A stretch of 64,000 nucleotides of DNA from Chiloscyllium plagiosum (taxonomy: Eukaryota): assembly GCF_004010195.1 (NCBI RefSeq), contig NC_057726.1, positions 61,834,335 through 61,898,334 on the forward strand, read 5' to 3'. The position numbers and the translations under genes are program-made. Below the pieces are notes generated by a model, which worked only from the letters and a program-made list of their open reading frames with translations, made no database searches and had not been told where the DNA came from. Of this stretch, positions 1-64,000 are shown piece by piece; within the stretch, counting starts at the first letter, position 1; each line of letters starts with the position of its first letter.

Positions 1-387
1 GGGCAAGTCTGGAGGGATGGTGAACACACGGCAGGGCGGGGAGCTAGGACCTGGTGTGGGACTGGAGCTGGATGTGGGGGGGGGGTTAGGCGTGGGGGGG
101 GGGACGGAGATCGGCGTGGAAGCGGGGTTGGGCGTGGTGACGGCGATAGGCGAAGGGGCGGGGTGAGACGTGGTGACGGAACTAGGCGTGGAGGCGGGGT
201 TAGGCATGCAGTCGGAGATCGGCGAAGGGGCGGGGTTAGGCGAGGTGACGGAACTCGCCGGGGGGGCGGGGTTAGGCGTGGAGATCGGCGTGGGGGCGGA
301 GACACATGCGGCGTTGTGGGCGTGTAGGTTAGTGACGTCAGTGGGGCGGAAGTGGCTGCGGCGACCGCAGAGTTTCTCCTCATACAT
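1..387 (-). mobile_element. Penelope-like element ORF fragment (Pro/Ser/Thr-rich region just N-terminal of RT), runs off window start
   Basis: Minus-strand frame is open from ATG 387 to base 1: MYEEKLCGRRSHFRPTDV...PISTPNPAPP...PSSPPCRVFTIPPDLP. The repeats preserve the triplet frame. I recognise CRVFTIPPDLP as the segment preceding the RT of shark PLEs (recall, not searched). Confidence 0.6.
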
Positions 388-499
388 CTCTATGACTCAA
401 TTACTCTAATGGAGCATGATGGGATTCAGTGTTTTAGCCACAATTATTCACAATTTATATTAATGGTTTGGATGAAGAATGGAACCTTCGAGAGCCAGG

Positions 500-1340
500 A
501 TTGCAAATGGTGCAAAACCAGCTGGAAAGTAAAGTGTTGAGGATGACACAGAGTTTGCCGGGAATATAAACAAGTTACATGAGTGGACAATAATATGAAA
601 AATGTGAGATTATATACATTGCCATGAAGAATAGAAGAGCTGAACATTACTTAATTAAACAAAAACAAAGGAAAACAAGCTACAATCTGAGCTCTGTAAT
701 TAATATGGAAGGCAACTAGAATGTTACTCTTTACTTCAAAGGGAATGGAGTAGACAAGTAGGGAGGTCTTGCCAAAACTAGACAAAGCACTAATCAGACC
801 ACATCTGGAAACTGTGAAAAGCTTTATTCCCATTATATAAGGAAAGATATAATGTCATTAGAGGGAGTCCAGAAAATGTTCACTATGCTCATACCAGGTC
901 TGGAAAGAGTGTCTTATGAAGACAGGTTGAGTAGATAAGACTTTAATCATTTAGAATGAGAAGCAGTCTTACTGAAAGAAAGAAGGTTTTTTTGGACATA
1001 TAGGTTAGATGCTGAAAGATTGTATCCCCTCATGGCAATGTTTAGGAAAGAGGGCATAATCTCAGAATCAGAGATTGCACACTTAACATAGAGATGCAAA
1101 TGAATTTCTCTCAGACAGTAGTTAATCTGTGAATTCCTTCCCATGGAGAGCTGTGCAAGTTTAATGATATTGAAGCCTGAGAGAGATAGATTTTGAAATA
1201 GATAATGGAATCAAGGGTTATGGTGAAAAGGCATGAAAGTGGAGATGAGGATTATTAAGATCAGCCATAACCTCATTGCAGGTGGAGCAGACTTGATGAA
1301 CTTGTATGGACTACTTCTGCTCCAATGTGTTATTGTCTTA
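500..1340 (+). mobile_element. Decayed CR1 LINE, RT C-terminus and 3'UTR
   Basis: Remnants of CR1 ORF2 motifs (LIRPHLE, RKDIMSLEGVQKMFT) followed by a typical 3'UTR; many stops and indels. Confidence 0.75.
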
Positions 1341-2889
1341 TAGTTTGTGGTTTTTATATCTAGGCACCCTCACAATGTGTACATGTTTCTTTCCGTATGT
1401 GCCTCCCCACCCCTGCCAACATGCACCCCTAAATTATCAGCATAAAAACAGTTTTGCAGCCCCCTCCAATACCAAAGAAGAGTCCCACTGGACTCCTAAC
1501 ATTAACACTTTGTCTCTGTCCACACATGCAGACGCATGTGCTGAGTTTGTTTCATGACTAGACATATATTGATCAGGTCAGCCCTCAGCCCTCAGATTTC
1601 TAGAAAATATTGGCCCAACATGTTCGGATAAGTTGCACTGATGTACTGTCCCCTCGTGGATTTTGTGCACAGAAATCCAAGTGTTACTAGTCAAGTCTGA
1701 AACAAGTTAAACATTTTTTTGGCTTATAAGTTTTATTCTTTGCACTATTAATGATCATGCATGACTTAACTTGCAACAATGCGTACAATACCAATCCCTT
1801 TTTCAGCCCATTTAGGTTTTACTACTCAAGCATATATGTTCCCCATTGGAACAGAGCTCTGTTGTTGAATTTAGACTAGTTAAAATCTAAATCTTCAAAA
1901 TTTAACCTGAACATTCGTAAGTGAAAAGAGGAAACTTTTTTTTCAAACAAACATTCATAGGAATCTGGGATTTGCTCTCCAAACAGCTGAAGATATAAAC
2001 TTTTAAAATTGTGAAAGTAGATTTGCATTTGTTAATAATATTCAGGGATTAGGAGTCAGACAGGTGAATGGTTTTGAGGTGCAGGTCAGCCATCATCTAA
2101 CTAAATGATAAATCAGAATGCAGCGGCTGATGGTATACTGTGTTCCTGAACATATAACTCAGTTGAAGAAACAGTTGTAGACACATACTACTGCATTAAC
2201 ACTAATTTACAAAGGTAAAAAAAAACTGTGGAACCATGGAGAAATACTTTAAGTAGCCAATTGTCCTGGTTCTCCTGTATATTCACCAATTATTTGCCAC
2301 AGTAATTGAAGGAAATTGGATGAATGTTGCACCGAAGTGCAATCAAGTGCATTTACTTGATCAGTCCTCAATGGCAGCATTGATCGTATTATATAAACTA
2401 TAATGCAAACTCCTGCAACACTGTTACTCAGCAGGCTTGTAACAAATATAGTGTCGACAACATACCAGACTTCATGTCCAGTTGAGACAGTGTATTTATA
2501 ATGCCAAATAGCTTTAATTAATTGAAGTGCAAAGTGTTTAAGGCAAGTTTGTCAGACAGTTGGTGGAATCTGGTACATTCATTTTGATAAGAGTAGTGCA
2601 TTGAGCACAGCCCATTTCCAAAGTGATTCTGTCAATGTCTTCAGTGTGGAGGTTGCAATCTGGAATGGGTTGTTGTGTACGCATGAGGAAGTTGAGTTAC
2701 TGTTCCACATCGAGGTATTTCATAAAAATATCTTTGGAAACTGGTAAAGCTGTTAAAATGAGGAAGGAAGGAGAGATGAAGCTCATTGATCATTGATTTT
2801 GAGTTCAGAACACAGCCAGTGACCCAGAACTAAAAGTTAAACACCCATATGCCAGACTAATTTATTCATTTTCAACATGAAATACAGAA

Positions 2890-3650
2890 CAAATAGGGGC
2901 AAAAGTAACAAAAAGAGTGGAGATCTGTGTGTGGAGGCTGAGGGCACAGCTGAAGTTTTAAATGAGTATTTTGCACCTGTAATCACAAAAGATAAGGATG
3001 ACATAGGTCAGGGAAGGGTACTGTAATATACTTCAACATATTAGCACTGAGATGGTGGAGGTATTAATAGTTTTAACAGGTCTAGAAGTAGATAAATCCT
3101 CAGGTTGTTGTGAGAAGTATTAAAGTTTTATGTGGGAAACAAAGGAGGAGAGTGCAGGGTCAGCGACATTCATGTTTTAATTCATTCTGGCCACAAGGGA
3201 GATGCCAGAGGATTGGAGGACAGCTAACGTGATACCATTTATCAAGAACATTGGCAGAGATAAACTTGGAAACAAGTTTTTGAGCTTAACCTTAGTGGTT
3301 GGTAATCACTTGGACAAAAATATCTAAGGGACTAGAATTACTCTCCAATTGGAGAGGCAAGGATTAATCAAGCATGCTCGGGATGGCACTGTAATTGGGA
3401 ACTCATGTCTAATAAAGTTGATTTTAATTTTTGAGGAGGTGAGTCTGTGTTTAGATCACAGGAGACCAATTCATGTAATCTACATCAACTTCGGTAAGGT
3501 TTTAATGTCAAGAGCCCAGGGGATACAAGGCAGTGTGGCAAATTGGAATCAAAATTAGATCAGTGATATGGAACAGAGGTTGGTAAACAATGGGTGTTTT
3601 TGTGATTGGACACCTGCAACCAATGGTGTACCACAGTACTTGATGTAGGG
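2890..3650 (+). mobile_element. Decayed CR1 LINE RT fragment
   Basis: MPEDWRTANVIPF and VIYINFGK (DFSKAFD remnant) motifs; ORF 3349..3558. Confidence 0.7.
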
Positions 3651-4642
3651 ATATATTTCCTTCCCCATCCCTTTCCGAGAAGACCGTTCCCTCCGTGACT
3701 ACCTGGTCAGGTTCACACCCCCCCCCCCCACCCCAACAACCCACCCTCCTGTCCTGGCACCTTCACCTGCCACCGCAGGAATTGCAAAACCTGCGCCCAT
3801 ACCTCCTCCCTCACCTCCATCCAAGGCCCAAAAGGAGCCTTCTACATCCATTATAGTTTCACCTGCACATCCACCACTGTCATTTATTGTATCCATTGCT
3901 CCCAATGTGGTCTCCTCCACATTGGGGAGACTGGACGCCTTCTTGCAGAGTGCTTTAGGGAACATCTCCAGGATACCTGCACCAGTCCACCCCACTGCCC
4001 CGTAGCCCAACATTTCAACTCCGCCTCCCACTCTGCTGAGGACATGCAGGACCTGGGCCTCCTCCACCGCCACTCCATCATCACACGATGCCTGGAGGAA
4101 GAACACCTCAATTTCCGTCTTGGAACACTTCAACCCTGTGAATTGGCCATGCTAAATTGCCTGTAGTGTTAGGTAAGGAGTAAATGTAGGGGTATGGGTG
4201 GGTTGCGCTTCGGCGGGTCGGTGTGGACTTGTTGGGCCGAAGGGCCTGTTTCCACACTGTAATGTAATCTAATGTAATCATCTAAAACCCAGGGAATCAA
4301 TGTGGACTTCACCAGTTTGCTCATTTCCCCTCCCCGCACTTTACCCCAGTTCCAACCTTCCAGCTCAGCACCATCCTCATGACCTTTCCTACCTGCCAAT
4401 CGTCCTTCCCACCTATCTGCTCCACCCTCCTCTCTGACCTATCACCTTCATCCCCACCCTCATCCACTTATTGTACTCTTTGCTACCTTCTCCCCAGCTC
4501 CACACCCTCCCATTTATCTTTCCACTCTGGAGGCTCCCTGCCTTCATTCCTGATGAAGGGCTTTTGCCTGAAAAGTCAATTTTCCTGCTACTCATATGCT
4601 GCCTGACCTGCTATGCTTTTCCAGCATCACTCTAATCTAGAC
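3651..4642 (+). mobile_element. Penelope-like element 3' end (GIY-YIG endonuclease plus pLTR with hammerhead motif), interrupted by a SINE
   Basis: GTFTCHRRNCKTC...VIYCIHCSQCGLLHIGETGRLLAECFREHL; downstream cctgatgaagggcttttgcctgaaaagtc at about 4549-4577. Confidence 0.85.
4137..4283 (+). mobile_element. HE1-type SINE, 3' half, nested in PLE
   Basis: gtgaattggccatgctaaattgcc...gggccgaagggcctgtttccacactgtaa plus simple-repeat tail; same family as 47018-47327. Confidence 0.8.
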
Positions 4643-5139
4643 TCTTGCCTTACCACCGTTACCTTGTATTAAATTCACAACTGTTTACTATCATATCTAC
4701 GTTTGTCCATCTTTATGAACTGCTTGTCATGTTCCGATTTGTGAATCTCAATGCACTTGTTAGTAACAGTGTAAGGCGTCTATTTCATCAAATTCTATGA
4801 TTTACCTCTCTGATTTACCCATAGTTTGTCCACGGATCCAGTGGACAGTTTATTTTTCCAACAAATTTACCTTTGTTGAAAATAATGAATCACTTTAAAT
4901 GTTTAACATTGCTCATCAAGTTTCATACCTTTTAATATTCTGTCTTGGACAACTTATACTTTATTAATTGCCTATGCTTATATTTAAATCCATGCTTTGG
5001 ACTTAAACCCATGAGTCTCAAGCTTCATATAGAATTATATTCTATTATGGTTACAAGATTAAAATAATTTCTTAATGATTTTGCTAATTCTGATATGTCA
5101 GCTTGCACTGCAGAATATGTTAATTAAAGATAAACAACC

Positions 5140-5530
5140 TTAACAAAACTGTGAATCTTAACACTCCATTGGTTGGAGTCATACCTCGCACAAATGAGGA
5201 TACTTGTGGTTTTTGGAGACCCATAATTCCAGCTCTCGGACACCACTGCAGGAGTTCCTCAAGATAGTGTCCTCGGGCCAACTACCTTCACTTGCTTCAT
5301 CAATGACCTTCCCTCCATCATTAGGTCAGAAATGGAGATTTTAGCACAACATTCAGCACCAATCATGACTTTTCAGATAGTGAAGTATTCTGTGGCCATT
5401 TGCAGATGATTTGAACAACATTCAACTTTTTGGCAGACGTGAGAAAGGTTTGTACCACACAAGTGCCAAAAGTGACCATCTCCATCAATAGAGAATCTGA
5501 CCATCTTCCGTTGATATTCAAAGGCCTTGT
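5140..5530 (+). mobile_element. Decayed CR1-group LINE RT fragment (second family)
   Basis: GVPQDSVLGPTTFTCFINDL motif. Confidence 0.65.
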
Positions 5531-6589
5531 ATTCCTGCATTATTTTAGACTAGCAGGCAATTGTTCATTCTTGATTTGTTTAGTTAACACCATGTATTAA
5601 CTGAATCTATAAGAATATCTCAATATCCCACCTTTCATATACTATTTATTATAAATTTAGACTGAACACACATTGTATGTATTTTTAAACAGCTATTTTG
5701 CAATTTGTATTTGTGTCTTGTGATCTTCTGTATTAAGACAATATAATTTTACGTTTTTACTATATCCTCCATTGTGAAAGTTAGGAGACTGATTCCAGGC
5801 ATCCACAAACACAAAGAGAAAATGTAAGTAACTGACAAGTGGCCTCGGAGTGCAAATAGTCGGTGATATGTGCTTGATTTACTGAGGGACCTTTACTGAT
5901 TAAGCAAACATTATGAAAATGAGCTCAGGATTTTAGTAATATGGACATGGCAGCATACAATCCACTTTTCAGAACAAATAAGCAAAGAGGATTTTGTAAA
6001 ATATTCTCTTATCTTGGAGAGCAATCATATAAGTAAGGAAATCAGACCAGAATGACAGGCTTGACCCATCAATAAATGACAGCTGAAGATATCAGTTAGA
6101 AGATAGGGAAAGTTAGCCTCAGTCAGTGTCCATTCCCCTGAAGAGTCAACCACAGATTGATCCCACACTTTTTGGGAAAATTAACATTGAGTCTTACTGA
6201 TAATGCAATGGACTGTGGCATAGAAAGTGTTAATAAACAGGAATACTCAAGGGTGATTAGAGTGCAAAGCAAATTTGAAACTGAGGTTAGTGCAGCCTAA
6301 AATGGAAGAAGCTGGAAAAACTCAGCAGGTCTGGCAGCATCTGTGGAGAGAAATCAGAGTTAACATTTTGGGTCCAGTGACCCTTCCTCAGAATTTAGTA
6401 GATCCTGCTGTTCTACCAAAAAGTAACACTGCACAGATGTTGGAGCAAGACAAGATAATTACATTTCTTCTCCTCTTTGCTCATTCATTTAAATTTATAT
6501 ACTTGGATGTAAATGTGTGTGTGCACGCGTGTTGTGTTTATGTATGTATTTGGATTTGAGCTAAATTTAGAACCTGAAATGTACATTTT

Positions 6590-6899
6590 TGTTTTACAGC
6601 GTGGAAACAGGCCCTTCAGCCCAGCAAGCCCACACCAACTCTCCAAAGAGCAACCCACCTAGACTCATTCCCCTACATTCATGCCTGACTAATGCACCTA
6701 ACACTACAGGTAACTTAACATGGCTAATTCACCTAACCTGCACATCTTTGGACTATGGGAGGAAACCAGAGCACCCGGAGGAAACCCACACAGACATGGA
6801 GAATGTGCAAACTCCACACAGTTGCCCGAGGTGGTAATTTAACCCGGGTTCCAGGTACTGTGAGGCAGCAGTGCTAACCATTGAGCCACCGTGCTGGCC
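6590..6899 (-). mobile_element. HE1-type tRNA-derived V-SINE
   Basis: Reverse complement of ggcacggtggctcaatggttagcactgctgcctcacag...gggtttcctccgggtgctc V-domain. Confidence 0.85.
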
Positions 6900-7514
6900 A
6901 ATATCTTGGAGACTACTGATGACCAGCAACTGAACTGGAATAGCCATATAAATGCTACAAAGAGAGGGTCAGAGGATTGGAATTCTGTGCCAATTTGCTC
7001 ATCTCTCGTCTCCCCAAAGCCAATCCCACATTTACAAGGCACAAATCTGATGTGTGATGGACGACCTTCCACCTGCCTGGACATCGTTCAAGAAACGTTA
7101 GTCTGCTTGAATAGCACCCACCTACCACCTTCAACATTCAGTTCCTATTCAACCACAAACAGTGGCTGTTGTGTTTATCATCGAAGATGCACTGCAGCAA
7201 TTCAACAAGGCTCCTTCAACAGCAGAAAAGCAATTGCTGTAGTGATAGTGACCCTCTCACTTCGGAGTTTTGGTTCAAATCTCACTTGCTCCAGATGTGT
7301 GCAATAACATCTCTACACAGAACGACTAAAAATATCAGCAGCAAACGATGAACCAGAGTGACTGCAGTCCTGTCTGCTCCCAAAGGGGCTGCTTTATCTC
7401 ACCACTCCACCATCTGACTGAAACGGCGCTGTTCTCAGTGGGCTACAACTCCACTGTAATCTGCAAGGTGGCGCTGTTGGAGGAGGTAACAGTTTGGGCT
7501 GGCGAACCGGGTGT

Positions 7515-7532
7515 TGCCGGGAAATGTAGTCC
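7515..7532 (-). promoter_or_regulatory. ZNF143/THAP11-type ACTACAnnTCCC promoter motif of OGFOD1
   Basis: tgccgggaaatgtagtcc = GGACTACATTTCCCGGCA on the minus strand, about 60 bp upstream of the ATG in a CpG-rich patch; a CTCF-like gcaaggtggcgctg lies at about 7463-7476. Confidence 0.6.
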
Positions 7533-7592
7533 GAGGCGAGGCAGCGGCTGGAGGTGACAGCCTGGGCTTGGAACATCTCGTCCGGACTTGGA

Positions 7593-7746
7593 ATGAGCTC
7601 TAAGAGGGCACGGAGTGATCCTGGCAGCTGGATCGGAGGGAAGCGGCAGCTAAAAGAGCGGGAGCTTGCGGAACTGAATCCTCTGCTGTCGGAAGCGAAG
7701 GAGCAAGTGAGGGAGGCCTGGAGCCGGGGACTCGAGTACTCACATG
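7593..7746 (+). CDS. OGFOD1: OGFOD1 exon 1 (prolyl 3-hydroxylase OGFOD1)
   Basis: MSSKRARSDPG...EQVREAWSRGLEYSH resembles the human N-terminus (QVAEAWSRRTPFSH); donor G|gtgagg, phase 1. Confidence 0.9.
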
Positions 7747-10056
7747 GTGAGGGGAAGCGAGAGGGACAGCCTTGGGAAGGCAATAAATTGGAAAAAGGGA
7801 GTAATTAGAGTAATCAATGCTGGCGAAACAATTCCAAAGTCTTATGTGTTCACTGGGTGCTCTCGTGATGGGCAGAAGACGATGAAGCACATAATGCAAT
7901 AAACAAATACAGAAATCGCTGGAAAAACTCTGGTAGCATCTGTGGAGAGAAAGTAGAATTAACACTGAGTCAAGTGATTCTTATTTGTTTCAATGTTTAA
8001 ATCACATAATGCAGTATGACAGTACAATGCAGCGTTGATGGGGTGGTTTATTGACGGTGTGATGGCTTTAACTGGCACTTTTTTTTCTGTGATTGTAATT
8101 ATGACTAAGCTAACAGCGTTAGCCATCACTGTGCTTGTGATATTAATAACAATGTCTGAAGTTCGCGTGTGTGCAGTTAAATGAAGAAATGCACAAGTTG
8201 CTGTTCGTGATTTCATTTCCCTACAGGGTGCGCTGTTGAAGTTCTCTGGATTGAAAACAATTAGAAGTTAGCGAACTGACAATTTTGTACTTAGTCTCGC
8301 TGTAAAATCCTTTGACAAGGTTATACCTTGTTGATTAAGATGTATCTGATCTTCCAAGCTCAAATTACTGAGCAGCTTCAGTGTCAGTGAAAAACAAATA
8401 CTTATGATCAAAAGTGAAAATTTGACTGCATTTTGCCTGCTAATTTCTTAGCATGGCTATTCATTGTGCCTCGGTATGTGACAATAAATTCGATTCAGTT
8501 CAATTCAATTTGCTGCAGATGGGAATGTTACAGTCTGATTGCCATTCTCAATGATACCACTGCTGGATTTTGCATTTGGCACCAGATTCAGATAATATTG
8601 AGAAAGTGGAAAGCCATGTGGAGGTACCAATGTTGGATTGTGGTGGACAAAGACACAATGCCAGGTTATAGTCCAGCTACCAATGTAACACCAGCTAGCT
8701 ACCTGACGAAGGAGCAGTGTTCTGAAATCTAGTACTTCCAAATAAACCTGTTGGACCATAACCTGGTATTATGTGATTTTTAACAATATCTTCATGGGCA
8801 GCTTCTATGAGGTCAGTAGTGAGTGCTGTTGCTTCACTGACAACCATGAAATCCAGAGCTTATGATCAGTGAAAGTAAGATCTGATTGCAACTCTTGTGG
8901 TAGATCAGGGAGGTCTCCTACTGTTCCAAACAACATTTACCCCTCAACCACTCCATTAAAAGTGAATAAACTGGCAATTTATGTCTGCACTTTGTTTGAG
9001 AGAGTGCTGTGGGAAACACTGTCTGTATCTGTATAACAGTAGTAATTATATTGTGAAAGTATTTTGAATAATAAGAACAAAGTTTTGAATGCAGAACAAT
9101 TCATGGTATAACTGGTGAACATTCAGAAATGTGTGGGTTAATCAAGGGCAATTGAGATGGATTTGTTAAAAGAATGTCATGTTTTGCAAATTTAATAGGA
9201 TTTTAGTTTGCCGAGATAGCTGGATGGAAAAAGGAATGCATTAAGATCTGTGTGTAGATCTGTGTATTAATAAGTTGTCTTACCAAATCGCTTGTGAGAA
9301 AACAATAAGTGTTTGGTGAGGAAATACAATGAGCTTCAAAATCGCAACACGCATAGAAAAGGTTGGTGGACTGACAGGAAACCAGAAGTTAGAGAAAATA
9401 GATGTTTCCTTTCAATATGTATTTTGGCATGTTAGTGGTGTTTTCACAGTTCAAGGGCTGGAAACATAAATTCAAGGCATGCAATCTAGGGATGCACTTA
9501 TGTTTCATTTATGATGAATTTCTATATTGACAGTAGAATTGCTGACAAGCAAGCTCTACTATTCTCTTGTCACCGAGGCTACAGTATGAATCTGACATCT
9601 GGTGCTCAGTTTCTCTTGGAGGGAAGTGCTATGAGGTTTTCCAAAGGTTGCACCCTCTTCAGGAGGGGTCAGATAATTGAGTGCAACTTTGGTGTCAAAC
9701 CTCTGTCATAAAGTGCACAGGGAGTCTAATGGACTCATTGAATGTGTTTTTTAATTTGAGTGTATTTGATTTAAAGGCAAAGAGAGTGTAAATGAACTTA
9801 GTGACCCAACCTGAGAGTTCAAATGCTAATGGCCAGAAAGAGAACTCTGCATATCAAGCCAGGGAGTTATAAATGAGAGAACACTAGTGTAACGGTGTAC
9901 AGAGATTTCATAGCCTTGAAGGGTCTGCTAAGCGAACATATGTTTTTATTCTTGCAGATGCTTAATGTTAACAAAATGTTACTTTTCTGTAATTTATGAA
10001 AACAAATCTGTTCCTTGCCAAGGTACTTACTGGAATCTTTGCTTCTCCCTTTGCAG

Positions 10057-10205
10057 AAAAGGGTCTCATACTGGACACACAGCCATTTGCACATTGTGTG
10101 ATACCAAATTTTGTCCAGAGTCAAAGATTCCTGGTGGGCCTTCAGAATGAACTTCTGCAGCTGAACTTCTATGACAAATCGAACGATCTCTATAAATTCA
10201 AACAG
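10057..10205 (+). CDS. OGFOD1: OGFOD1 exon 2
   Basis: ttgcag| EKGLILDTQPFAHCVIPNFVQSQRFLVGLQNELLQLNFYDKSNDLYKFKQ |gtaaga. Confidence 0.97.
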
Positions 10206-11189
10206 GTAAGAAACAGATCTTTGGAAGGAGAGAGATAGCAAATGGGCAGGAAATTTTGATAATCTGAATAACAATCAAACTGAGCCATGGAATTAATAGT
10301 TCCATTATTTGCAGACTGTATTGAGTGAAATGACTTCATGGTGCTATGACCATTTAGGAGTAATGACAGCTAAGAGATTTTCTGTATGGCAGAAGGATCA
10401 CTTACTGTGGTGTGATGAAGGACTTCAGAATCACAATGCAGAAGAGTGGAGTGGACACATTGAAGTGATAAAGTGCGATGAACGAGATAACTGATTAATT
10501 TGCAGTTTTATAATGTTTTTTCACAACGTCAGAAGATCTTGAAACCTTTTGTAGGCGGTAAAACTTTTGACATGCAGTCACTATTGTAATATAGGAAGGT
10601 CTTCATGCAGCAATATTCTTCAAATGATGTAGATGAGGGGATGCCAGTAAAGTGCAAACCCTGGAATAACGTTAGGTGTGGTGATTCTTGTTCAGTAGTG
10701 TGGTGAAACGGTTAAAAATTATGTCCCAATACATGTGTGAATCTAAATGTAACACATGAGTAGATATACTGGAATAACATAAAATGAGGTAATTGGATCC
10801 AGAATGATGTACAACAAACAAATTACTTGTTCAATCTATCCATCTACAACTACAGTTGTCATATCTCATCTCTTAGGACAGATTTTTTAAAATATTTGCA
10901 TATGCACTGATATATTAGTGGAGCCTGAGTAGAAAAATCTTACTAGGTACATCTGAACCTCCATATTGTGCTGTCTGAAATGGCTGTCTGTAAACATCGG
11001 TGAGATGTGATTATAAGTATAAATTTTCACACAATTGACAAAATTGACAATGAGATTGTAGATGTGACCAATCAGAGCTAATTGAGTTCCAGGTGTAGAT
11101 AATAAGGGAGATGTGCGAGATATAAATTTTCAGGTGGAATGACAATGTTGAAATTTTCGAAAAAATAATATATTCCATTCCTTTGACAG

Positions 11190-11236
11190 TCTGATGACCT
11201 CCGGAAGAAGAAAGAATATCACATTTCAGCATTAAG
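11190..11236 (+). CDS. OGFOD1: OGFOD1 exon 3
   Basis: tgacag| SDDLRKKKEYHISALR |gtgagt; 47 nt, phase 0 to 2. Confidence 0.95.
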
Positions 11237-12048
11237 GTGAGTCACTGGGAACATATCTTTTCTGAGCTTGCTAAGAGCACAATTTGAACTGGTTTATTGG
11301 ACTGGAATGCAGTGTGTTTTCAAGTAGGTTTTCCTTGTTGCACCACTGATTTTCAATTGAGTAGTCATGAGTATGCTTTGTACATGTTGTAGATGTGAAC
11401 CTGGCACCTCTGAGAGCAAGCTGCTGCTGCACAATTGGGTGAATTGAAGTAAGGAACAAACTAGTTAGAAGAATTAATCACAGAAAGTACGCTATTTATT
11501 TATAATGCTTTAAGAAGTAAATTGATCTCAGCCATGTTATTGCACAAAAGCCCAGTTATTGTTGCTTTCATTTGATTTGTGATGTCTGCACGTGAATGTT
11601 TCTTAGGTGCAAACTCTTGGAATCACTTCTAAATATATTTTTTCTGCCTTTTCCAAAAAATATTTTCTCCTTTGGCCTTTTGTACTGGGCCTTTCTCTGG
11701 CTCAGACTGATTAATGTAATCCTTAATTTTTATATTTGTTTGGACAAGCCTTACCCCCATATTGTTAGCAGCTGTTTTCGTCCCATACACCATTCTGATC
11801 TCTACAAAATGTTTTCTCCCAGACCCTCAATTATGTTTCCTTTCTGAGACATTCACTAATCCCCTCAATGCCTGATTGCATTATGTTCCCTCCAACAATT
11901 CCAGTGATTAAACTGTTCATAATATGTGATAATTTCTTTTGCAGTTAGTCCATGAATATTCTGAATGACTCTCGAGTTTGTATTTCATTACCATTGCTTT
12001 ACACATTGCAAGAGCTTTAAAAAGTATCTGTTTTTTTTCTCTTTCTAG

Positions 12049-12149
12049 GAAGGTGCTGTTTGAAGATTTTCGGACATGGTTATCAGATATCATTGGTATA
12101 AAACTAGAAAGCACAGTGGATTTATCCTGTGCTAAATACGAATATACAG
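12049..12149 (+). CDS. OGFOD1: OGFOD1 exon 4
   Basis: ttctag| [33 protein letters not shown] |gtatat. Confidence 0.96.
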
Positions 12150-12344
12150 GTATATGACATTCAGTAAATAGTGTTTTGCACTGAGTATCGTTAATACATA
12201 TTATTTTACTGGGTGTATTGCATTGTTACAAAATGGAGACAGGCAGCCAATCCAAATCGGCCTTTCCATCTCTGTATTTGCAGCACAGTAAAATTAAAAT
12301 CTTCAAAGATCTTCAAAATTGAGTCCAATACTTCCTAACCTGTC

Positions 12345-12690
12345 TTAGAGTCATAGAGTTGTACAGCATAGAACCAGACCCATCAGACGAATTCGGCCAT
12401 GCTAACCAAATATCCTAAATAGTTCCATTTGCTAGCATTTGGCCATATCCTTCCAAACCCTTCCGATTCATTGATTGATCCAGATGCCTTTGAAATGTTG
12501 TTATCGTACCAGTCTCCACCACTTCCTCGAGCTTCCCGTTCCATACACACCCAGCCTCTGCATGAACAAGTTGCCCAACAGTTCCTTTTAAACCTTTTCA
12601 TCTCATTTTAAACATATGCCATCAGGTTTTGCACTCCCCTTCCCAAGGAAAAAGACCTCAACTGTTCACCCTGTCCGTGCTTTTCCTGGT
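12345..12690 (-). mobile_element. CR1 (HER1-like) LINE 3' end
   Basis: agagtcatagag tail and reverse-complemented CR1 3'UTR/RT end. Confidence 0.75.
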
Positions 12691-13799
12691 TTTATAATTT
12701 TTGAATAACCAATCCCATCTTTGCAAATAATCAATTTCACACACCAGCTTGTACCTTCAACAAAAGACTTCATGATTTGTTAACATTGTAACTTTAAGTA
12801 GGGGAAAATTAAAGATTGAAATAATCCAATTTGTCTATGCTATAAGCTGAAAAGCCTTAGGTTTTAGTCCCATTCACACAAAGGACAAACAAACATAGTT
12901 AAGGGGCAAATAAAATCAAATAAGGAAACTGACCAGATTCCATAAGTTGTTTCTTTGATGCATTGTTCCATGAGCATAGATGTTGTTTTCTTGGTTCATT
13001 TTCTGAAGATGCCAGTCATGGTTAGCTTTTCAGTTCACTCAGATAAAGGCAGTAATTCTTTAAACTTAGTTTTCTATCCTCTGAGCTTCCAGCAACTGCT
13101 CAAGGGAGGTGAGACAGCGAGCTTTAAAATCCTCAGGCAGTACCATCAACAATCAGATTCCTTTTCACAGGAAAACCAAAAGTCCAGAACCCAGTCCAAA
13201 CTCTGACCACTCCCTGACTGACTGAATCTTCCACGAGGTCCCAGATACCTTCAATATTTGCCATCTGCTTGAACGTAAGGTCTTTTCCAGACTTGGTGGA
13301 ACCAATCGCCAGGTATTGACCTTGTTAAAACCAACTTCTGCTTTCTGTTTAAGCATAATAGTGTTCCCTGGTAAAGATGCATCTGCAGAACCTTCTGATC
13401 AGGAACCAACCTGCAATTAGCTTCCAGGTTTAGCCTCACAAATGAACAAAAGCTTGATTTGTCTGTTTTAATTTTAATGCAAGCTGTGATCCCACAGTCT
13501 AAAGTCATCTTCAGCTCACAGTTCTCAGCTCCAAGCCAAAATTGCTAAAAGAATAAACATTAGGTAATTAAAATCTCAGAAGAGTTCTAACAGTATGTAT
13601 GCAAGATTATTATGCATATGGTATCACAAAGGCACGGTTTCATTACACTCTGCTATATCGTGTGTGACGTTTAATTTGCATTTTATTGAAACAGGAACAT
13701 TACATAAATGGTATAAGGTTGAAGATACATGCAATTTCTCTCTGTGTCCAATCCCCATCCAGATTATTGGAAGATTCTTTGCTTCTTCATTCAAAGGAG

Positions 13800-14950
13800 G
13801 TGTGAACAATTCCATCCAGCACCAATGTCCTTTACCTTACTGAGGTCATTGTCACTGTGAACAATTTTTCCTTTAACTTGTCTCATTTCTCCAAGTTAAA
13901 GATGTGGCTGTTGGTACCTGCATAAGTCCCAGTTATGCCTATCTCTTTGGCATATACGGAACACTCCTTGCTCCAGTCCCACTCTTGTCTTTTTCCAGTA
14001 CATCAATTACATCAAAAGTGCTGCCTGCTTCTGTCATTTGGAACTGGGAAAATTTAATCAAATTTTGCTTCCAATATCCATCCTTTTCTGATCTTCACTT
14101 TGTCCATCTGTGACTCTTTCCTTCCCTTCCTTGATTTCTCTAATTCCATTTCTCAGGATAGGCTGGTCACCAATAGCCAGTACAAGCCTACTGATTCCCA
14201 CAGTTAACTTGACTACACTTCCTCTCACACTGCTTCTGCTAAGGATCATATTTCATTCTCCCAGTTTCTCCAATTTTGTTGAATTTGTACGGCTGATATA
14301 TTCCACAGGGATGCCTCTGACAAAATGCTTTTTTCTTCAACTCAGGATTTCCTGCCACTTTGGTTGTTGTGGCCATCAGCCTTTTCCCATTCCACACACT
14401 TCTACCCTCATCCCTTGGCCTCCCTTCTTGAACAATGATAATTTTTTTGTCTTCACTTTCCAACCCACCAGCTTTTACGTTCAACTGATCATCTTCTTCC
14501 AACAGGATGCTCTAAACAAACACCTCTTACCATCCCCTTCCCTGTCAGGATTTTACAGGGACCACATCCTCCATGACACCTGATCCAACCTTCCTTTGTT
14601 CCGAACACTCCCTGTCACCATCCTGATGCATTTGGAGAAGGTATAAGTCCTTTACAACTCACTGTCCAAACACATCATCTAGGTTATGTGTTATTTAGGT
14701 CATAAAGACTTGTAATTCTTTAATTTATCTACTGTATTCATTGCTCACAATGTGGTCCTTGCAAATTGACAATACTAAACATAGATTATGCTACCACTTT
14801 GTGGAATACCTCTGCTGTGTCTGTAAGAATGACCACCATATTTTAGCCACTTGCCATTTCAATGTACCATCTTGCTAGTATGCTAACATTTCCAATCTTG
14901 GCTTGATGCAATGCTATAGCAAAGCCCTATTCAAGTTAGAAGGACAGCGC
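13800..14950 (+). mobile_element. Highly decayed Penelope-like element (RT plus GIY-YIG)
   Basis: VAVGTCISPSYAYLF (AMGTxxxPxYAxLF RT motif), NFASNIHP, and YCIHCSQCG. Confidence 0.7.
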
Positions 14951-15354
14951 CCCATTTTCTGTTGGGTACTTTTGTTGTTGCTTGAGTGAAAATAGCTGAT
15001 CAGGACAGTGTGAGTGTTCTCTGTTTTGTTGTCCACTAAACTCAGAACATGGATGTATTTGATTTTGTGTTAGAGGATGGACTTTTTCGATCATGCAACA
15101 CTGTTTAATTACACACTGGAATATGGGAAGGAATATATTGGAGCGAAACCAATTCTTATAACCTAAGTACCAAGAAATGAATGCTGCCAAATAAGCTGAG
15201 CTGATGTTTATTTTTGTTGGAGTAGGAACACTCTGATTTCCTGTGAAGGCTGACTTGGAAGCATTTTGCACACACCAGCTGTGAGTGCTAACCCATGTTA
15301 TTAGTGTTTTGCACAAAATGCTCTTTCTCATATGAAACAGGATGTGAAATTAAG

Positions 15355-16215
15355 GTTAAGTCATCATTGCCCCACCTGATCATAGGCTGCTCCCTCATTA
15401 AAGGGCGGTAACTGACAGTGATTTATCCTGAGAGTTCCCGTACTCTCTGAAAGTGGAGTCACAGGTAGACAGGGCAGTGAAGAAGGGTTTTGGCACACTG
15501 GCCTTCGTCAGTCAGGGCATTGAGTATAGAAGTGGGGAAGTTATGTTGCAGTTATATAGAATGTTGATGAGGCCGCACTTGGAGTATTATATTCAGTTTT
15601 GGTTAACTTGTTATAGGAAGGATGTTATTAAACTGGAAAGATTGCAGAAGAAATTTACAACGCTGTTACTTGATCTCAGTGGTGGAGTTACAGGGAGCGG
15701 TTGGACAAGCTAGGACATATTTCTTTAGAGTGTAGGAGAATCGGCGGGTTTAGCGGGGTGGTGTCCTTATTGAGGGGTATAAGATCATGAGAGGCTTGGA
15801 TAGGGTGAATACACTCAGTCTTTTTCCCAGGGTTGGGGAATCAAGGGCAATAGTTTAATGTTTGAGGGGAAAGAATAAAAGGGAACCTGAGGGGCAACGT
15901 TTTTACACACAGGCTGGTACACATATGGAATGAGTTGCCAGCGGAAGTGGAGGAGGGGGGTACATTAATAGGCATGTGGACAAATACATGGATAGAATAT
16001 GATTAGAAGGATATAGGCCAAGTGCAGGGAAATGGGGTTAACGTGGGACAGACATTTTGGTCGGCATGGACCAAGTTTATGCCAAATGGCCTGTCTCCAT
16101 GTTGTAGGACTTTATGACTCTCTGCCTCAGGTGATGGGAGAGTTAACAAAGAGGATTCTTCGTGGTAAGCTCAACTGGTGTGGGAATTTGAATCCATGCT
16201 GATTGTGTCACTATT
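15355..16215 (-). mobile_element. tRNA-derived SINE split by a CR1 insertion
   Basis: Halves about 15355-15449 and 16125-16215 match the reverse complement of the SINE at 42690-42895; actctctg is repeated at both CR1 junctions. Confidence 0.55.
15450..16120 (+). mobile_element. CR1 LINE 3' end
   Basis: LYRMLMRPHLEYYIQFW..YRKDVIKLERLQKKFT plus 3'UTR and tail. Confidence 0.85.
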
Positions 16216-16271
16216 AATCTGAAAATGAAATGCTTAAACCGTGCTGAAATTTAAAACTGATGCATTTACAG

Positions 16272-16388
16272 ATGTGTTGCTGTGTCACGATGATGAATTA
16301 GAAGGGCGGAGAATAGCATTCATCCTGTATCTTGTTCCTGAATGGGGAAAATGCGATGGTGGAAATTTGGACCTTTATGGTGCAGATG
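16272..16388 (+). CDS. OGFOD1: OGFOD1 exon 5 (HxD iron-binding motif)
   Basis: ttacag| [39 protein letters not shown] |gtgagt. Confidence 0.98.
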
Positions 16389-16858
16389 GTGAGTAGTATT
16401 AAATAAACATAACTGAATGTTCCAAGTTTAACACTGACCCAGTAATGTCTCCATCCCAGAAATATTTAACTGACTGCCATCATAATTCTGGGTTTCAGTT
16501 TTGTGTTGAACTTAACAGCAATTGTTGAGATTTGTAAGTTCATGGATATCCCTGGCCTGGATGCTTGGTATTACCATTGTGTTATCACAATGCAGCCATG
16601 CAAATGTTAGTACTATGCGTTAATACTATTGGTAGTATTCGGAGTCTTTATGGACACTGAGGTTATAGCAGGGTAAATGGACCTGACAGGACTTGGTTGA
16701 GCTTCTAATGCAATTCAGAATTAAAGGCTCAGGTGTTCTCGTGACCAGAGAGTTACAGGAAACAGCGTAGATTGAGATGCGCATTTGAACCATACAGAAT
16801 CCCAGATGCAGCAGACACCTTGAGAATTGTCGAGGAAATCAAAGAATCTGATTGGCAA

Positions 16859-17265
16859 CTAGCCACGAAACGACATGACCAGCTATCCTTAGTAGCCACA
16901 CACGCAGATGACAAGCAACATGAATTCGACTGGGACAACACTACTATTATAGGACAAGCCAAACAAGAACAGCCAGGGAATTCCTAGAGGCATGGCTCTC
17001 ATCCACAGATTTAATCAATAAGCACATCGACCTGGACCCAATATACCGACCACTGCAACGGACAGCTGGAACTGACAACCGGAAGCGGCAGATTCAAACC
17101 ACTATAAATGCCGGAGGAAAAATCACAGAAGTGCTTCACAGGAGGCTCCTAAGCACTCAGGATGTCACCTAGACAGGGGACAAAACGTCTGCAACACAAA
17201 TTCCCAGCTCGGCAAACAGAACCACAACAACGAGCACCCGAGCTACAAATCTTCTCACAAACTTT
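16859..17265 (+). mobile_element. 5'-truncated Penelope element (GIY-YIG C-terminus plus 3' end)
   Basis: QLATKRHDQLSLVATHADDKQHEFDWDNTTIIGQAKQ..REFLEAW; perfect 15-bp TSD gaatctgattggcaa at 16844-16858 and 17266-17280. Confidence 0.85.
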
Positions 17266-18711
17266 GAATCTGATTGGCAATTACCCTGCTGAAAATCCCT
17301 GAAAACGTTTTAACATTAGAGAATTTGTTGGGTTCTAAATCAATTAAAATAATTGCCTGAGAAAAGTTAGAGAATTAAGACTTATTCTAACTCCCCTGAT
17401 AATTGATTCCCTGACTCATTACTCAACAGCCTCCCCTCCAGCCCCAACCCCAGCCAACATCAGGGCAAGCACCCCTGACCTGAAAGCTTAGAACCTGAGC
17501 CCCAACCGGCCTGAAGTCTCGAACCTGACATCCTCTGCCACCAACCTGACTTACCCAATACCTTTTGGCTGGGTTGCACCTCCAGGACCTGATTGGAAGC
17601 CCTTGGACCTTGCACCGACTTCTAACTGCTAGCCTGATAACCCTGGAATCAACAGCCCCTCCCTGTCCTGTCAGTATCACAGGACCTGACCCCCAGCATC
17701 TGCCTGTGATGACTGCTGGGATCTGAACCTCCTATCTGCTTCAGATGTCACCCTCTCCTCCCCCACCATTGGACCAAGCCCTCTCACCTCTGGTCTGACC
17801 TATCCTCCTGTCACTCCCCTCTTTTCTTCATCCACCCCTTAATCCTGGCACCACCACCACTAACACCAAACCAACCTAAGCATTCCATCACTTGCTTGGT
17901 ACCCTACCTGTTTACCGACTGCCGTCTTACTGTCATGCCTGCCCTATAGACTCACTCTTCACAGCAGTTGTCTAAGTGGCTGGACATTAAATGCAGAATA
18001 CGGTGCACGAACAGTTGCAGTTGGAGCATGGCTTTTACAAGGGTACACTTTGCTCATAGATTAATGGAATTCTGGCCAGATGGGAGGCGTCTGCCCAGAA
18101 ATTTCCAGCTCAGAAACCATCTAAACATATTGAAGTCAAATCCAATCAGGCATGGAAGTGTTTTGGACTCTGGGTGGAATATCTGCATCAATATGACCAG
18201 AATTAAATGGAGAAAATGCAAAATTTTGTTTTATGTAAACTGGTGAATCACATACAATGTGTCCAGAATGTCACTGCCTGTATTCAAGGTGTTATGTCAG
18301 AAACCTCTTTTTTTTTTGTATGTCGTTCTGGCCTTCTACCACTAACCGAGGGGAGATTTCAAAGACTAAGTTTTAATCGTTTGAATGTGGAATGATTGAA
18401 AATCTAAATTAGAATTACGTCCAATCATCTGAAATCCAACTCAGTTCTGAGGTTGAAAATTTCTCGCATCAGATACAGATATGGATGATGCATAGATTGA
18501 TTTGTCTTTATTTCGCTTGCAGTCTCAAATTCAACATTAGGACAGAATTGGAGGTAGTGTGGGGCAGAAGTTTGCGTTTCATGACTCTAATAAGAGCTGA
18601 ACACACAATTGCAGCACAGTTTATAAATAGCAAATGAATAAAATTAGCCTGCATTTATGACTCAGAATTTTAGCCTTACAATCATCCAACTGAATTTATT
18701 GTCTTTTACAG

Positions 18712-18803
18712 ATCACTATCAGCCTCAGCAGATTGTCAAATCTCTAACTCCTTCATGGAACACATTAGTTTTCTTTGAGGTTTCCCCTGTGTCTCACCAT
18801 CAG
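18712..18803 (+). CDS. OGFOD1: OGFOD1 exon 6 (distal His ligand)
   Basis: ttacag| [31 protein letters not shown] |gtacag. Confidence 0.97.
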
Positions 18804-19409
18804 GTACAGATCCAACGATGTTTCAGATCATCCAAGTGATGACCATTTGTGATCAAACTGTGCATAATAATATGGAAATTATTTGGTTCTTTCTTCCAGT
18901 TACATTGACGGGATGGTTCTGCAAAGTGTTTTGGATTTATTATGCTTCTTGAATGCCTGTAACATTATGAAAGTGGGTTTCCCAATATGAATCCCTTTGC
19001 GAGAAGAATGGGGATAAAAGAATGCTAGGGAATTCATGAAGCAGTCAGTGCATAGGAAGAGGCACATGCTTTGCATGCAGTGATTGTGTAGAGCTGACTA
19101 TGTAAATTCTAGGTCCATAGACAGCCAGAATAGAGTTATACTCGATGCTGCACCAGTTAAATGTGTCAAACTGCCTGTGGTTAATTGTCCCCTTGGATGC
19201 TATTACTCATTCAAGACAAGTTGCAATTCTCATCTGCAGAAGTGTGCCCTTCTCACTGCTACCCCCTTTTTGTCGGACTTATACTTCACTGCCCATTAAA
19301 TAGAGTTGAATGTCCAAAATCGGGCTCAGTGGAACTTGTTCACTCAGTAAATAAAAGTTTAAGATTTGGTTTGATCTGTGCCCTTATGGATAGAACTAGA
19401 TAAACATTG

Positions 19410-20820
19410 CAGCACCAAAAGGCCTGTTCAGCCCATAGTATATTTACCAGCTGAATGAACTGGCCATCCATTTTAATCCCTTTTTCCAGCACATGGTCCA
19501 TAGCCTTGTAGGTTACAGTGCTTCATGTGCAGATTGAATTTCCTTTTAAATGAGGTTTTCCACCCAACTATTGGAACTGGATAGCAAATTCCAATACTTG
19601 TTATCAAAATATTTTTCCTAATGTGCATGCTCATCCTTCTAACAGTCACTTTAGATCTGTGCTCTCTGATGGATAAACAGATCTTTCTTGTCTTTGTTAT
19701 CAAAACCCCTTATTATTTTGTACACCTCATTTTAAATAGCCCTCAGCTTCCTCTGTTTTAAAGGAAATAATGCTTGCTAATCCAATCTTCTTTTTATAAA
19801 TACAAATCCTGGCAACATTTTTGTAAATTTCCACTATGCTGTCAACAGAGCAATTATATTCTTACTGTAAGCACTGTCCAGAAATCTCCAGCTGTGGCTT
19901 AACCGGTGTCTTAAATAGTTCCAGCATTATATCCCTGCTTTTGTATTCAGTACCTCCTGCAATAAAGGAAACCACTCCTTATGCTTTCTTTACCACCTTA
20001 TCTACCTGTCCTGCCACTTCAGGGGATCTGTTAACAACCACTCCAAGATCTTTCCCTTCCTCTACCCCTCTTGATGCCATCCCATATATTTCCTTGCTTT
20101 GTTTTCCCCCACCAAATGCATAAACTCATAGCTCTTCAGATAATTTGCCGTATTTCCAACCACTCGACCAAACTGTTGATATCATCCTGTAGCGGACAGT
20201 CATCCTCTTCACTGCCTGGCAAATTATTATGTTGAGTGCAATTTTCTCAGTCGTGGTTCCCATCTTTAAATCCATCATTAACAAATGCCACAAACAGCAA
20301 TACTGAACTCTATGGAACACCATTGGAAATCCTTTGCCATTCCTAATCCATCTGTTAATCGTTGTTTTCTACCACTGAGTCAATTTCAGATCCATTTCAC
20401 CACATTCCCCTGTATCCCATGAAATTGAATTTTTCTGAACAGTCTGCCATTTAGGACCTTGTCAAATATCATACTAAGGTTCATATTGATGACATTTGCT
20501 GCACTACCCTCATCCTTCCTCCTTATGTCATCAAAAAATTCAATTAAATTAATAAGGCTTGACTTGCCCTAACATAACTGTGCTGACCACTTCTGAATAA
20601 TATGTGCCTTTCCAAGTAACAGTCAGTCCTATCTCACGTGCACTCTAGTAATTTGCTCGTATCCAGGTCAGTAACTCACTTATAATTATTTGCTTATCCC
20701 TGAATAATAACAGAATTATATTCACAGACGTCCAATCCTCTGTTATCTTGCCTGTATCTAATGAAGTTTAGTAAATGAACTTCCAAGCATCTGGTATTTC
20801 TTCCCTGTTTCTTTTAACAG
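19410..20820 (-). mobile_element. Decayed CR1 LINE (RT to 3' end)
   Basis: Reverse-strand GYGPCAGKRD end, GVP(Q)SSVL and LSMIFDKV remnants. Confidence 0.7.
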
Positions 20821-21768
20821 GCAAAGCTACTTTTCATCCTAGTAATTTGTACTATTGGGTTTCTGGTTTGTGATCAGTAATTTCCTGATTTTTAGGTGGT
20901 TCGAATCACCCCCAGGTCCTAGGTTCTGACTTTGGACTTATTTAGGGAATGTGAAATGAAGAAGGCAGTAGACAGGTGTTTCAGGGCAAAAGAATCCCTA
21001 TTTAGCTCCAAACAGATAAGTATAATATGAGAAATAAAAAGTCAAATGCGATAAAACAGTGAAATTGACACAGTTATACAGAGTACAGTAATTACATTCA
21101 CCATCAAGTTAAACAGAGGTTAAAACACTCTTCAGTTTTAATCACAGACACTTTCTTCAGGTTTCCTATACTTGGGGTCCATTCACTGCCTGCCTTCCCC
21201 TCCCTGCTGGCTAGATTAGAAACCTTGTGTCTTGAGAGTTTTACCTCACCATTGGGGAAAACACAGTGTTGAAGTACGTCCAGTTGCTGAGGTTCTTGCC
21301 ATTGGTTCTCTTGGCTTGGAACAGGCCTGTGTCTGGCAGCTCTTGTTTGGTTAGTGCTTGGTTGGCTGGATAGTGCTTGGTTGGCCCTCTCAGATGCCCT
21401 TTGTTGCGATGGTGCTCTTGGTTTGGCCTCCTGACTTAGCTTCTTGGTGGTTCTTGGTTCCGAAGCTACTTGTTGGGGCTGGAAGCTTTGGGGAAACTGT
21501 TTCTGTAGGAGCTTGATGTTGGAAAAAGCTCTCTCTCCCACATCAGGGCTAGCAGTTTATACAGACTGCGTGCCCCCTTATTTCCCCTCAAATCTGTGTT
21601 GCCATTATGTTTATGATGTTCCCTTTTGGGGTCAATTGGCTTCCTGATTATGAAGAGTAGGTGTGAATGTATTTTGATTAAGTGGAATATCTGGTATCAC
21701 TGTGCATGAGTGTTGGTTGAAGGTGATCTGCTAAAGCCCCATTCAGTCTGGGTTGGATGAAGTTAAGT

Positions 21769-21991
21769 CAAAAAGTGTGGCGCTGGAAAAGCACAGCCGG
21801 TCAGGCAGCTCCCACTCCACTTTGCTCCCTCACAGGGTCACTGTCTCTGTGACTCCCAGGTATGAGTAATTCTGGAGCACCCACGACTTTGTTCCCTCAT
21901 GGGGTCACTGATACGATGCTGTCTGGCTGTGCTTTTCCAGCGCCACACTTTTTGACTCAGATCTCCAGCATCTGCAGTCCTCACTTTCTCC
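21769..21991. mobile_element. Fold-back PLE pLTR micro-element
   Basis: aaaaagtgtggcgctggaaaagcacagcc and its reverse complement ggctgtgcttttccagcgccacacttttt; diverged flanking direct repeat. Confidence 0.7.
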
Positions 21992-22199
21992 TGGACGAGG
22001 TTTAGGTCTGGTTGATTGTTCTTTTAGAGAGAGTGTGTGTGAATTGGATTTTCGGGTTTAACAATGGTTCCAGACTTCTCTCTGTACCTTGTGCATTTTC
22101 CCGAGCCCAGCCCAGCTGCCAACCTTGTTCTTTTACTTTTAAAAGTTATTTGGAAAGTCCAGGATTTTGGAATAGTATTTCAGAATATGGAGATTTTTT

Positions 22200-23340
22200 G
22201 CTGAATCCAACACTACCTTGCTGGAATTTCTGCACAATCCTTCTCTTTTGTGAAGACAGGATCAAAATACTCACTAAAAACCATGCCCACATCTTCTGTC
22301 TACACACAAAAGTTACCACGTGCATTTCTGATCAGCACAACTTTTTCCTTTGCCATCCTCTCCTCTAAATGTGCCAATAAAGCACCTTTGGATCTTCCTT
22401 AATTTTACAGGCTAATATTTTTTCTGTATCCTTTCTTTCCTTTCTAATTTCTTTTTTCACTTTATCCCATTCTTTTCGTTATCATCTAACTTTCCTAAAG
22501 TATTACTTTTTGTTTGAGATTGACATATGCTCTACTTTTCTGCATTATTTTACCCTGCATGCTTCTGGATAACCAGGGGCATTTAGATTTGTTGGTGCCA
22601 CTTTTGTTTTGTGGGCACATGTTTACATTGTGGCTGGAGGTTCTGACTTTTGAATACTGCCCACTGATTTGCCACCAACTTTCTTTTAAGTAGTTGTAAC
22701 CTGTCCACGTTTTGAGATCATCTCTCAGCTCTGTGAAGTTTGCCTACCTCCAATTTCGAAATTTTATTCCTCATCTAATTTGCCCCTTTTTGTAATGATG
22801 TTAAATCTAAGTGTATTATGATTACAACCTCCATAATTGTCAGCCACGACAATTTCATTCACCTGCCTGACTTTATTTCCTAAGACTTATTCTAGAATTA
22901 GAACATATTCATTGGGATATTTTTTTGGTGGTTAAGAAAGTTATCTTGAATGTAGTTCGAGATTTGTGTACCCTGTGCCCATTACATTGTTTGAATCCCA
23001 ATTGTTGGTTGGATCATTGAAATCCCCAACTATATTACCATATTGTTTTTGCACTCAGCAACTTGCTGAAAAAATTGCTTCTCTAACTCTCTCCCATGAT
23101 TTGAGGGTCCTATCTAGGTGCATACCAAGTAGTTTGGCTGCCCTTATTTTGTTTCTGAGCTCAAACCATTTGGCCTCATTTCAAGCTTCAATTAGTATAT
23201 TATCCTTCATCATAACTGAGGGATTTATTCTTTAACTGATAATGCCCCACCTTCGGCTTTTTAAATCCCTTTTATTGTCCTTGCTGAATACTCGCTATGT
23301 AGGGATGTTGAGCTGCCACTTCTGCCCTCTTTAAGCAAAA
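22200..23340 (-). mobile_element. Decayed CR1 LINE ORF2 (APE endonuclease/linker region)
   Basis: Reverse-strand IVGDFN motif (aaatccccaactat) and typical CR1 composition. Confidence 0.6.
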
Positions 23341-24239
23341 AGTTTGTTACATCAGCGATATATGCCCTCAGATTATTGGTTTGATTTAATACACTCTTCT
23401 ATTTAGATATTGTTATAACGCAGAGGTCACACCCGTCTACTAATTAAAACTAAAACACCTAGAGAAGTTTGCCTCGCTTTGTAATCTGTTAAAAGTGTGA
23501 GTGAAAGAAAAAACCTCTTTCCACAGTTTCCAGAAAAAAATAACAATTTATTTTCCTAACTCTAACGGTGAATACTAAGCAAAGACTATTGACAAATCCA
23601 AGCCCCTTTTTCTTCACTAATCACTATCTTACCCTGCTCTGTGAAAATGCTGCTCCAATACCACAATTATTAAAGATTAAATCAACTTAATCTCTCAAAG
23701 TTATTATAATCTCTAAAGCTGTCTTCCTTCCAGTCTTCCCAATCTGGTGCTTCCTTCCATTCTTCCATTTTTGCTGTCTTCTTCCTCGGTTGTCCTCTTA
23801 CTTTTTACTGCTTTTACTGGAAAACGTATCTTTGAGAGACAGTGCCTTCTGAGGCATTTCTTTTTTGAGAGCCCTTTCAGATGACATGTGCTCTCATGTT
23901 CGATGGCAGTTCCTCTGGCCAATTTTTCAACTGCCCTAGTTTTTATGCCCCTGATTACACCTGAAATTCTTATAGTCTGATTGGGTTCAGGCTGTCAACA
24001 TCATCAGATTTTAAATTCGATTGGCTTTGAAGGACTGAGTGTTTGGTTTAAATCAGTTGGTCAGATTTGAATTTTTGTCAAAACCACAACTTAGCTATCC
24101 ATTTAACAGCCAATTGTTATCTATTATTTCTCCCAGCTGTTCTGTATATTGGCAGTGTTTCCTGTACCTTAAACTCAAAAAAGCACTTTGTCTTAAAGTG
24201 ACCATACACTCTTTCGATGTGGTAATAATACTGTCATTT

Positions 24240-24915
24240 TTATGTGCGGCACGTTTTAACCTGTTTCCTTGCATTTCAGAGTCACTCCCATGCCTACCTC
24301 CCATTCCTTGCTTTGAGTTTGCCCCCCTGTCCGATGTCTATGCCCGATGGGACATGAAATTACTGCTTTGGAGGTCATGTTTTTCAAACTCCTATCGAGC
24401 TCCCTGGAATCTTCTTTCAGAACTTCATCCCTATTCCTACCCAAGTTATTGGTACCAATGTGGATTACCCTATCCCAGAAGAATGTCCTGCAACCACTTT
24501 GTATCATACTTTACCTTGGCCATAAAAAGACAATGTACTGTCCTCAAGTCCTCAAGTCATGTCAAATGCCACAGAAACATCTGTCTGCTCTGCAGAATAT
24601 GCAATCCCCTCTCTCTATTCACTCCCACTTTTTTTTCCCTCAACATGTCCCCTCTTGCTTGGTACATCTGAGCCACTTGTGGTCAGCTGTGGCTGCATGC
24701 TCCTGAGGTACCAATACCCTCACCAGTGTCCAAAATGATATACAGAAAAATGGACTTGGAGGAATCCTTGACTGTCTGCATGGATCTCTGAAATCACATC
24801 CTGGTCACCCATTCCCTGCTGTTTGACACTTCTAAACTGTGGTGTTACCACCTCCTAAACATGCTATCCATACCGGCATCTGCCTGTGGATGTGCAGTAA
24901 AGACTTGAACTATCG
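24240..24915 (-). mobile_element. Decayed CR1 ORF1 (SGNH esterase-like)
   Basis: ORF 24256..24507(-) contains VIHIGTNNLGRNRDEVLKEDSREL..LKNMTSKAVIS. Confidence 0.7.
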
Positions 24916-25635
24916 CTCATGTAAGAGCGACCTTCACGGTGGCAGTAACAGCATGGAGCTGACGCTGTTTGTTCAAGCAAATTGAACGGTTTATTGCGAG
25001 CAGTTACCAGTAAATGCAGGGAGAGGAGTTCCAGATGGACATGCAGGAATACTGGATCCACACTAATTCATGAGCACGAGTTACAGACTTTTATATACAG
25101 AAATAAACAACTTGTCTAGCAATCGTCAGCAGTTTGTCTCCACCTCCCTTTCTAGTGTGGTCACGCCTAAGGGCACATCATGTGTTCTTATTTTAGTTTG
25201 GTTTCATCAGAATTTTATCAAATAATCAGCTGTTTATTTTGTCAGCTACTTCTGTCCTATTGTCCTGTCTATTCATGTCAGCCAGCTACCTAATGGTAGG
25301 ACACATTGTCTAACTGAAATATCACGGAGCTGTTGGCCATTTCAACATAGTCAGTAGACTACATTGTTCTATCTGAATAAACCTTGCTTAAGCATTCTCA
25401 GTCAACTACTTCATATCTAGTCTCCTATACTTGTGTGTGTGTGCGCGCCTGTGGGAGATTCTTGCCTTTCACGCAAGTTCCAAAACTTGGTGCTGAAGCT
25501 TGTGCAGCCTGCAAATGTGTTCATCTGAAACACATGATGTGTCTATGACTTTGCATTATATTGCTGGATGTATAGTCGGCCGACTAAAATGATTTGCCAT
25601 CTGTCAAATTTTTAAAAAACATTTATTATGATGGA

Positions 25636-25772
25636 CAAAGTTTAAAAATCACACAACATCAGCTTGTAATCCGATAGATTTATTGCTTCCAAACAAACCT
25701 GTTGCACAATAACCTGGCATTGTGATTTTTAACTTTGTTCACCCCAGTCCAACACCGGCACCTCATCATGGC
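25636..25772. mobile_element. Fold-back PLE micro-element with 12-bp TSD
   Basis: Inverted aaaaatcacacaac / gtgatttttaac arms; TSD tattatgatgga at 25624-25635 and 25773-25784. Confidence 0.75.
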
Positions 25773-26364
25773 TATTATGATGGATGTAGTAGAAAACTTA
25801 CCGTCACTCACCAATCATTTTCATCTCCCACGCCAAAGTAAGTGTCATTTACAGAGGGTGGAAACAGTAGAATAAGGAAGAATATTTCCTCCCTTCACTG
25901 AAGTCGAATTTAACTCACTGTATTTCTATTTTACTCTCTGCACAACAAAAGCAACATGCAGTGCAGACAATGCAGCACTGTGGCATGTCTCTGTTTATGC
26001 TTCCTCAAAACAACAAACTCAAACTTAAATAGAAATTTCAGAAATGGTATAATGCTTGCTTCCAATTCAACATCTGACTATGACCTTGTTGGGGTTTGAA
26101 TGGCAATGTGTACTACCATTTGACATTACAAGCGTGATTTGTAGCTTTTGCACTGGTTTGGTTTCTTTGTCACATAGCAAGGTATAATAGGAATTGTCAG
26201 TATTTTATTTCTTATGCAGGAGGGTTTGCCATTTGCAATAACACTCATTGTTATCATGAGAATTAATTAGGCAGCATTTTTTTTTCTTAGTGCAGTGTGC
26301 AGAATATTTCACCAAGTTTTACAATTTGATGCTCAATGCTGTGCTGCGTACTTTACCTAATCAG

Positions 26365-26493
26365 GTGTCTGAAGTTCTGTCGGAGGAGAAGTGTCGCCTC
26401 TCTGTTAGTGGCTGGTTCCATGGGCCGTCATTGGAGAGGCCAGCTCGTTACATCGAACCTCTTTCTCAGCGATATCCATATATTGCAAGTGAT
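26365..26493 (+). CDS. OGFOD1: OGFOD1 exon 7 (2OG-binding RxS)
   Basis: aatcag| [43 protein letters not shown] |gtaagt. Confidence 0.97.
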
Positions 26494-27914
26494 GTAAGTG
26501 CACATTCTTGGTCACAACCAGTATACTAAAGTTTCAATCTGATTAAATTGGCATGCATTTGGGGAATAGGAGCTGAATGCAGCTATGAAATATATTACTA
26601 TTTCAACTCTTAAGACTCAGTTTCAATTCTACTAGGCAGAGGAGACAAGATGCAAGACCCATGTCCCCCTCATGTTTAAAATTCCCATTCACCTATGGTG
26701 GAGAGAGTTCTAGAATTCTAATATCCTTTTTGTGAAAAACTATTTTCTGCTTTCCCTTCTAAATAGACTCGCTTCATTTTTAAGATTATAATTCCGTATT
26801 CTTGATTTCCTTCACCAAAGGAAATAGTTTTTCTACACAATCTCATTTAACCTTTCAAGCTTCTCGACCAGATCATCCTTTCGTCTTTTATGCTCCACGG
26901 AATACAAGTCATCTTTATATAACCTGTCCTCAAAATGTAATCCTACAAACCCAGTGATCTCATGGTAAATTACAGCACATATTCCAGTTTTGAATTTGAG
27001 AAGTATCCTGAGACAGTAGAAATGTCCTAGATTTGTTGATCGTTGGATTTTCCATTTTAGTTTAGAATTTGAAGATTCACTGAACAATCTCCACTTCCAT
27101 ACTTTCCAAAGAGGGGTCTGTGCACCCAAATACGATTGTAAACTGAGATTTTGGGTCTGTAAGCTTCCAGGAAGCAGTGACTGCCATGGAGCTCTGGCAT
27201 AGTGAGCAGCTGTGAAGAAACTTCAAATCCATGCATTTTTTTCAAACTGTTTCCATGTTCTCAATTACTCAAGGCTCCTGCAGCAGTAAAAATGGTCAGT
27301 GTTACTTATCTTTTAATTGCATGAATTCTCCTCATACCCCACTCTAATCCATAGTTGGTGCTCCTCCTATCCTCACCCCATCTTTTACAGGTACCCTGTG
27401 ACTCATCATCTCTTTCAGCTCTTCTCCCCCACTGCTCTTCTAGGTCTACCACTACTATTCTTACAGATCTTGCACCTCATCCCCAAACAACATAATGTTC
27501 TCACAGTTTCCATGGAGGTGTCATGATAATTTTTCAGCAAACACTATACTTTAGTCGTCTTTGCTAACCAGCAAAGTGGAATCCATGTGCTAGTGATCAT
27601 TCCATATTTCAGTCCTTTAACTGCTACATTCTCACTATTATCCTATTTGGACCTCTGCCAAAATGTGCTGGAACCAGCAAGTGGGTAAAATCTAGTGCAA
27701 TGCCCAACCTTTTTTTACAAGAAACCTTTGCATCTTTATGTTAATATTGGAAATTATCTAATTATTCGATAATTAAGACAGTTTCACTATGTTCACATAT
27801 GAGAATTTTATTTTGTTATTAATTTGTGAAAAGTTCTGGAACTTCTCAGTTGTAGGCTGAGCTGTAGTGCAGGAAGAACACCAATAGCAACAGATTCTAC
27901 AGATGGAGCATGTT

Positions 27915-28278
27915 AGAATCATAGAATCACTACTGTGCAGAATTAGTCCATTCAGCCTGTTGAGTCCACCCTGACCCCTTTGAAGAACATCCCACCTAGA
28001 CCCATCCACCTACTCCATCCCGATAACCCTACATTTCCCATGGCTAACCCAGCTAACCTGCACATCCCTGGGTAGTGTGGACAATTTAGCATGGTCAATC
28101 CACCTAACCTGTATATCTTTGGACTGTGGGAGGAAACTGGAGCACCCGATGGAAACCCACGCAGACACCGAGAGTATGTACAAACTTCAAATAGACAGTT
28201 GCCCAAGGGTGGAATCGAACCCAGGTCCCTGGCGTTGTGAGGCAGCAGTGATAACCACTGAGTGACAGTGCTGCCCCT
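27915..28278 (-). mobile_element. HE1-type SINE, full length
   Basis: Reverse complement of tRNA head, V-domain and tail. Confidence 0.85.
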
Positions 28279-28521
28279 ATGTTTAACATAGTAAAATGGA
28301 CAAATGCTTCTCAGGATCTTGACATCACAAAGTTAGGACAAATAACCAATGATCAAAGTAGTAGGTTTAAGCAAGGTTCGAAATTCAGAGGGACAGATAA
28401 TAAGTTGAAGATTTCCAATGCTTAGGGAAAATATTTAGCACAATCAAGAATTAATGCTGTTACAGAGCAGAGCAGGATGCTGACACATTGGTGCCAGCAT
28501 TGCACTGCCACCAATAAGATA

Positions 28522-29354
28522 GAGTTAAAAATCACACAGCACCAGATTATAATCCAAAAGTTTATTTGGAACTACAAGCTTTCGGAGCACTGCTCCTTCA
28601 TCAGGTAGCTAGTGGAGCAGGATCATAGACCATAAAATTTATAGAAAAAGATTATAGTGTCATACAATTGATGTAATATATTGATCAAACCTAGATTGCT
28701 GTTAAGTTTTTCATCTTTTAGAAAGGCTTGCAGGTTTTGATTCATTAATATGTAAATCCCAAAACTCCTTTCAAGGTTACTTTCCCAAGATAACTTAAGG
28801 TTTTACAAATAAAAGTGACATCTCAGTTCAGACAGTGCATTAAAGGTGTAAGGTTAAAGTCTGTTTGTATTCCAATCTTGAGTCAGACTGGTTCTACTTC
28901 CAAAGTGGGAATTTATAAAATCTCACATGGATTGACTGCCTGCGTTGACTGTCTGCAGATTGTGCGCTTCTTCAACAAAATAGAATTTATCTGCAAATAC
29001 AATTCTGCAAATGCAAACTCAGCCCATAGATGTGTGTGTGTGTGGAAATTATCCTGGGAATGTGACTTGAAAGAAGTTCGGGGATTTACGTATTACGAAC
29101 CGAAAACCGGCAACCCATTCTAAAAGATGAAAGACTTAACAGCAATCTAGGTTTGTTCAATATATCACATCGCTTGTATGACATTACGATCTTTTGCCAT
29201 AAATTTTGTATCCTGTGATCCTGCTCCACTACCTACCTGATGATGGAGCAGTGCTGCGAAAGCTTGTACTTCCAAATGAACCTGTTGGACTATAACCTGG
29301 CGTTGTGTGATTTTTAACCTTGTCCTCCCCAGTCCAACACTGGCACCTCCCCCT
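28522..29354. mobile_element. Fold-back PLE-derived element with two hammerhead motifs and 13-bp TSD
   Basis: Inverted arms about 28523-28796 and 29046-29320; TSD caccaataagata at 28509-28521 and 29355-29367. Confidence 0.85.
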
Positions 29355-29397
29355 CACCAATAAGATAAACTGTTTGTTTCCTTTCATTACGTTTCAG

Positions 29398-29511
29398 GAA
29401 AAAATTCTTTATGACTGGATCAATCCAATTTACCTAGATGTTTCAACTCAAGCCCACATCCAAGAAGAGTTTGAGGAGGAATCAGAGATACTTCTGAAGA
29501 ATTTTTTCAAG
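29398..29511 (+). CDS. OGFOD1: OGFOD1 exon 8
   Basis: tttcag| EKILYDWINPIYLDVSTQAHIQEEFEEESEILLKNFFK |gtgaaa. Confidence 0.96.
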
Positions 29512-31082
29512 GTGAAAATTTTTGGGATTGATTTGGTAGAAAGGCAAGAACCCTTGTAAAAATGTATGTGTGGCCTGTACAGTAAAATGGACATGTTTTA
29601 GTGTCGTTTGCAATGAGGTAAATTCCATGTTTGTTCAGATATTGGTGTGAGGTGTCCAATTTTATTCAGAGTTGATTTATTTTTATACAATGTTTGTCAC
29701 TTATAGTTGTGATATATTAATTTTAAGAGTCTAATCTTGTGGGGAAGGTGAGGATGCTAGATTTTGACCAAAGTTGGCACTGGAATTGGAGAAGTATAGA
29801 CACTGAAAGCTAGACTGGCATTTGGAAACTAACTGTCCAGTCAAGAAGGCTGTAGTAAACATAAGACTGAAGGGTGAAGACTGCCCCAGGATTGTAAAAT
29901 GAAATGCAGGAGCATTCTTCTGTTCAGATCAAGCAAGGAGACTCACTGAAGTAGACTAGGGTTCATTTATAGGTATTCTTATTTGAAACTGCATTGTATG
30001 ATTTTAAAGTAAACCAACTTTTTTCAAACTTATTGAATTGCATGGGATTGCTAAGGTGTTTGAAGCAATTTTTGCCTCAGCCAGATTAATTTGGTACATC
30101 TTCAGAGAAAGTGAAGAAATACACATGTGAGGTGGATTCTATTGTTACAATTCTTAGTCCTGCACCATAGGACTAGTTATTGCACAGTATGTGCCCAACT
30201 CCTTGAAAAATAATGTGCTCAGATCACTTGCAGGAGTAAAATCTGATAAAAGGAATGTTGCAGTATCAAATTCATAAGGAGCTCAAAGAAAAGTTGCCAT
30301 TCTTTAAATTACCATTATGGAGTCATAAGAGTTGCAAATTGTCGAATGCACTGGTTGTGATCTTGCCTGTATTTCTGCTTCTGTAGATCAGTTTACTTAG
30401 AAAGAATTTGCATTAACACAGCACCTTTCCTGATCACAGAATAACCCAAAGTACTCCCAGCTGATCAACTGTATTCAGTTGATACCACAGATATGAGCCG
30501 TGCACTATTCTTGTCTCAGCTTGATGCCCAAAAGGCAGTTCTGTCCCAGTGTGCCACAGCTTCATCATGGGAAGGTAAAAAGGCAGGTACTGAATCCATC
30601 TTAACTGGAGTGGGGATTGAACCCCATGCTATTGGCACTAGTGGAATCCACACTGGGTGTCTAACTAACTGACCCAACTGGCCCTCAAGGAGTGTGAGTT
30701 GCTGTGGCAAAATATATCTTTATGTGCATATTGAATCCTGCACCAATGGATAATGACCACCAAGGCTCCAATTTCTTTGCATCACATACCTGACCAGAAA
30801 TATTATTGTTTTACTGTATGCAATTGGTGTCTGTTATGAGAATTAACAAGGTGACATTCAATTTGTTAGCTCAGTTGTGAACACCGCTTCAGTGGCCACC
30901 AAGTCCTGATGTGGATCTTGAGTCTGGAACGTCTGGTTCAGAAGCAGGGGCACAATCCACTGCCCCATTGATGTGCTCTTCAATGGAGTAGATGGTTTAT
31001 TTTCTCGAATGACGCACCATAGCAATGGACTAGAATGACTGTTAGCACCCTGTAACTGTTACATTTTCCTCCACTTACGTAG

Positions 31083-31162
31083 AAAGAAACATTTCAGATG
31101 GTTTGTGAGGCTTTGCAAGGCTCAGAGATTAAATGGAAGAGAAGAGGACCTGCCAACAAGAG
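31083..31162 (+). CDS. OGFOD1: OGFOD1 exon 9
   Basis: acgtag| KETFQMVCEALQGSEIKWKRRGPANKR |gtgagt. Confidence 0.95.
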
Positions 31163-32534
31163 GTGAGTGAATCAAAACTCTGAGAACATTAGCACTTATT
31201 GACATTGGAGCTGTAAACTGATTAAAGGCCCAGTTAACCAGCAGTTCGTGTTGAGAAAAAGCATCGGTGGAGCAGATGCAACAGTAAATTTCTGTAATCT
31301 TCCATTTTACTAACAAATTCTGGAGGTCTAAACCTGGAAAAGGAAAGGACAGCACTGTTGCACTACTTCCTTGTTTTAGGAAACAAAACATTGTTTGCAG
31401 AACAGCATAAAAATGCAAAACCATTAAATGTTTCAATTTCAATTTCAAACACATTTTTTCCCCATGTAAAGCACATGGGATTCACAGGCCTTGCTAGTAG
31501 GTTTGTCAGATTGTATAATGGGCTTGCTTTCTCCTTTCATTCCTCGCAAAAGTATGAGTGAGGAATTCTATATGATTGTACAAGTGAGGACTATTTGTAT
31601 GGGAGGTGTTTTTGTAACCCACTACCTCACTCTGAATTATTTGAATCTTTAACAGATCTGATGGGAAGAAAACTCAAGCTTTTGCATACACAGCTGGGTT
31701 GTGGTGGGGAACTTACATATTTCCACCTGTCTTTTCAAAGAAAAGTCATATCACTGTGTTGTAGTTCATATCGTGCTTGAGGAACCTTTTTATCTTACCA
31801 TTTGGTCTGTCATGATAATATGATATTCTGGTTTATTTGACAAACAGACATTGACAGCCATGAAAATTAAACTTTCCTTTTTGACCTTAGGCTGGCATCT
31901 TGTTCTGTTTGGGTTCATAGAATCATACAATGCAGAAGAGGCCTTTCAGCATTGATCTTCAACCGAATCCCACTTACCAGCACTTGTCACATATTCTTGA
32001 ATGTTTTGATGCGCCAAGTACTCATCCAGGATGTGAGGCCATTTGCCTTTGCCACCCTCCTAAGCAGCGTGTTCCAAATCATCATCAACCTCTGAGTAGA
32101 AATCTTTTTCCTAACATCCCTCCAAAACCTGTGGATCCTCAACTCGAACCTGGCTGTGGAGATAGTCTTCCCCTTTTGTTCTCTCTCTTGATTCTGCCTC
32201 CTTTTTTGCCATAGTCTGACATGCTTACGGTCTGACTGGTAATTTATGCCCATATTCATTGGATTTCAACTAAAGGCTTAGCGTCAGCTTGCTTCTCTGC
32301 CATCGTATACATGAAATGTCCTTCTAATGTTAAATTATGTCAACAGAACTTTCAATACTTCAATGTTATGTGAAGCCTAAGTGATATTGAAGTATATTGC
32401 AGACCTCAGAACAGTGACAGATTCCACTGTACCACTAAGATAGGTGACCGTCTTTGTATTGAAATGCTGCTATCTGGTTCTGTTACTTCCCAAGTATATG
32501 ACTCGTAATGTGGTATTATGTCTTTATTTTATAG

Positions 32535-32842
32535 ATGCTATGATCAAGCAGAGGAAGATAGCCTCCCTGACATTCTTGCCAAATGTATGGAGCTGTTTTC
32601 CTCTGAGGCCATGTTCCTGCTTCTGTCCAATTTTACTGGCTTAAAACTGCATTTCCTCGCAGCCTCCAGTAATGATGCAGATGAGCAGGAGAGTGAAATA
32701 GAGGAACGTGATGGCCATGAACATGTATGTTCTAGCATTGAGAAAAGAAACAAATGTAATTCAACAGAGCGTAAAGATGACACAAATGAGGGAGAAGATG
32801 TTAAACCAAAGAAAATTGAGGATCCAGGGGAGAGTTCCAAAA
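32535..32842 (+). CDS. OGFOD1: OGFOD1 exon 10
   Basis: ttatag| [42 protein letters not shown] plus acidic linker |gtaagt. Confidence 0.95.
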
Positions 32843-33771
32843 GTAAGTTTCACTGAAAAACGTTCTGAACTCTAGTAGATGAATGATTGATATTAGAGGA
32901 TCAGAAATAACATATGAATTCATTTGTAAATAATTTCACTAAAATGATCGTATTAAATTTCTGATTTTAGATGCCTGCATTCACGAATTCAAAATTGAAT
33001 GTGTCACTGGATGGCTTAATATGAATTAGATAAGGTGTTCCAGAGGCGTAAATGCCATGTCCTGGTGTAGTATTGAATAGTAGAGATCAGTCCTTCGACA
33101 TGACGTGCAGGAATTTACAGATCTGGTGAGGCTTTTGCAGACATTGAGGAAAATATTCACCTGATCTACATTTTGGGAAGCAGACAGCATTGGGCACAAC
33201 AGCGATTTTTGCATTCGTGCCTGTATTACTCACCACTCACTGTTTGTTTTATATTCAACACCTGTCCTGGAACTGTTCCTAACAGCATTGAGGGTGTAAT
33301 CACACTGGATTAATTACACGAGTTCAAAAGGATGGCTCATCTCCAGTTACTCAACAGTAATTATAGAAGACCAGCAAATGTTGGCCTTGCAAGTGTTTCT
33401 CATAGCCTATGAAAGATTTTTTTTTTAAAAGAGTTTGCATGGGCTAGTTTAATATTGACCCTAGTGCTTCAGACATCAATCTATGATTAGGTGAGGTCAT
33501 GGTGTATTCAAGTCATAACTGGGTGCTTCTTTGGAGTTGGTCTTAGTCTGAAGCAAAAATGAGCAAAACATTGAGATTACATACCACATGGTTTGATTTC
33601 AATTTGCAGGTAGGGTGAATGGCTAACTTTATGGGCTGAATAGCCTACTCCACTTCCTATGTTCCGAGGAGGAGAACAAAAGGCATTAAAAAGGGAACTG
33701 ATTAGGGAAGATAATGGTGTCAGAGGTGTGCAGATGCTAGTGAGAACCTAACAAAGTGAAATTAGTTTTGG

Positions 33772-33976
33772 GAGAAAGGGAGGACTGCAGATGCTGGAGA
33801 TCAGAGTCAAAAAGTGTGCTGCTGGAAAAGCACAGCCGGTCAGGCATCATCTGAGGAGCAGGAGAGTCGACGTTTTGAGCAAACGCTGACATTCCTGATA
33901 AAGAGCTGGAAACATCAACTCTCTTGCTCCTCAGATGCTGCCTGACTGGCTGTGCCTTTCCAGAACCACACCTTTT
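33772..33976. mobile_element. Fold-back PLE pLTR micro-element
   Basis: ctggaaaagcacagccggtcaggcatcatctgaggagca and its inverse; imperfect 14-bp TSD gaaattagttttgg / gaagtttgttttgg. Confidence 0.75.
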
Positions 33977-34292
33977 GAAGTTTGTTTTGGTGTTGAGCTG
34001 CTGGGAATGTCTATTGGGCCTAATAGCCCAGCAGCACCTTGGAAATTTATTTCTCAGATGCAGTCATTTGCGTTGGCCATGTCAAGGAACTGTGCCAATG
34101 TTTCCAGATGTTTGGGAGGTTGTTGGGGGTGGGGATAGAGAGAGGAGTTTTGGTGCTTAAGAAAGCTATATGTATAAAATATCATAATTCACTATAATTA
34201 AAAGTATCAGGTCAAATAAAGGTATGGTTTTTCACTATCTGAGAAGCATGAATTAAAACTTTGAAGGAACTTTGTGTGTCTGTCCTTCTCAG

Positions 34293-34421
34293 ATCCCATT
34301 CTTCCTGTTTGCCGAGGGGAATTGCGATATTGGAGAAATGGGTACTACACACTTATCCATGATACCAATGTGGAAAATTCGGAGTTTGCTCTTGATTTGC
34401 TGTTGTACTGTGGGTGTGAAG
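34293..34421 (+). CDS. OGFOD1: OGFOD1 exon 11
   Basis: tctcag| [42 protein letters not shown] |gtagga. Confidence 0.96.
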
Positions 34422-34563
34422 GTAGGACTTGATGGTTTCATTTTATCAAAATCCATTGCGAACCCACTTGCTTTTATTTTGAAGAAACATCTCATCAATA
34501 TGAGAGGCAGAACTAAATTGGCAAAAGACATAAATCGAAATACAGGGTAAAGAATAAACAATA

Positions 34564-34750
34564 CAGGTCATTCTACTATAACGCGCATTTCTTCAGCACA
34601 AATCGGCTATAACGTGATTGACAAACCGTGGATGTTGTTTGGATACTGAAGGGGTATAGTGATTTTCAGTTATTGATCTTCTACAGTGTGATTTTCTATA
34701 ACATGAGGTTGCAGAAGAATGCAACTGTTGCATTAGAGCAGAATGACCTC
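34564..34750. mobile_element. Tc1/mariner (Tigger/pogo-like) MITE
   Basis: ta|caggtcattctactataacgc ... gcattagagcagaatgacct terminal inverted repeats. Confidence 0.55.
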
Positions 34751-37700
34751 TCATCAATTCCACTTTTGTTGAGGTATGGCTAATCCATGTGGATTTAGTA
34801 CTTCAGTGGACCCATTCTAATGAGTTGCATCTTCTTTTGCTCTAACATGTACATTTACCTTGTTTTTCTTGAGACTTATTAATTGTTACTGTGTGAAAAT
34901 TCATGGCAGATGCATCTGTGTACTTTCCATTTCTAAGTTACATTAGTGAACCTGTATTGAATCAAAAGCCCTCATCCACGTACTCCACGCTGAATCTGTG
35001 CTAAATAATATCCATGACTTGGGAGATGGGAGAATATAGGAGACTGTGGGTCAGTCTTCAAAACTTCAAGGTTAAGATGAATAGTTCTCTGTCTAGCAGT
35101 ACATTTTACGTAACTATCATTTTTACAGTGTCATTGTGAAAGCGCCAAACATGTCAAACATTTTATAAAAAGAGAAACGACATGAATTTATGATTGTTGT
35201 TAGGAAAACCTTCTTTATGCATAGTAAACAGTATATGTCAGAGGGAATTGGAGATGAACACTTTAGAATCATTTATAAGCACTTGAATGCTGAATCATGA
35301 GTAATTTAGTGTGTCTGTAAAGATAAATGAAAATGGATGAAATGACCTTCATCACTTAAGGTGGAAAAACAACTGATTGTAAGATTGCATTAAAAATGCC
35401 GAAAATTTGAAAGAAAAGCAAGTAAAATGCAGCTCATCCCAAGTCGGTTTGATCTGTGCTGTGAAAGACTTTAACAACTGGATGATGTTCTGGGTAAATT
35501 ACCACAAGTTAATTAATTTGCCTACTTATTAAGAAATTTCACAGACAATCTGATAATGAAACAATTATTTAACTTTATTGCATGCAGTGACCAAAATAAG
35601 ACCCCTCGAGTAAGCAAATTAAGTTTCACAACTCAACTTGGCTATTACCTGATTAATGGTGGAATTCAACTAAAATTCCAAACAATAGCGTCTATCTCTG
35701 GATGTATCCAGGGTTCAGTCCTGATGTAGTGTTGTTCTTTGGAGTTTTGCTACTGAAGAATCCTGGAGTTGAATACTTAGAGTACTTTCTGTTCTTCAAG
35801 TTTACTGTGTGACATTATTGATAATCTTTCAGATTCTTTCATCCACAGTATTGACTACCCATCTGGAGCCATCAAGTCTGCAACTTGCCTTCCTAACAGA
35901 AGTAGCTTCCCTGTTTCTTGTCAATTTGGCATTGACTGTGTTTGAAAACACAAATTTCTTTCAATTAACTCCTTGAATTTTTCTATAGTGCAATCTTCCA
36001 GTTAAGATGGCGACACGGTAAAACACTCCAGCTGGAGCTCCTCTGCTTGCCAGCTCCTTTTCCTTTGTCTTTTTTTCTTTATTAACCTCTTGCTGCAGTT
36101 TTTCTTGCATCTCACCCCTCCGCCCCCCCAACTTTTATCTTCCTAACGTACCCTTACTGGGGGTAATGGAGAACAGAGTCTGAGATCAGCCTAGAGCAGG
36201 AGGCGAGTCACTGTTGAAGAGCGAGCGCGAGCTGAGTCCTGGCCAGAATGGCAGCAGAGCAATTGTGGGTCGAATCCCGAAAGTGAGGTGCGGCTGGAGC
36301 CCAAAGCGGGGACCAGAGCAATTGCGGGCCGAGCCAGAGTGGGGAGTAAAGCGAGTGCAGGCCATGTCCCACAAGCAAGCCACAGCTGGAGCCTGAAGCG
36401 GCAACAGCATGAGCACGGGCAGAGTCCCAGCCGGAGCGGCAGCAGAGTGAGCATGGGCTGAGCTGGGAGCCAAATTGCAGTTGGAGTCAGGGTGGGAGCA
36501 GAGTGAACCCAGACTGGTTTGGGAGGCCAGTCCTGGACAGAGGCCAGCATGTGGAGGCACTGTGGTGCCATGTTCTGAAACTGGCAGGCATGGACTTGGT
36601 GAAAAAGGACTATAACTTGAGTATTTTAATATTCTTTATTCTCATTCTGGACTCTTTAAACTCTGGATTCCCATGCTCATTTCTTTTTTCTTTACTGTTT
36701 CAATTCTGTAACAACAGTTTCCCCATATCTTCCCCAATTGTTGTGTCTTAACCTTTATTGGTTCTGTCTCACCTGCTGAGCCCGGGTCTTTGCATTATAA
36801 TCTTGCCCAAAGCGATCATTAGGATTACCTCATTACTCTTCCACCAAATAAGGATTTACAGTTCATGTCATTCCTCTGAGCTGATCCGGTTTGAACTGTT
36901 TCCAGTCAGCACAAGACAGTGGGTGGGGCTTTGGTAACTTGAGTTCACAAGCTGCTGTTTTTCTGTGTTGTAGAAAAGTCCTGAAGAAGGGTTATGTCTG
37001 AAACATTGAGTTCTCCATCTCCTGATGCTGCCTGGCTTACTGTGTTCATCCAGTCTCCTGCTTGTCTACCTTGGATTCCAGCATCTGCAGTTTTGTTTTG
37101 TTTTTGTGTGTGAGCAGTCCCTGTCCAACATTATCAAGCAGTTTATTCATGTAACTTTGACTGCTCCTTTTCCCAGGCAAGTCAAATTGCTTTCAATTCC
37201 AATTGTCGTTGTCTCTTAACAGTTTATTCCAGGCAGAGCTTTTGCTGATTCTTTCAATCCATGAACAGTTAATAAAGTTCTGAAGGTTACGTTATCACAA
37301 TGACCTTTCATCTGAAAAGGGAAAACCGAGAAAGGTAATAGATTTTAAACCGTGAAAGTGGAGAGAGTGAGGAAAATGCCAAAAGTGTAGATCTGTGTTA
37401 ACATGAAAAACAGGAGAGAGAAAATGATAAAAAGAGATGGTGGTGCAAGGCCACTCAGTCAAATTGAAGTGGTGTGGCTAGAAGTGCAGGAACATGTGAG
37501 CAGCTGTAGTCTCATTAGGAAATCTGAGTTAAGTAAAGTAAAAATAGGACAAATAAAAAATAAATGTGTGGAATGGCTATTAATGATGGACTGATGAGCA
37601 TTTGCTTTACAAAACTAAAAGTGTGAGTAAAACAAAAGCATGCGAAATAAAATGGAACAAAATAGGTGTGCAATTGGTAGAGCTTATTGTTGACCTATGT

Positions 37701-37946
37701 TTCTCCCATTTTTAGGAGCAGGATGTTCCTGGGCTGCTGTGCAGCTGTGTATGTTGGTAGCTGCAGACCTCAAGGCCTGTCATCTGTGTGTCGTGTGCAT
37801 TGACCTGGCCAAATGAAGAAGCCTATTAAGCCTCTTGTGAGACACAGCGTTGGGGTCTTGCTGATGACTTTTGCTGATCATTCACAGGACAGTAATGAGA
37901 AACTCTTCTGTAACCCTGGTACGGGTGCTTGGCCTCTGCTAATCCT

Positions 37947-38031
37947 GAAGAAGGGCTTATGCCCAAAACGTCAATTCTCCTGCTCCTTGGATGCTGCCTG
38001 ACCTGCGCTTTTCCAGCAACACATTTTTCAG
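37947..38031 (+). mobile_element. 85-bp PLE pLTR insertion starting at the hammerhead core
   Basis: TSD ctctgctaatcct at 37934-37946 and 38032-38044; (cct)gaagaagggcttatgcccaaaacgtc. Confidence 0.8.
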
Positions 38032-38175
38032 CTCTGCTAATCCTCCCATTTACTTTTACTTTCCTTTAACTTGCTACGGTAATGGCTGTTGTCATGCCTT
38101 TAAATTGACCCTGCATTTTAATCTCTTGTCATCATCTTCTGCCCAGTGCCAGTTACTGGCCACTAAATCACTCTA

Positions 38176-38356
38176 GGTAAAAACAAGGACTGCAGATGCT
38201 GGAAACCAGATTCTAGATTAGAGTGGTGCTGGAAAAGCACAGCAGTTCAGGCAGCATCTGAGGAGCAGGAAAATTGACGTTTCGGGCAAAAGCCATTCAT
38301 CAGGAATAGAGGCAGAGTGCCTGCAACGTGGAGGCACCCTGCAGACACTCTGCTAA
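38176..38356 (-). mobile_element. PLE pLTR fragment with hammerhead motif
   Basis: Minus strand attcctgatgaatggcttttgcccgaaacgtcaa; imperfect TSD actaaatcactcta / actaaaccactcca. Confidence 0.75.
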
Positions 38357-39279
38357 ACTAAACCACTCCAGTCGGTTAGAGCCATCTTCAGTGAATATTG
38401 GGACTGATGATTGCTTCCTTACCAGGATGCAGTATGGACCCAGAAATAGTTTCAATGTCAGGATCCTAACTCCAAGAAAAATTCTTGCAGTGTAGATATT
38501 TGTTCAACATTACTGTCATTTTCTCATTTCCCATGGTAACATCTCCTGTCTCAGCCTCCAAAGGATCAACATTCGCATTTACTGACCTTTTTGGATGTTT
38601 GCAAAAGGTCTTGCTTTCTGCAATTATATCCTTGACTATCAATCTGTTTTATCAACATTTTGTTCATTGTTTACTGGTTTCTAAATCATTGCCAGTCCTC
38701 AGCCTTGTGGTATTATAAACATCTTTTAATCTGATACTGACCTTAACTTCCTAGTGATTCACAGATGATTGTTTCTTTGTTTGTTCTTGTTCTTAAATGG
38801 AATGTATTTTTCTTGAAGGTTCAGAATTGTTTCTTTGAATGTTTCCCACCATTTGTTTATTATCCTATCTTTTCATCTATTTACTCAATCAATTTTACTT
38901 CCCTCATTTTCAAATAACTGACTTTGCTTAAATTTAAGATTTTTGTTTGGGACTGGAGAATATCACACTCAAACTTCATTTGAGATTCCGAAGTAAACTG
39001 CCTGATTGCACAATATGTTTTCTAATATAACTTTATTTCTTATTGGTTCCACAATGTATTGTTCCAGGAAACAATGCAATATTAGGTATAGATTGTTTTG
39101 CGCTGTCTTCTGTGAATGTCTTGCTTCATTGTGCTGCAGTTAGTGGAGCAGAATAGTCTATTGAAAAAACAGCTGAATAATTCTCAGAGCCTGGCTTGCC
39201 TTCTTGAAACCACCATCCTTTAATAACCGTACGATCCCATTGTTTGAAAACCTGGTGGCCATCCAGCTGTCATGTTGGA

Positions 39280-40505
39280 ATTTTATGGCTGAAGAAGTTA
39301 TGAACAAAATGGATAAAGTAGAGTTGGTGGACACAGTATACTTAGATTTTCTTGGCTTAAGAGGTAAAGCACTGGCATGGATTAAAAATTGGCTAACAGA
39401 CAGGAAACAATTAGCAATAGCAGGCTGTGACTAGTGGGTATATCATGGATCAGTACTTGAATCAGCTGGTCTCAATATATTTTCATGATTGGAGGTTAGG
39501 ACCAAATGTAATATTTCCAAATTTGGGGAGGATACAAAATTAAGTGGGAATGTGTGTTTTGAGGAAGATGTAAACCAGCTTCAAGAGGACTTGGACAGTT
39601 TTAGTGAATGGGCAAGACCATGGCAAATGGAATATAATGTGGAAAAATGTGCTGTTTTCCACTTTGGTTGGAGAAACAAATTTACAGATATCATTTAAAT
39701 GGTAAGAGGTTGAAAGGTGTAGATGTCCATAAGTCACTGGAGGCTAACTTGGAACTGTGAAGAAATGTGGACTGCAGATGCTGAAGAGCAGAATCTAAAA
39801 GTGTGGCACTGGAAAAGCACAGCAGATCAAGCATATCTGAGGAACAGGAGAGTCGATGTTTTGGGCATTAGCCCTTCATTAGGAATGAACATGGAACTGC
39901 AGCAAGCAGGAAGGCTAATGGAATATCAACCAATCTTGCAAAGGCAATCTGTATATCGGAGTAGTGCAGTGTTGTTTCAATTCTGTAAGTACTTGCTTAT
40001 ACTCCACGTGGAGTACTGTGTGCTGTTTTGGTCTCCGTATGTCAGGAAACATTATTATTGTCTTAGAGGGAGTGCAACAAAAGGTCAACAGATTTGTTTA
40101 CTTTCCTATGAAGAACGATTGGGCAAAATGGGCCTGTATTCTCTAGGGTTTTGCAGATAAGAAGTGATTTCATTGAAGCCTATAAAATACTTAAAAGGAT
40201 GGACAAGGTAGATGCAGATGAAATGTTTCCCTTGGTTGGGGAGTTTAGAACCAATGAGTACAATTTAAAAATCAGAGGAATGCTGGGATGGAGATGTGGA
40301 GAAACCTTTTTACCCACAGTGTTGCAAATCTTTGGAATTCTCTACTGTGGAAGCTCAGTCTTTGTGTCTATTTAACTTAGAGATTCTTTGATTTCTGATT
40401 ATCCATTTGTACAGAATGGTAAAAGGCACTGAAGTATTTGATCAGCCATGAATGTATTAAATGATGTAGCTGGCTTGACTGGTTTTTTGCTTCTTTTTAT
40501 GTTCC
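39280..40505 (+). mobile_element. Decayed CR1 LINE RT/3' end with a nested pLTR insertion (about 39758-39888)
   Basis: VYLDF, ISKFGEDTKL, WQMEYNVEKCAVFHFG, HVEYCVLFWSP. Confidence 0.8.
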
Positions 40506-40573
40506 CAGGAGGAAAATAGAAGGCATCAAAAAAGGAGCTGAAAGTTACCATGCATCTTTTTTTTTCGTTTCAG

Positions 40574-40632
40574 GCTGGAATGAGGAATTTGGTGGTGTTA
40601 CTTCATACATTGCTAAAGGAGAAGATGAGGAG
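40574..40632 (+). CDS. OGFOD1: OGFOD1 exon 12
   Basis: tttcag| GWNEEFGGVTSYIAKGEDEE |gtacgc. Confidence 0.97.
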
Positions 40633-40754
40633 GTACGCTCTATTTTTGTTCAATTTCAAATCGGTGAAGAATGGAAGTAACAGCTTATAATTACATAAGT
40701 TCATGATCTCTGGATGCTCTGCGGCCCTTGCAATCAATGCAATGAGTTTTAAAG

Positions 40755-40990
40755 GAACTCACAGTTGTAATGTAGAAAAACCTATTTGTGCACAGCAACT
40801 CCCAAAAACAGTAGTGACAACAGCCAGACTTGGAAATTTTGGTTGAGGGATAACTATTTTCCGGAACTCCCCTACTATTTTTCAAAATGTTGCGATGAAG
40901 TATTTTATATGTACGTGAGAAGGTAGCCAGAAAACAGCTCCTATGATATGCGGTAGTCCCTCGGTATTGCACAGAAATTTGCCTGGCGTG
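40755..40990 (-). mobile_element. Old Deu-domain-type SINE fragment
   Basis: gttgtaatgtag...tttgtgcacagcaactccca...gttgagggataa...ccctcggtattgcac pattern recognised from deuterostome SINEs. Confidence 0.45.
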
Positions 40991-41804
40991 CCTCTACATA
41001 TCATGTGGGAGATGATGGTGGAGTGGTGAAATTGATGAAATTGTAAGATCCCTAAAGGTAATCCAAGATAAATGCTAACCTGGGCAATGTGGGGTCCCAG
41101 AATTGTAAGAACAATGGATTATTTTCTTAACTTTCTCTGTACTTGTGTTGGATTGTAATTGATACAAAATTAATAAGATGAAATAGACAGGTTGCCCAAG
41201 TAACAGTTAGTAATAGCAAAAAGCAGACCTCTGTTCAGCCTAGTCATTCTGCATTTATGGCAATTAAAACAATCAGTTTTTTCATTTGAGTTGGGAACTG
41301 TAAGGCAGCTAATGAGTAGATGACACTAATCAGTGATGGTAAACCTATCCTTTCTAGTGGAAAATGTGGGCTTGCATAAAGGGTCTTTAAACATCCGTGG
41401 CACATTAACAATTTGGGTTGGAAGAGTGGTTGTCTGTAAGTATTGTAAATTAGTCCCTAAATTGAGTTGCAAGATTCCAAATGTCATTATCAAATCGTCG
41501 GTTTTCTAGTTATAGCTAAAGCTAAATGGTTGAGAATGGAATCATGCCACCGAAGGAGATCAAAAATGAGGCATTAATACTCCAGTAAGGGGAAGGTGCA
41601 AAATGTGGATTACTCAGCATGGTCTCAGGTGCACATACCAGCAAGGTACTAACTCTTGGCAAAATATCAAAGGCTGGGCATTGTCATATGCCTCTCATAT
41701 TGACCAGAGATCAAGTATAAGAAGGAAATGGAGGAGAAGAGGAAAAGGAGAAATGAAGTGTTAACTCAATAAAAACCTTGTTAACAGTTTGTGTTGTATT
41801 TCAG

Positions 41805-41966
41805 TTACTTAGCCTTTGCCCAGAAGACAACTCCCTGGCCTTGATCTACCGAGATAAAGAAACGCTAAAGTTTGTGAAACACATTAACCAGCGAAGCATC
41901 AGTCAGTGTAAGAAGACGCATGAGACAAAGGGATTCTGGGACTTTAACTTTGTGTATTATGAATGA
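41805..41966 (+). CDS. OGFOD1: OGFOD1 exon 13 (last coding exon)
   Basis: tttcag| [31 protein letters not shown]...[11 protein letters not shown] matches the human C-terminus (GFWDFSFIYYE). Confidence 0.97.
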
Positions 41967-42689
41967 TGGCACATCTGGGTTTTCTATGTAATCCTTCGCA
42001 TCTAGTGTGGGATAAAACATCAAAATGATAAATTATATGCTCCTGCTGTTAAAGAGCTTTTTTGTGGTATGAGTGCCAGTACCTTCTAACATCTGGTATA
42101 TAATGGTGGCAGTTACATCACTACAGCAGTTCACATGGGCTGTAAGTGTCATTGCCAGTTGTTTGCTCATTCATTGAAAGACTTACTTGACCTGGTAGAA
42201 GCTCTTCAAGTCTCAATTGCTTTATCAGTCTGCTATTATTGTCATTGTAGCAGTTGTAATTTTCTAAATTAAAAATAATTTTGTAGTAATCATGACTTAT
42301 GCCTTAAATTTCCTGTAACTCTCTGCAAGTGGCTATGCTTCATAATCATCCATCTTCATTTAGCCAGCTGTAAGTTTCTCGTGGTGTTCTCTAAATTTCA
42401 AACATTTTGTAGACTGTGGCAGTAGGGTAATTTCATGTGGCAGGTGTAGATTTTAGTGTGAGTGCTTGCGTATATAATTATGTGATCCTGAGAGTTATTT
42501 TGGTGCATTCTTTGGTGTTTCCTTCAGTTAATATCCTTTTCTCTGAATTTCTTCCATGGCCCTTAGCTAAGATATAGCATAGGTGATTTATTGCTAATTC
42601 TCAGCCAATTTTGCTTGGAACTAGGCTGCTGGAAAATATGGGAGTAGCAAGGCAAGAAGTGCTTCTTTGCTTTAGTATATTATGCAGAT

Positions 42690-42895
42690 TGGTTAGCTCA
42701 GTTGACGAGATGGCTGAGTGATGGTAACATTGTGGGTTCAATTCTCATATTGGCTGAGTTCACCATGAGGGTCCTGGCTTCTCAGCCTCTTCCCTCACTT
42801 GAGATGTAGTGATCCTCGGGTCAAATCCACCACCAGTCATCTCTCTAATGAGCGAGCAATCGTATGTGCTTTGGGACGATGATGATTTTACTTTT
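42690..42895 (+). mobile_element. tRNA-derived SINE
   Basis: A-box ttagctcagttg and B-box gggttcaattc followed by a body shared with 15355-16215. Confidence 0.6.
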
Positions 42896-44261
42896 TTTTT
42901 ACATCAAATATTAGATATTCATTAAAGTTAAATTGATGGTTTCATTTAGGGGGGCAGGAAAGATAATTGGCCTGGGTTATAAAAATCTCACCAATGTGTT
43001 AGAGGAGTGACAGTTTTGAGGTTGGGAATTCAATAATCTATTTGCATCTAACTAGGCTGTCTAAAAAGAAAGGTAATTGCCTCTTCAGGAATTCTTGATG
43101 CACAAAACTGTAAAGGTGTTCTACTCCTTTCTAGCTTTCATCCTTTGCAGTGATGAGTTATCAAATTAACTAACTATACTTAGTGAAATCTGAGGTTGAT
43201 ATGTGGCTCATGATTTAGACAGTAGTTTTCTGAGTAGAGAGTGAGATTGGTAGAGACTGAGAATGAGCACAAGACAAAGATCGAAACAAAGACATTGTTA
43301 AGGTGTTACATCTGAGGTTGGAGGAGTGCACTGTTTCTCAATAGTCACACTACTCCATGAATCACAGCACATGTCAGACAATGTTTTGCCCAATTATCGA
43401 TAAAACTAATTGTACATATTAATCAATTTGTTTGAGAATACAGATACAAGACCTAGCTTTCTTTTATGTATTTGTTCTTTATTAAACAAGATTTATTCAA
43501 TAATGATGCAAAAATTACTAATCGTTTGAGATGTGACAGTAAATATATACATACCCTTTAAAATACAAAAACACCAATTAAAGAGAAAGAAAGTTAATTT
43601 CACTGTGACAGTCAACTTTAGTTAAAAATCTTTTTGATCAAATAATTATGATTCTTGAAGGAATAGAAGCATATACATAATAATTAGACAGCATAAGCAT
43701 TTCAAGAGGAATACTAACATTTACTGCAAGAGTAAGGATGTTTGATGCAGTTGTACCTGGCATTGGAGTGATCACACCTGAACTATTTGGTTACCCAACG
43801 AAGGAAAGACTAGTCTTAAAGGTTCTTTGGATTGATTCCTGCAATGTGAGTTAATTCCACGAGGTGAGATTGTGTAAGCTGTCCTATATTCTCAAATTTT
43901 TTTAAAAATCGGATGCTTTCATCGAAACTTATGAAATTCTTGGTCATGTCAACCTAAATTAGGAATAGGGTAAGGCACTTGACCCCTCTAGCTTGTTGTT
44001 CCATTGAATAAAATCACAATTGTCTGATTACTCTAAACTCTTGTCTACCTTCACTTTCCTCAACTCTGCTTCACTTGTCTTTTCAAGACCAGAGTTCTGA
44101 AGACTCACGACTCCGATAAAATGTTTTCTGTATCTGTTTTAAACTGTTAGGACCTTATTTGAAAGTGTCCCCTCGTTCCAGAAAGGCAATGTCTTTTTCA
44201 CATGCACCCTGTCAAGACCGCCAGGATATTACGCAATTCAATCATGTTGCCTCTTACTCTT

Positions 44262-44468
44262 TGAGGAGAAAGTGAGGTCTGCAGATGCTGGAGATCAGAG
44301 CTGGAAATGTGTTGCTGGAAAAGCGCAGCAGGTCAGGCAGCATCCAGGGAACAGGAGAATCGACGTTTCGGGCATAAGCCGAAGAAGGGCTTATGCCCGA
44401 AATGTCGATTCTCCTGTTCCCTGGATGCTGCCTGACCTGCTGCGCTTTTCCAGCAACACATTTCCAGC
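44262..44468. mobile_element. Young fold-back PLE pLTR micro-element
   Basis: Near-perfect inverted arms centred at about 44380; perfect 14-bp TSD tgcctcttactctt at 44248-44261 and 44469-44482. Confidence 0.9.
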
Positions 44469-45509
44469 TGCCTCTTACTCTTCTAAACTCACAAAGAAAG
44501 AAGAGGTCAGCGAATGAGAACTCAAATAAGAAATGTTTTTATCTTTAAAATTTTTTTGTCCAGAGGCCTCTGGATGTTCAGTTGTTTAATATATTCAAGA
44601 CTGAGAATGATAAATGTTTGAGTTCTAAGAAAATGAATTGATATGGGAATAGAATAGAAATATGGAGTTAGTATGAAAGCTCACTGTCAGTCACAGTCAA
44701 GGAGCCACATAATCTAATTGTTGTACACGTCCTTGCTCAACAAGTAGTTTTAGTGTCAGCTTTGGCTCTTTATTTTTGTCTTGAGGCTTGTCAGCTTCCT
44801 TAATAGTAGTAAGATGAAGACAGTCAGATGAATGTTTGTCCTATTTTCAATGTTGGAAGGAAGGCAAAGCTGGATGAATGCTGAAATTCACATGTGGGAT
44901 TCTCTGAGTAGAAGGTGGGGAAAGGAAAATGGTCCATTATTGCTTTGGATTCTCTCAGTCATCTACTTCCTTCAGTCAGCAAAAAAAAGGCTAATTTATT
45001 TAATTAAGCAAAAAAGTGCAAGATTCAAGATGATTTTTACAGTTCTAACGAAGAAACATTTGCCCTAAAACTACAGACCAAGTCCAAGTTAGTGAGACCA
45101 TTCTTGGGTAGTAATATACAGTGTAATTTTTTTGTATGAAATATTGGCTGGATTGTCGGATGAAAATGGTGTGGTATCATGGTTTTGTGATAGCTTTTGT
45201 TTTACCATTATGGCCAGGAAGATGTTGTAATGGATCTATGTATGGATAAGAGCAAAATATAGGATGATTGTTGAATCCTGAATTTAGGTTATTTTAATTG
45301 GAGTTGCAGTCAAATGAGACAGTGATTCACAGCCTGGACAGAAGGAAGATATATTGGTACCACCTGGGAGTCTTGAGACGCAATGGTATTCCTATCTCTG
45401 AACCAGTGGACCAAAGTTCACTACAAGCCCCAGAGGTGTGTAATACCATCTCTTACCATTGGTGAGAACTTGGGTAGGCCATGGCAGACCACTGCAAATC
45501 ATAAACCCA

Positions 45510-47540
45510 AACACAAATTGCTGGTAAAGAATAGCAGTTCTGGCTGCATCTGTGGAGAGAAATCAGAGTTAACATTTTGGCTTGAGTGATGCTTTGTCAG
45601 AATTGATGGTAGCTAGGAAGAAATTGGTTTATGCAGAAGATAGGGTGGCGGAGGGATTAAGAAGTAAACGATAAGGGGGATAGCCCAAAGAAAGACAAAG
45701 AACAGTTAGATAGACAAAGGACTTGATAACTCTCTGGCTAGGTGGGTGAATAGCTATTAATGGGGAGTGTGTCATCGCAGACTATGTAATAACAAGACCC
45801 GGTATATGGGAGTTGGGTTAAGGACACAGGAGAGCTCAAGCCCTAAAGGTATTGAATGCTACATGGAGTCCAGAAGGCTGCATATTCCCCAAGTGGAAAT
45901 TGAGATACTGTTCTTCCAGTTTGTGCTGAGCATAGCTGGAGCATGAAGCAAGCCTGAGACAGAGATGTTGGCCAGGGACCAGGGTGTTATGTTGAAATGG
46001 CAGGCAACTGGAAGCTCAGGGTCTTTCTTTTTGCAGACAGAACGTAGGTGTTCTATGAAGTGTTCACCCAGTCTACCCCAGTGTAGAAGAGACCACATTG
46101 TGAACAGTGAATGCAGTAGACTAAATTGTGTGAAGTGCAAGTAAAGTGCTTCACCTGGAAGGTATGTTTGGATCCTTGGATACTGAGGAGGGGAGAAGTA
46201 AATGGACAAGTGTTTCACCTTCTATGATTGCAAGGCAAGGTGCCATGAAGCTTTGGGAGTGTATTGAGAGTGAAGGAAGAGTGGAACAGGGTGTCACAAA
46301 GGAAATGGTCCCTGCAGAAGGCTGGCAAGGGACGGGAGGGGAACATGTGGTGGCATCTCACTGGAGGTGGTGGAAACAGTGGTTAATAATCCTCTGGATG
46401 TGTGTGCTGGTGGGATGGTAGGTGAGGACAAGGGGACCCTATTGGTATTGTGGGAAAGAGAGGGGGTAAAGGCCAAAGTGCAGGAGATGGGTTGGACCCT
46501 GACAGTGCTGAGCAATCCTTGGTTGAGGAAGAAAGCAGACATTTCAGAAGCTCCCTTGCTGAAGTTGGCACTTTGGAACAGGTATAACAGCGATCAAAGA
46601 ACTGGGAGAATGGAATGGAGGGTTTGTAGGAAGTGGGGTGTGTGGAGTATAGTCAAGGTAACTGTGGTTTATAGTGGATGTTTGTGGCCAGTCTATCCTT
46701 AGAGATGGAAGCAGAGAAATTGTGGAAAGGAAGGGAGGAGTACAAGGTGGGCCAGGTGAAGGTAACAGCAGGGTGGAAATTGGAATCAAAATCGAGAAGC
46801 TTTTCAAATTCCAGATGAGAGGAGAAAGCAGCACTGATGACATCATCAACATACTGGAAAAAACATTGTGAGTTGGGGCTGGGACAGGACTGGAACAAGG
46901 ACTGTTTCATGTATCCCACAAAAAAGACCAGCATAATCGGCAGGTACCCATGGGCACCCCTCTAACCTGAAAAAAAATGAGTGGAGTTAAAAGAAAAATT
47001 GTTCAGGGTGAGGACGGTGGGCGGCACGGTGGCACAGTGGTTAGCACTGCTGCCTCACAGCGCCAGAGACCCGGGTTCAATTCCCGACTCAGGCGACTGA
47101 CTGTGTGGAGTTTGCACGTTCTCCCCATGTCTGCGTGGGTTTCCTCCGGGTGCTCCGGTTTCCTCCCACAGTCCAAAGATGTGCAGGTCAGGTGAATTGA
47201 CCATGCTAAATTGCTCGTAGTGTTAGGTAAGGGGTAAATGTAGGGGAATGGGTGGGTTACGCTTTGGCGGGTCGGTGTGGACTTGTTGGGCCGAAGGGCC
47301 TGTTTCCATACTAATCTAATCTAATCTGTTAGGATGAGTTTAGCCAGGCAGAGCAGGCTAGTGTGGATGGGGACAGTTCAGGTCATTGTTCATGAAAAAC
47401 AGAGACCATCCTGGTGGGGGATGGACGTACAAACGGATTGCATGTCCATGGTAAAGAGAAGGCAGCTAGAGCCTGCAAACTGGAAATTTTGAAACCAGCG
47501 TAAAGTGTCAGAAAAGTCACGGATGTCAGTGGGAAAATTG
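45510..47540 (-). mobile_element. Decayed Penelope-like element (RT, GIY-YIG, pLTR)
   Basis: CFFQYVDDVIS..DSNFHPAVTFTW (RT) and GRLGEHFIEHLRSV..PELPVACHFN (GIY-YIG); frameshifted. Confidence 0.85.
47018..47327 (+). mobile_element. HE1-type SINE, full length and young, nested in PLE
   Basis: gggcggcacggtggcacagtggttagcactgctgcctcacagcgcc...(ctaat)n tail. Confidence 0.9.
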
Positions 47541-48457
47541 TGTTTAGGTGAGCACTGCAGGGCTCCTCCAGAGACGTGTCAGTGCAGTAAAAGTATTCCT
47601 TGAGGTACCTAGTGGTTTACTCAGCATGTTTATTCTAAAAGTATTGTTCAATACCATTGATACTTATTTGCATTGCATGCTGGAATCAAGAGACAGGAGA
47701 TCCGTAGATTGCCTGCTTTCACCAGTAGTCATCCTTTGGTTTGATCTCTGGATGTGGATCTCTGGTGGCTTAAGTGCTGAACCTGCTTCTATCTTGTAAG
47801 AAAGAATTTTATGTATCACCTTCCCCTGGCATTATGTGTATCAGGCACTACTCTTGGACAGCAATTGAAGACAAATTAGGAGATATTCAAGATATTACCT
47901 GCTTTTTTTTTCAGGAAGGATCCTGATGTATAACATTCATGGTCATGGCCAATCACAATATCTTCCATGCCTGCTCTGAGGTTTCTGGCCTGCTCATGGG
48001 AGGCACCTGATTGCGGTCATCTCCTCCTTGAAAAAATGGAGACATTGTACACACTCTTCCTCAGTGACATTGGGTTAAGAAAAGTGCTCTTTAAAGATGA
48101 GGTGAACTTCTCCGTCTCCTCCTTCATCTGTTTCTTCAAGCAGCTTATCCTCCCCTGTGCCATTTCTACTGATTCTCCTGTCATATCAGAAGCACATTGC
48201 CAAAACAGAACTCTTGAAGTGAGAACCAAGGTCTTCACCATGTTCCACCAATTTTAAGTAACAGTGTAAACTACCAACCAGTTCTACTAACTCAGCAACA
48301 ATTCAAGGATTCAGTCAGAAATTAATGTCAGCATAGTTGATTCCTTTGAATACTGCAGTTTGTAGATTCTTTCTATTCTTCAATATATGTTTGACTCTGT
48401 GAGGTCAAGAATATAATGAAGTCTTGAGATCAAAAATGATGCTTGATGCTGTTTGAT

Positions 48458-48865
48458 GCCTAACCAATGTCCTTTCGAGCTGCAACATTACTTCTCAACT
48501 CCTTTACTCAATGCACTGACCAATAAAGGAAAGCACACCAAATGCCTTCTTCACTAGCTTATCTACCTTTGACTCCACTTTCAAGGAACTATGAACCTTC
48601 ACTCAAGGTCTCTTTGTTCAGCAACACTCCCTCGGACCTTACAATTACGTTTATAAGTCCTGCCCTGATTTGCCTTTCCAAAATGCAGCACCTCACATTT
48701 ATCGAAATTAAACTTCAGCTGCCACTCCTCAGCCCATTGACCCACTTGATCAAGATTCAAGATAGATACCAATAAAAGTGATTGGTCCATCTTAACCCTT
48801 AGATATCAAAAAGGCACAATGAACCTCCAACCAAATCAACCAATTGATTTTTAAATTAATCTGAA
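48458..48865 (-). repeat. Inverted duplicate of 49306-49713
   Basis: About 408-bp arm that is a near-identical reverse complement of 49306-49713; compare ORFs 48599..48790(-) and 49354..49572(+). Confidence 0.92.
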
Positions 48866-49414
48866 CTATCTATAACTATAATTATCTATCTATCTATCTA
48901 TAAAAGCTTTTGCTGATGACATCACCAAAATGGTGTTTGGCATGGGCTTGAGTGTAACAACATGTGTCTCACCAAAGGGCACATATGGCATTGGGGGGAA
49001 AAATGAATCACAGCTGAATTTTGTAGCCATTTTCTTTGAATAAAATGTAAACCAGAGCTACATCTGCCTTTTTGGGATCCTGTCACCATATTCAAATATT
49101 CAAGGGAAGGGAGTTGTCCCCACATCTTGGTCAATATTTAAGCCTCAGCCATCCAACTCCATCAAAAACAGGTTATTGGGTCATCTATTTCATTAATGGA
49201 GTAGGGCATTGCTGTATTTAAAGTACTTTGCAGTGACTTCAAGATGCTAAACATTGCACATTTTTTAATGTTTTTGCATAACATGCTATGAACAACATGT
49301 TGAACTTCAGATTAATTTAAAAATCAATTGGTTGATTTGGTTGGAGGAACATTGTGCCTTTTGGATATCTATGGGCTAAGATGGACCAATCTCGTTTATT
49401 GGTATCTACCTTGA

Positions 49415-50265
49415 ATCTTGATCAAGTGGGTCAATGGGCTGAGGAGTGGCAGCTGAAGTTAAATGTCGATAAATGTGAGGTGCTGCATTTTGGAAAGGCA
49501 AATCAGGGCAGGACTTATAAATGTAATTGTAAGGTCCGAGGGAGTGTTGCTGAACAAAGAGACCTTGAGTGAAAGTTCATAGTTCCTTGAAAGTGGAGTC
49601 AAAGGTAGATAAGCTAGTGAAGAAGGCATTTGGTGTGCTTTCCTTTATTGGTCAGTGCATTGAGTAAAGGAGTTGAGAAGTAATGTTGCAGCTCTCAAGG
49701 TCATTGGTTAGGCCACTTTTGGAATATTGTGCACAATTCTGGTCTCCCTGTTATAGCAAGGATGTTGTGAAACTTGAAGGGGTTCAGAAAAAAATTTACA
49801 AGGACATTGCCAGGGTTGGAAGGTTTGAGTTACATGGAGAGGCTGAATAGGCTGGGGCGATTTTATCTGGACTCTTGGAGGCTTAGGGGTGACCTCACAA
49901 AGGTTTGTAAAATCATGCAGGACATGGATAGGGTAAATGAACAAGGCATTTTCCTTGGTCTGGGGGAGTCTAGGACTAGAGGGCATAGGTTTACGGTGAG
50001 AGGGGAAAGACTTACAAGGGACCTAAGGGGCAACATTTTTATGGAGAGGGTTTTGCACGTATGGAATGAGCTGCCGGAGAAACTGGTGGAGATTGGTACA
50101 ATTACAACATTTAAAAAGCATCTGGATGGGTATATGAATGGGAAGGGTTTAGAGGGATATGGGCCAAGTGCTGGAACATGGGACTAGATTAGGTTAGGAT
50201 ATCTGGTCGGCATGGATGAGTTTGACTGAAGAATCTATTTCTGTGCTGTACATCTTTATGACTCA
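49415..50265 (+). mobile_element. CR1 (HER1-like) LINE, 5'-truncated
   Basis: LDQVGQWAEEWQLKLNVDKCEVLHFGK...RPLLEYCAQFWSP...GYGPSAGTWD* plus 3'UTR. Confidence 0.9.
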
Positions 50266-50561
50266 ATGAGCAGCATTCCTTATGCCACGTCTTTACACTG
50301 TAATGCAGCAATCATGTTAGTGGGACCAACAGTTCCATGAGAGGCACATTTTGATTTGGTGCTTTATACTGGGAATTAAATTACGATTGCACAATTTAAT
50401 TTCACAAATTATTTTTATAGTTAATGACATGATACTATGTTTACCCTTTTAACTCATGAAACTTGAAACAGTACTTAAAGCCCATTTTGCACCTATTCCA
50501 CACCACAGTTGCTCCTTTCCATGTAATTTTGATGGAAACCCCACCTCCCTTACAATAGCTT

Positions 50562-50625
50562 TAACTTCAGACTGCGTTGAGATTGTCTATTGTCTATCGT
50601 CTATAACTTCAGACTGCGTTGAGAT
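50562..50625. repeat. 22-bp direct repeat around a 20-bp (TGTCTAT)-like filler
   Basis: taacttcagactgcgttgagat at 50562-50583 and 50604-50625. Confidence 0.85.
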
Positions 50626-51454
50626 ACTCTGACGTAAGAGTGATGTTGGGCAATGTGTTTTATTTTCATTGTTGTCTTCTGGACCTATGTTTTGATTTTG
50701 TGGCTGTTGGACGGTTTTCACACCCTTTAAATTGTCCTAAGCCTTTCTTTCAATCTGTTTCCTTCATTTCTCTGGAGAATAGTTGTCTTTTGTTGGCAGA
50801 GGAAGATTTGAATATAGTGTTATTTAATTATCAATATTGCTTTTTGTGATGGAGGCTACTGTGGGCACTTTTCGCCACGCTGAAGACATTTGCTTCCTAC
50901 TACAAATTGACCTTTGAAGGCAAATGCTGACTGAGCAATGTCTAATAGCCTGTTAGAACTCTCTTGGATATCTTGGTGTAACACGCAATTTATAGCTCTG
51001 GAACAGGTCATTTCATCCAAAGATCAATGCTGTACATATAACTCCTCACCTTACTTCATCTCACTGTCGTCAAATCTTTCTATTTTCTTCTCTGTCATCC
51101 TTAAGTAGTTTCATCGTGAACCTTGTAAAATAAATTATTCAAGTAGTAAGATTTGCTAACTTTGGTTAAATCCATTCCAGTAGGCTTCATCATGTAATTT
51201 TCAACCACTAAAAAAGCCTAATTTTCCCTTTTGCAATTATTTTAAAGGATATGATGACGAAAATTGGGAAAGAAACGGTTTTTTTTTGCCGAGCCGTCTC
51301 TTTTGGCAGTACTCAGGAAATATTTCTTCAATTAATGAAGTACTTCAGAGCAATCTAGGAGAGTTGGAAACTCTCAGCTATTCCCATTTTACTACTGGAC
51401 TGCCTTGGTTAAGAAAGACTTGGATGCTGGAAGGCTAAAGGTAAAAGGCGATAG

Positions 51455-51617
51455 TAAAGACTGCAGATGCTGAAAGTCAGAATCGATAAAATGTGGGGCT
51501 GGAAGAGCACAGCTGGGGAGTCCCGATGAAGGGTCCAGACCTGAAACGTCAATTTTGCTGCTCCTCCGATGCTGTCTGACGTCCTGTGCTCTTCCAGTTC
51601 CACATTTTATCGACTCT
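51455..51617. mobile_element. Fold-back PLE pLTR micro-element
   Basis: tcgataaaatgtggggctggaagagcacag and inverse ctgtgctcttccagttccacattttatcga; mutated hammerhead cccgatgaagggtccagacctgaaacgtc. Confidence 0.75.
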
Positions 51618-52811
51618 AAAAACAAACGGAGACAAGAGTAGGATTCCAACATTCTGTCCTAACATACACTCAGCAGGGTCTGATAAGCTCAACATCACGC
51701 TCGCAGTAGCACAAAAATTGAAAAGGAAAATGCAGTTGCTGGATAATTGAAATGAATGGAAATTGCAGGAGATAATGGAGACGTGGGTGAGGATCTAGGA
51801 AGAAAAGGGCAGTTTGATGTTTGTGGTCTTATTTCACCGCTTCGTTTTACTGCGATTGTTTGAAAACTGTTGTCAGACCTTTCATCGTATGAAATCCTGT
51901 ATTGTAATTGTTAACCGTGGTACATTTTGTTATGGTTCTCTCACACTTAACACTTTGAAAGAGATTTCTCTTCCGGTTCAGTTTCAGTGACAGTTTCCTA
52001 ACGCTTGTGCTCATTGACCGGCGCGCCTTCTATTTCAAGCAGCCCCCGTCTTTGTATCAAACAACTTTTGTGAAGGCTGAGGCGTCACCTGATTAACTAT
52101 TAAAATCAGTAAGATTAAGACTACTTCGGAAGATATTGCCGCTGGTGGGGGCGAGCTGGTCTAGAAGGCGTAAATATGAGATCCTGAATGCTAAATCCGA
52201 CAGGTAACTCAAGAGTGGAGTATGGTACTCCCGACCACAGAGTAGTCGAGGCGAAAAGAATGGATACATTTTAAACAGAAAGCTATTTAACTGTATGAAG
52301 GAAAATCTAAGAGAATTTTACGTCAATAGATTTGGAAGGTTTGTGAGGACAGGGAATGTAAAAGATGGCGAGCAATATGTTTGAGTAATAACATTCCTGA
52401 ACTACCCTATTGAGGGAATTATTTCTCTTTCAGTCAGCAAATGAAACCCGCTCTCCTTTTGGCTTGCGGCAGGTTGGTGAGAGAGGGAAACGGGTGCGTG
52501 CATATTTTGCGAGGACCACTTTTAACCCTCCGCCCGAGAGAGCTGGAGGCGAAATAGCACAGGGTGAGATGGCGTTCGCAGATAAAGTTAGGAGGAATTG
52601 AGGAAGCGCCAAATTGGGTGAGAGTGGGAGTACTCTAGTGCGTGTAGTTTTTGTGCAGCATTAACTGTGAAAGTCTGCTATTTGGGGGAGTAGGCACAGC
52701 ACACTCTTGAGCAGAGGAAACTGGCTGGACAACACAGTTCGCGACCTCACCTTTCTCAAAGTTAAAAATACACAACACCAAGTTATAGTCCAACAGGTTT
52801 AATTGGAAGCA

Positions 52812-52846
52812 CACTAGCTTTCGGAGCGTCGCTCCTTCATCAGGTG
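52812..52846 (-). ncRNA. Minimal hammerhead ribozyme motif
   Basis: Exact reverse complement of 54084-54118. Confidence 0.65.
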
Positions 52847-53050
52847 ATAGTGGAGGGCTCGATCCTAACACAGAATTTATAGCAAAAATTTGCAGTGTGA
52901 TGTAACTGAAATTATACATTGAAAAATTGATTGTCTGTTAAGCCTTTCATCTGTTAGAACACAGTGATAGTTTCACTTCTTTCATGTGTAAATCACAAAA
53001 CTATTTTTTAAAATTGCATTCTCAGGTTAGCTGTTAACAATGGTGATAGC

Positions 53051-53602
53051 ACCTTCCCCTGCAACCGCAGGAGGTGCAAGACTTGCGTCCACACCTCTCC
53101 CCTCACCTCCCTCCAAGGCCCCAAAGGAAACTTCCATATCCGCCACAGATTCACCTGCACCTCCACACACATCATCTATTGCATCCTTTGCACCCGATGT
53201 GGCCTCCTCCATATTGGGGAGACAGGCCGCCTACTTGCGGAGCGTTTCAGAGAACACCTCTGGGACAGCCGGACCAAACAACCCAACCACCCTGTGGCCC
53301 AACACTTCAACTCCCCCTCCTACTCCACCAAGGATATGCAGGTCTTTGGACTCCTCCATCGTCAGACCACAACAACACGACGGTTGGAGGAAGAGCGCCT
53401 CATCTTCCGCCTAGGAACCCTCCAACCACAAGGGATGAACTCGGATTTCACCAGTTTCCTCATCTCCCCTCCCCCCACCTTGTCTCAGTCAAATCCATCG
53501 AACTCAACACCGCCTTCCTAACCTGCAATCTTCTTCCCGACCTCTCCGCCCCCACCCCAGTCTGACCTATCACCCTCACCTTGACCTCTTTCCACCTATC
53601 AC
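53051..53602 (+). mobile_element. PLE GIY-YIG fragment nested in the fold-back element
   Basis: TFPCNRRRCKTC...IIYCILCTRCG..IGETGRLLAERFREHL...RRLEEERLIFRLGTLQPQGMN; 7-bp TSD tgatagc at 53044-53050 and 53603-53609. Confidence 0.9.
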
Positions 53603-54083
53603 TGATAGCTAGACAATATGTTGAAGGTGTTAGCCCCCTGTGTTCTCTGTCTATGACCTGATGTTTAGATTGATTCTAATCTAAAAAGTGAGATAACAGA
53701 GTTTCACATAAATTCATGCAGTTTTTGAGCTCAGAGTTACTTGCAGAGTTACATTGTACTTTGCTCAAAAACTGCATGAATTCATGTAAAACTGTTATCT
53801 CACTTTTTAGATTAGAATCAATCTAAACATCATGGCATAGACAGAGAACACAGGGGGCTAACAGCTTCAACATATTGTCCAGCTATCACCATTGTTAACA
53901 GCTAACCCGAGAATGCAACTTTTAAAAAAGGTTTTGTGATTTACGCATGAAAGAAGTGAAACTATCACTGTATTCTAACAGATGAAAGGCTTAACAGACC
54001 ATCAATTTTTCAATGTATAATTTCAGTTATATCACACTGCAAATTTTTGCTATAAATTCTGTTAGGATCGAGCCCTCCACTAT

Positions 54084-54118
54084 CACCTGATGAAGGAGCG
54101 ACGCTCCGAAAGCTAGTG
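54084..54118 (+). ncRNA. Minimal hammerhead ribozyme motif
   Basis: CAC-CUGAUGA-A-GGAGC(GAC)GCUCC-GAAA-GCUA-GUG: conserved core, stem II hairpin, palindromic AGCU stem III, 3-bp stem I. Confidence 0.65.
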
Positions 54119-54304
54119 TGCTTCCAATTAAACCTGTTGGACTATAACCTGGTGTTGTGTGATTTTTAACTTTGTACAGCCCAGTCCAACACCGGCATCT
54201 GCAAATCATCAACTTTCTCAGACCACCCCACAGACACCTTTTGCCGTCTCACATGGACGTGACCTTTGATTTCTGCTTCAGATAAAGTGTTCAACGCTAG
54301 GTAC

Positions 54305-54315
54305 GAAACGAAACC
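54305..54315 (+). promoter_or_regulatory. ISRE/IRF-like element upstream of IgSF gene
   Basis: GAAACGAAACC about 215 bp upstream of ATG 54529; Runx core TGTGGT at 54492-54497. Confidence 0.35.
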
Positions 54316-54528
54316 GCCGTTATTTCTGCTTCCAATACACACAGTGGGCTGTAGATCTTGCCTACCAACACAGCATTGAAACCGCAAGATTGCAAGCGTG
54401 ACAGCGAACGATTGCACTTCACATGAGCTCGAGAGAGTGGAAAGAATAGTGACCACCCTCTCCCTGCCGTCCCGCTCAAACCAGCCGGGGGTGTGGTGCT
54501 CTGTTGGAACTCGGCTCCAAATGCCAGT

Positions 54529-54583
54529 ATGTCTCGGGGAACAGAACTTCTCCCCATACTCATCCTGGTCCTTTCTTGCACAG
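54529..54583 (+). CDS. IgSF VJ-C1 gene exon 1 (signal peptide)
   Basis: MSRGTELLPILILVLSCT hydrophobic leader, A at -3, phase-1 donor G|gtacgt in frame with the next exon. Confidence 0.85.
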
Positions 54584-54860
54584 GTACGTGTTTTCAATTC
54601 AACTATCGCTACATTTAAGAAATTATAATTAATACACGCAAAATAATCAGTATATCTCTTTTTTTCACTTCTCTTGCTATTCATGACTGAAGTTGTTACA
54701 CATGTTATGAAGTTTCTAGCCTTACGGAAGAAGGGATATTTCACCAATCATAAACGCCGCCGGCGAGCTTTAGTTTCTTTGTCTGCTGGTACAACTTTTC
54801 CACTCGCCGCCGCCCTCCTGTAAATAAATGTTTTGTGTTTTTTTTTTGTTTTTGCAACAG

Positions 54861-55163
54861 TTACCGCTGAAGTGAAGCAATTTCTGAGTCCGCCCAATGC
54901 GACCGCAGGAGAGACCGTGACTTTTCACTGCTCGTTCCCGCTATTCCGAGATAAAAGACAAATCGCGGTGCACTGGTGGAAAGCCGGAGACCGGACGTTC
55001 TTGAGCTCGAAACAGGATTCCAGGAGAGTGTTCCAGATTGAGAGCAAAGCCAGTGCTATTCTGCGCATTAACAACGTGCGTTTTGGAGACGCTGGCGTCT
55101 ATTATTGCAGGGTGCAGGGTGAATATACTGGAAATGGAACTGGCGTACGGCTGAATGTAAACG
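54861..55163 (+). CDS. IgSF VJ-C1 gene exon 2: V-set domain with built-in J-like strand
   Basis: caacag| VTAEVKQFLSPPNATAGETVTFHC...VHWWK...LRINNVRFGDAGVYYCRVQGEYTGNGTGVRLNVN |gtgagt; canonical Cys, Trp, DxGxYYC and di-Gly J motif; phase 1/1. Confidence 0.93.
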
Positions 55164-55274
55164 GTGAGTGATCACCTCCAGCAATATAGAGGGCAGTTAG
55201 AGGGACAGGAAGGTTGAAATGAGTGGACGGCTGGGAAGGATAATGCGAGTGATTATTAATTTCTCCCTTGTTAG

Positions 55275-55442
55275 GGTACATTGAGATGCAAAGATGTGAA
55301 GGTCGGGTGGATAAGCCATGTTAAAGGGATGTGCAGATTAAAGGGATAGGATGGCGCTCTGGGTTTGGGTGGGATGCTCTTCCGAGGGTCGGTATAGACT
55401 CCATGGGCCGAGTGGCCGCTCTCCATACTGTAGGGATTCTAT
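55275..55442 (+). mobile_element. HE1-type SINE 3' part
   Basis: caaagatgtgaaggtcgggtggataagccatg...catactgtagggattctat. Confidence 0.65.
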
Positions 55443-56581
55443 AACTCAGTGTTTGATTGAACACCCGGTGTTGCAGCAGGCTATTGTATCCGGACAATGG
55501 GACCACAGCTTTCCCCGACGTTACTCAGTGGCCGCGGGAAGTCGGTGCTGCAGTGCTGAAAATTCACAGCGAAAAGCTGAACTCGGGCAAATCGAGGTGA
55601 GGCGTGAACCAACAATTCCGGGTTAAGGAAGCCTGCACCTTATCCATTAGCCCACTGCGACCACCAAAAAACTGAACTTTCGGCAATTGTCAGCAGGGTT
55701 CAACAAGCGACCGCACGCTTCTGTTTTAATTGCTGTTTCGAAATCTTTTACTGCATGAAATCAAATGCATTTTCAAAATGTACATTTCACAGTCTCCCCT
55801 TTGTTAGATTTCGCATCACTATCTGAGTATCACATTATCATTCACCTTCCATCCAGTGAAATCGCGAATTTATTCTCTAATATCCTCTACATGGGAATAA
55901 AATCTGCGAGTTTCGGATACGGTTCAATCTTTTCACTGCTAATTTCTTGCCGGGGATTTCCGAAATGAAAATCCCGGACTTGCCAACACCAAAGCGGGTT
56001 GGAATTTAAAAAAAAAACTTTTGCTGGCCAATTTCAATCATTTGTGCAAGGAAAGTTGCAACATTTTCTGCAGATTGGGGTTTGGATATATTTGCCCGCG
56101 TTGAGTTACACTGTGCTGCATCTTAACTCGTCTGCATGAGATGGTGAAAAATTCACAGCTTTTGTCCAAAACCTATTGTTAGAGGCACTGTGAGGCCGTT
56201 ATCTAAACCGGTTCGGGGTTAAACATATCTGAATAATATGGCGCGGGAAGGTGAAGAATGTTCGACTTTACAAGGTACGGTGGAGAGATTTTCTTCTCGT
56301 GACAGTCGAAACCAGTTAAGATTTTCTTTTTTTTTCTGGTTGGGTATGTGGAGCGAAATGATTGGTTTCTTTTTGAACGAGTTATTGCAACTGGTCAACG
56401 AGATCATTCTCACGAACTCCTCAATGTAAACGCGCTCGGGAATCGGAAGGAGTTTCAAAGTAATTGCAACCAGATTGTGGTATTCCTCCGACCTTAGTCA
56501 TTGCTCGACTGTCGAACATCAGGCACCGACTATATGGATTGTATCTGCCGCACATCTGTTTTGATTTCATTTCTTTTTTAA

Positions 56582-57024
56582 CCGAGCTTTGTAACTTGGC
56601 GCAGGAACCCAGCATGGCCCATTTTACACAAAGGCTTAGAATTCAGATACTGTTCATACAGGAAAAAATGTAATAGCGATTGTGTGTCCACTTTGCATCT
56701 CTGCCAGATTGTATTATCATTGAGATTATCCTTTTAACACAACTGTTTTGCACCACTTCAGAATCTCCTGCAGCGGTCCTTGCCTGTTGCGAGTAGGCGC
56801 AGTTTCTTTAATAATTCGCTGTAACAGTTGAGCGCCGCCGGAGGACATTCTGAACTGGTGCAATTCTCTTAAACGGATAATCTCAATTATAATACATCTT
56901 GGCAGAGATGCAAAGCGCGCACACAGAATCTCTGTTGTATTTTGGCTGTACGTACAGTAACTGAACGGTTATCCTGTGTGTAAAATGGACCATGAAGGAT
57001 CCTGCGCCAAGTTACAAATCTCGG
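56582..57024. mobile_element. TTAA-flanked palindromic MITE (piggyBac-like termini)
   Basis: TTAA|CCGAG...CTCGG|TTAA; diverged inverted arms of about 190 bp, e.g. tgtaacttggcgcagga / tcctgcgccaagttaca and ctttgcatctctgcca / tggcagagatgcaaag. Confidence 0.6.
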
Positions 57025-57028
57025 TTAA

Positions 57029-57300
57029 GGTGAGAGGGGAAAGATTTAAAAGGGACGTAATGGGGATACGTTTTAACGTAGAGGCTGTTGGCGTGTGGAA
57101 TGAGCTGCCAGAGGAAGTGGTGGAGGCGGGTACAATTAGAACATCTAAAAATCAGCTGAATAGGTATATGAATAGGAAGGGCTTAGAGGGATATAGACCA
57201 AAAGCTGGCAAATGGGACTAGATTAATTTAGGACATCTGGTTGGCATGGACGAGTTGGACCGAAGGGATTGTTTCCATGCTGTAAATCTGTATGACATCG
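57029..57300 (+). mobile_element. CR1 LINE 3' end
   Basis: VRGERFKRD..VWNELPEEVVEAGTI..GYRPKAGKWD* plus 3'UTR. Confidence 0.85.
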
Positions 57301-58479
57301 TGACTATCCAAATAGCTGTATTAAAATTATCACATTAAGAAACACTGAAACTCTAGGATTATAAATGAGATCATTCCCTCCCCAAAACACGAAGGTGCGG
57401 CTGTTAATCGGGAGTGATTGACAGTGGGTGGACCGCCCCGTGAAAAAAGGTTATGAACTGCTTCGCTTGTGGGGAATGGTCACTGGACTCGAAACGTTAA
57501 GTGTATTTTCTCTCCACAGATGTTGTCAGTCCTGCTGAGTTTCGCCAGCAATATTTCCTTTTTGTTTCAGATCTTCATCCGCAGTTCTTTGTTTTATTTA
57601 TTTGAAAGGCTTGTTCGCCACGTCTGAGCGTGTCTGTATATGGTCTAAGTGAAACGCCGATTGGTGTCAAATCTAGATAACAAATACTTCGAACCCCTGA
57701 AAAGCCAGAGATCATGACTGTCAAAATAGAATATTTAGTATCTAAGTGGTATAAACGTTTAGCCATTCAGCTTCGTGTCAAATGTACGTTCCTCCCAAAT
57801 TGTTAACAATTCAGAGCGTTCATCCCCAGCCGCTCGCTTAACCTTCGCGTTTCAAAGCTTGACCCAACTCCGGAGGAAGTGTTCAGATGAGAAGATAATA
57901 ATAGAGTAAGAAAACTCAAGGTTTGATTTTGAGACCTTGGAGCTTTAAACGTTGTTCGAATCAGCGGTCAGACTAGCTATTTAATTTGTGATCCACGCTG
58001 TTTCCGATCATTTATTATCTAAGCTAACAACCAGCTTTTTATATATAAAAAAGGAAGTTCGCTTTCATTATGAGCTGTAATATTGGTTTGGCTTAATATG
58101 CGATCACGTAACCAGCCCCAAATCCACCCTCCATTATAAACGTGGGATGTGATGAGTTTGATCCGGTTTTTAAGTTTTATCGGCAGGTTCAAAATGTAGA
58201 GTCTTCAGTTGGCGGACTCAATATTCAACCCAGTCATGGAGATGTACTGCACGGAAACAGACCCTTCGGTCCAGCTCGTCCATGTCGACAGGATATCCTA
58301 ACCTAATCTAGTCCCATTTGGTCAATATCCCTCTCAACACTTTCTATTCATTTACTCATCCAGATGCCTTTTAAATGTTGCTATTAGTCTCTATGTCATG
58401 GCTGCAAGTTAGTGTTGAAGTGAATAATGTTTTACGTTACTGAAACTGAATTGTTTATAAAAAAGAGATTCCATAGATA

Positions 58480-60310
58480 GAGCGGTGAAAATGCTCACTT
58501 AGGCGATGTTAAACATAAAGACTCAAAAGTTGATAAGGACTACCAAATAGAAGCTGGCTGGAAGCCCTTGATGCTTCCACCCCACTCTACGATTCAACAA
58601 GATCCCGCCTGATCTACACCAAAGACACCTTCATACAAAATCCAATTATCTGTCAGGCCTTGACCCAATAACCATTTATTCCCTTGGTACCCTGGGGTTA
58701 TTGATCTCAATCTTAACTACATTCAACCACTGGGCATCCACTGCCCTGAGGAAAGTGGCTGACCTTTTTTTTTCAGACACATCAGCGGGGATGTACGCTT
58801 TCTACCTTAAAATATTTTGCACGTTTCAATTCGATCAACTCTCAGTCTTCCCAATTCTGGGCAGTAAAGGATGAGTCTACTCAGTGTCTTCAAAGGACAA
58901 TTCCCTTCTTCTGTTGTAAACCTTAGTGTCCTTATTTAATTAAAAAGTCCAAAACTACACACAAAACTTCAGGCTAGAGGAATAACTACCATGGGAATAA
59001 CTTTATACTGCCCATTGTCTTTCTATGTTCTTGCTCACTCACCTAACTTGTCCATCTTTTCTCTTGCAACTTTATTGTGTTCTCTTCCCTGCTCAATTCC
59101 CCATCTAGCCTTTTTATCATCATCAAACTTGGACACTTTATATTCAATCCCCTCATCTAAATAACTAATACACATCCTTAATAGCTAAGGATCAAGTTTT
59201 GATCCTTGTGGAACCCTCTTTGCTACAGCTTGCCAAACTAAAAATCATAGAATCCCTACAGTGTGGAAACAGATCATTCAGCCCAACATGTCCACACCGA
59301 TCCTCCTAAGAACATTGCACACAGACGCATCTCTCAACCCTATAACCTTGCATTTCCTATGGCTAATGTATCTAATCTACACATTCCTGAACACTATGGG
59401 CAACTTAGCCTGGCCAAAACACCCAAGCTGCACATCATTGGCCTGTGGGAGGAAATCAGAGTGTCCAACAGAAACCCACACAGACACGGCGAATGTGCAA
59501 ACTAGACACAGACAGTCACCCAACTTTGGAATTGAACCTGGGTCCCTGGCACCGTGAGGCAGCACTGCTAAAAACTGAGCCACTTTGCTACCCTTTTTCC
59601 TAATATGTTTTCTTTCCGTCATTCAATTCTCAATCTATGCTCATATATGACATCAAATCTTATAAGTATTAAGTTAGTTTAATAACCTGCATACCACCTT
59701 TATTGAGTACATCTTGGAAATCTCAAAACAAAAACCAACCAACAACTAGAACAATCTTCCTGGTTATATCCTCAAAAAGATCTTAACAGAAGCCATTCCC
59801 TGTCATTCTATGTCAACTATGCTGAATCATATGATTTTCTAAGAGGTCTATTACCCTGCCTCTAATAATAGCATCTAGCATTTTACCTATGAATATTCAA
59901 TTATTTGGCCCTTAGCCCCTTTGTTTTATCCCTTGCCTCTTTCTTAAGTAATCAAGTTTATGTCAACTGCCTACTGATTCCTGTGAATTATATTTAATTT
60001 AAGAATTCTGAAAGAAAAAAGTAATGCATCTATGATCTGTGCTGCTATCTCTTTTAAAACTGTCTGATGCAGATTTTCAGGAACAGGGGATTAATGATCT
60101 CTTAGTCCAATAGATTTTGTACTTATATCGATTTCTTTTCATTTCCTAATTTTTACAAGACATTTGGTTGCCCATTTTTGCAGCTTTATTTTTGGCTGAT
60201 GCTGTGGAGAAATATGCATTGTATCTGTTTAATGCCTCTGTCATTTCCTCATTCCACATTATACTTCCATTTGTTTCTGCTTCCAGTAGGTCTACATTTA
60301 CATTTTCTGA
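58480..60310 (-). mobile_element. Decayed CR1 LINE
   Basis: Reverse-strand RVPQGS (tgtggaaccct), KFDDDKK and EMTEALNRY motifs. Confidence 0.6.
59245..59592 (-). mobile_element. HE1-type SINE nested in CR1
   Basis: Reverse complement of tRNA head and V-domain. Confidence 0.8.
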
Positions 60311-61643
60311 TTCCTTTCTAGAAGTCTTGTGGTGCAATGGCAGCTTCCTTGCCTCTGGGCCAGATTCTTCTGGTTCAATTTGCACTCCATGTCTTGATGG
60401 CAAGCAAAGTGCATAGCTAAGTGTATGAGCATCAACTTGTACATCCTTTCAGCACATGCCAATGAGACGCAGTAACAGCAAGAGAGATCCCTGTTCAGCT
60501 GTCAGATCACACATCCATGTGAAGGAGAGAAACCTGGAACCTCCACCATAGTTCTGTGTATGTTGCCACAGCAACTTGGCCTCTTTGTGGAATGGTTGGT
60601 TCAGTTGGCTATTGATCTGTCTGATGCCAATAGCTTTGTGTCAATTGAAATTATGTCTAGACAGGATTCAGAATCACCCTTCTTGTCATATTCATGATGG
60701 AAGTCATACTGCTGTGTATCAGACCTGTCTTCAAGCAGAAAATGCAAGAAGTAACACCTCTTTCTAACAACTTCCTACGGAAGCATTCTCAATCTCTTTT
60801 TTTTTAAATGTATCTAGCAAGTATGCTGGGATTCTTTGACCGAATCAATTTCTGGGGTCTCTTTATATCCTTATAATATCTTTCCAACTTTCATGTCTGC
60901 TGCTCATTTTAATGCTGGGCCAGCATTTACTGCCCATCCCTTGAGAAGGTGGTGGTGAGTTGCCTTCATGGACCATGGCAGTCCATTGGCATGAGTATAC
61001 CCAAAATGCCAGTGGGAGGGGGTTTCATGATTTTAATCCAGCAACACTGTAGGAAGTGCAATATATTTCACCAATGGATGGTGAATGGTTTGGAGTGGCA
61101 TTTGCAGGTAGTCTTGTTCCCAAGTATTGCTGCAATTGTCCTTTTAGATGGTAGTGGTCACAGGTTTAGAAGGTGCTATCTAAGGACTTTTGGTGAGTTG
61201 TTGCAGTGCATCCGGTAGATGGTACACATTTACTCTACTGAGCATTTGTTATGGGCGAGTGAATATTTGTGAATGTTGTGCCAATCAAGAGGAGTGCTTG
61301 GTTTTGAATGGTGTCAAAACTCTTGAGTGTTGTTGGTGCTGAAGTCATTCAGGATTATGAGATGTATTTAACCACACTCCTGACTTGTGCCTTGTCGATA
61401 GTGGGCAAACTTTGAGGAGTGAGGAAGTGAGTTACTTGGTGTAGTATGCACAGCCACTGCATTTATATGGCTCCCCTGAGCAACTCGTGCAGTGTGACCT
61501 GGAGCTGAGATGACTAATTTTCAACAAGCAGAACCATCTTCTTTTATGTTAGGTCTAACTCCAACTAGTGGCAACTTTTCCACCAAGTCCCTTTGATTTG
61601 CATATTGTTAGGGTTCCGTGATGCCAAACTGAGTCTAACATGG

Positions 61644-61888
61644 ACCAAAAGCAGAAATTGCTGGAAAAGCTTAGCAGATCTGATAGCATCTGTGGAGAGA
61701 AATCACAATTAATGTTTCAAGTCGAGTGACGCTTCATCAGATTGTTCTGTTCATGTTCTGAGGAAGGGTCACTTGACGCAAAATGTTAACTTTGATTTCT
61801 CTCCACAGATGCTACCAGACTTGCTGATCTTTTCTAGCAATTTCCATTTTGTCTCTTATTTACAGCATCCACAGTTTTTTCAGTTTTT
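61644..61888. mobile_element. Fold-back PLE pLTR micro-element (third family)
   Basis: Inverted arms with ctgaggaagggtcacttgacgcaaaatgtta and a minus-strand ctgatgaag..gaaacatt; 16-bp TSD actgagtctaa(c/t)atgg at 61628-61643 and 61889-61904. Confidence 0.8.
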
Positions 61889-62459
61889 ACTGAGTCTAAT
61901 ATGGCCTTGTTGTAAAGAGCAATCATTCTCACTTCAACTCTGGAATTCAGCTTTTTTGTCTATACTTGAACTAGGGCTGTAATGCTCGTGTTGAAGCTGT
62001 ACTGAATCAATCTTACATTTCCAGTGTTATAACATTTAGTGTAGCTTCCAAAATTGACATTAGCCACCTTATCCTCCAACCTATGTAGTTTAGCTTAAGA
62101 TTCATTTTGGATTTAACTTTCATCAAGATAAAATTGATCACTTTATGGTCGCTCTTTTCTGAAGGTTTCTTTGTTGCAAATTTATTATTTAACTGTCTCA
62201 TTTCACAATATTGCATTAAGAATAGCCTGTTGTCCAGTTGATTCATTTAGGTTAATGGAACAGGATGGAAATCTTCCAATTTGGGCGCCCAATGCTAACA
62301 TCAAAGAGTCCCACATCAGTGTCCACTAAAAAAAATTCGAAATTTCAAATTCAAATTCCATCTTTCATCATGCTTTCAGGTTATTTATCCCTAGTTTAGT
62401 GAGCAGGTCAGAGTCTAGGAATTCTGCAAAGAATAATTCATCCCCTGCCTTTTGAAAGT

Positions 62460-62920
62460 CAGACCTGTGATGGAATACTCCCCACCTACCTCAATGAGTG
62501 CAATTCCAACCACACTCTAGAAACTTGATACCATCCAGGGCAAAACAACCTGCATGAGTGGCACCACATCCACAAGAGATTCCACACAATGCTCACTCTA
62601 TAATATGTTCAAGATGCACTGCATAAATTTGCCAAACATCCTTCTGTAGCATTTGCACCACTATCTGCAAAGGCAATGGAACAATTCTACTTGCAAGTTT
62701 CTACCTAAGCCAACCACCATCCAGGATTGGAAATATATCACTGTTCCTTCTCTGCCAGTAGGGCAAAATCTGAAATTCTTTCTCTGAAATTATAGGCCCA
62801 CTTACACCTCACGGACTGCAATGGTTCAAGAAGGCAGCTCATCGCCACCTTCTCAAAGACAACTAAGGACAGCCACTAAAAGATGGCCAGCCAGCAATGC
62901 TTACATTCAACAAACAACTA
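62460..62920 (+). mobile_element. CR1-group LINE 3' end (an antisense copy lies at about 60900-61620)
   Basis: KVRPVMEYSPPT..KLDTIQGKTTC motif; ggttcaagaaggcagctcatcgccaccttctcaa 3'UTR. Confidence 0.65.
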
Positions 62921-63920
62921 AAAAGAAATACAAATGTGCACATGTTCTAGTTTGCCTAAATGAGCTGTTCCTGTACTGTAGCATGCCATGTTGGCTTTTC
63001 TATTGGGATCTTTTCTACAGTAATATATGCCAGATTTTGAAATTAGTAATGATTATTTTTGTTGAAACATATTCCAGGGGGAAAATGCTAGAATTATTCG
63101 TTTTTTTAATCCCAGAAAATTCAGCAATATAAAATAGAATAATACAATGGTTACAGAATAATGGCCATTCATCTTTGATGTCAGTGCCAGCTCTCTGCAA
63201 TAGAAATTCTCACTACCCTCCCCTGTCAGGCCTGCAATGCTTTTGTTTCTACAAATTGAAACAAATTAAATTATATACTCCATGCAAACAGCTAACATTG
63301 TGATTATCATTCTCCCTTTTCAGTTAAGAAATAATTGTGCTAAAGTAACCTGTCAGTTAGCCTGAACAATGGTTTTCACAAAACACTTCAAATAAATTCA
63401 ATTATATTATGAGTGGATATTCTCTGTGAACATTTTCACAGGCACCATTGGATAGTCATTTGAAACATGACTCATTTAACTTTCCCTACTTAGTCTCAGA
63501 GATATTTGTAATCAACCTGTTCAGAGATGTCATGACATTACTCTGGAGAAGGCAGGACTTGAACACTGGCCAATTATAATCCTACAAAGTGGCACAAATT
63601 AATCCAATGCAGACCAAAGATTGAACCAGCAAATAAATATTCGCTCAGTACATTCTTGTATAATCCACGTTTTTGTACGCATTCGTATTACACTGCAGTG
63701 TGATGCAAATACCCCAAGTTTCTATTTAATGTTCTGTCAGAATTTTTGCAACACCCAGGCTCTGAAAAGTAATTCACAATCATATCCAAAACAGCAGATT
63801 CTATGAAGCAATTGTTAGATAAAGAACAACTACACTGATGTTAAACAGTGCCCAAGGAAATGTACACTATATACGCTCTAACTTGGAAATTAAGAAGCCT
63901 TTTTTTTTATTGTTCTATAG

Positions 63921-64000
63921 CTTCTCCGCATCCTCTGAAAATTATTCCGAAGTTTTCTGCAACTGGCACTCTAACGTGTATATGTAAAACGTCTGGGTTC
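63921..64000 (+). CDS. IgSF VJ-C1 gene exon 3, start of C1-set domain (truncated by window end)
   Basis: Strong acceptor ttttttttattgttctatag|; phase 1 matches the V exon and gives ASPHPLKIIPKFSATGTLTCICKTSGF, i.e. the C1 B-strand CxxxGF(YP) motif. Confidence 0.8.

Follow-up and report, generated by a model that had tools for sequence, protein, structure and literature searches.

Are the short hammerhead-bearing fold-backs in this stretch of Chiloscyllium plagiosum DNA (64 kb, the window below) a new ribozyme element, or the product of something already described? The hairpins are very short truncated insertions of known Penelope-like elements (PLEs), not a new ribozyme element.

Inverted loci and their families

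All eight insertions to which the earlier note ascribed a common design consist of two inverted copies of a PLE 3' terminus whose 3' ends point outward, and the window contains a ninth that had been overlooked (8616-8786). The head-to-head arrangement with an inverted, 5'-truncated copy is found at 9/9 loci; these nine events in a single 64-kb window constitute the sample. Inverted units account for 9/18 terminus-bearing loci in the window and for all four family-B loci. The former description as "micro" elements does not suit arms that span about 40 to at least 490 nt.

Instead of three unrelated families there are two unrelated lineages, A/A2 and B, since A2 (61644) aligns to A (21769/33772/44262/51455) with 66% identity over 122-135 nt (E about 1e-9). 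The Penelope origin is supported: A and A2 termini are continuous with RT/GIY-YIG ORF remnants on the same strand (3753-4151 and 47536-45949), whose best homologues carry RVT_1 and GIY-YIG, and a C-x4-C-x2-C-x-H motif ahead of GIY-YIG in both family-A fragments fits the description of Neptune in PMC8557442. No ORF-bearing family-B copy was found in the window, and the assignment of B to PLEs therefore rests on structure (hammerhead, tail, inversion, TSD). Nor is there a full-length copy in the window that could show a direct pLTR-ORF-pLTR partial tandem. The inverted loci, with their target-site duplications (TSDs), and the comparator copies are:

8616..8786, inverted family B: tailed arm 8616-8675 (-), ~15-nt filler, tail-less arm 8691-8784 (+), whose hammerhead core is intact; within OGFOD1 intron 1; TSD not significant.
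21768..21991 (locus 21769), inverted family A: tail-less arm to 21809 (-), tailed arm from 21915 (+), ~105 nt foreign centre with an internal direct repeat, no hammerhead; OGFOD1 intron 6; borderline 14-bp TSD, 21754-21767/21992-22005.
25636..25772, inverted family B: tail-less arm of ~50 nt (-), tailed arm of ~88 nt (+), no hammerhead core; OGFOD1 intron 6; perfect 12-bp TSD, 25624-25635/25773-25784.
28522..29354, inverted family B: long tail-less arm 28522-~29045 (-), owning the unpaired centre and an intact hammerhead at 28580-28604, tailed arm ~29050-29354 (+); OGFOD1 intron 7; perfect 13-bp TSD, 28509-28521/29355-29367.
33772..33975, inverted family A: tailed arm (-) to ~33886, tail-less arm (+) with a decayed hammerhead; OGFOD1 intron 10; 15-bp TSD with 2 mismatches, 33757-33771/33976-33990.
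44262..44468, inverted family A, the youngest of these in its family (arms 99% identical): the tailed arm (-) covers 44262-44380 and the tail-less arm (+) 44381-44468, and their junction cuts into the hammerhead core; downstream of the OGFOD1 stop codon; perfect 14-bp TSD, 44248-44261/44469-44482.
51452..51617 (locus 51455), inverted family A: the tailed arm (-) is short and ends at ~51513, and the tail-less arm (+) occupies 51521-51617 and has a single core mismatch; TSD not significant.
52759..54208, inverted family B: ~410-nt paired arms, 96% identical, the tailed right arm owning a 32-nt centre; intact hammerheads at 52819-52843 (-) and 54087-54111 (+); 12-bp TSD with 1 mismatch, 52747-52758/54209-54220.
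53051..53602 (+), family-A-type insertion nested within the left arm at 52759: the C-terminus of a PLE GIY-YIG endonuclease with some of the 3' UTR; flanked by a 7-bp duplication, 53044-53050/53603-53609 (p=0.03).
61644..61888, inverted family A2: the tail-less arm (-) covers 61644-61741 and is followed, after ~11 nt of filler, by the tailed arm (+), which runs to 61888; the hammerheads have decayed; 16-bp TSD with 1 mismatch, 61628-61643/61889-61904.
37945..38034 (+), comparator: solo family-A copy that lacks a tail and is flanked by a perfect 13-bp TSD of its own.
38177..38356 (-), comparator: solo family-A copy that has a tail and is flanked by a separate 15-bp TSD.
3649..4645 (+), comparator: family-A copy, 5'-truncated but longer, in which the end of the GIY-YIG ORF leads on the same strand into a terminus with a hammerhead; a different repeat interrupts it at 4138-4285.
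45492..47536 (-), comparator: family-A2 copy, decayed, whose RT/GIY-YIG ORF remnants run into an A2 terminus; there is an interruption at ~47018-47325.

The units had been said to lack an ORF; locus 52759, which spans 1.45 kb, does include a GIY-YIG fragment, which is a later nested insertion with its own duplication and hence not part of the hairpin.

Duplications, arm ends and the origin of the hairpins

Element boundaries were set by eye ahead of the TSD test, in which 400 random position pairs served as the null (maximum score 7.5). Six of the eight named loci (25636, 28522, 33772, 44262, 52759 and 61644) beat every null pair, in agreement with the 12-16 bp direct repeat claimed for most cases; the repeat at 21769, with 3 mismatches, is borderline (p=0.055), and against the same null no TSD is detected at 51455 (p=0.35) or 8616 (p=0.44), giving six significant, one borderline and two absent among the nine. 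Solo copies of the same families with TSDs of 13-15 bp coexist in the window; the solos at 36979, 39756, 6299, 7898 and 57467 have no significant TSD. A tail-like stretch lies outside the left TSD of 28522 (p=0.001), which the double-priming reading proposed below does not account for.

Two independent side-by-side insertions, or a solo copy that was afterwards duplicated locally in inverted orientation, could in principle give such pairs, and the window offers a precedent for each, namely an adjacent independent pair (37945-38034 and 38177-38356) and a 408-bp inverted duplication at 48458-49713. However, that pair lies tail to tail with two TSDs, whereas a single TSD encloses both arms of a hairpin, and non-nested arms (see below) cannot derive from one duplicated arm. 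When the same 27 arms were placed independently in a point model (20,000 runs), head-to-head pairs averaged 0.37 and never exceeded 4, with at least nine in 0/20,000 runs, confirming the excess over independent adjacent insertions that the earlier note presupposed. We consider both routes highly improbable.

The unpaired tail reported on one arm is a constant feature: exactly one lies inside the element at 9/9 loci (~27-37 nt, read from the boundaries) versus 4/9 tailed among solo and long copies (p about 0.002), suggesting that the start sites of the two arms are coupled. Tailed ends lie at +117 to +133 from hammerhead C3; tail-less arms and solo tail-less copies have roughly the same end point, in keeping with a start site. 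A body-tail RNA stem is predicted in both unrelated families, and in single-sequence folds it appears in 5/5 copies with pair probabilities of 0.80-1.00; the A/A2 consensus fold does not predict it, and no covariation is found within families.

The arm 5' ends differ at every locus relative to C3 (+49/+46, +11/-5 to -14, +10/+3 and +61/-1 in family A; +52/-9, +39/+33, beyond -354/-183 and -323/-355 in family B; 0/about -4 in A2), 8/18 arms ending within -9 to +11 of the hammerhead core. No two of the nine centres in the window are alike (0/9 shared), which sustains the earlier argument that variable arm length and centre favour de novo formation. The unpaired centre is part of the tail-less arm at five loci (8616, 28522, 33772, 44262, 51455) and of the tailed arm at two (25636, 52759); its ownership is marginal at 61644, and at 21769 it is foreign, with no source for the 105 nt found in the window (best score 33 against a null maximum of 34 in 15 shuffles). 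In the centre-orientation test 28522 scores 38 against a null maximum of 37 of 500, and 52759 gives p=0.001. At 5/9 loci neither arm is contained in its partner, the tail-less arm reaching further 5' and the other arm having the tail, which rules out a simple snap-back. Templated junction fillers were rejected, being significant at only one of four junctions tested (8616, p=0.007; 61644 and 52759 marginal, 0.06 and 0.08; 51455 absent, 0.42).

It is proposed that the hairpins are probably ordinary, extremely 5'-truncated insertions of endonuclease-bearing PLEs, formed at insertion by priming from both staggered nicks. The GIY-YIG endonuclease of an autonomous element would cut the two target strands 12-16 bp apart, and each 3' end would prime its own cDNA on sense PLE RNA, one beginning at the distal RT start site (the tailed arm) and the other ~30-37 nt upstream (the tail-less arm). 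Both cDNAs would halt early and their free ends would be united by end-joining with 0-7 nt of microhomology or a short filler; two antisense cDNAs on opposite strands would necessarily yield a head-to-head inverted repeat, 3' ends outward, within one TSD. A single surviving priming would leave a solo copy, and the hammerhead would be a passenger from the pLTR. This reading builds on what is observed in the window, namely the anatomy, the TSDs, the unique centres, the non-nested arms and the link of A/A2 to RT-GIY-YIG ORFs; that both primings belong to one event, and how the ends were joined, we infer. According to the available text of PMC11167929, a purified PLE protein, for which a dimer is predicted, cuts both strands and extends them, and reverse transcription starts at two adjacent internal sites that delimit the tail without need of hammerhead cleavage. 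The earlier note had the palindrome made at insertion by a template switch. The first part is favoured by the single TSD round the unit, the distinct centre at each locus and arms that are mutual nearest neighbours at 4/9 loci (at old loci, with 73-86% arm identity, arm similarity falls within the family background); a simple template switch is not supported, given the non-nested arms.

A published model for head-to-head PLE junctions is self-priming, in which the first cDNA, or in the PMC3846280 proposal an antisense RNA template, doubles back at a short palindrome and primes a copy of its own sequence; resolution of the intermediate by the endonuclease would then produce the tail, according to a suggestion in PMC8557442. 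Several junctions are compatible with it: short palindromes are visible at 52759 and 51455, a family-A 7-nt inverted repeat round the hammerhead 5' edge fits the 33772 junction, a ~20-nt fold-back terminates the solo copy 38175-38356, and the centres owned by the tailed arm at 25636 and 52759 are as a snap-back predicts. However, at five of nine loci the centre-owning arm lacks the tail of its partner, and neither can have been copied from the other; the junctions share no consistent long palindrome, and stem II, the obvious snap-back point, is unused at 44262, where both arms retain the whole stem-loop. Self-priming is therefore unlikely, although variants with an antisense template and off-centre resolution retain some residual likelihood.

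A stronger form of the double-priming proposal, which we put forward only tentatively, is that PLE integration is coupled double priming: one RT-endonuclease dimer would act on both staggered nicks and always use one distal and one proximal start site flanking the body-tail stem, short arms would in many cases result from run-off copying of the transcript's upstream pLTR, and the hairpins would be a fossil record as well as a notable source of intronic dsRNA. If so, many hairpins would be expected in shark genomes, as a record settling the origin of inverted pLTRs and tails; the origin of PLE tandem and inverted structures is described as still undefined in the available text of PMC8557442. 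The value of the loci is mechanistic, as each offers three readouts (tailed arm, centre owner, junction homology) by which double priming can be told from self-priming, and such readouts could be had in large numbers from a shark assembly.

Ribozyme cores and OGFOD1 introns

Most units had been thought to retain a CUGANGA-stem II-GAAA motif. An exact core with GAAA occurs at 3/8 named loci, and an intact hammerhead (core, GAAA and an uninterrupted stem II of 3 bp or more) at 2/8, in the left arm of 28522 and both arms of 52759; 44262 and 51455 have one core mismatch, the hammerheads of 33772 and 61644 have decayed, and the truncation at 21769 and 25636 lies downstream of the core. Counting all nine loci, 4/18 arms have an intact core and stem II. 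Core matches in the window number 22 versus 7.5 expected; an Rfam scan matched no hammerhead family, and three sub-threshold matches to Rfam miRNA hairpins were rejected as generic. The predicted cleavage site, ~+29 from C3, is internal to the arm and defines neither end; hammerhead cleavage was rejected as the origin of the 5' ends, only the 25636 right arm beginning near that site. The sense hammerhead always lies within the second-transcribed arm. As minimal hammerheads require a same-strand dimer according to the PMC4209133 description, an inverted pair, with one hammerhead per strand, does not provide it. Where both arms cover the core, it is predicted to be buried in the fold-back, with mean core pairing probabilities in the modelled RNA of 0.92 at 28522, 1.00 at 52759 and 0.58 at 61644 (left arm only).

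These results bear on the suggestion that ribozyme-containing, non-autonomous hairpin RNAs are mobilised in trans as a unit. The density of nine in 64 kb, the inversion of all four family-B loci and the TSDs round the units would suit it, and non-autonomous PLE derivatives do exist (tandem retrozymes, bioRxiv 10.64898/2026.07.22.740005; Chlamys MRC1). Yet copies with common ends and internal structure were not found in the window, where every centre is distinct and solo copies have TSDs of their own, and the hammerheads are mostly lost or broken, with the core predicted to pair with the other arm and the cleavage site internal. We find the suggestion unsupported and extremely improbable.

OGFOD1 introns hold four of the eight named loci and 8616, five hairpins that amount to about 465 bp per arm in 34 kb. 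All inverted matches of at least 60 nt in the gene (11/11) involve PLE termini, only two being within-locus fold-backs. A role of the hairpins as intronic dsRNA is possible, judging from sequence. Between the arms no A-to-I editing signature is found: C/T mismatches outnumber A/G (45 versus 22), opposite to the expected excess, with p about 0.05 for this bias after composition. Lower arm identity in the intronic hairpins is a trend only (5 versus 4 loci, p=0.095). In genome annotation, copies of this sort may be mistaken by pipelines for microRNA hairpins or MITEs.

Comparison with known systems

In LINE-1 twin-priming, both target strands prime cDNA and an inversion inside one TSD results; there the second primer anneals at an internal site, and it is upstream sequence that becomes inverted. 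The inversion inside one TSD is common to both systems, whereas both arms here copy the same 3' terminus. Non-LTR retrozymes (bioRxiv 10.64898/2026.07.22.740005) are likewise non-coding, related to PLE pLTRs and equipped with a type I hammerhead, but they are head-to-tail tandem repeats with a hammerhead per unit, unlike the present loci with their unique centres and mostly dead ribozymes; identity with them was rejected, as all pairs are head to head with no more than one sense hammerhead per strand.

Closer parallels come from PLEs. In TPRT in vitro, PAc (Poseidon of Anolis carolinensis) cuts and extends both strands, and its two RT start sites define the tail, with a start site ~110-120 nt downstream of the hammerhead, on a scale similar to that of the tailed ends here (PMC11167929). 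Host and family differ, and the available text of that paper describes neither inverted products nor per-event coupling of start sites. Opposite-strand hammerhead pairs are already known, having been reported in 2014: Schistosoma mansoni has dual minimal hammerheads on opposite strands 100-700 bp apart, an arrangement like that of 28522, 52759 and 61644, which the PMC4209133 description ascribes to truncated PLEs and gives without the TSDs, tails or mechanism; TSDs and tails are seen here.

Insertions of endonuclease-bearing (EN+) PLEs (Penelope/Poseidon, Neptune), as far as described in PMC8557442, PMC3846280 and PMC8969392, share with the present loci 5'-truncation, a head-to-head inverted copy adjoining the 5' end, a TSD round the unit, a 30-40 bp tail at one end only, a hammerhead in the pLTR, and RT with a C-terminal GIY-YIG (here in linked copies); A. 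vaga PLEs also capture foreign DNA between pLTRs inside the TSD. They differ in that both arms here are usually truncated to 40-490 nt, leaving no ORF or direct pLTR pair, and in that TSDs are 12-16 bp here versus 8-10 bp in the A. vaga examples. As an element class the hairpins carry little weight, being the short end of the known PLE insertion spectrum; their layout of an inverted 5'-truncated copy, a one-sided 30-40 bp tail and a TSD is an already published PLE insertion architecture.

Inverted PLE termini and their insertion sites

Self-comparison and alignments bore out the eight inverted structures of the earlier note, each consisting of two retroelement 3' termini (arms) placed head-to-head, and added a ninth at 8616; the loci are named here by their start positions. 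The proposal of three unrelated pLTR families did not survive alignment. The A and A2 termini align at 66% over 122-135 nt (E about 1e-9), leaving just two mutually unrelated lineages, A/A2 and the separate B. A and A2 termini are also present in the window as nine more solo or longer copies. When 27 arms were placed randomly in a point model with a 400-nt window, at least nine head-to-head pairs arose in 0 of 20,000 runs. A direct repeat of 12-16 bp, noted earlier around most units, was recovered at six of the nine loci, where the TSD was better than all 400 null pairs; against the same null, 21769 was borderline and 51455 and 8616 had no TSD.

Inverted loci by start position, with terminus family and TSD
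8616, family B, none
21769, family A, borderline
25636, family B, 12 bp
28522, family B, 13 bp
33772, family A, 15 bp
44262, family A, 14 bp
51455, family A, none
52759, family B, 12 bp
61644, family A2, 16 bp

Two solo copies (37945-38034, + strand, tail-less; 38177-38356, - strand, tailed) carry TSDs of 13 and 15 bp, and five other solo copies tested gave no significant TSD. The link to Penelope-like elements (PLEs) is provided by an A terminus (4521-4645) downstream of the end of a GIY-YIG ORF and an A2 terminus (45492-45602) downstream of RT/GIY-YIG remnants, and in both the coding sequence and the hammerhead share a strand; full-length homologues have both RVT_1 and GIY-YIG. Family B has no ORF-linked copy within the window. 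The GIY-YIG fragment in 52759 is a later nested insertion: it is flanked by a 7-bp duplication, and its empty site is preserved in the opposite arm. A decayed PLE RT/endonuclease remnant without a recognisable terminus lies in intron 4 of the host gene OGFOD1 (13785-14959, + strand).

Arm anatomy and mechanism

The unpaired tail said to lengthen one arm was found at all nine loci, always within the element and on a single arm; solo or long copies carry a tail in 4/9 cases, which gives p about 0.002 for independent choice. Arm 5' ends differ at each locus. At five loci the unpaired centre is part of the tail-less arm and at two it is part of the tailed arm; one centre is marginal and one is foreign. 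Inverted pairs could in principle come from snap-back of the cDNA or from a later inverted duplication, but at the five loci with a tail-less-arm centre each arm holds sequence missing in the other, which neither process can yield. Two staggered nicks, each priming on the sense RNA, could produce such arms and would automatically give the observed orientation inside one TSD. Double-primed TPRT with end-joining is probably the mechanism. Three findings caution against too strong a reading: the arms are mutual nearest neighbours in just 4/9 loci, junction filler was significantly templated at one of four tested loci, and a tail-like stretch adjoins 28522.

Single-sequence folding gave a tail-body stem of 7-9 bp in 5/5 tailed copies from all three families; this stem showed no covariation and was not predicted in the consensus fold of A/A2. 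The tail-like stretch at 28522 (28491-28508), directly beyond the left TSD, resembles the family-B tail (about 14/18 identical, p=0.001) and may reflect chance or insertion of 28522 beside an older remnant. The 5' side of the solo tailed family-A copy ends in a fold-back of ~20 nt that leaves out the 3' terminus (38310-38356), possibly a true snap-back or internal priming, and 38348-38356 repeats a 9-mer of the TSD belonging to the neighbouring copy. The centre of 21769 (21810-21914), captured between its arms, is ~105 nt of foreign sequence that includes a 35-nt diverged direct repeat; the window yielded no source for it.

Hammerheads and duplex potential in OGFOD1

The hammerhead core pattern is enriched in the window (22 matches vs 7.5 expected), and an Rfam scan of the window matched no hammerhead family. 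Core and stem II are intact in 4 of the 18 arms, have one mismatch in 2, and are decayed or truncated away in 12. The statement that most loci keep CUGANGA-stem II-GAAA thus fails, the motif being intact, among the eight loci first listed, only at 28522 and 52759. Eight of 18 arm 5' ends (from 8616, 33772, 44262, 51455 and 61644) lie between -9 and +11 relative to hammerhead C3; an RT stop or the 5' end of the transcript could account for this clustering. The sense ribozyme of a head-to-head unit always lies within the second-transcribed arm, and each strand has just one, whereas minimal PLE hammerheads require a dimer and cleave poorly (PMC4209133). Where both arms cover the ribozyme, its predicted probability of pairing with the complement is 0.92 (28522), 1.00 (52759) and 0.58 (left arm of 61644); at 8616, where just one arm covers it, it is predicted free (0.02).

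The window has a GC content of 40.7% (vertebrate-type DNA) and includes the following gene features.

7593-41963, + strand, OGFOD1, 13 exons mapped by tblastn
~54866-55165, + strand, Ig V-set domain exon, second gene downstream of OGFOD1

The closest named protein to the OGFOD1 exon at 32533-32844, judged on this one exon, is from Hemiscyllium ocellatum (93%); Chiloscyllium punctatum proteins are the best match of a retroelement fragment (80%). A bamboo shark is therefore the probable source of the window. A PDB search with the Ig V-set exon gave generic Ig matches only.

Five of the nine inverted loci are intronic (OGFOD1 introns 1, 6, 6, 7 and 10), their hairpins amounting to ~465 bp per arm in total at 73-95% identity, spread across 34 kb. 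Inverted alignments of 60 nt or longer inside OGFOD1 number 11, and every one involves PLE termini (two within-locus fold-backs, nine between dispersed copies); for this single gene, PLE termini are thus, by sequence, the chief predicted source of duplex. In 29355-29398, the right TSD of 28522 ends ~30 nt upstream of the apparent exon 8 splice acceptor, and the predicted duplex would thus adjoin the branch-point region.

Other repeats include a local inverted duplication unrelated to PLEs (48458-49713; 408 bp, 96% identical, 440 nt apart), which takes in unique flanking sequence and a portion of a LINE-like repeat; a degenerate 450-bp palindrome with TTAA at both ends (56578-57028), which we take to resemble a piggyBac-type MITE; and an inverted pair of LINE-like fragments (57140-58379) separated by 936-1114 nt, the interval containing a solo A2 terminus (57467-57595).

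Comparison with known systems

L1 twin priming is one comparison system for these loci, whose value is mainly that they make the mechanistic question testable genome-wide. The literature searched, mostly non-subscription, held no paper on these shark families, so that A, A2 and B appear undescribed within it, and no explicit double-priming model for PLE inversions; older PLE papers may contain one. PMC8557442 describes a 5'-truncated inverted copy at the PLE 5' end together with a tail of 30-40 bp that is frequently confined to one end, and terms the mechanism undefined. PMC3846280 reports inverted pLTRs with a tail and 8-10 bp TSDs, head-to-head being commonest, as well as capture of foreign DNA between the pLTRs; the mechanism it proposes is self-priming on an antisense template. 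PMC11167929 has both strands cleaved and extended, predicts a dimer, and delimits the tail by two RT start sites, ribozyme cleavage being unnecessary. Retrozymes are tandem units (bioRxiv 10.64898/2026.07.22.740005). Dual minimal hammerheads on opposite strands, 100-700 bp apart (PMC4209133), and inverted pLTRs with short 3' extensions, listed as established PLE features in PMC8969392, complete the comparison. The architecture of these structures is already known, and a separate ribozyme-driven class is not upheld.

Follow-up and report, generated by a model that had tools for sequence, protein, structure and literature searches.

A probably non-signalling member of a cartilaginous-fish VJ-C1 receptor family encoded beside OGFOD1 in Chiloscyllium plagiosum

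Does the VJ-C1 gene next to OGFOD1 in a stretch of 64,000 nucleotides of Chiloscyllium plagiosum DNA (the window) encode a close relative of antigen receptors, or a different kind of surface protein? A sequence-only reading had proposed three phase-compatible exons for a leader, a germline-joined VJ domain and the start of a C1 domain. This proposal was borne out: the exon ends are GT/AG, the translation is in frame, and two Pfam profiles match the full protein, V-set at E 6.6e-10 and C1-set at E 2.9e-14. The C1 domain is completed past 64000, where its YP, its W and its second Cys lie, and is followed by transmembrane (TM) and tail exons (Table 1). The complete gene has five exons, which encode a leader, a germline-joined VJ domain, a complete C1 domain, an uncharged TM and a tail free of tyrosine. 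All introns are phase 1, and the product of 323 amino acids is read through five exons with neither stop nor frameshift.

Table 1. Features of the locus, in window coordinates unless a contig is given
Feature	Position	Strand	Basis or remark
OGFOD1 neighbour, two C-terminal-domain exons matched	29401..41957	+	embedded in receptor cluster
5' untranslated region, minimum extent	54343..54528	+	contig record 1, run X1
Exon 1, split leader, phase 1	54529..54583	+	translation; junction in X1 contig
Exon 2, compact germline-joined VJ	54861..55163	+	translation, alignment, structure model
Exon 3, complete C1-set, start within window	63921..64000	+	continues beyond window end
Exon 3, full extent	G000:C17:61898255-61898551		C1 runs to window-scale 64217
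Exon 4, uncharged TM and juxtamembrane Cys cluster	68700-68813 = C17:61903034-61903147		beyond window
Exon 5, tyrosine-free basic tail, invariant CxRC, stop codon	76631-76833 = C17:61910965-61911167		beyond window

Database models of the gene exist, with names that mislead. Our gene model is identical to P0061 (TM form) and P0001 (exon 4 skipped in frame), both of which are named after germline-joined shark IgL (lambda). The first two junctions are based on assembled transcript-like contigs of run X1 (presumed to be RNA), the TM and TM-skip junctions on database models. The X1 contigs join 54579/54857 and 55162/63920 with 0 mismatches, each equivalent to a junction proposed earlier (54583/54861 and 55163/63921); record 1 starts in the 5' untranslated region and continues through exon 1 into exon 2. 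No exon coverage was found in the 2% and 6% sampled of the raw single-cell runs X19 and X20. A CpG-rich promoter (0.81, background median 0.39) was considered as a sign of broad expression and rejected, because the paralogs are equally CpG-rich (0.46-0.96).

The VJ exon does not look like a rearranging segment. As first noted, a heptamer-spacer-nonamer recombination signal (RSS) is missing: up to a distance of 300 bases from the V exon there is no RSS-like site, and the same scan does recover perfect RSS at an IgL V that is split. In 802,730 bases around OGFOD1, two RSS-like sites were detected, both weak and neither at a V end. The domain has the pair Cys42-Cys101 and, as already seen, a C strand (WWK) that is not WYQQ. 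The G strand does lie in the same exon, but its J register had to be corrected to N-G-T-G-x-x-L-x-V, so that the J Phe/Trp position is taken by the Asn of a sequon (N110) and CDR3 has 8 residues. The V domain is also compact, with a Cys-Cys spacing of 59 (54-59 in 19 family exons, versus 65-76 in Ig/TCR/UrIg/NCR3/SIRP/B7H6 rows).

A structure model of the V domain (pLDDT 95.9, C'/C'' strands unassigned) gave Foldseek matches that include NCAM Ig1, VNAR, NKp30 and antibody V domains, all tied at Z 12.0-12.9. SIRP was not among the best 50 matches listed in this V-only search, which carries no weight against SIRP. An earlier model (11 sequences, pLDDT 64.7) and its Foldseek matches hold no information. 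Profile searches of the PDB were dominated by multi-domain chains.

Phylogenetic tests of the V domain argue against a place among the antigen receptors. Isoform duplicates and most paralogs were left out of the trees: one tree took 60 rows out of a pool of 102 to which one sequence had been added, the C1 tree had 76 of 87 rows and the test trees 25-31. Outgroup labels (IgL, TCR, IgH, NCR3-like, UrIg-like, CD28H-like) were assigned by us from motifs and genome or profile matches. AU tests rejected a grouping of the family V with Ig/TCR/UrIg in three test sets (p 0.006, 0.004 and 0.034), with IgL (p 0.0005), and with UrIg (p 0.009 for V and 0.010 for C1, represented by one UrIg-like gene on contig C37). 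The gene is neither IgL nor UrIg, and closeness to antigen receptors or to the RAG substrate is not supported. Because the V domain is compact, Asn replaces the J Phe/Trp and the trees reject grouping with Ig, TCR, IgL or UrIg, "antigen-receptor-like" describes the architecture only. Germline-joined shark IgL (lambda) shares the joined VJ followed by one C1, whereas the present gene lacks FGxG and WYQQ and has a TM and tail. A joined VJ is likewise present in NCR3/NKp30, the tied structural neighbours include NKp30, and some paralogs have an Arg in the TM (Arg-TM); however, NCR3 has no C1, its Cys-Cys spacing is 70 and NCR3-like exons lie on C37, while our gene has a C1 and an uncharged TM.

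The gene belongs to a large local family. There are 47 V matches of the family in the genome, 41 of them on the same contig (C17), which answers the question of nearby paralogs. OGFOD1, recognized by exon matches at 29401-29523 and 41805-41957, confirms the neighbourhood first proposed, and the cluster sits within the BBS2-NUDT21-OGFOD1 block. In 802,730 of the 854,000 bases around OGFOD1 we found 16 intact V exons, all J-joined and all followed by C1, together with 6 intact ITIM-type tail exons and several Arg-TM exons. Each of the 16 intact cluster genes has a single C1, except that the C1 exon is duplicated at two places, and skate P0018 carries a pair of nearly identical C1. A TM is predicted in 24 paralog proteins; the tail of 15 of these contains an ITIM/ITSM, and 4 combine an Arg-TM with a short tail. 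Judging from these motifs, the V-C1 family is likely to be of the paired receptor type. Three word-limited searches outside cartilaginous fish returned two mammalian SIRPs, one teleost VJ-C1 and turtle multi-VJ proteins, and a literature search, with several key papers outside it, found no description of the family or gene. Together, the data support a poorly characterised cartilaginous-fish VJ-C1 family, as had been suggested.

The gene itself has neither a tyrosine motif nor a charged membrane residue, and ITIM/ITSM motifs are absent from all 14 putative orthologs (sharks, rays and a chimaera). Orthology of the ray and chimaera proteins is based on TM and tail motifs, as the trees leave them unjoined to the shark clade. 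The V of the putative chimaera ortholog, at 48%, is no further from that of the gene than is the nearest V among 19 paralogs in the gene's own genome (46%). The tail motif C267-x-R269-C270 is found in 14/14 putative orthologs and CxRC in 0/36 paralog proteins; the N110 sequon is likewise present in all 14. TM-less splice models exist in 5/14 species. Rays lack the juxtamembrane CxC. CxRC differs from the CxC/CxH Lck motif described for CD4/CD8 (PMC10768021). An extra Cys (TCIC) at the start of C1, suggested earlier as a possible basis for disulfide-linked dimers, aligns with a core Leu that precedes the canonical Cys by two residues and, from strand alternation, its side chain probably faces inward. 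Since it is also present in only 9/14 putative orthologs, we rejected the dimer as unlikely.

On balance, we slightly favour a surface protein of leader-VJ-C1-TM-tail layout that is a conserved, non-signalling family member and whose likely role is that of a monomeric self ligand or adhesion molecule, not of a signalling or antigen receptor. Its best reading from the sequence is a SIRP-gamma-like member, with a soluble decoy form likely. The V would act as a single domain, binding via its tip loops, because glycosylation at the J position would prevent V-V pairing of the Ig/TCR type. The juxtamembrane Cys may be palmitoylated, CxRC could bind zinc or a cytosolic partner, and skipping of the TM exon would release a secreted decoy. 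As partner one would expect a self molecule that is fixed; the inhibitory and activating receptors of the cluster itself are possible candidates.

The likeness to SIRPs lies in a cluster of receptors that have a J-like V plus C1 and of which some inhibit, some activate and some do not signal, as described in a review (PMC9652883), which gives the origin of SIRPs as unknown. By its predicted tails and membrane segments, the OGFOD1 cluster appears to combine the same three kinds of V-C1 members. SIRP-alpha clusters rank 3rd and 4th in the ESM Atlas for an ITIM paralog query, and a grouping with SIRP (two mammalian SIRPs sampled) was not rejected by the AU test for V (p 0.17) or C1 (p 0.43 and 0.29), but was absent from every V tree. 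SIRPs differ in having two C1 domains rather than one, a V Cys-Cys spacing of 66 rather than 59, and Lys in their activating TMs, where the family uses Arg. The SIRP locus adjoins NSFL1C; around the NSFL1C-like SEP gene on contig C20 no Ig exon was found in 160 kb, and the family is on C17. The gene is not a syntenic ortholog of either SIRP or B7H6 (NCR3LG1).

B7H6 has a similar C1 and the same V-C1-TM layout, and the family could belong to a B7H6/tapasin-type ligand lineage, with the gene as a B7-like ligand of receptors in the NCR3 or CD28 family. The automatic names of many members are NCR3LG1-like or tapasin-like, and B7H6 (E 1.3e-20) is one of the few non-antibody PDB matches of the ortholog profile, behind UrIg2 and SIRP-alpha. 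Grouping with B7H6-like sequences was not rejected by the AU test (p 0.18 for V, 0.41 for C1), hhalign gives a probability of 94%, and in one V tree a long-branched B7H6-like V falls inside the family, but in another outside it. The B7H6 locus is near RPS13, and separate B7H6-like genes lie on contig C16 (32.66-32.79 Mb), about 0.6 Mb from RPS13 (33.34 Mb), whereas the family is on C17. B7H6-like V also lacks GxG and has a Cys-Cys spacing of 69 versus 59. Most paralogs carry receptor-type ITIM or Arg-TM signatures, and we know of no such ITIM/Arg pairing for B7H6. We consider this lineage unlikely.

A co-receptor that signals without a tyrosine motif, through a zinc clasp of CxRC or the juxtamembrane Cys with a Src-family kinase, seems improbable. 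Such a clasp joins the CxxC of Lck to the CxC or CxH of CD4/CD8 (PMC10768021), and C267, R269 and C270 are 3 of just 5 invariant tail positions of 67. However, CxRC has the CxxC spacing, which in the clasp belongs to Lck and not to the receptor; rays do not retain the juxtamembrane CxC; and palmitoylation would be a simpler account of the cysteines.

PRARP is a V-C1 gene with ITIM/ITSM, and the family might be its cartilaginous-fish form or another described non-rearranging V-C1 gene. PRARP is counted among joined-VJ genes (PMC11599192, PMC10751288), but it is placed with VJ genes in the MHC (PMC10751288), away from the BBS2-NUDT21-OGFOD1 block, and VJ-C1 loci on contig C12 are other candidates, so that we hold this identity to be doubtful.

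Very improbable is a surviving relative of the RAG-invaded V-C1 gene, close to Ig/TCR or UrIg. The split leader, single-exon VJ, C1 and phase-1 introns would fit, and AU tests did not reject C1 groupings with IgL (p 0.38) or IgL/IgH/UrIg (p 0.06) or a broader clade with Ig/TCR, SIRP and C9/C45 receptors (p 0.19); UrIg C1 was in the C1 test set giving p 0.010, 0.06 and 0.29 and not in that giving 0.38, 0.41 and 0.43. The V rejections stand against it, and the cluster is not on the contigs of NCR3/UrIg-like (C37) or TCR-alpha-like (C44) genes. UrIg and UrIg2 of elasmobranchs are better RAG-substrate candidates (PMC12227049). Like the present gene they do not rearrange and have a split leader, a VJ in one exon and domains of the C1 type, but they have multiple C domains (nine in UrIg2; PMC12227049) where it has one C1, form dimers and are linked to MHC or AgRC.

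The gene is no longer on the list of good RAG-substrate candidates. More speculatively, and with little probability as a whole, the OGFOD1 cluster would be a system of self-recognition whose age equals that of cartilaginous fish. In it the gene would be a fixed self marker, an equivalent of CD47 that has a secreted decoy and a tail binding zinc, and the fast-evolving ITIM and Arg-TM receptors of the cluster would recognize it. The cluster would also be a genome-duplication sister of the tetrapod SIRP locus; if so, SIRP-type checkpoints would date to the base of jawed vertebrates. To our knowledge, few paired innate receptors have been described in cartilaginous fish. The family, with about 45 V-C1 genes under at least five automatic names, is a testable system, and the single member conserved throughout, in the chimaera as in sharks and rays, offers the best approach to its ligand.

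The focal gene and the V-C1 family to which it belongs are real. The leader, V and C1 exons proposed in the sequence-only reading were found at the coordinates in the table, with GT/AG ends and a single translation frame, and the C1 domain is completed 3' of the window. With the exons in the downstream DNA, the gene product has 323 amino acids. The leader/V and V/C1 junctions are crossed by two contigs with 0 mismatches from sequencing run X1 (putatively RNA), and one contig from run X2 extends out of the V exon into the intron. The focal exons were without coverage in the small share of runs X19 and X20 that was examined. As in the sequence-only reading, no RSS-like site was seen within 300 bases of the focal V exon, in a scan whose positive controls, a split IgL V and a TCR V, gave a perfect RSS and an RSS with one mismatch, respectively. 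Several high-copy repeat fragments lie in the 8.7 kb V-C1 intron (window 56900-62900) and dominate read mapping.

Exons of the focal gene (extended window numbering) and placement of the window in the C. plagiosum assembly (G000)
Feature	Coordinates	Strand	Source
The window	G000:C17:61834335-61898334	forward	genome match
Leader exon	54529-54583		the window
V exon	54861-55163		the window
C1 exon	63921-64217		the window and downstream DNA
TM exon	68700-68813	+	DNA downstream of the window
Last exon	76631-76833	+	DNA downstream of the window

All introns (4/4) are phase 1, so that skipping of the TM exon keeps the frame. Database models predict TM-skipped forms in 5 of the 14 species with a focal-type protein. 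The cluster of the chimaera ortholog includes an NP_ record, which we take to be transcript-based.

The V exon has at least 47 matches in the genome. On C17, 19 lie at 61.5-62.3 Mb, 21 between 68.9 and 70.7 Mb and a single one at 57.5 Mb; another 6 are spread over small contigs. The near cluster lies within the block of BBS2 (61.35 Mb), NUDT21 (61.49 Mb) and OGFOD1 (61.86-61.88 Mb), with OGFOD1 inside it. In the 802,730 of its 854,000 bases that were surveyed, we found 16 intact V exons, each with a joined G strand and followed by C1 (16/16), and another 3 that are broken. The tail exons of ITIM type that are intact number 6, and there are several Arg-TM exons. Two RSS-like sites turned up in this survey, one 515 and the other 707 bases away from a V end. 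C17 also has C1, TM and tail exons in nearly identical copies, and a duplicated NUDT21 exon (61604877 and 61618412; 62087424 and 62092243; 61486831 and 61487952); these are either recent duplications or assembly artefacts near gaps.

Among paralog proteins of cartilaginous fish, a TM segment is predicted in 24 of 32; of these 24, 15 carry a tail ITIM or ITSM, and 4 have a short tail together with a TM Arg. From established knowledge of paired receptors, the former are putatively inhibitory and the latter putatively adaptor-coupled and activating. The lone family gene 4 Mb away (C17 57.53-57.55 Mb; L002, L065, L066) has the WWIY TM type of the focal gene, with tyrosines in its tail. The V domain of protein P0019 (listed with P0032) groups with this lone gene and its C1 with another subfamily, which suggests exon shuffling.

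The V domain had been described as antigen-receptor-like, and in detail it is not. Its J register is N-G-T-G-x-x-L-x-V, and therefore the J Phe/Trp position is taken by a glycosylation-site Asn, as in 14/14 orthologs. Cys-Cys spacing is 54-59 in the family (the 19 parsable exons out of 20) versus 65-76 in Ig, TCR, UrIg-like, NCR3-like, SIRP and B7H6-like rows. The trees and tests rest on about 100 columns, with outgroup labels of our own. In the trees the family V domains make up a separate group, as do the family C1 domains, and support is moderate (V 89/92; C1 87/86, and 80/81 in another tree). AU tests reject family V with Ig/TCR/UrIg (p 0.006, 0.004 and 0.034 in three tests), with IgL (0.0005) and with UrIg (0.009), and C1 with UrIg (0.010). 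The idea that the gene is an antigen-receptor ancestor finds no support. Groupings that the AU tests do not reject are, for V, those with SIRP (0.17), NCR3 (0.30), B7H6 (0.18), turtle multi-VJ proteins (0.26) or a broad Ig/TCR plus SIRP group (0.19), and, for C1, those with IgL (0.38), SIRP (0.43 and 0.29), the B7H6 region (0.41) or IgL/IgH/UrIg (0.06). When nectin was left out, a long-branched B7H6-like V was placed inside the family. The turtle proteins P0052-P0055 contain joined-VJ domains in tandem (four or five), ITIM tails and a Cys-Cys spacing of 63; they match the family profile and are possible tetrapod relatives.

B7H6 is linked to RPS13, and SIRP to NSFL1C; the human 16q and 20 regions stand in a duplication relationship, which underlies the idea of a sister to the SIRP locus. 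Neither syntenic identity was retained for the focal gene. A B7H6-like V with several C1-type exons lies on C16 (32.66-32.79 Mb; L073, L074, L092, L101), about 0.6 Mb from RPS13; the best single-domain PDB match of this V is B7H6 (E 1.2e-9), and the exons suggest a multi-domain or multi-copy B7H6. The NSFL1C candidate, a SEP-domain gene, is on C20, with no Ig exon in the surrounding 160 kb, and the 14 matches to a camel SIRP query were all weak, with 6 of them in the family (102 of 407 candidates scored).

Other joined genes were also seen. CD28-family members are described as single-V, and CD28H-signature V-C1 forms would thus be unusual. At C12:51.93-52.11 Mb (L071, L072, L149), at least two genes have a V with EIPPP in CDR3, then a C1 exon, and one has an Arg in its predicted TM exon; EIPPP is the CD28H signature in PMC11599192. 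A separate VJ-C1 set (C12:44.70-44.82 Mb, L146, L147, and C96150) is a PRARP candidate. C37, probably the MHC chromosome, holds two NCR3-like VJ exons and one UrIg-like VJ plus C1 gene (17.62, 26.81, 33.20 Mb; L148, L083, L075).

The focal gene is the odd member of its family. Its TM and tail type is found in one protein each of 14 species, comprising 11 sharks, 2 rays and 1 chimaera, with ITIM/ITSM in 0/14 and a charged TM residue in 0/14. In the tail, C267, R269 and C270 are invariant in 14/14, among 5 invariant positions of 67, and this CxRC motif was found in 0/36 paralog proteins. Focal V identity is 95-56% in shark orthologs, 51% in a ray and 48% in chimaera, and at most 46% in own-genome paralogs (n=19). 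Shark orthologs group in trees (C1 99/99); ray and chimaera are not resolved with them, and their orthology therefore rests on TM and tail. The extra cysteine of TCIC, proposed for disulfide-linked dimers, is unlikely to serve so, because Cys139 aligns with a paralog Leu two residues ahead of the canonical Cys and is present in only 9/14 orthologs.

We lean towards a monomeric cell-surface protein that is probably palmitoylated. Like SIRP-gamma in the SIRP family, it would engage a putative fixed self partner and send no signal by way of tyrosine motifs. A putative secreted form would act as a decoy. The V domain may be a single-domain binder; in its structure model (pLDDT 95.9, 50 sequences) the C' and C'' strands are unassigned, and the tied neighbours are mixed (antibody V, VNAR, NCAM, NKp30, B7-H4). 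A B7-like ligand is unlikely. A zinc-clasp co-receptor we consider improbable. There is a slim chance that this is a PRARP/VJC1 gene already described. A RAG-substrate relic is very improbable. Our literature searches turned up no description of the OGFOD1 cluster; Flajnik 2012, Wcisel 2017, Fu 2019, Ohta 2019, Dornburg and Yoder 2022, the 2023 UrIg paper or their supplements may already cover it. The part worth following is the focal gene as a conserved, non-signalling family member.
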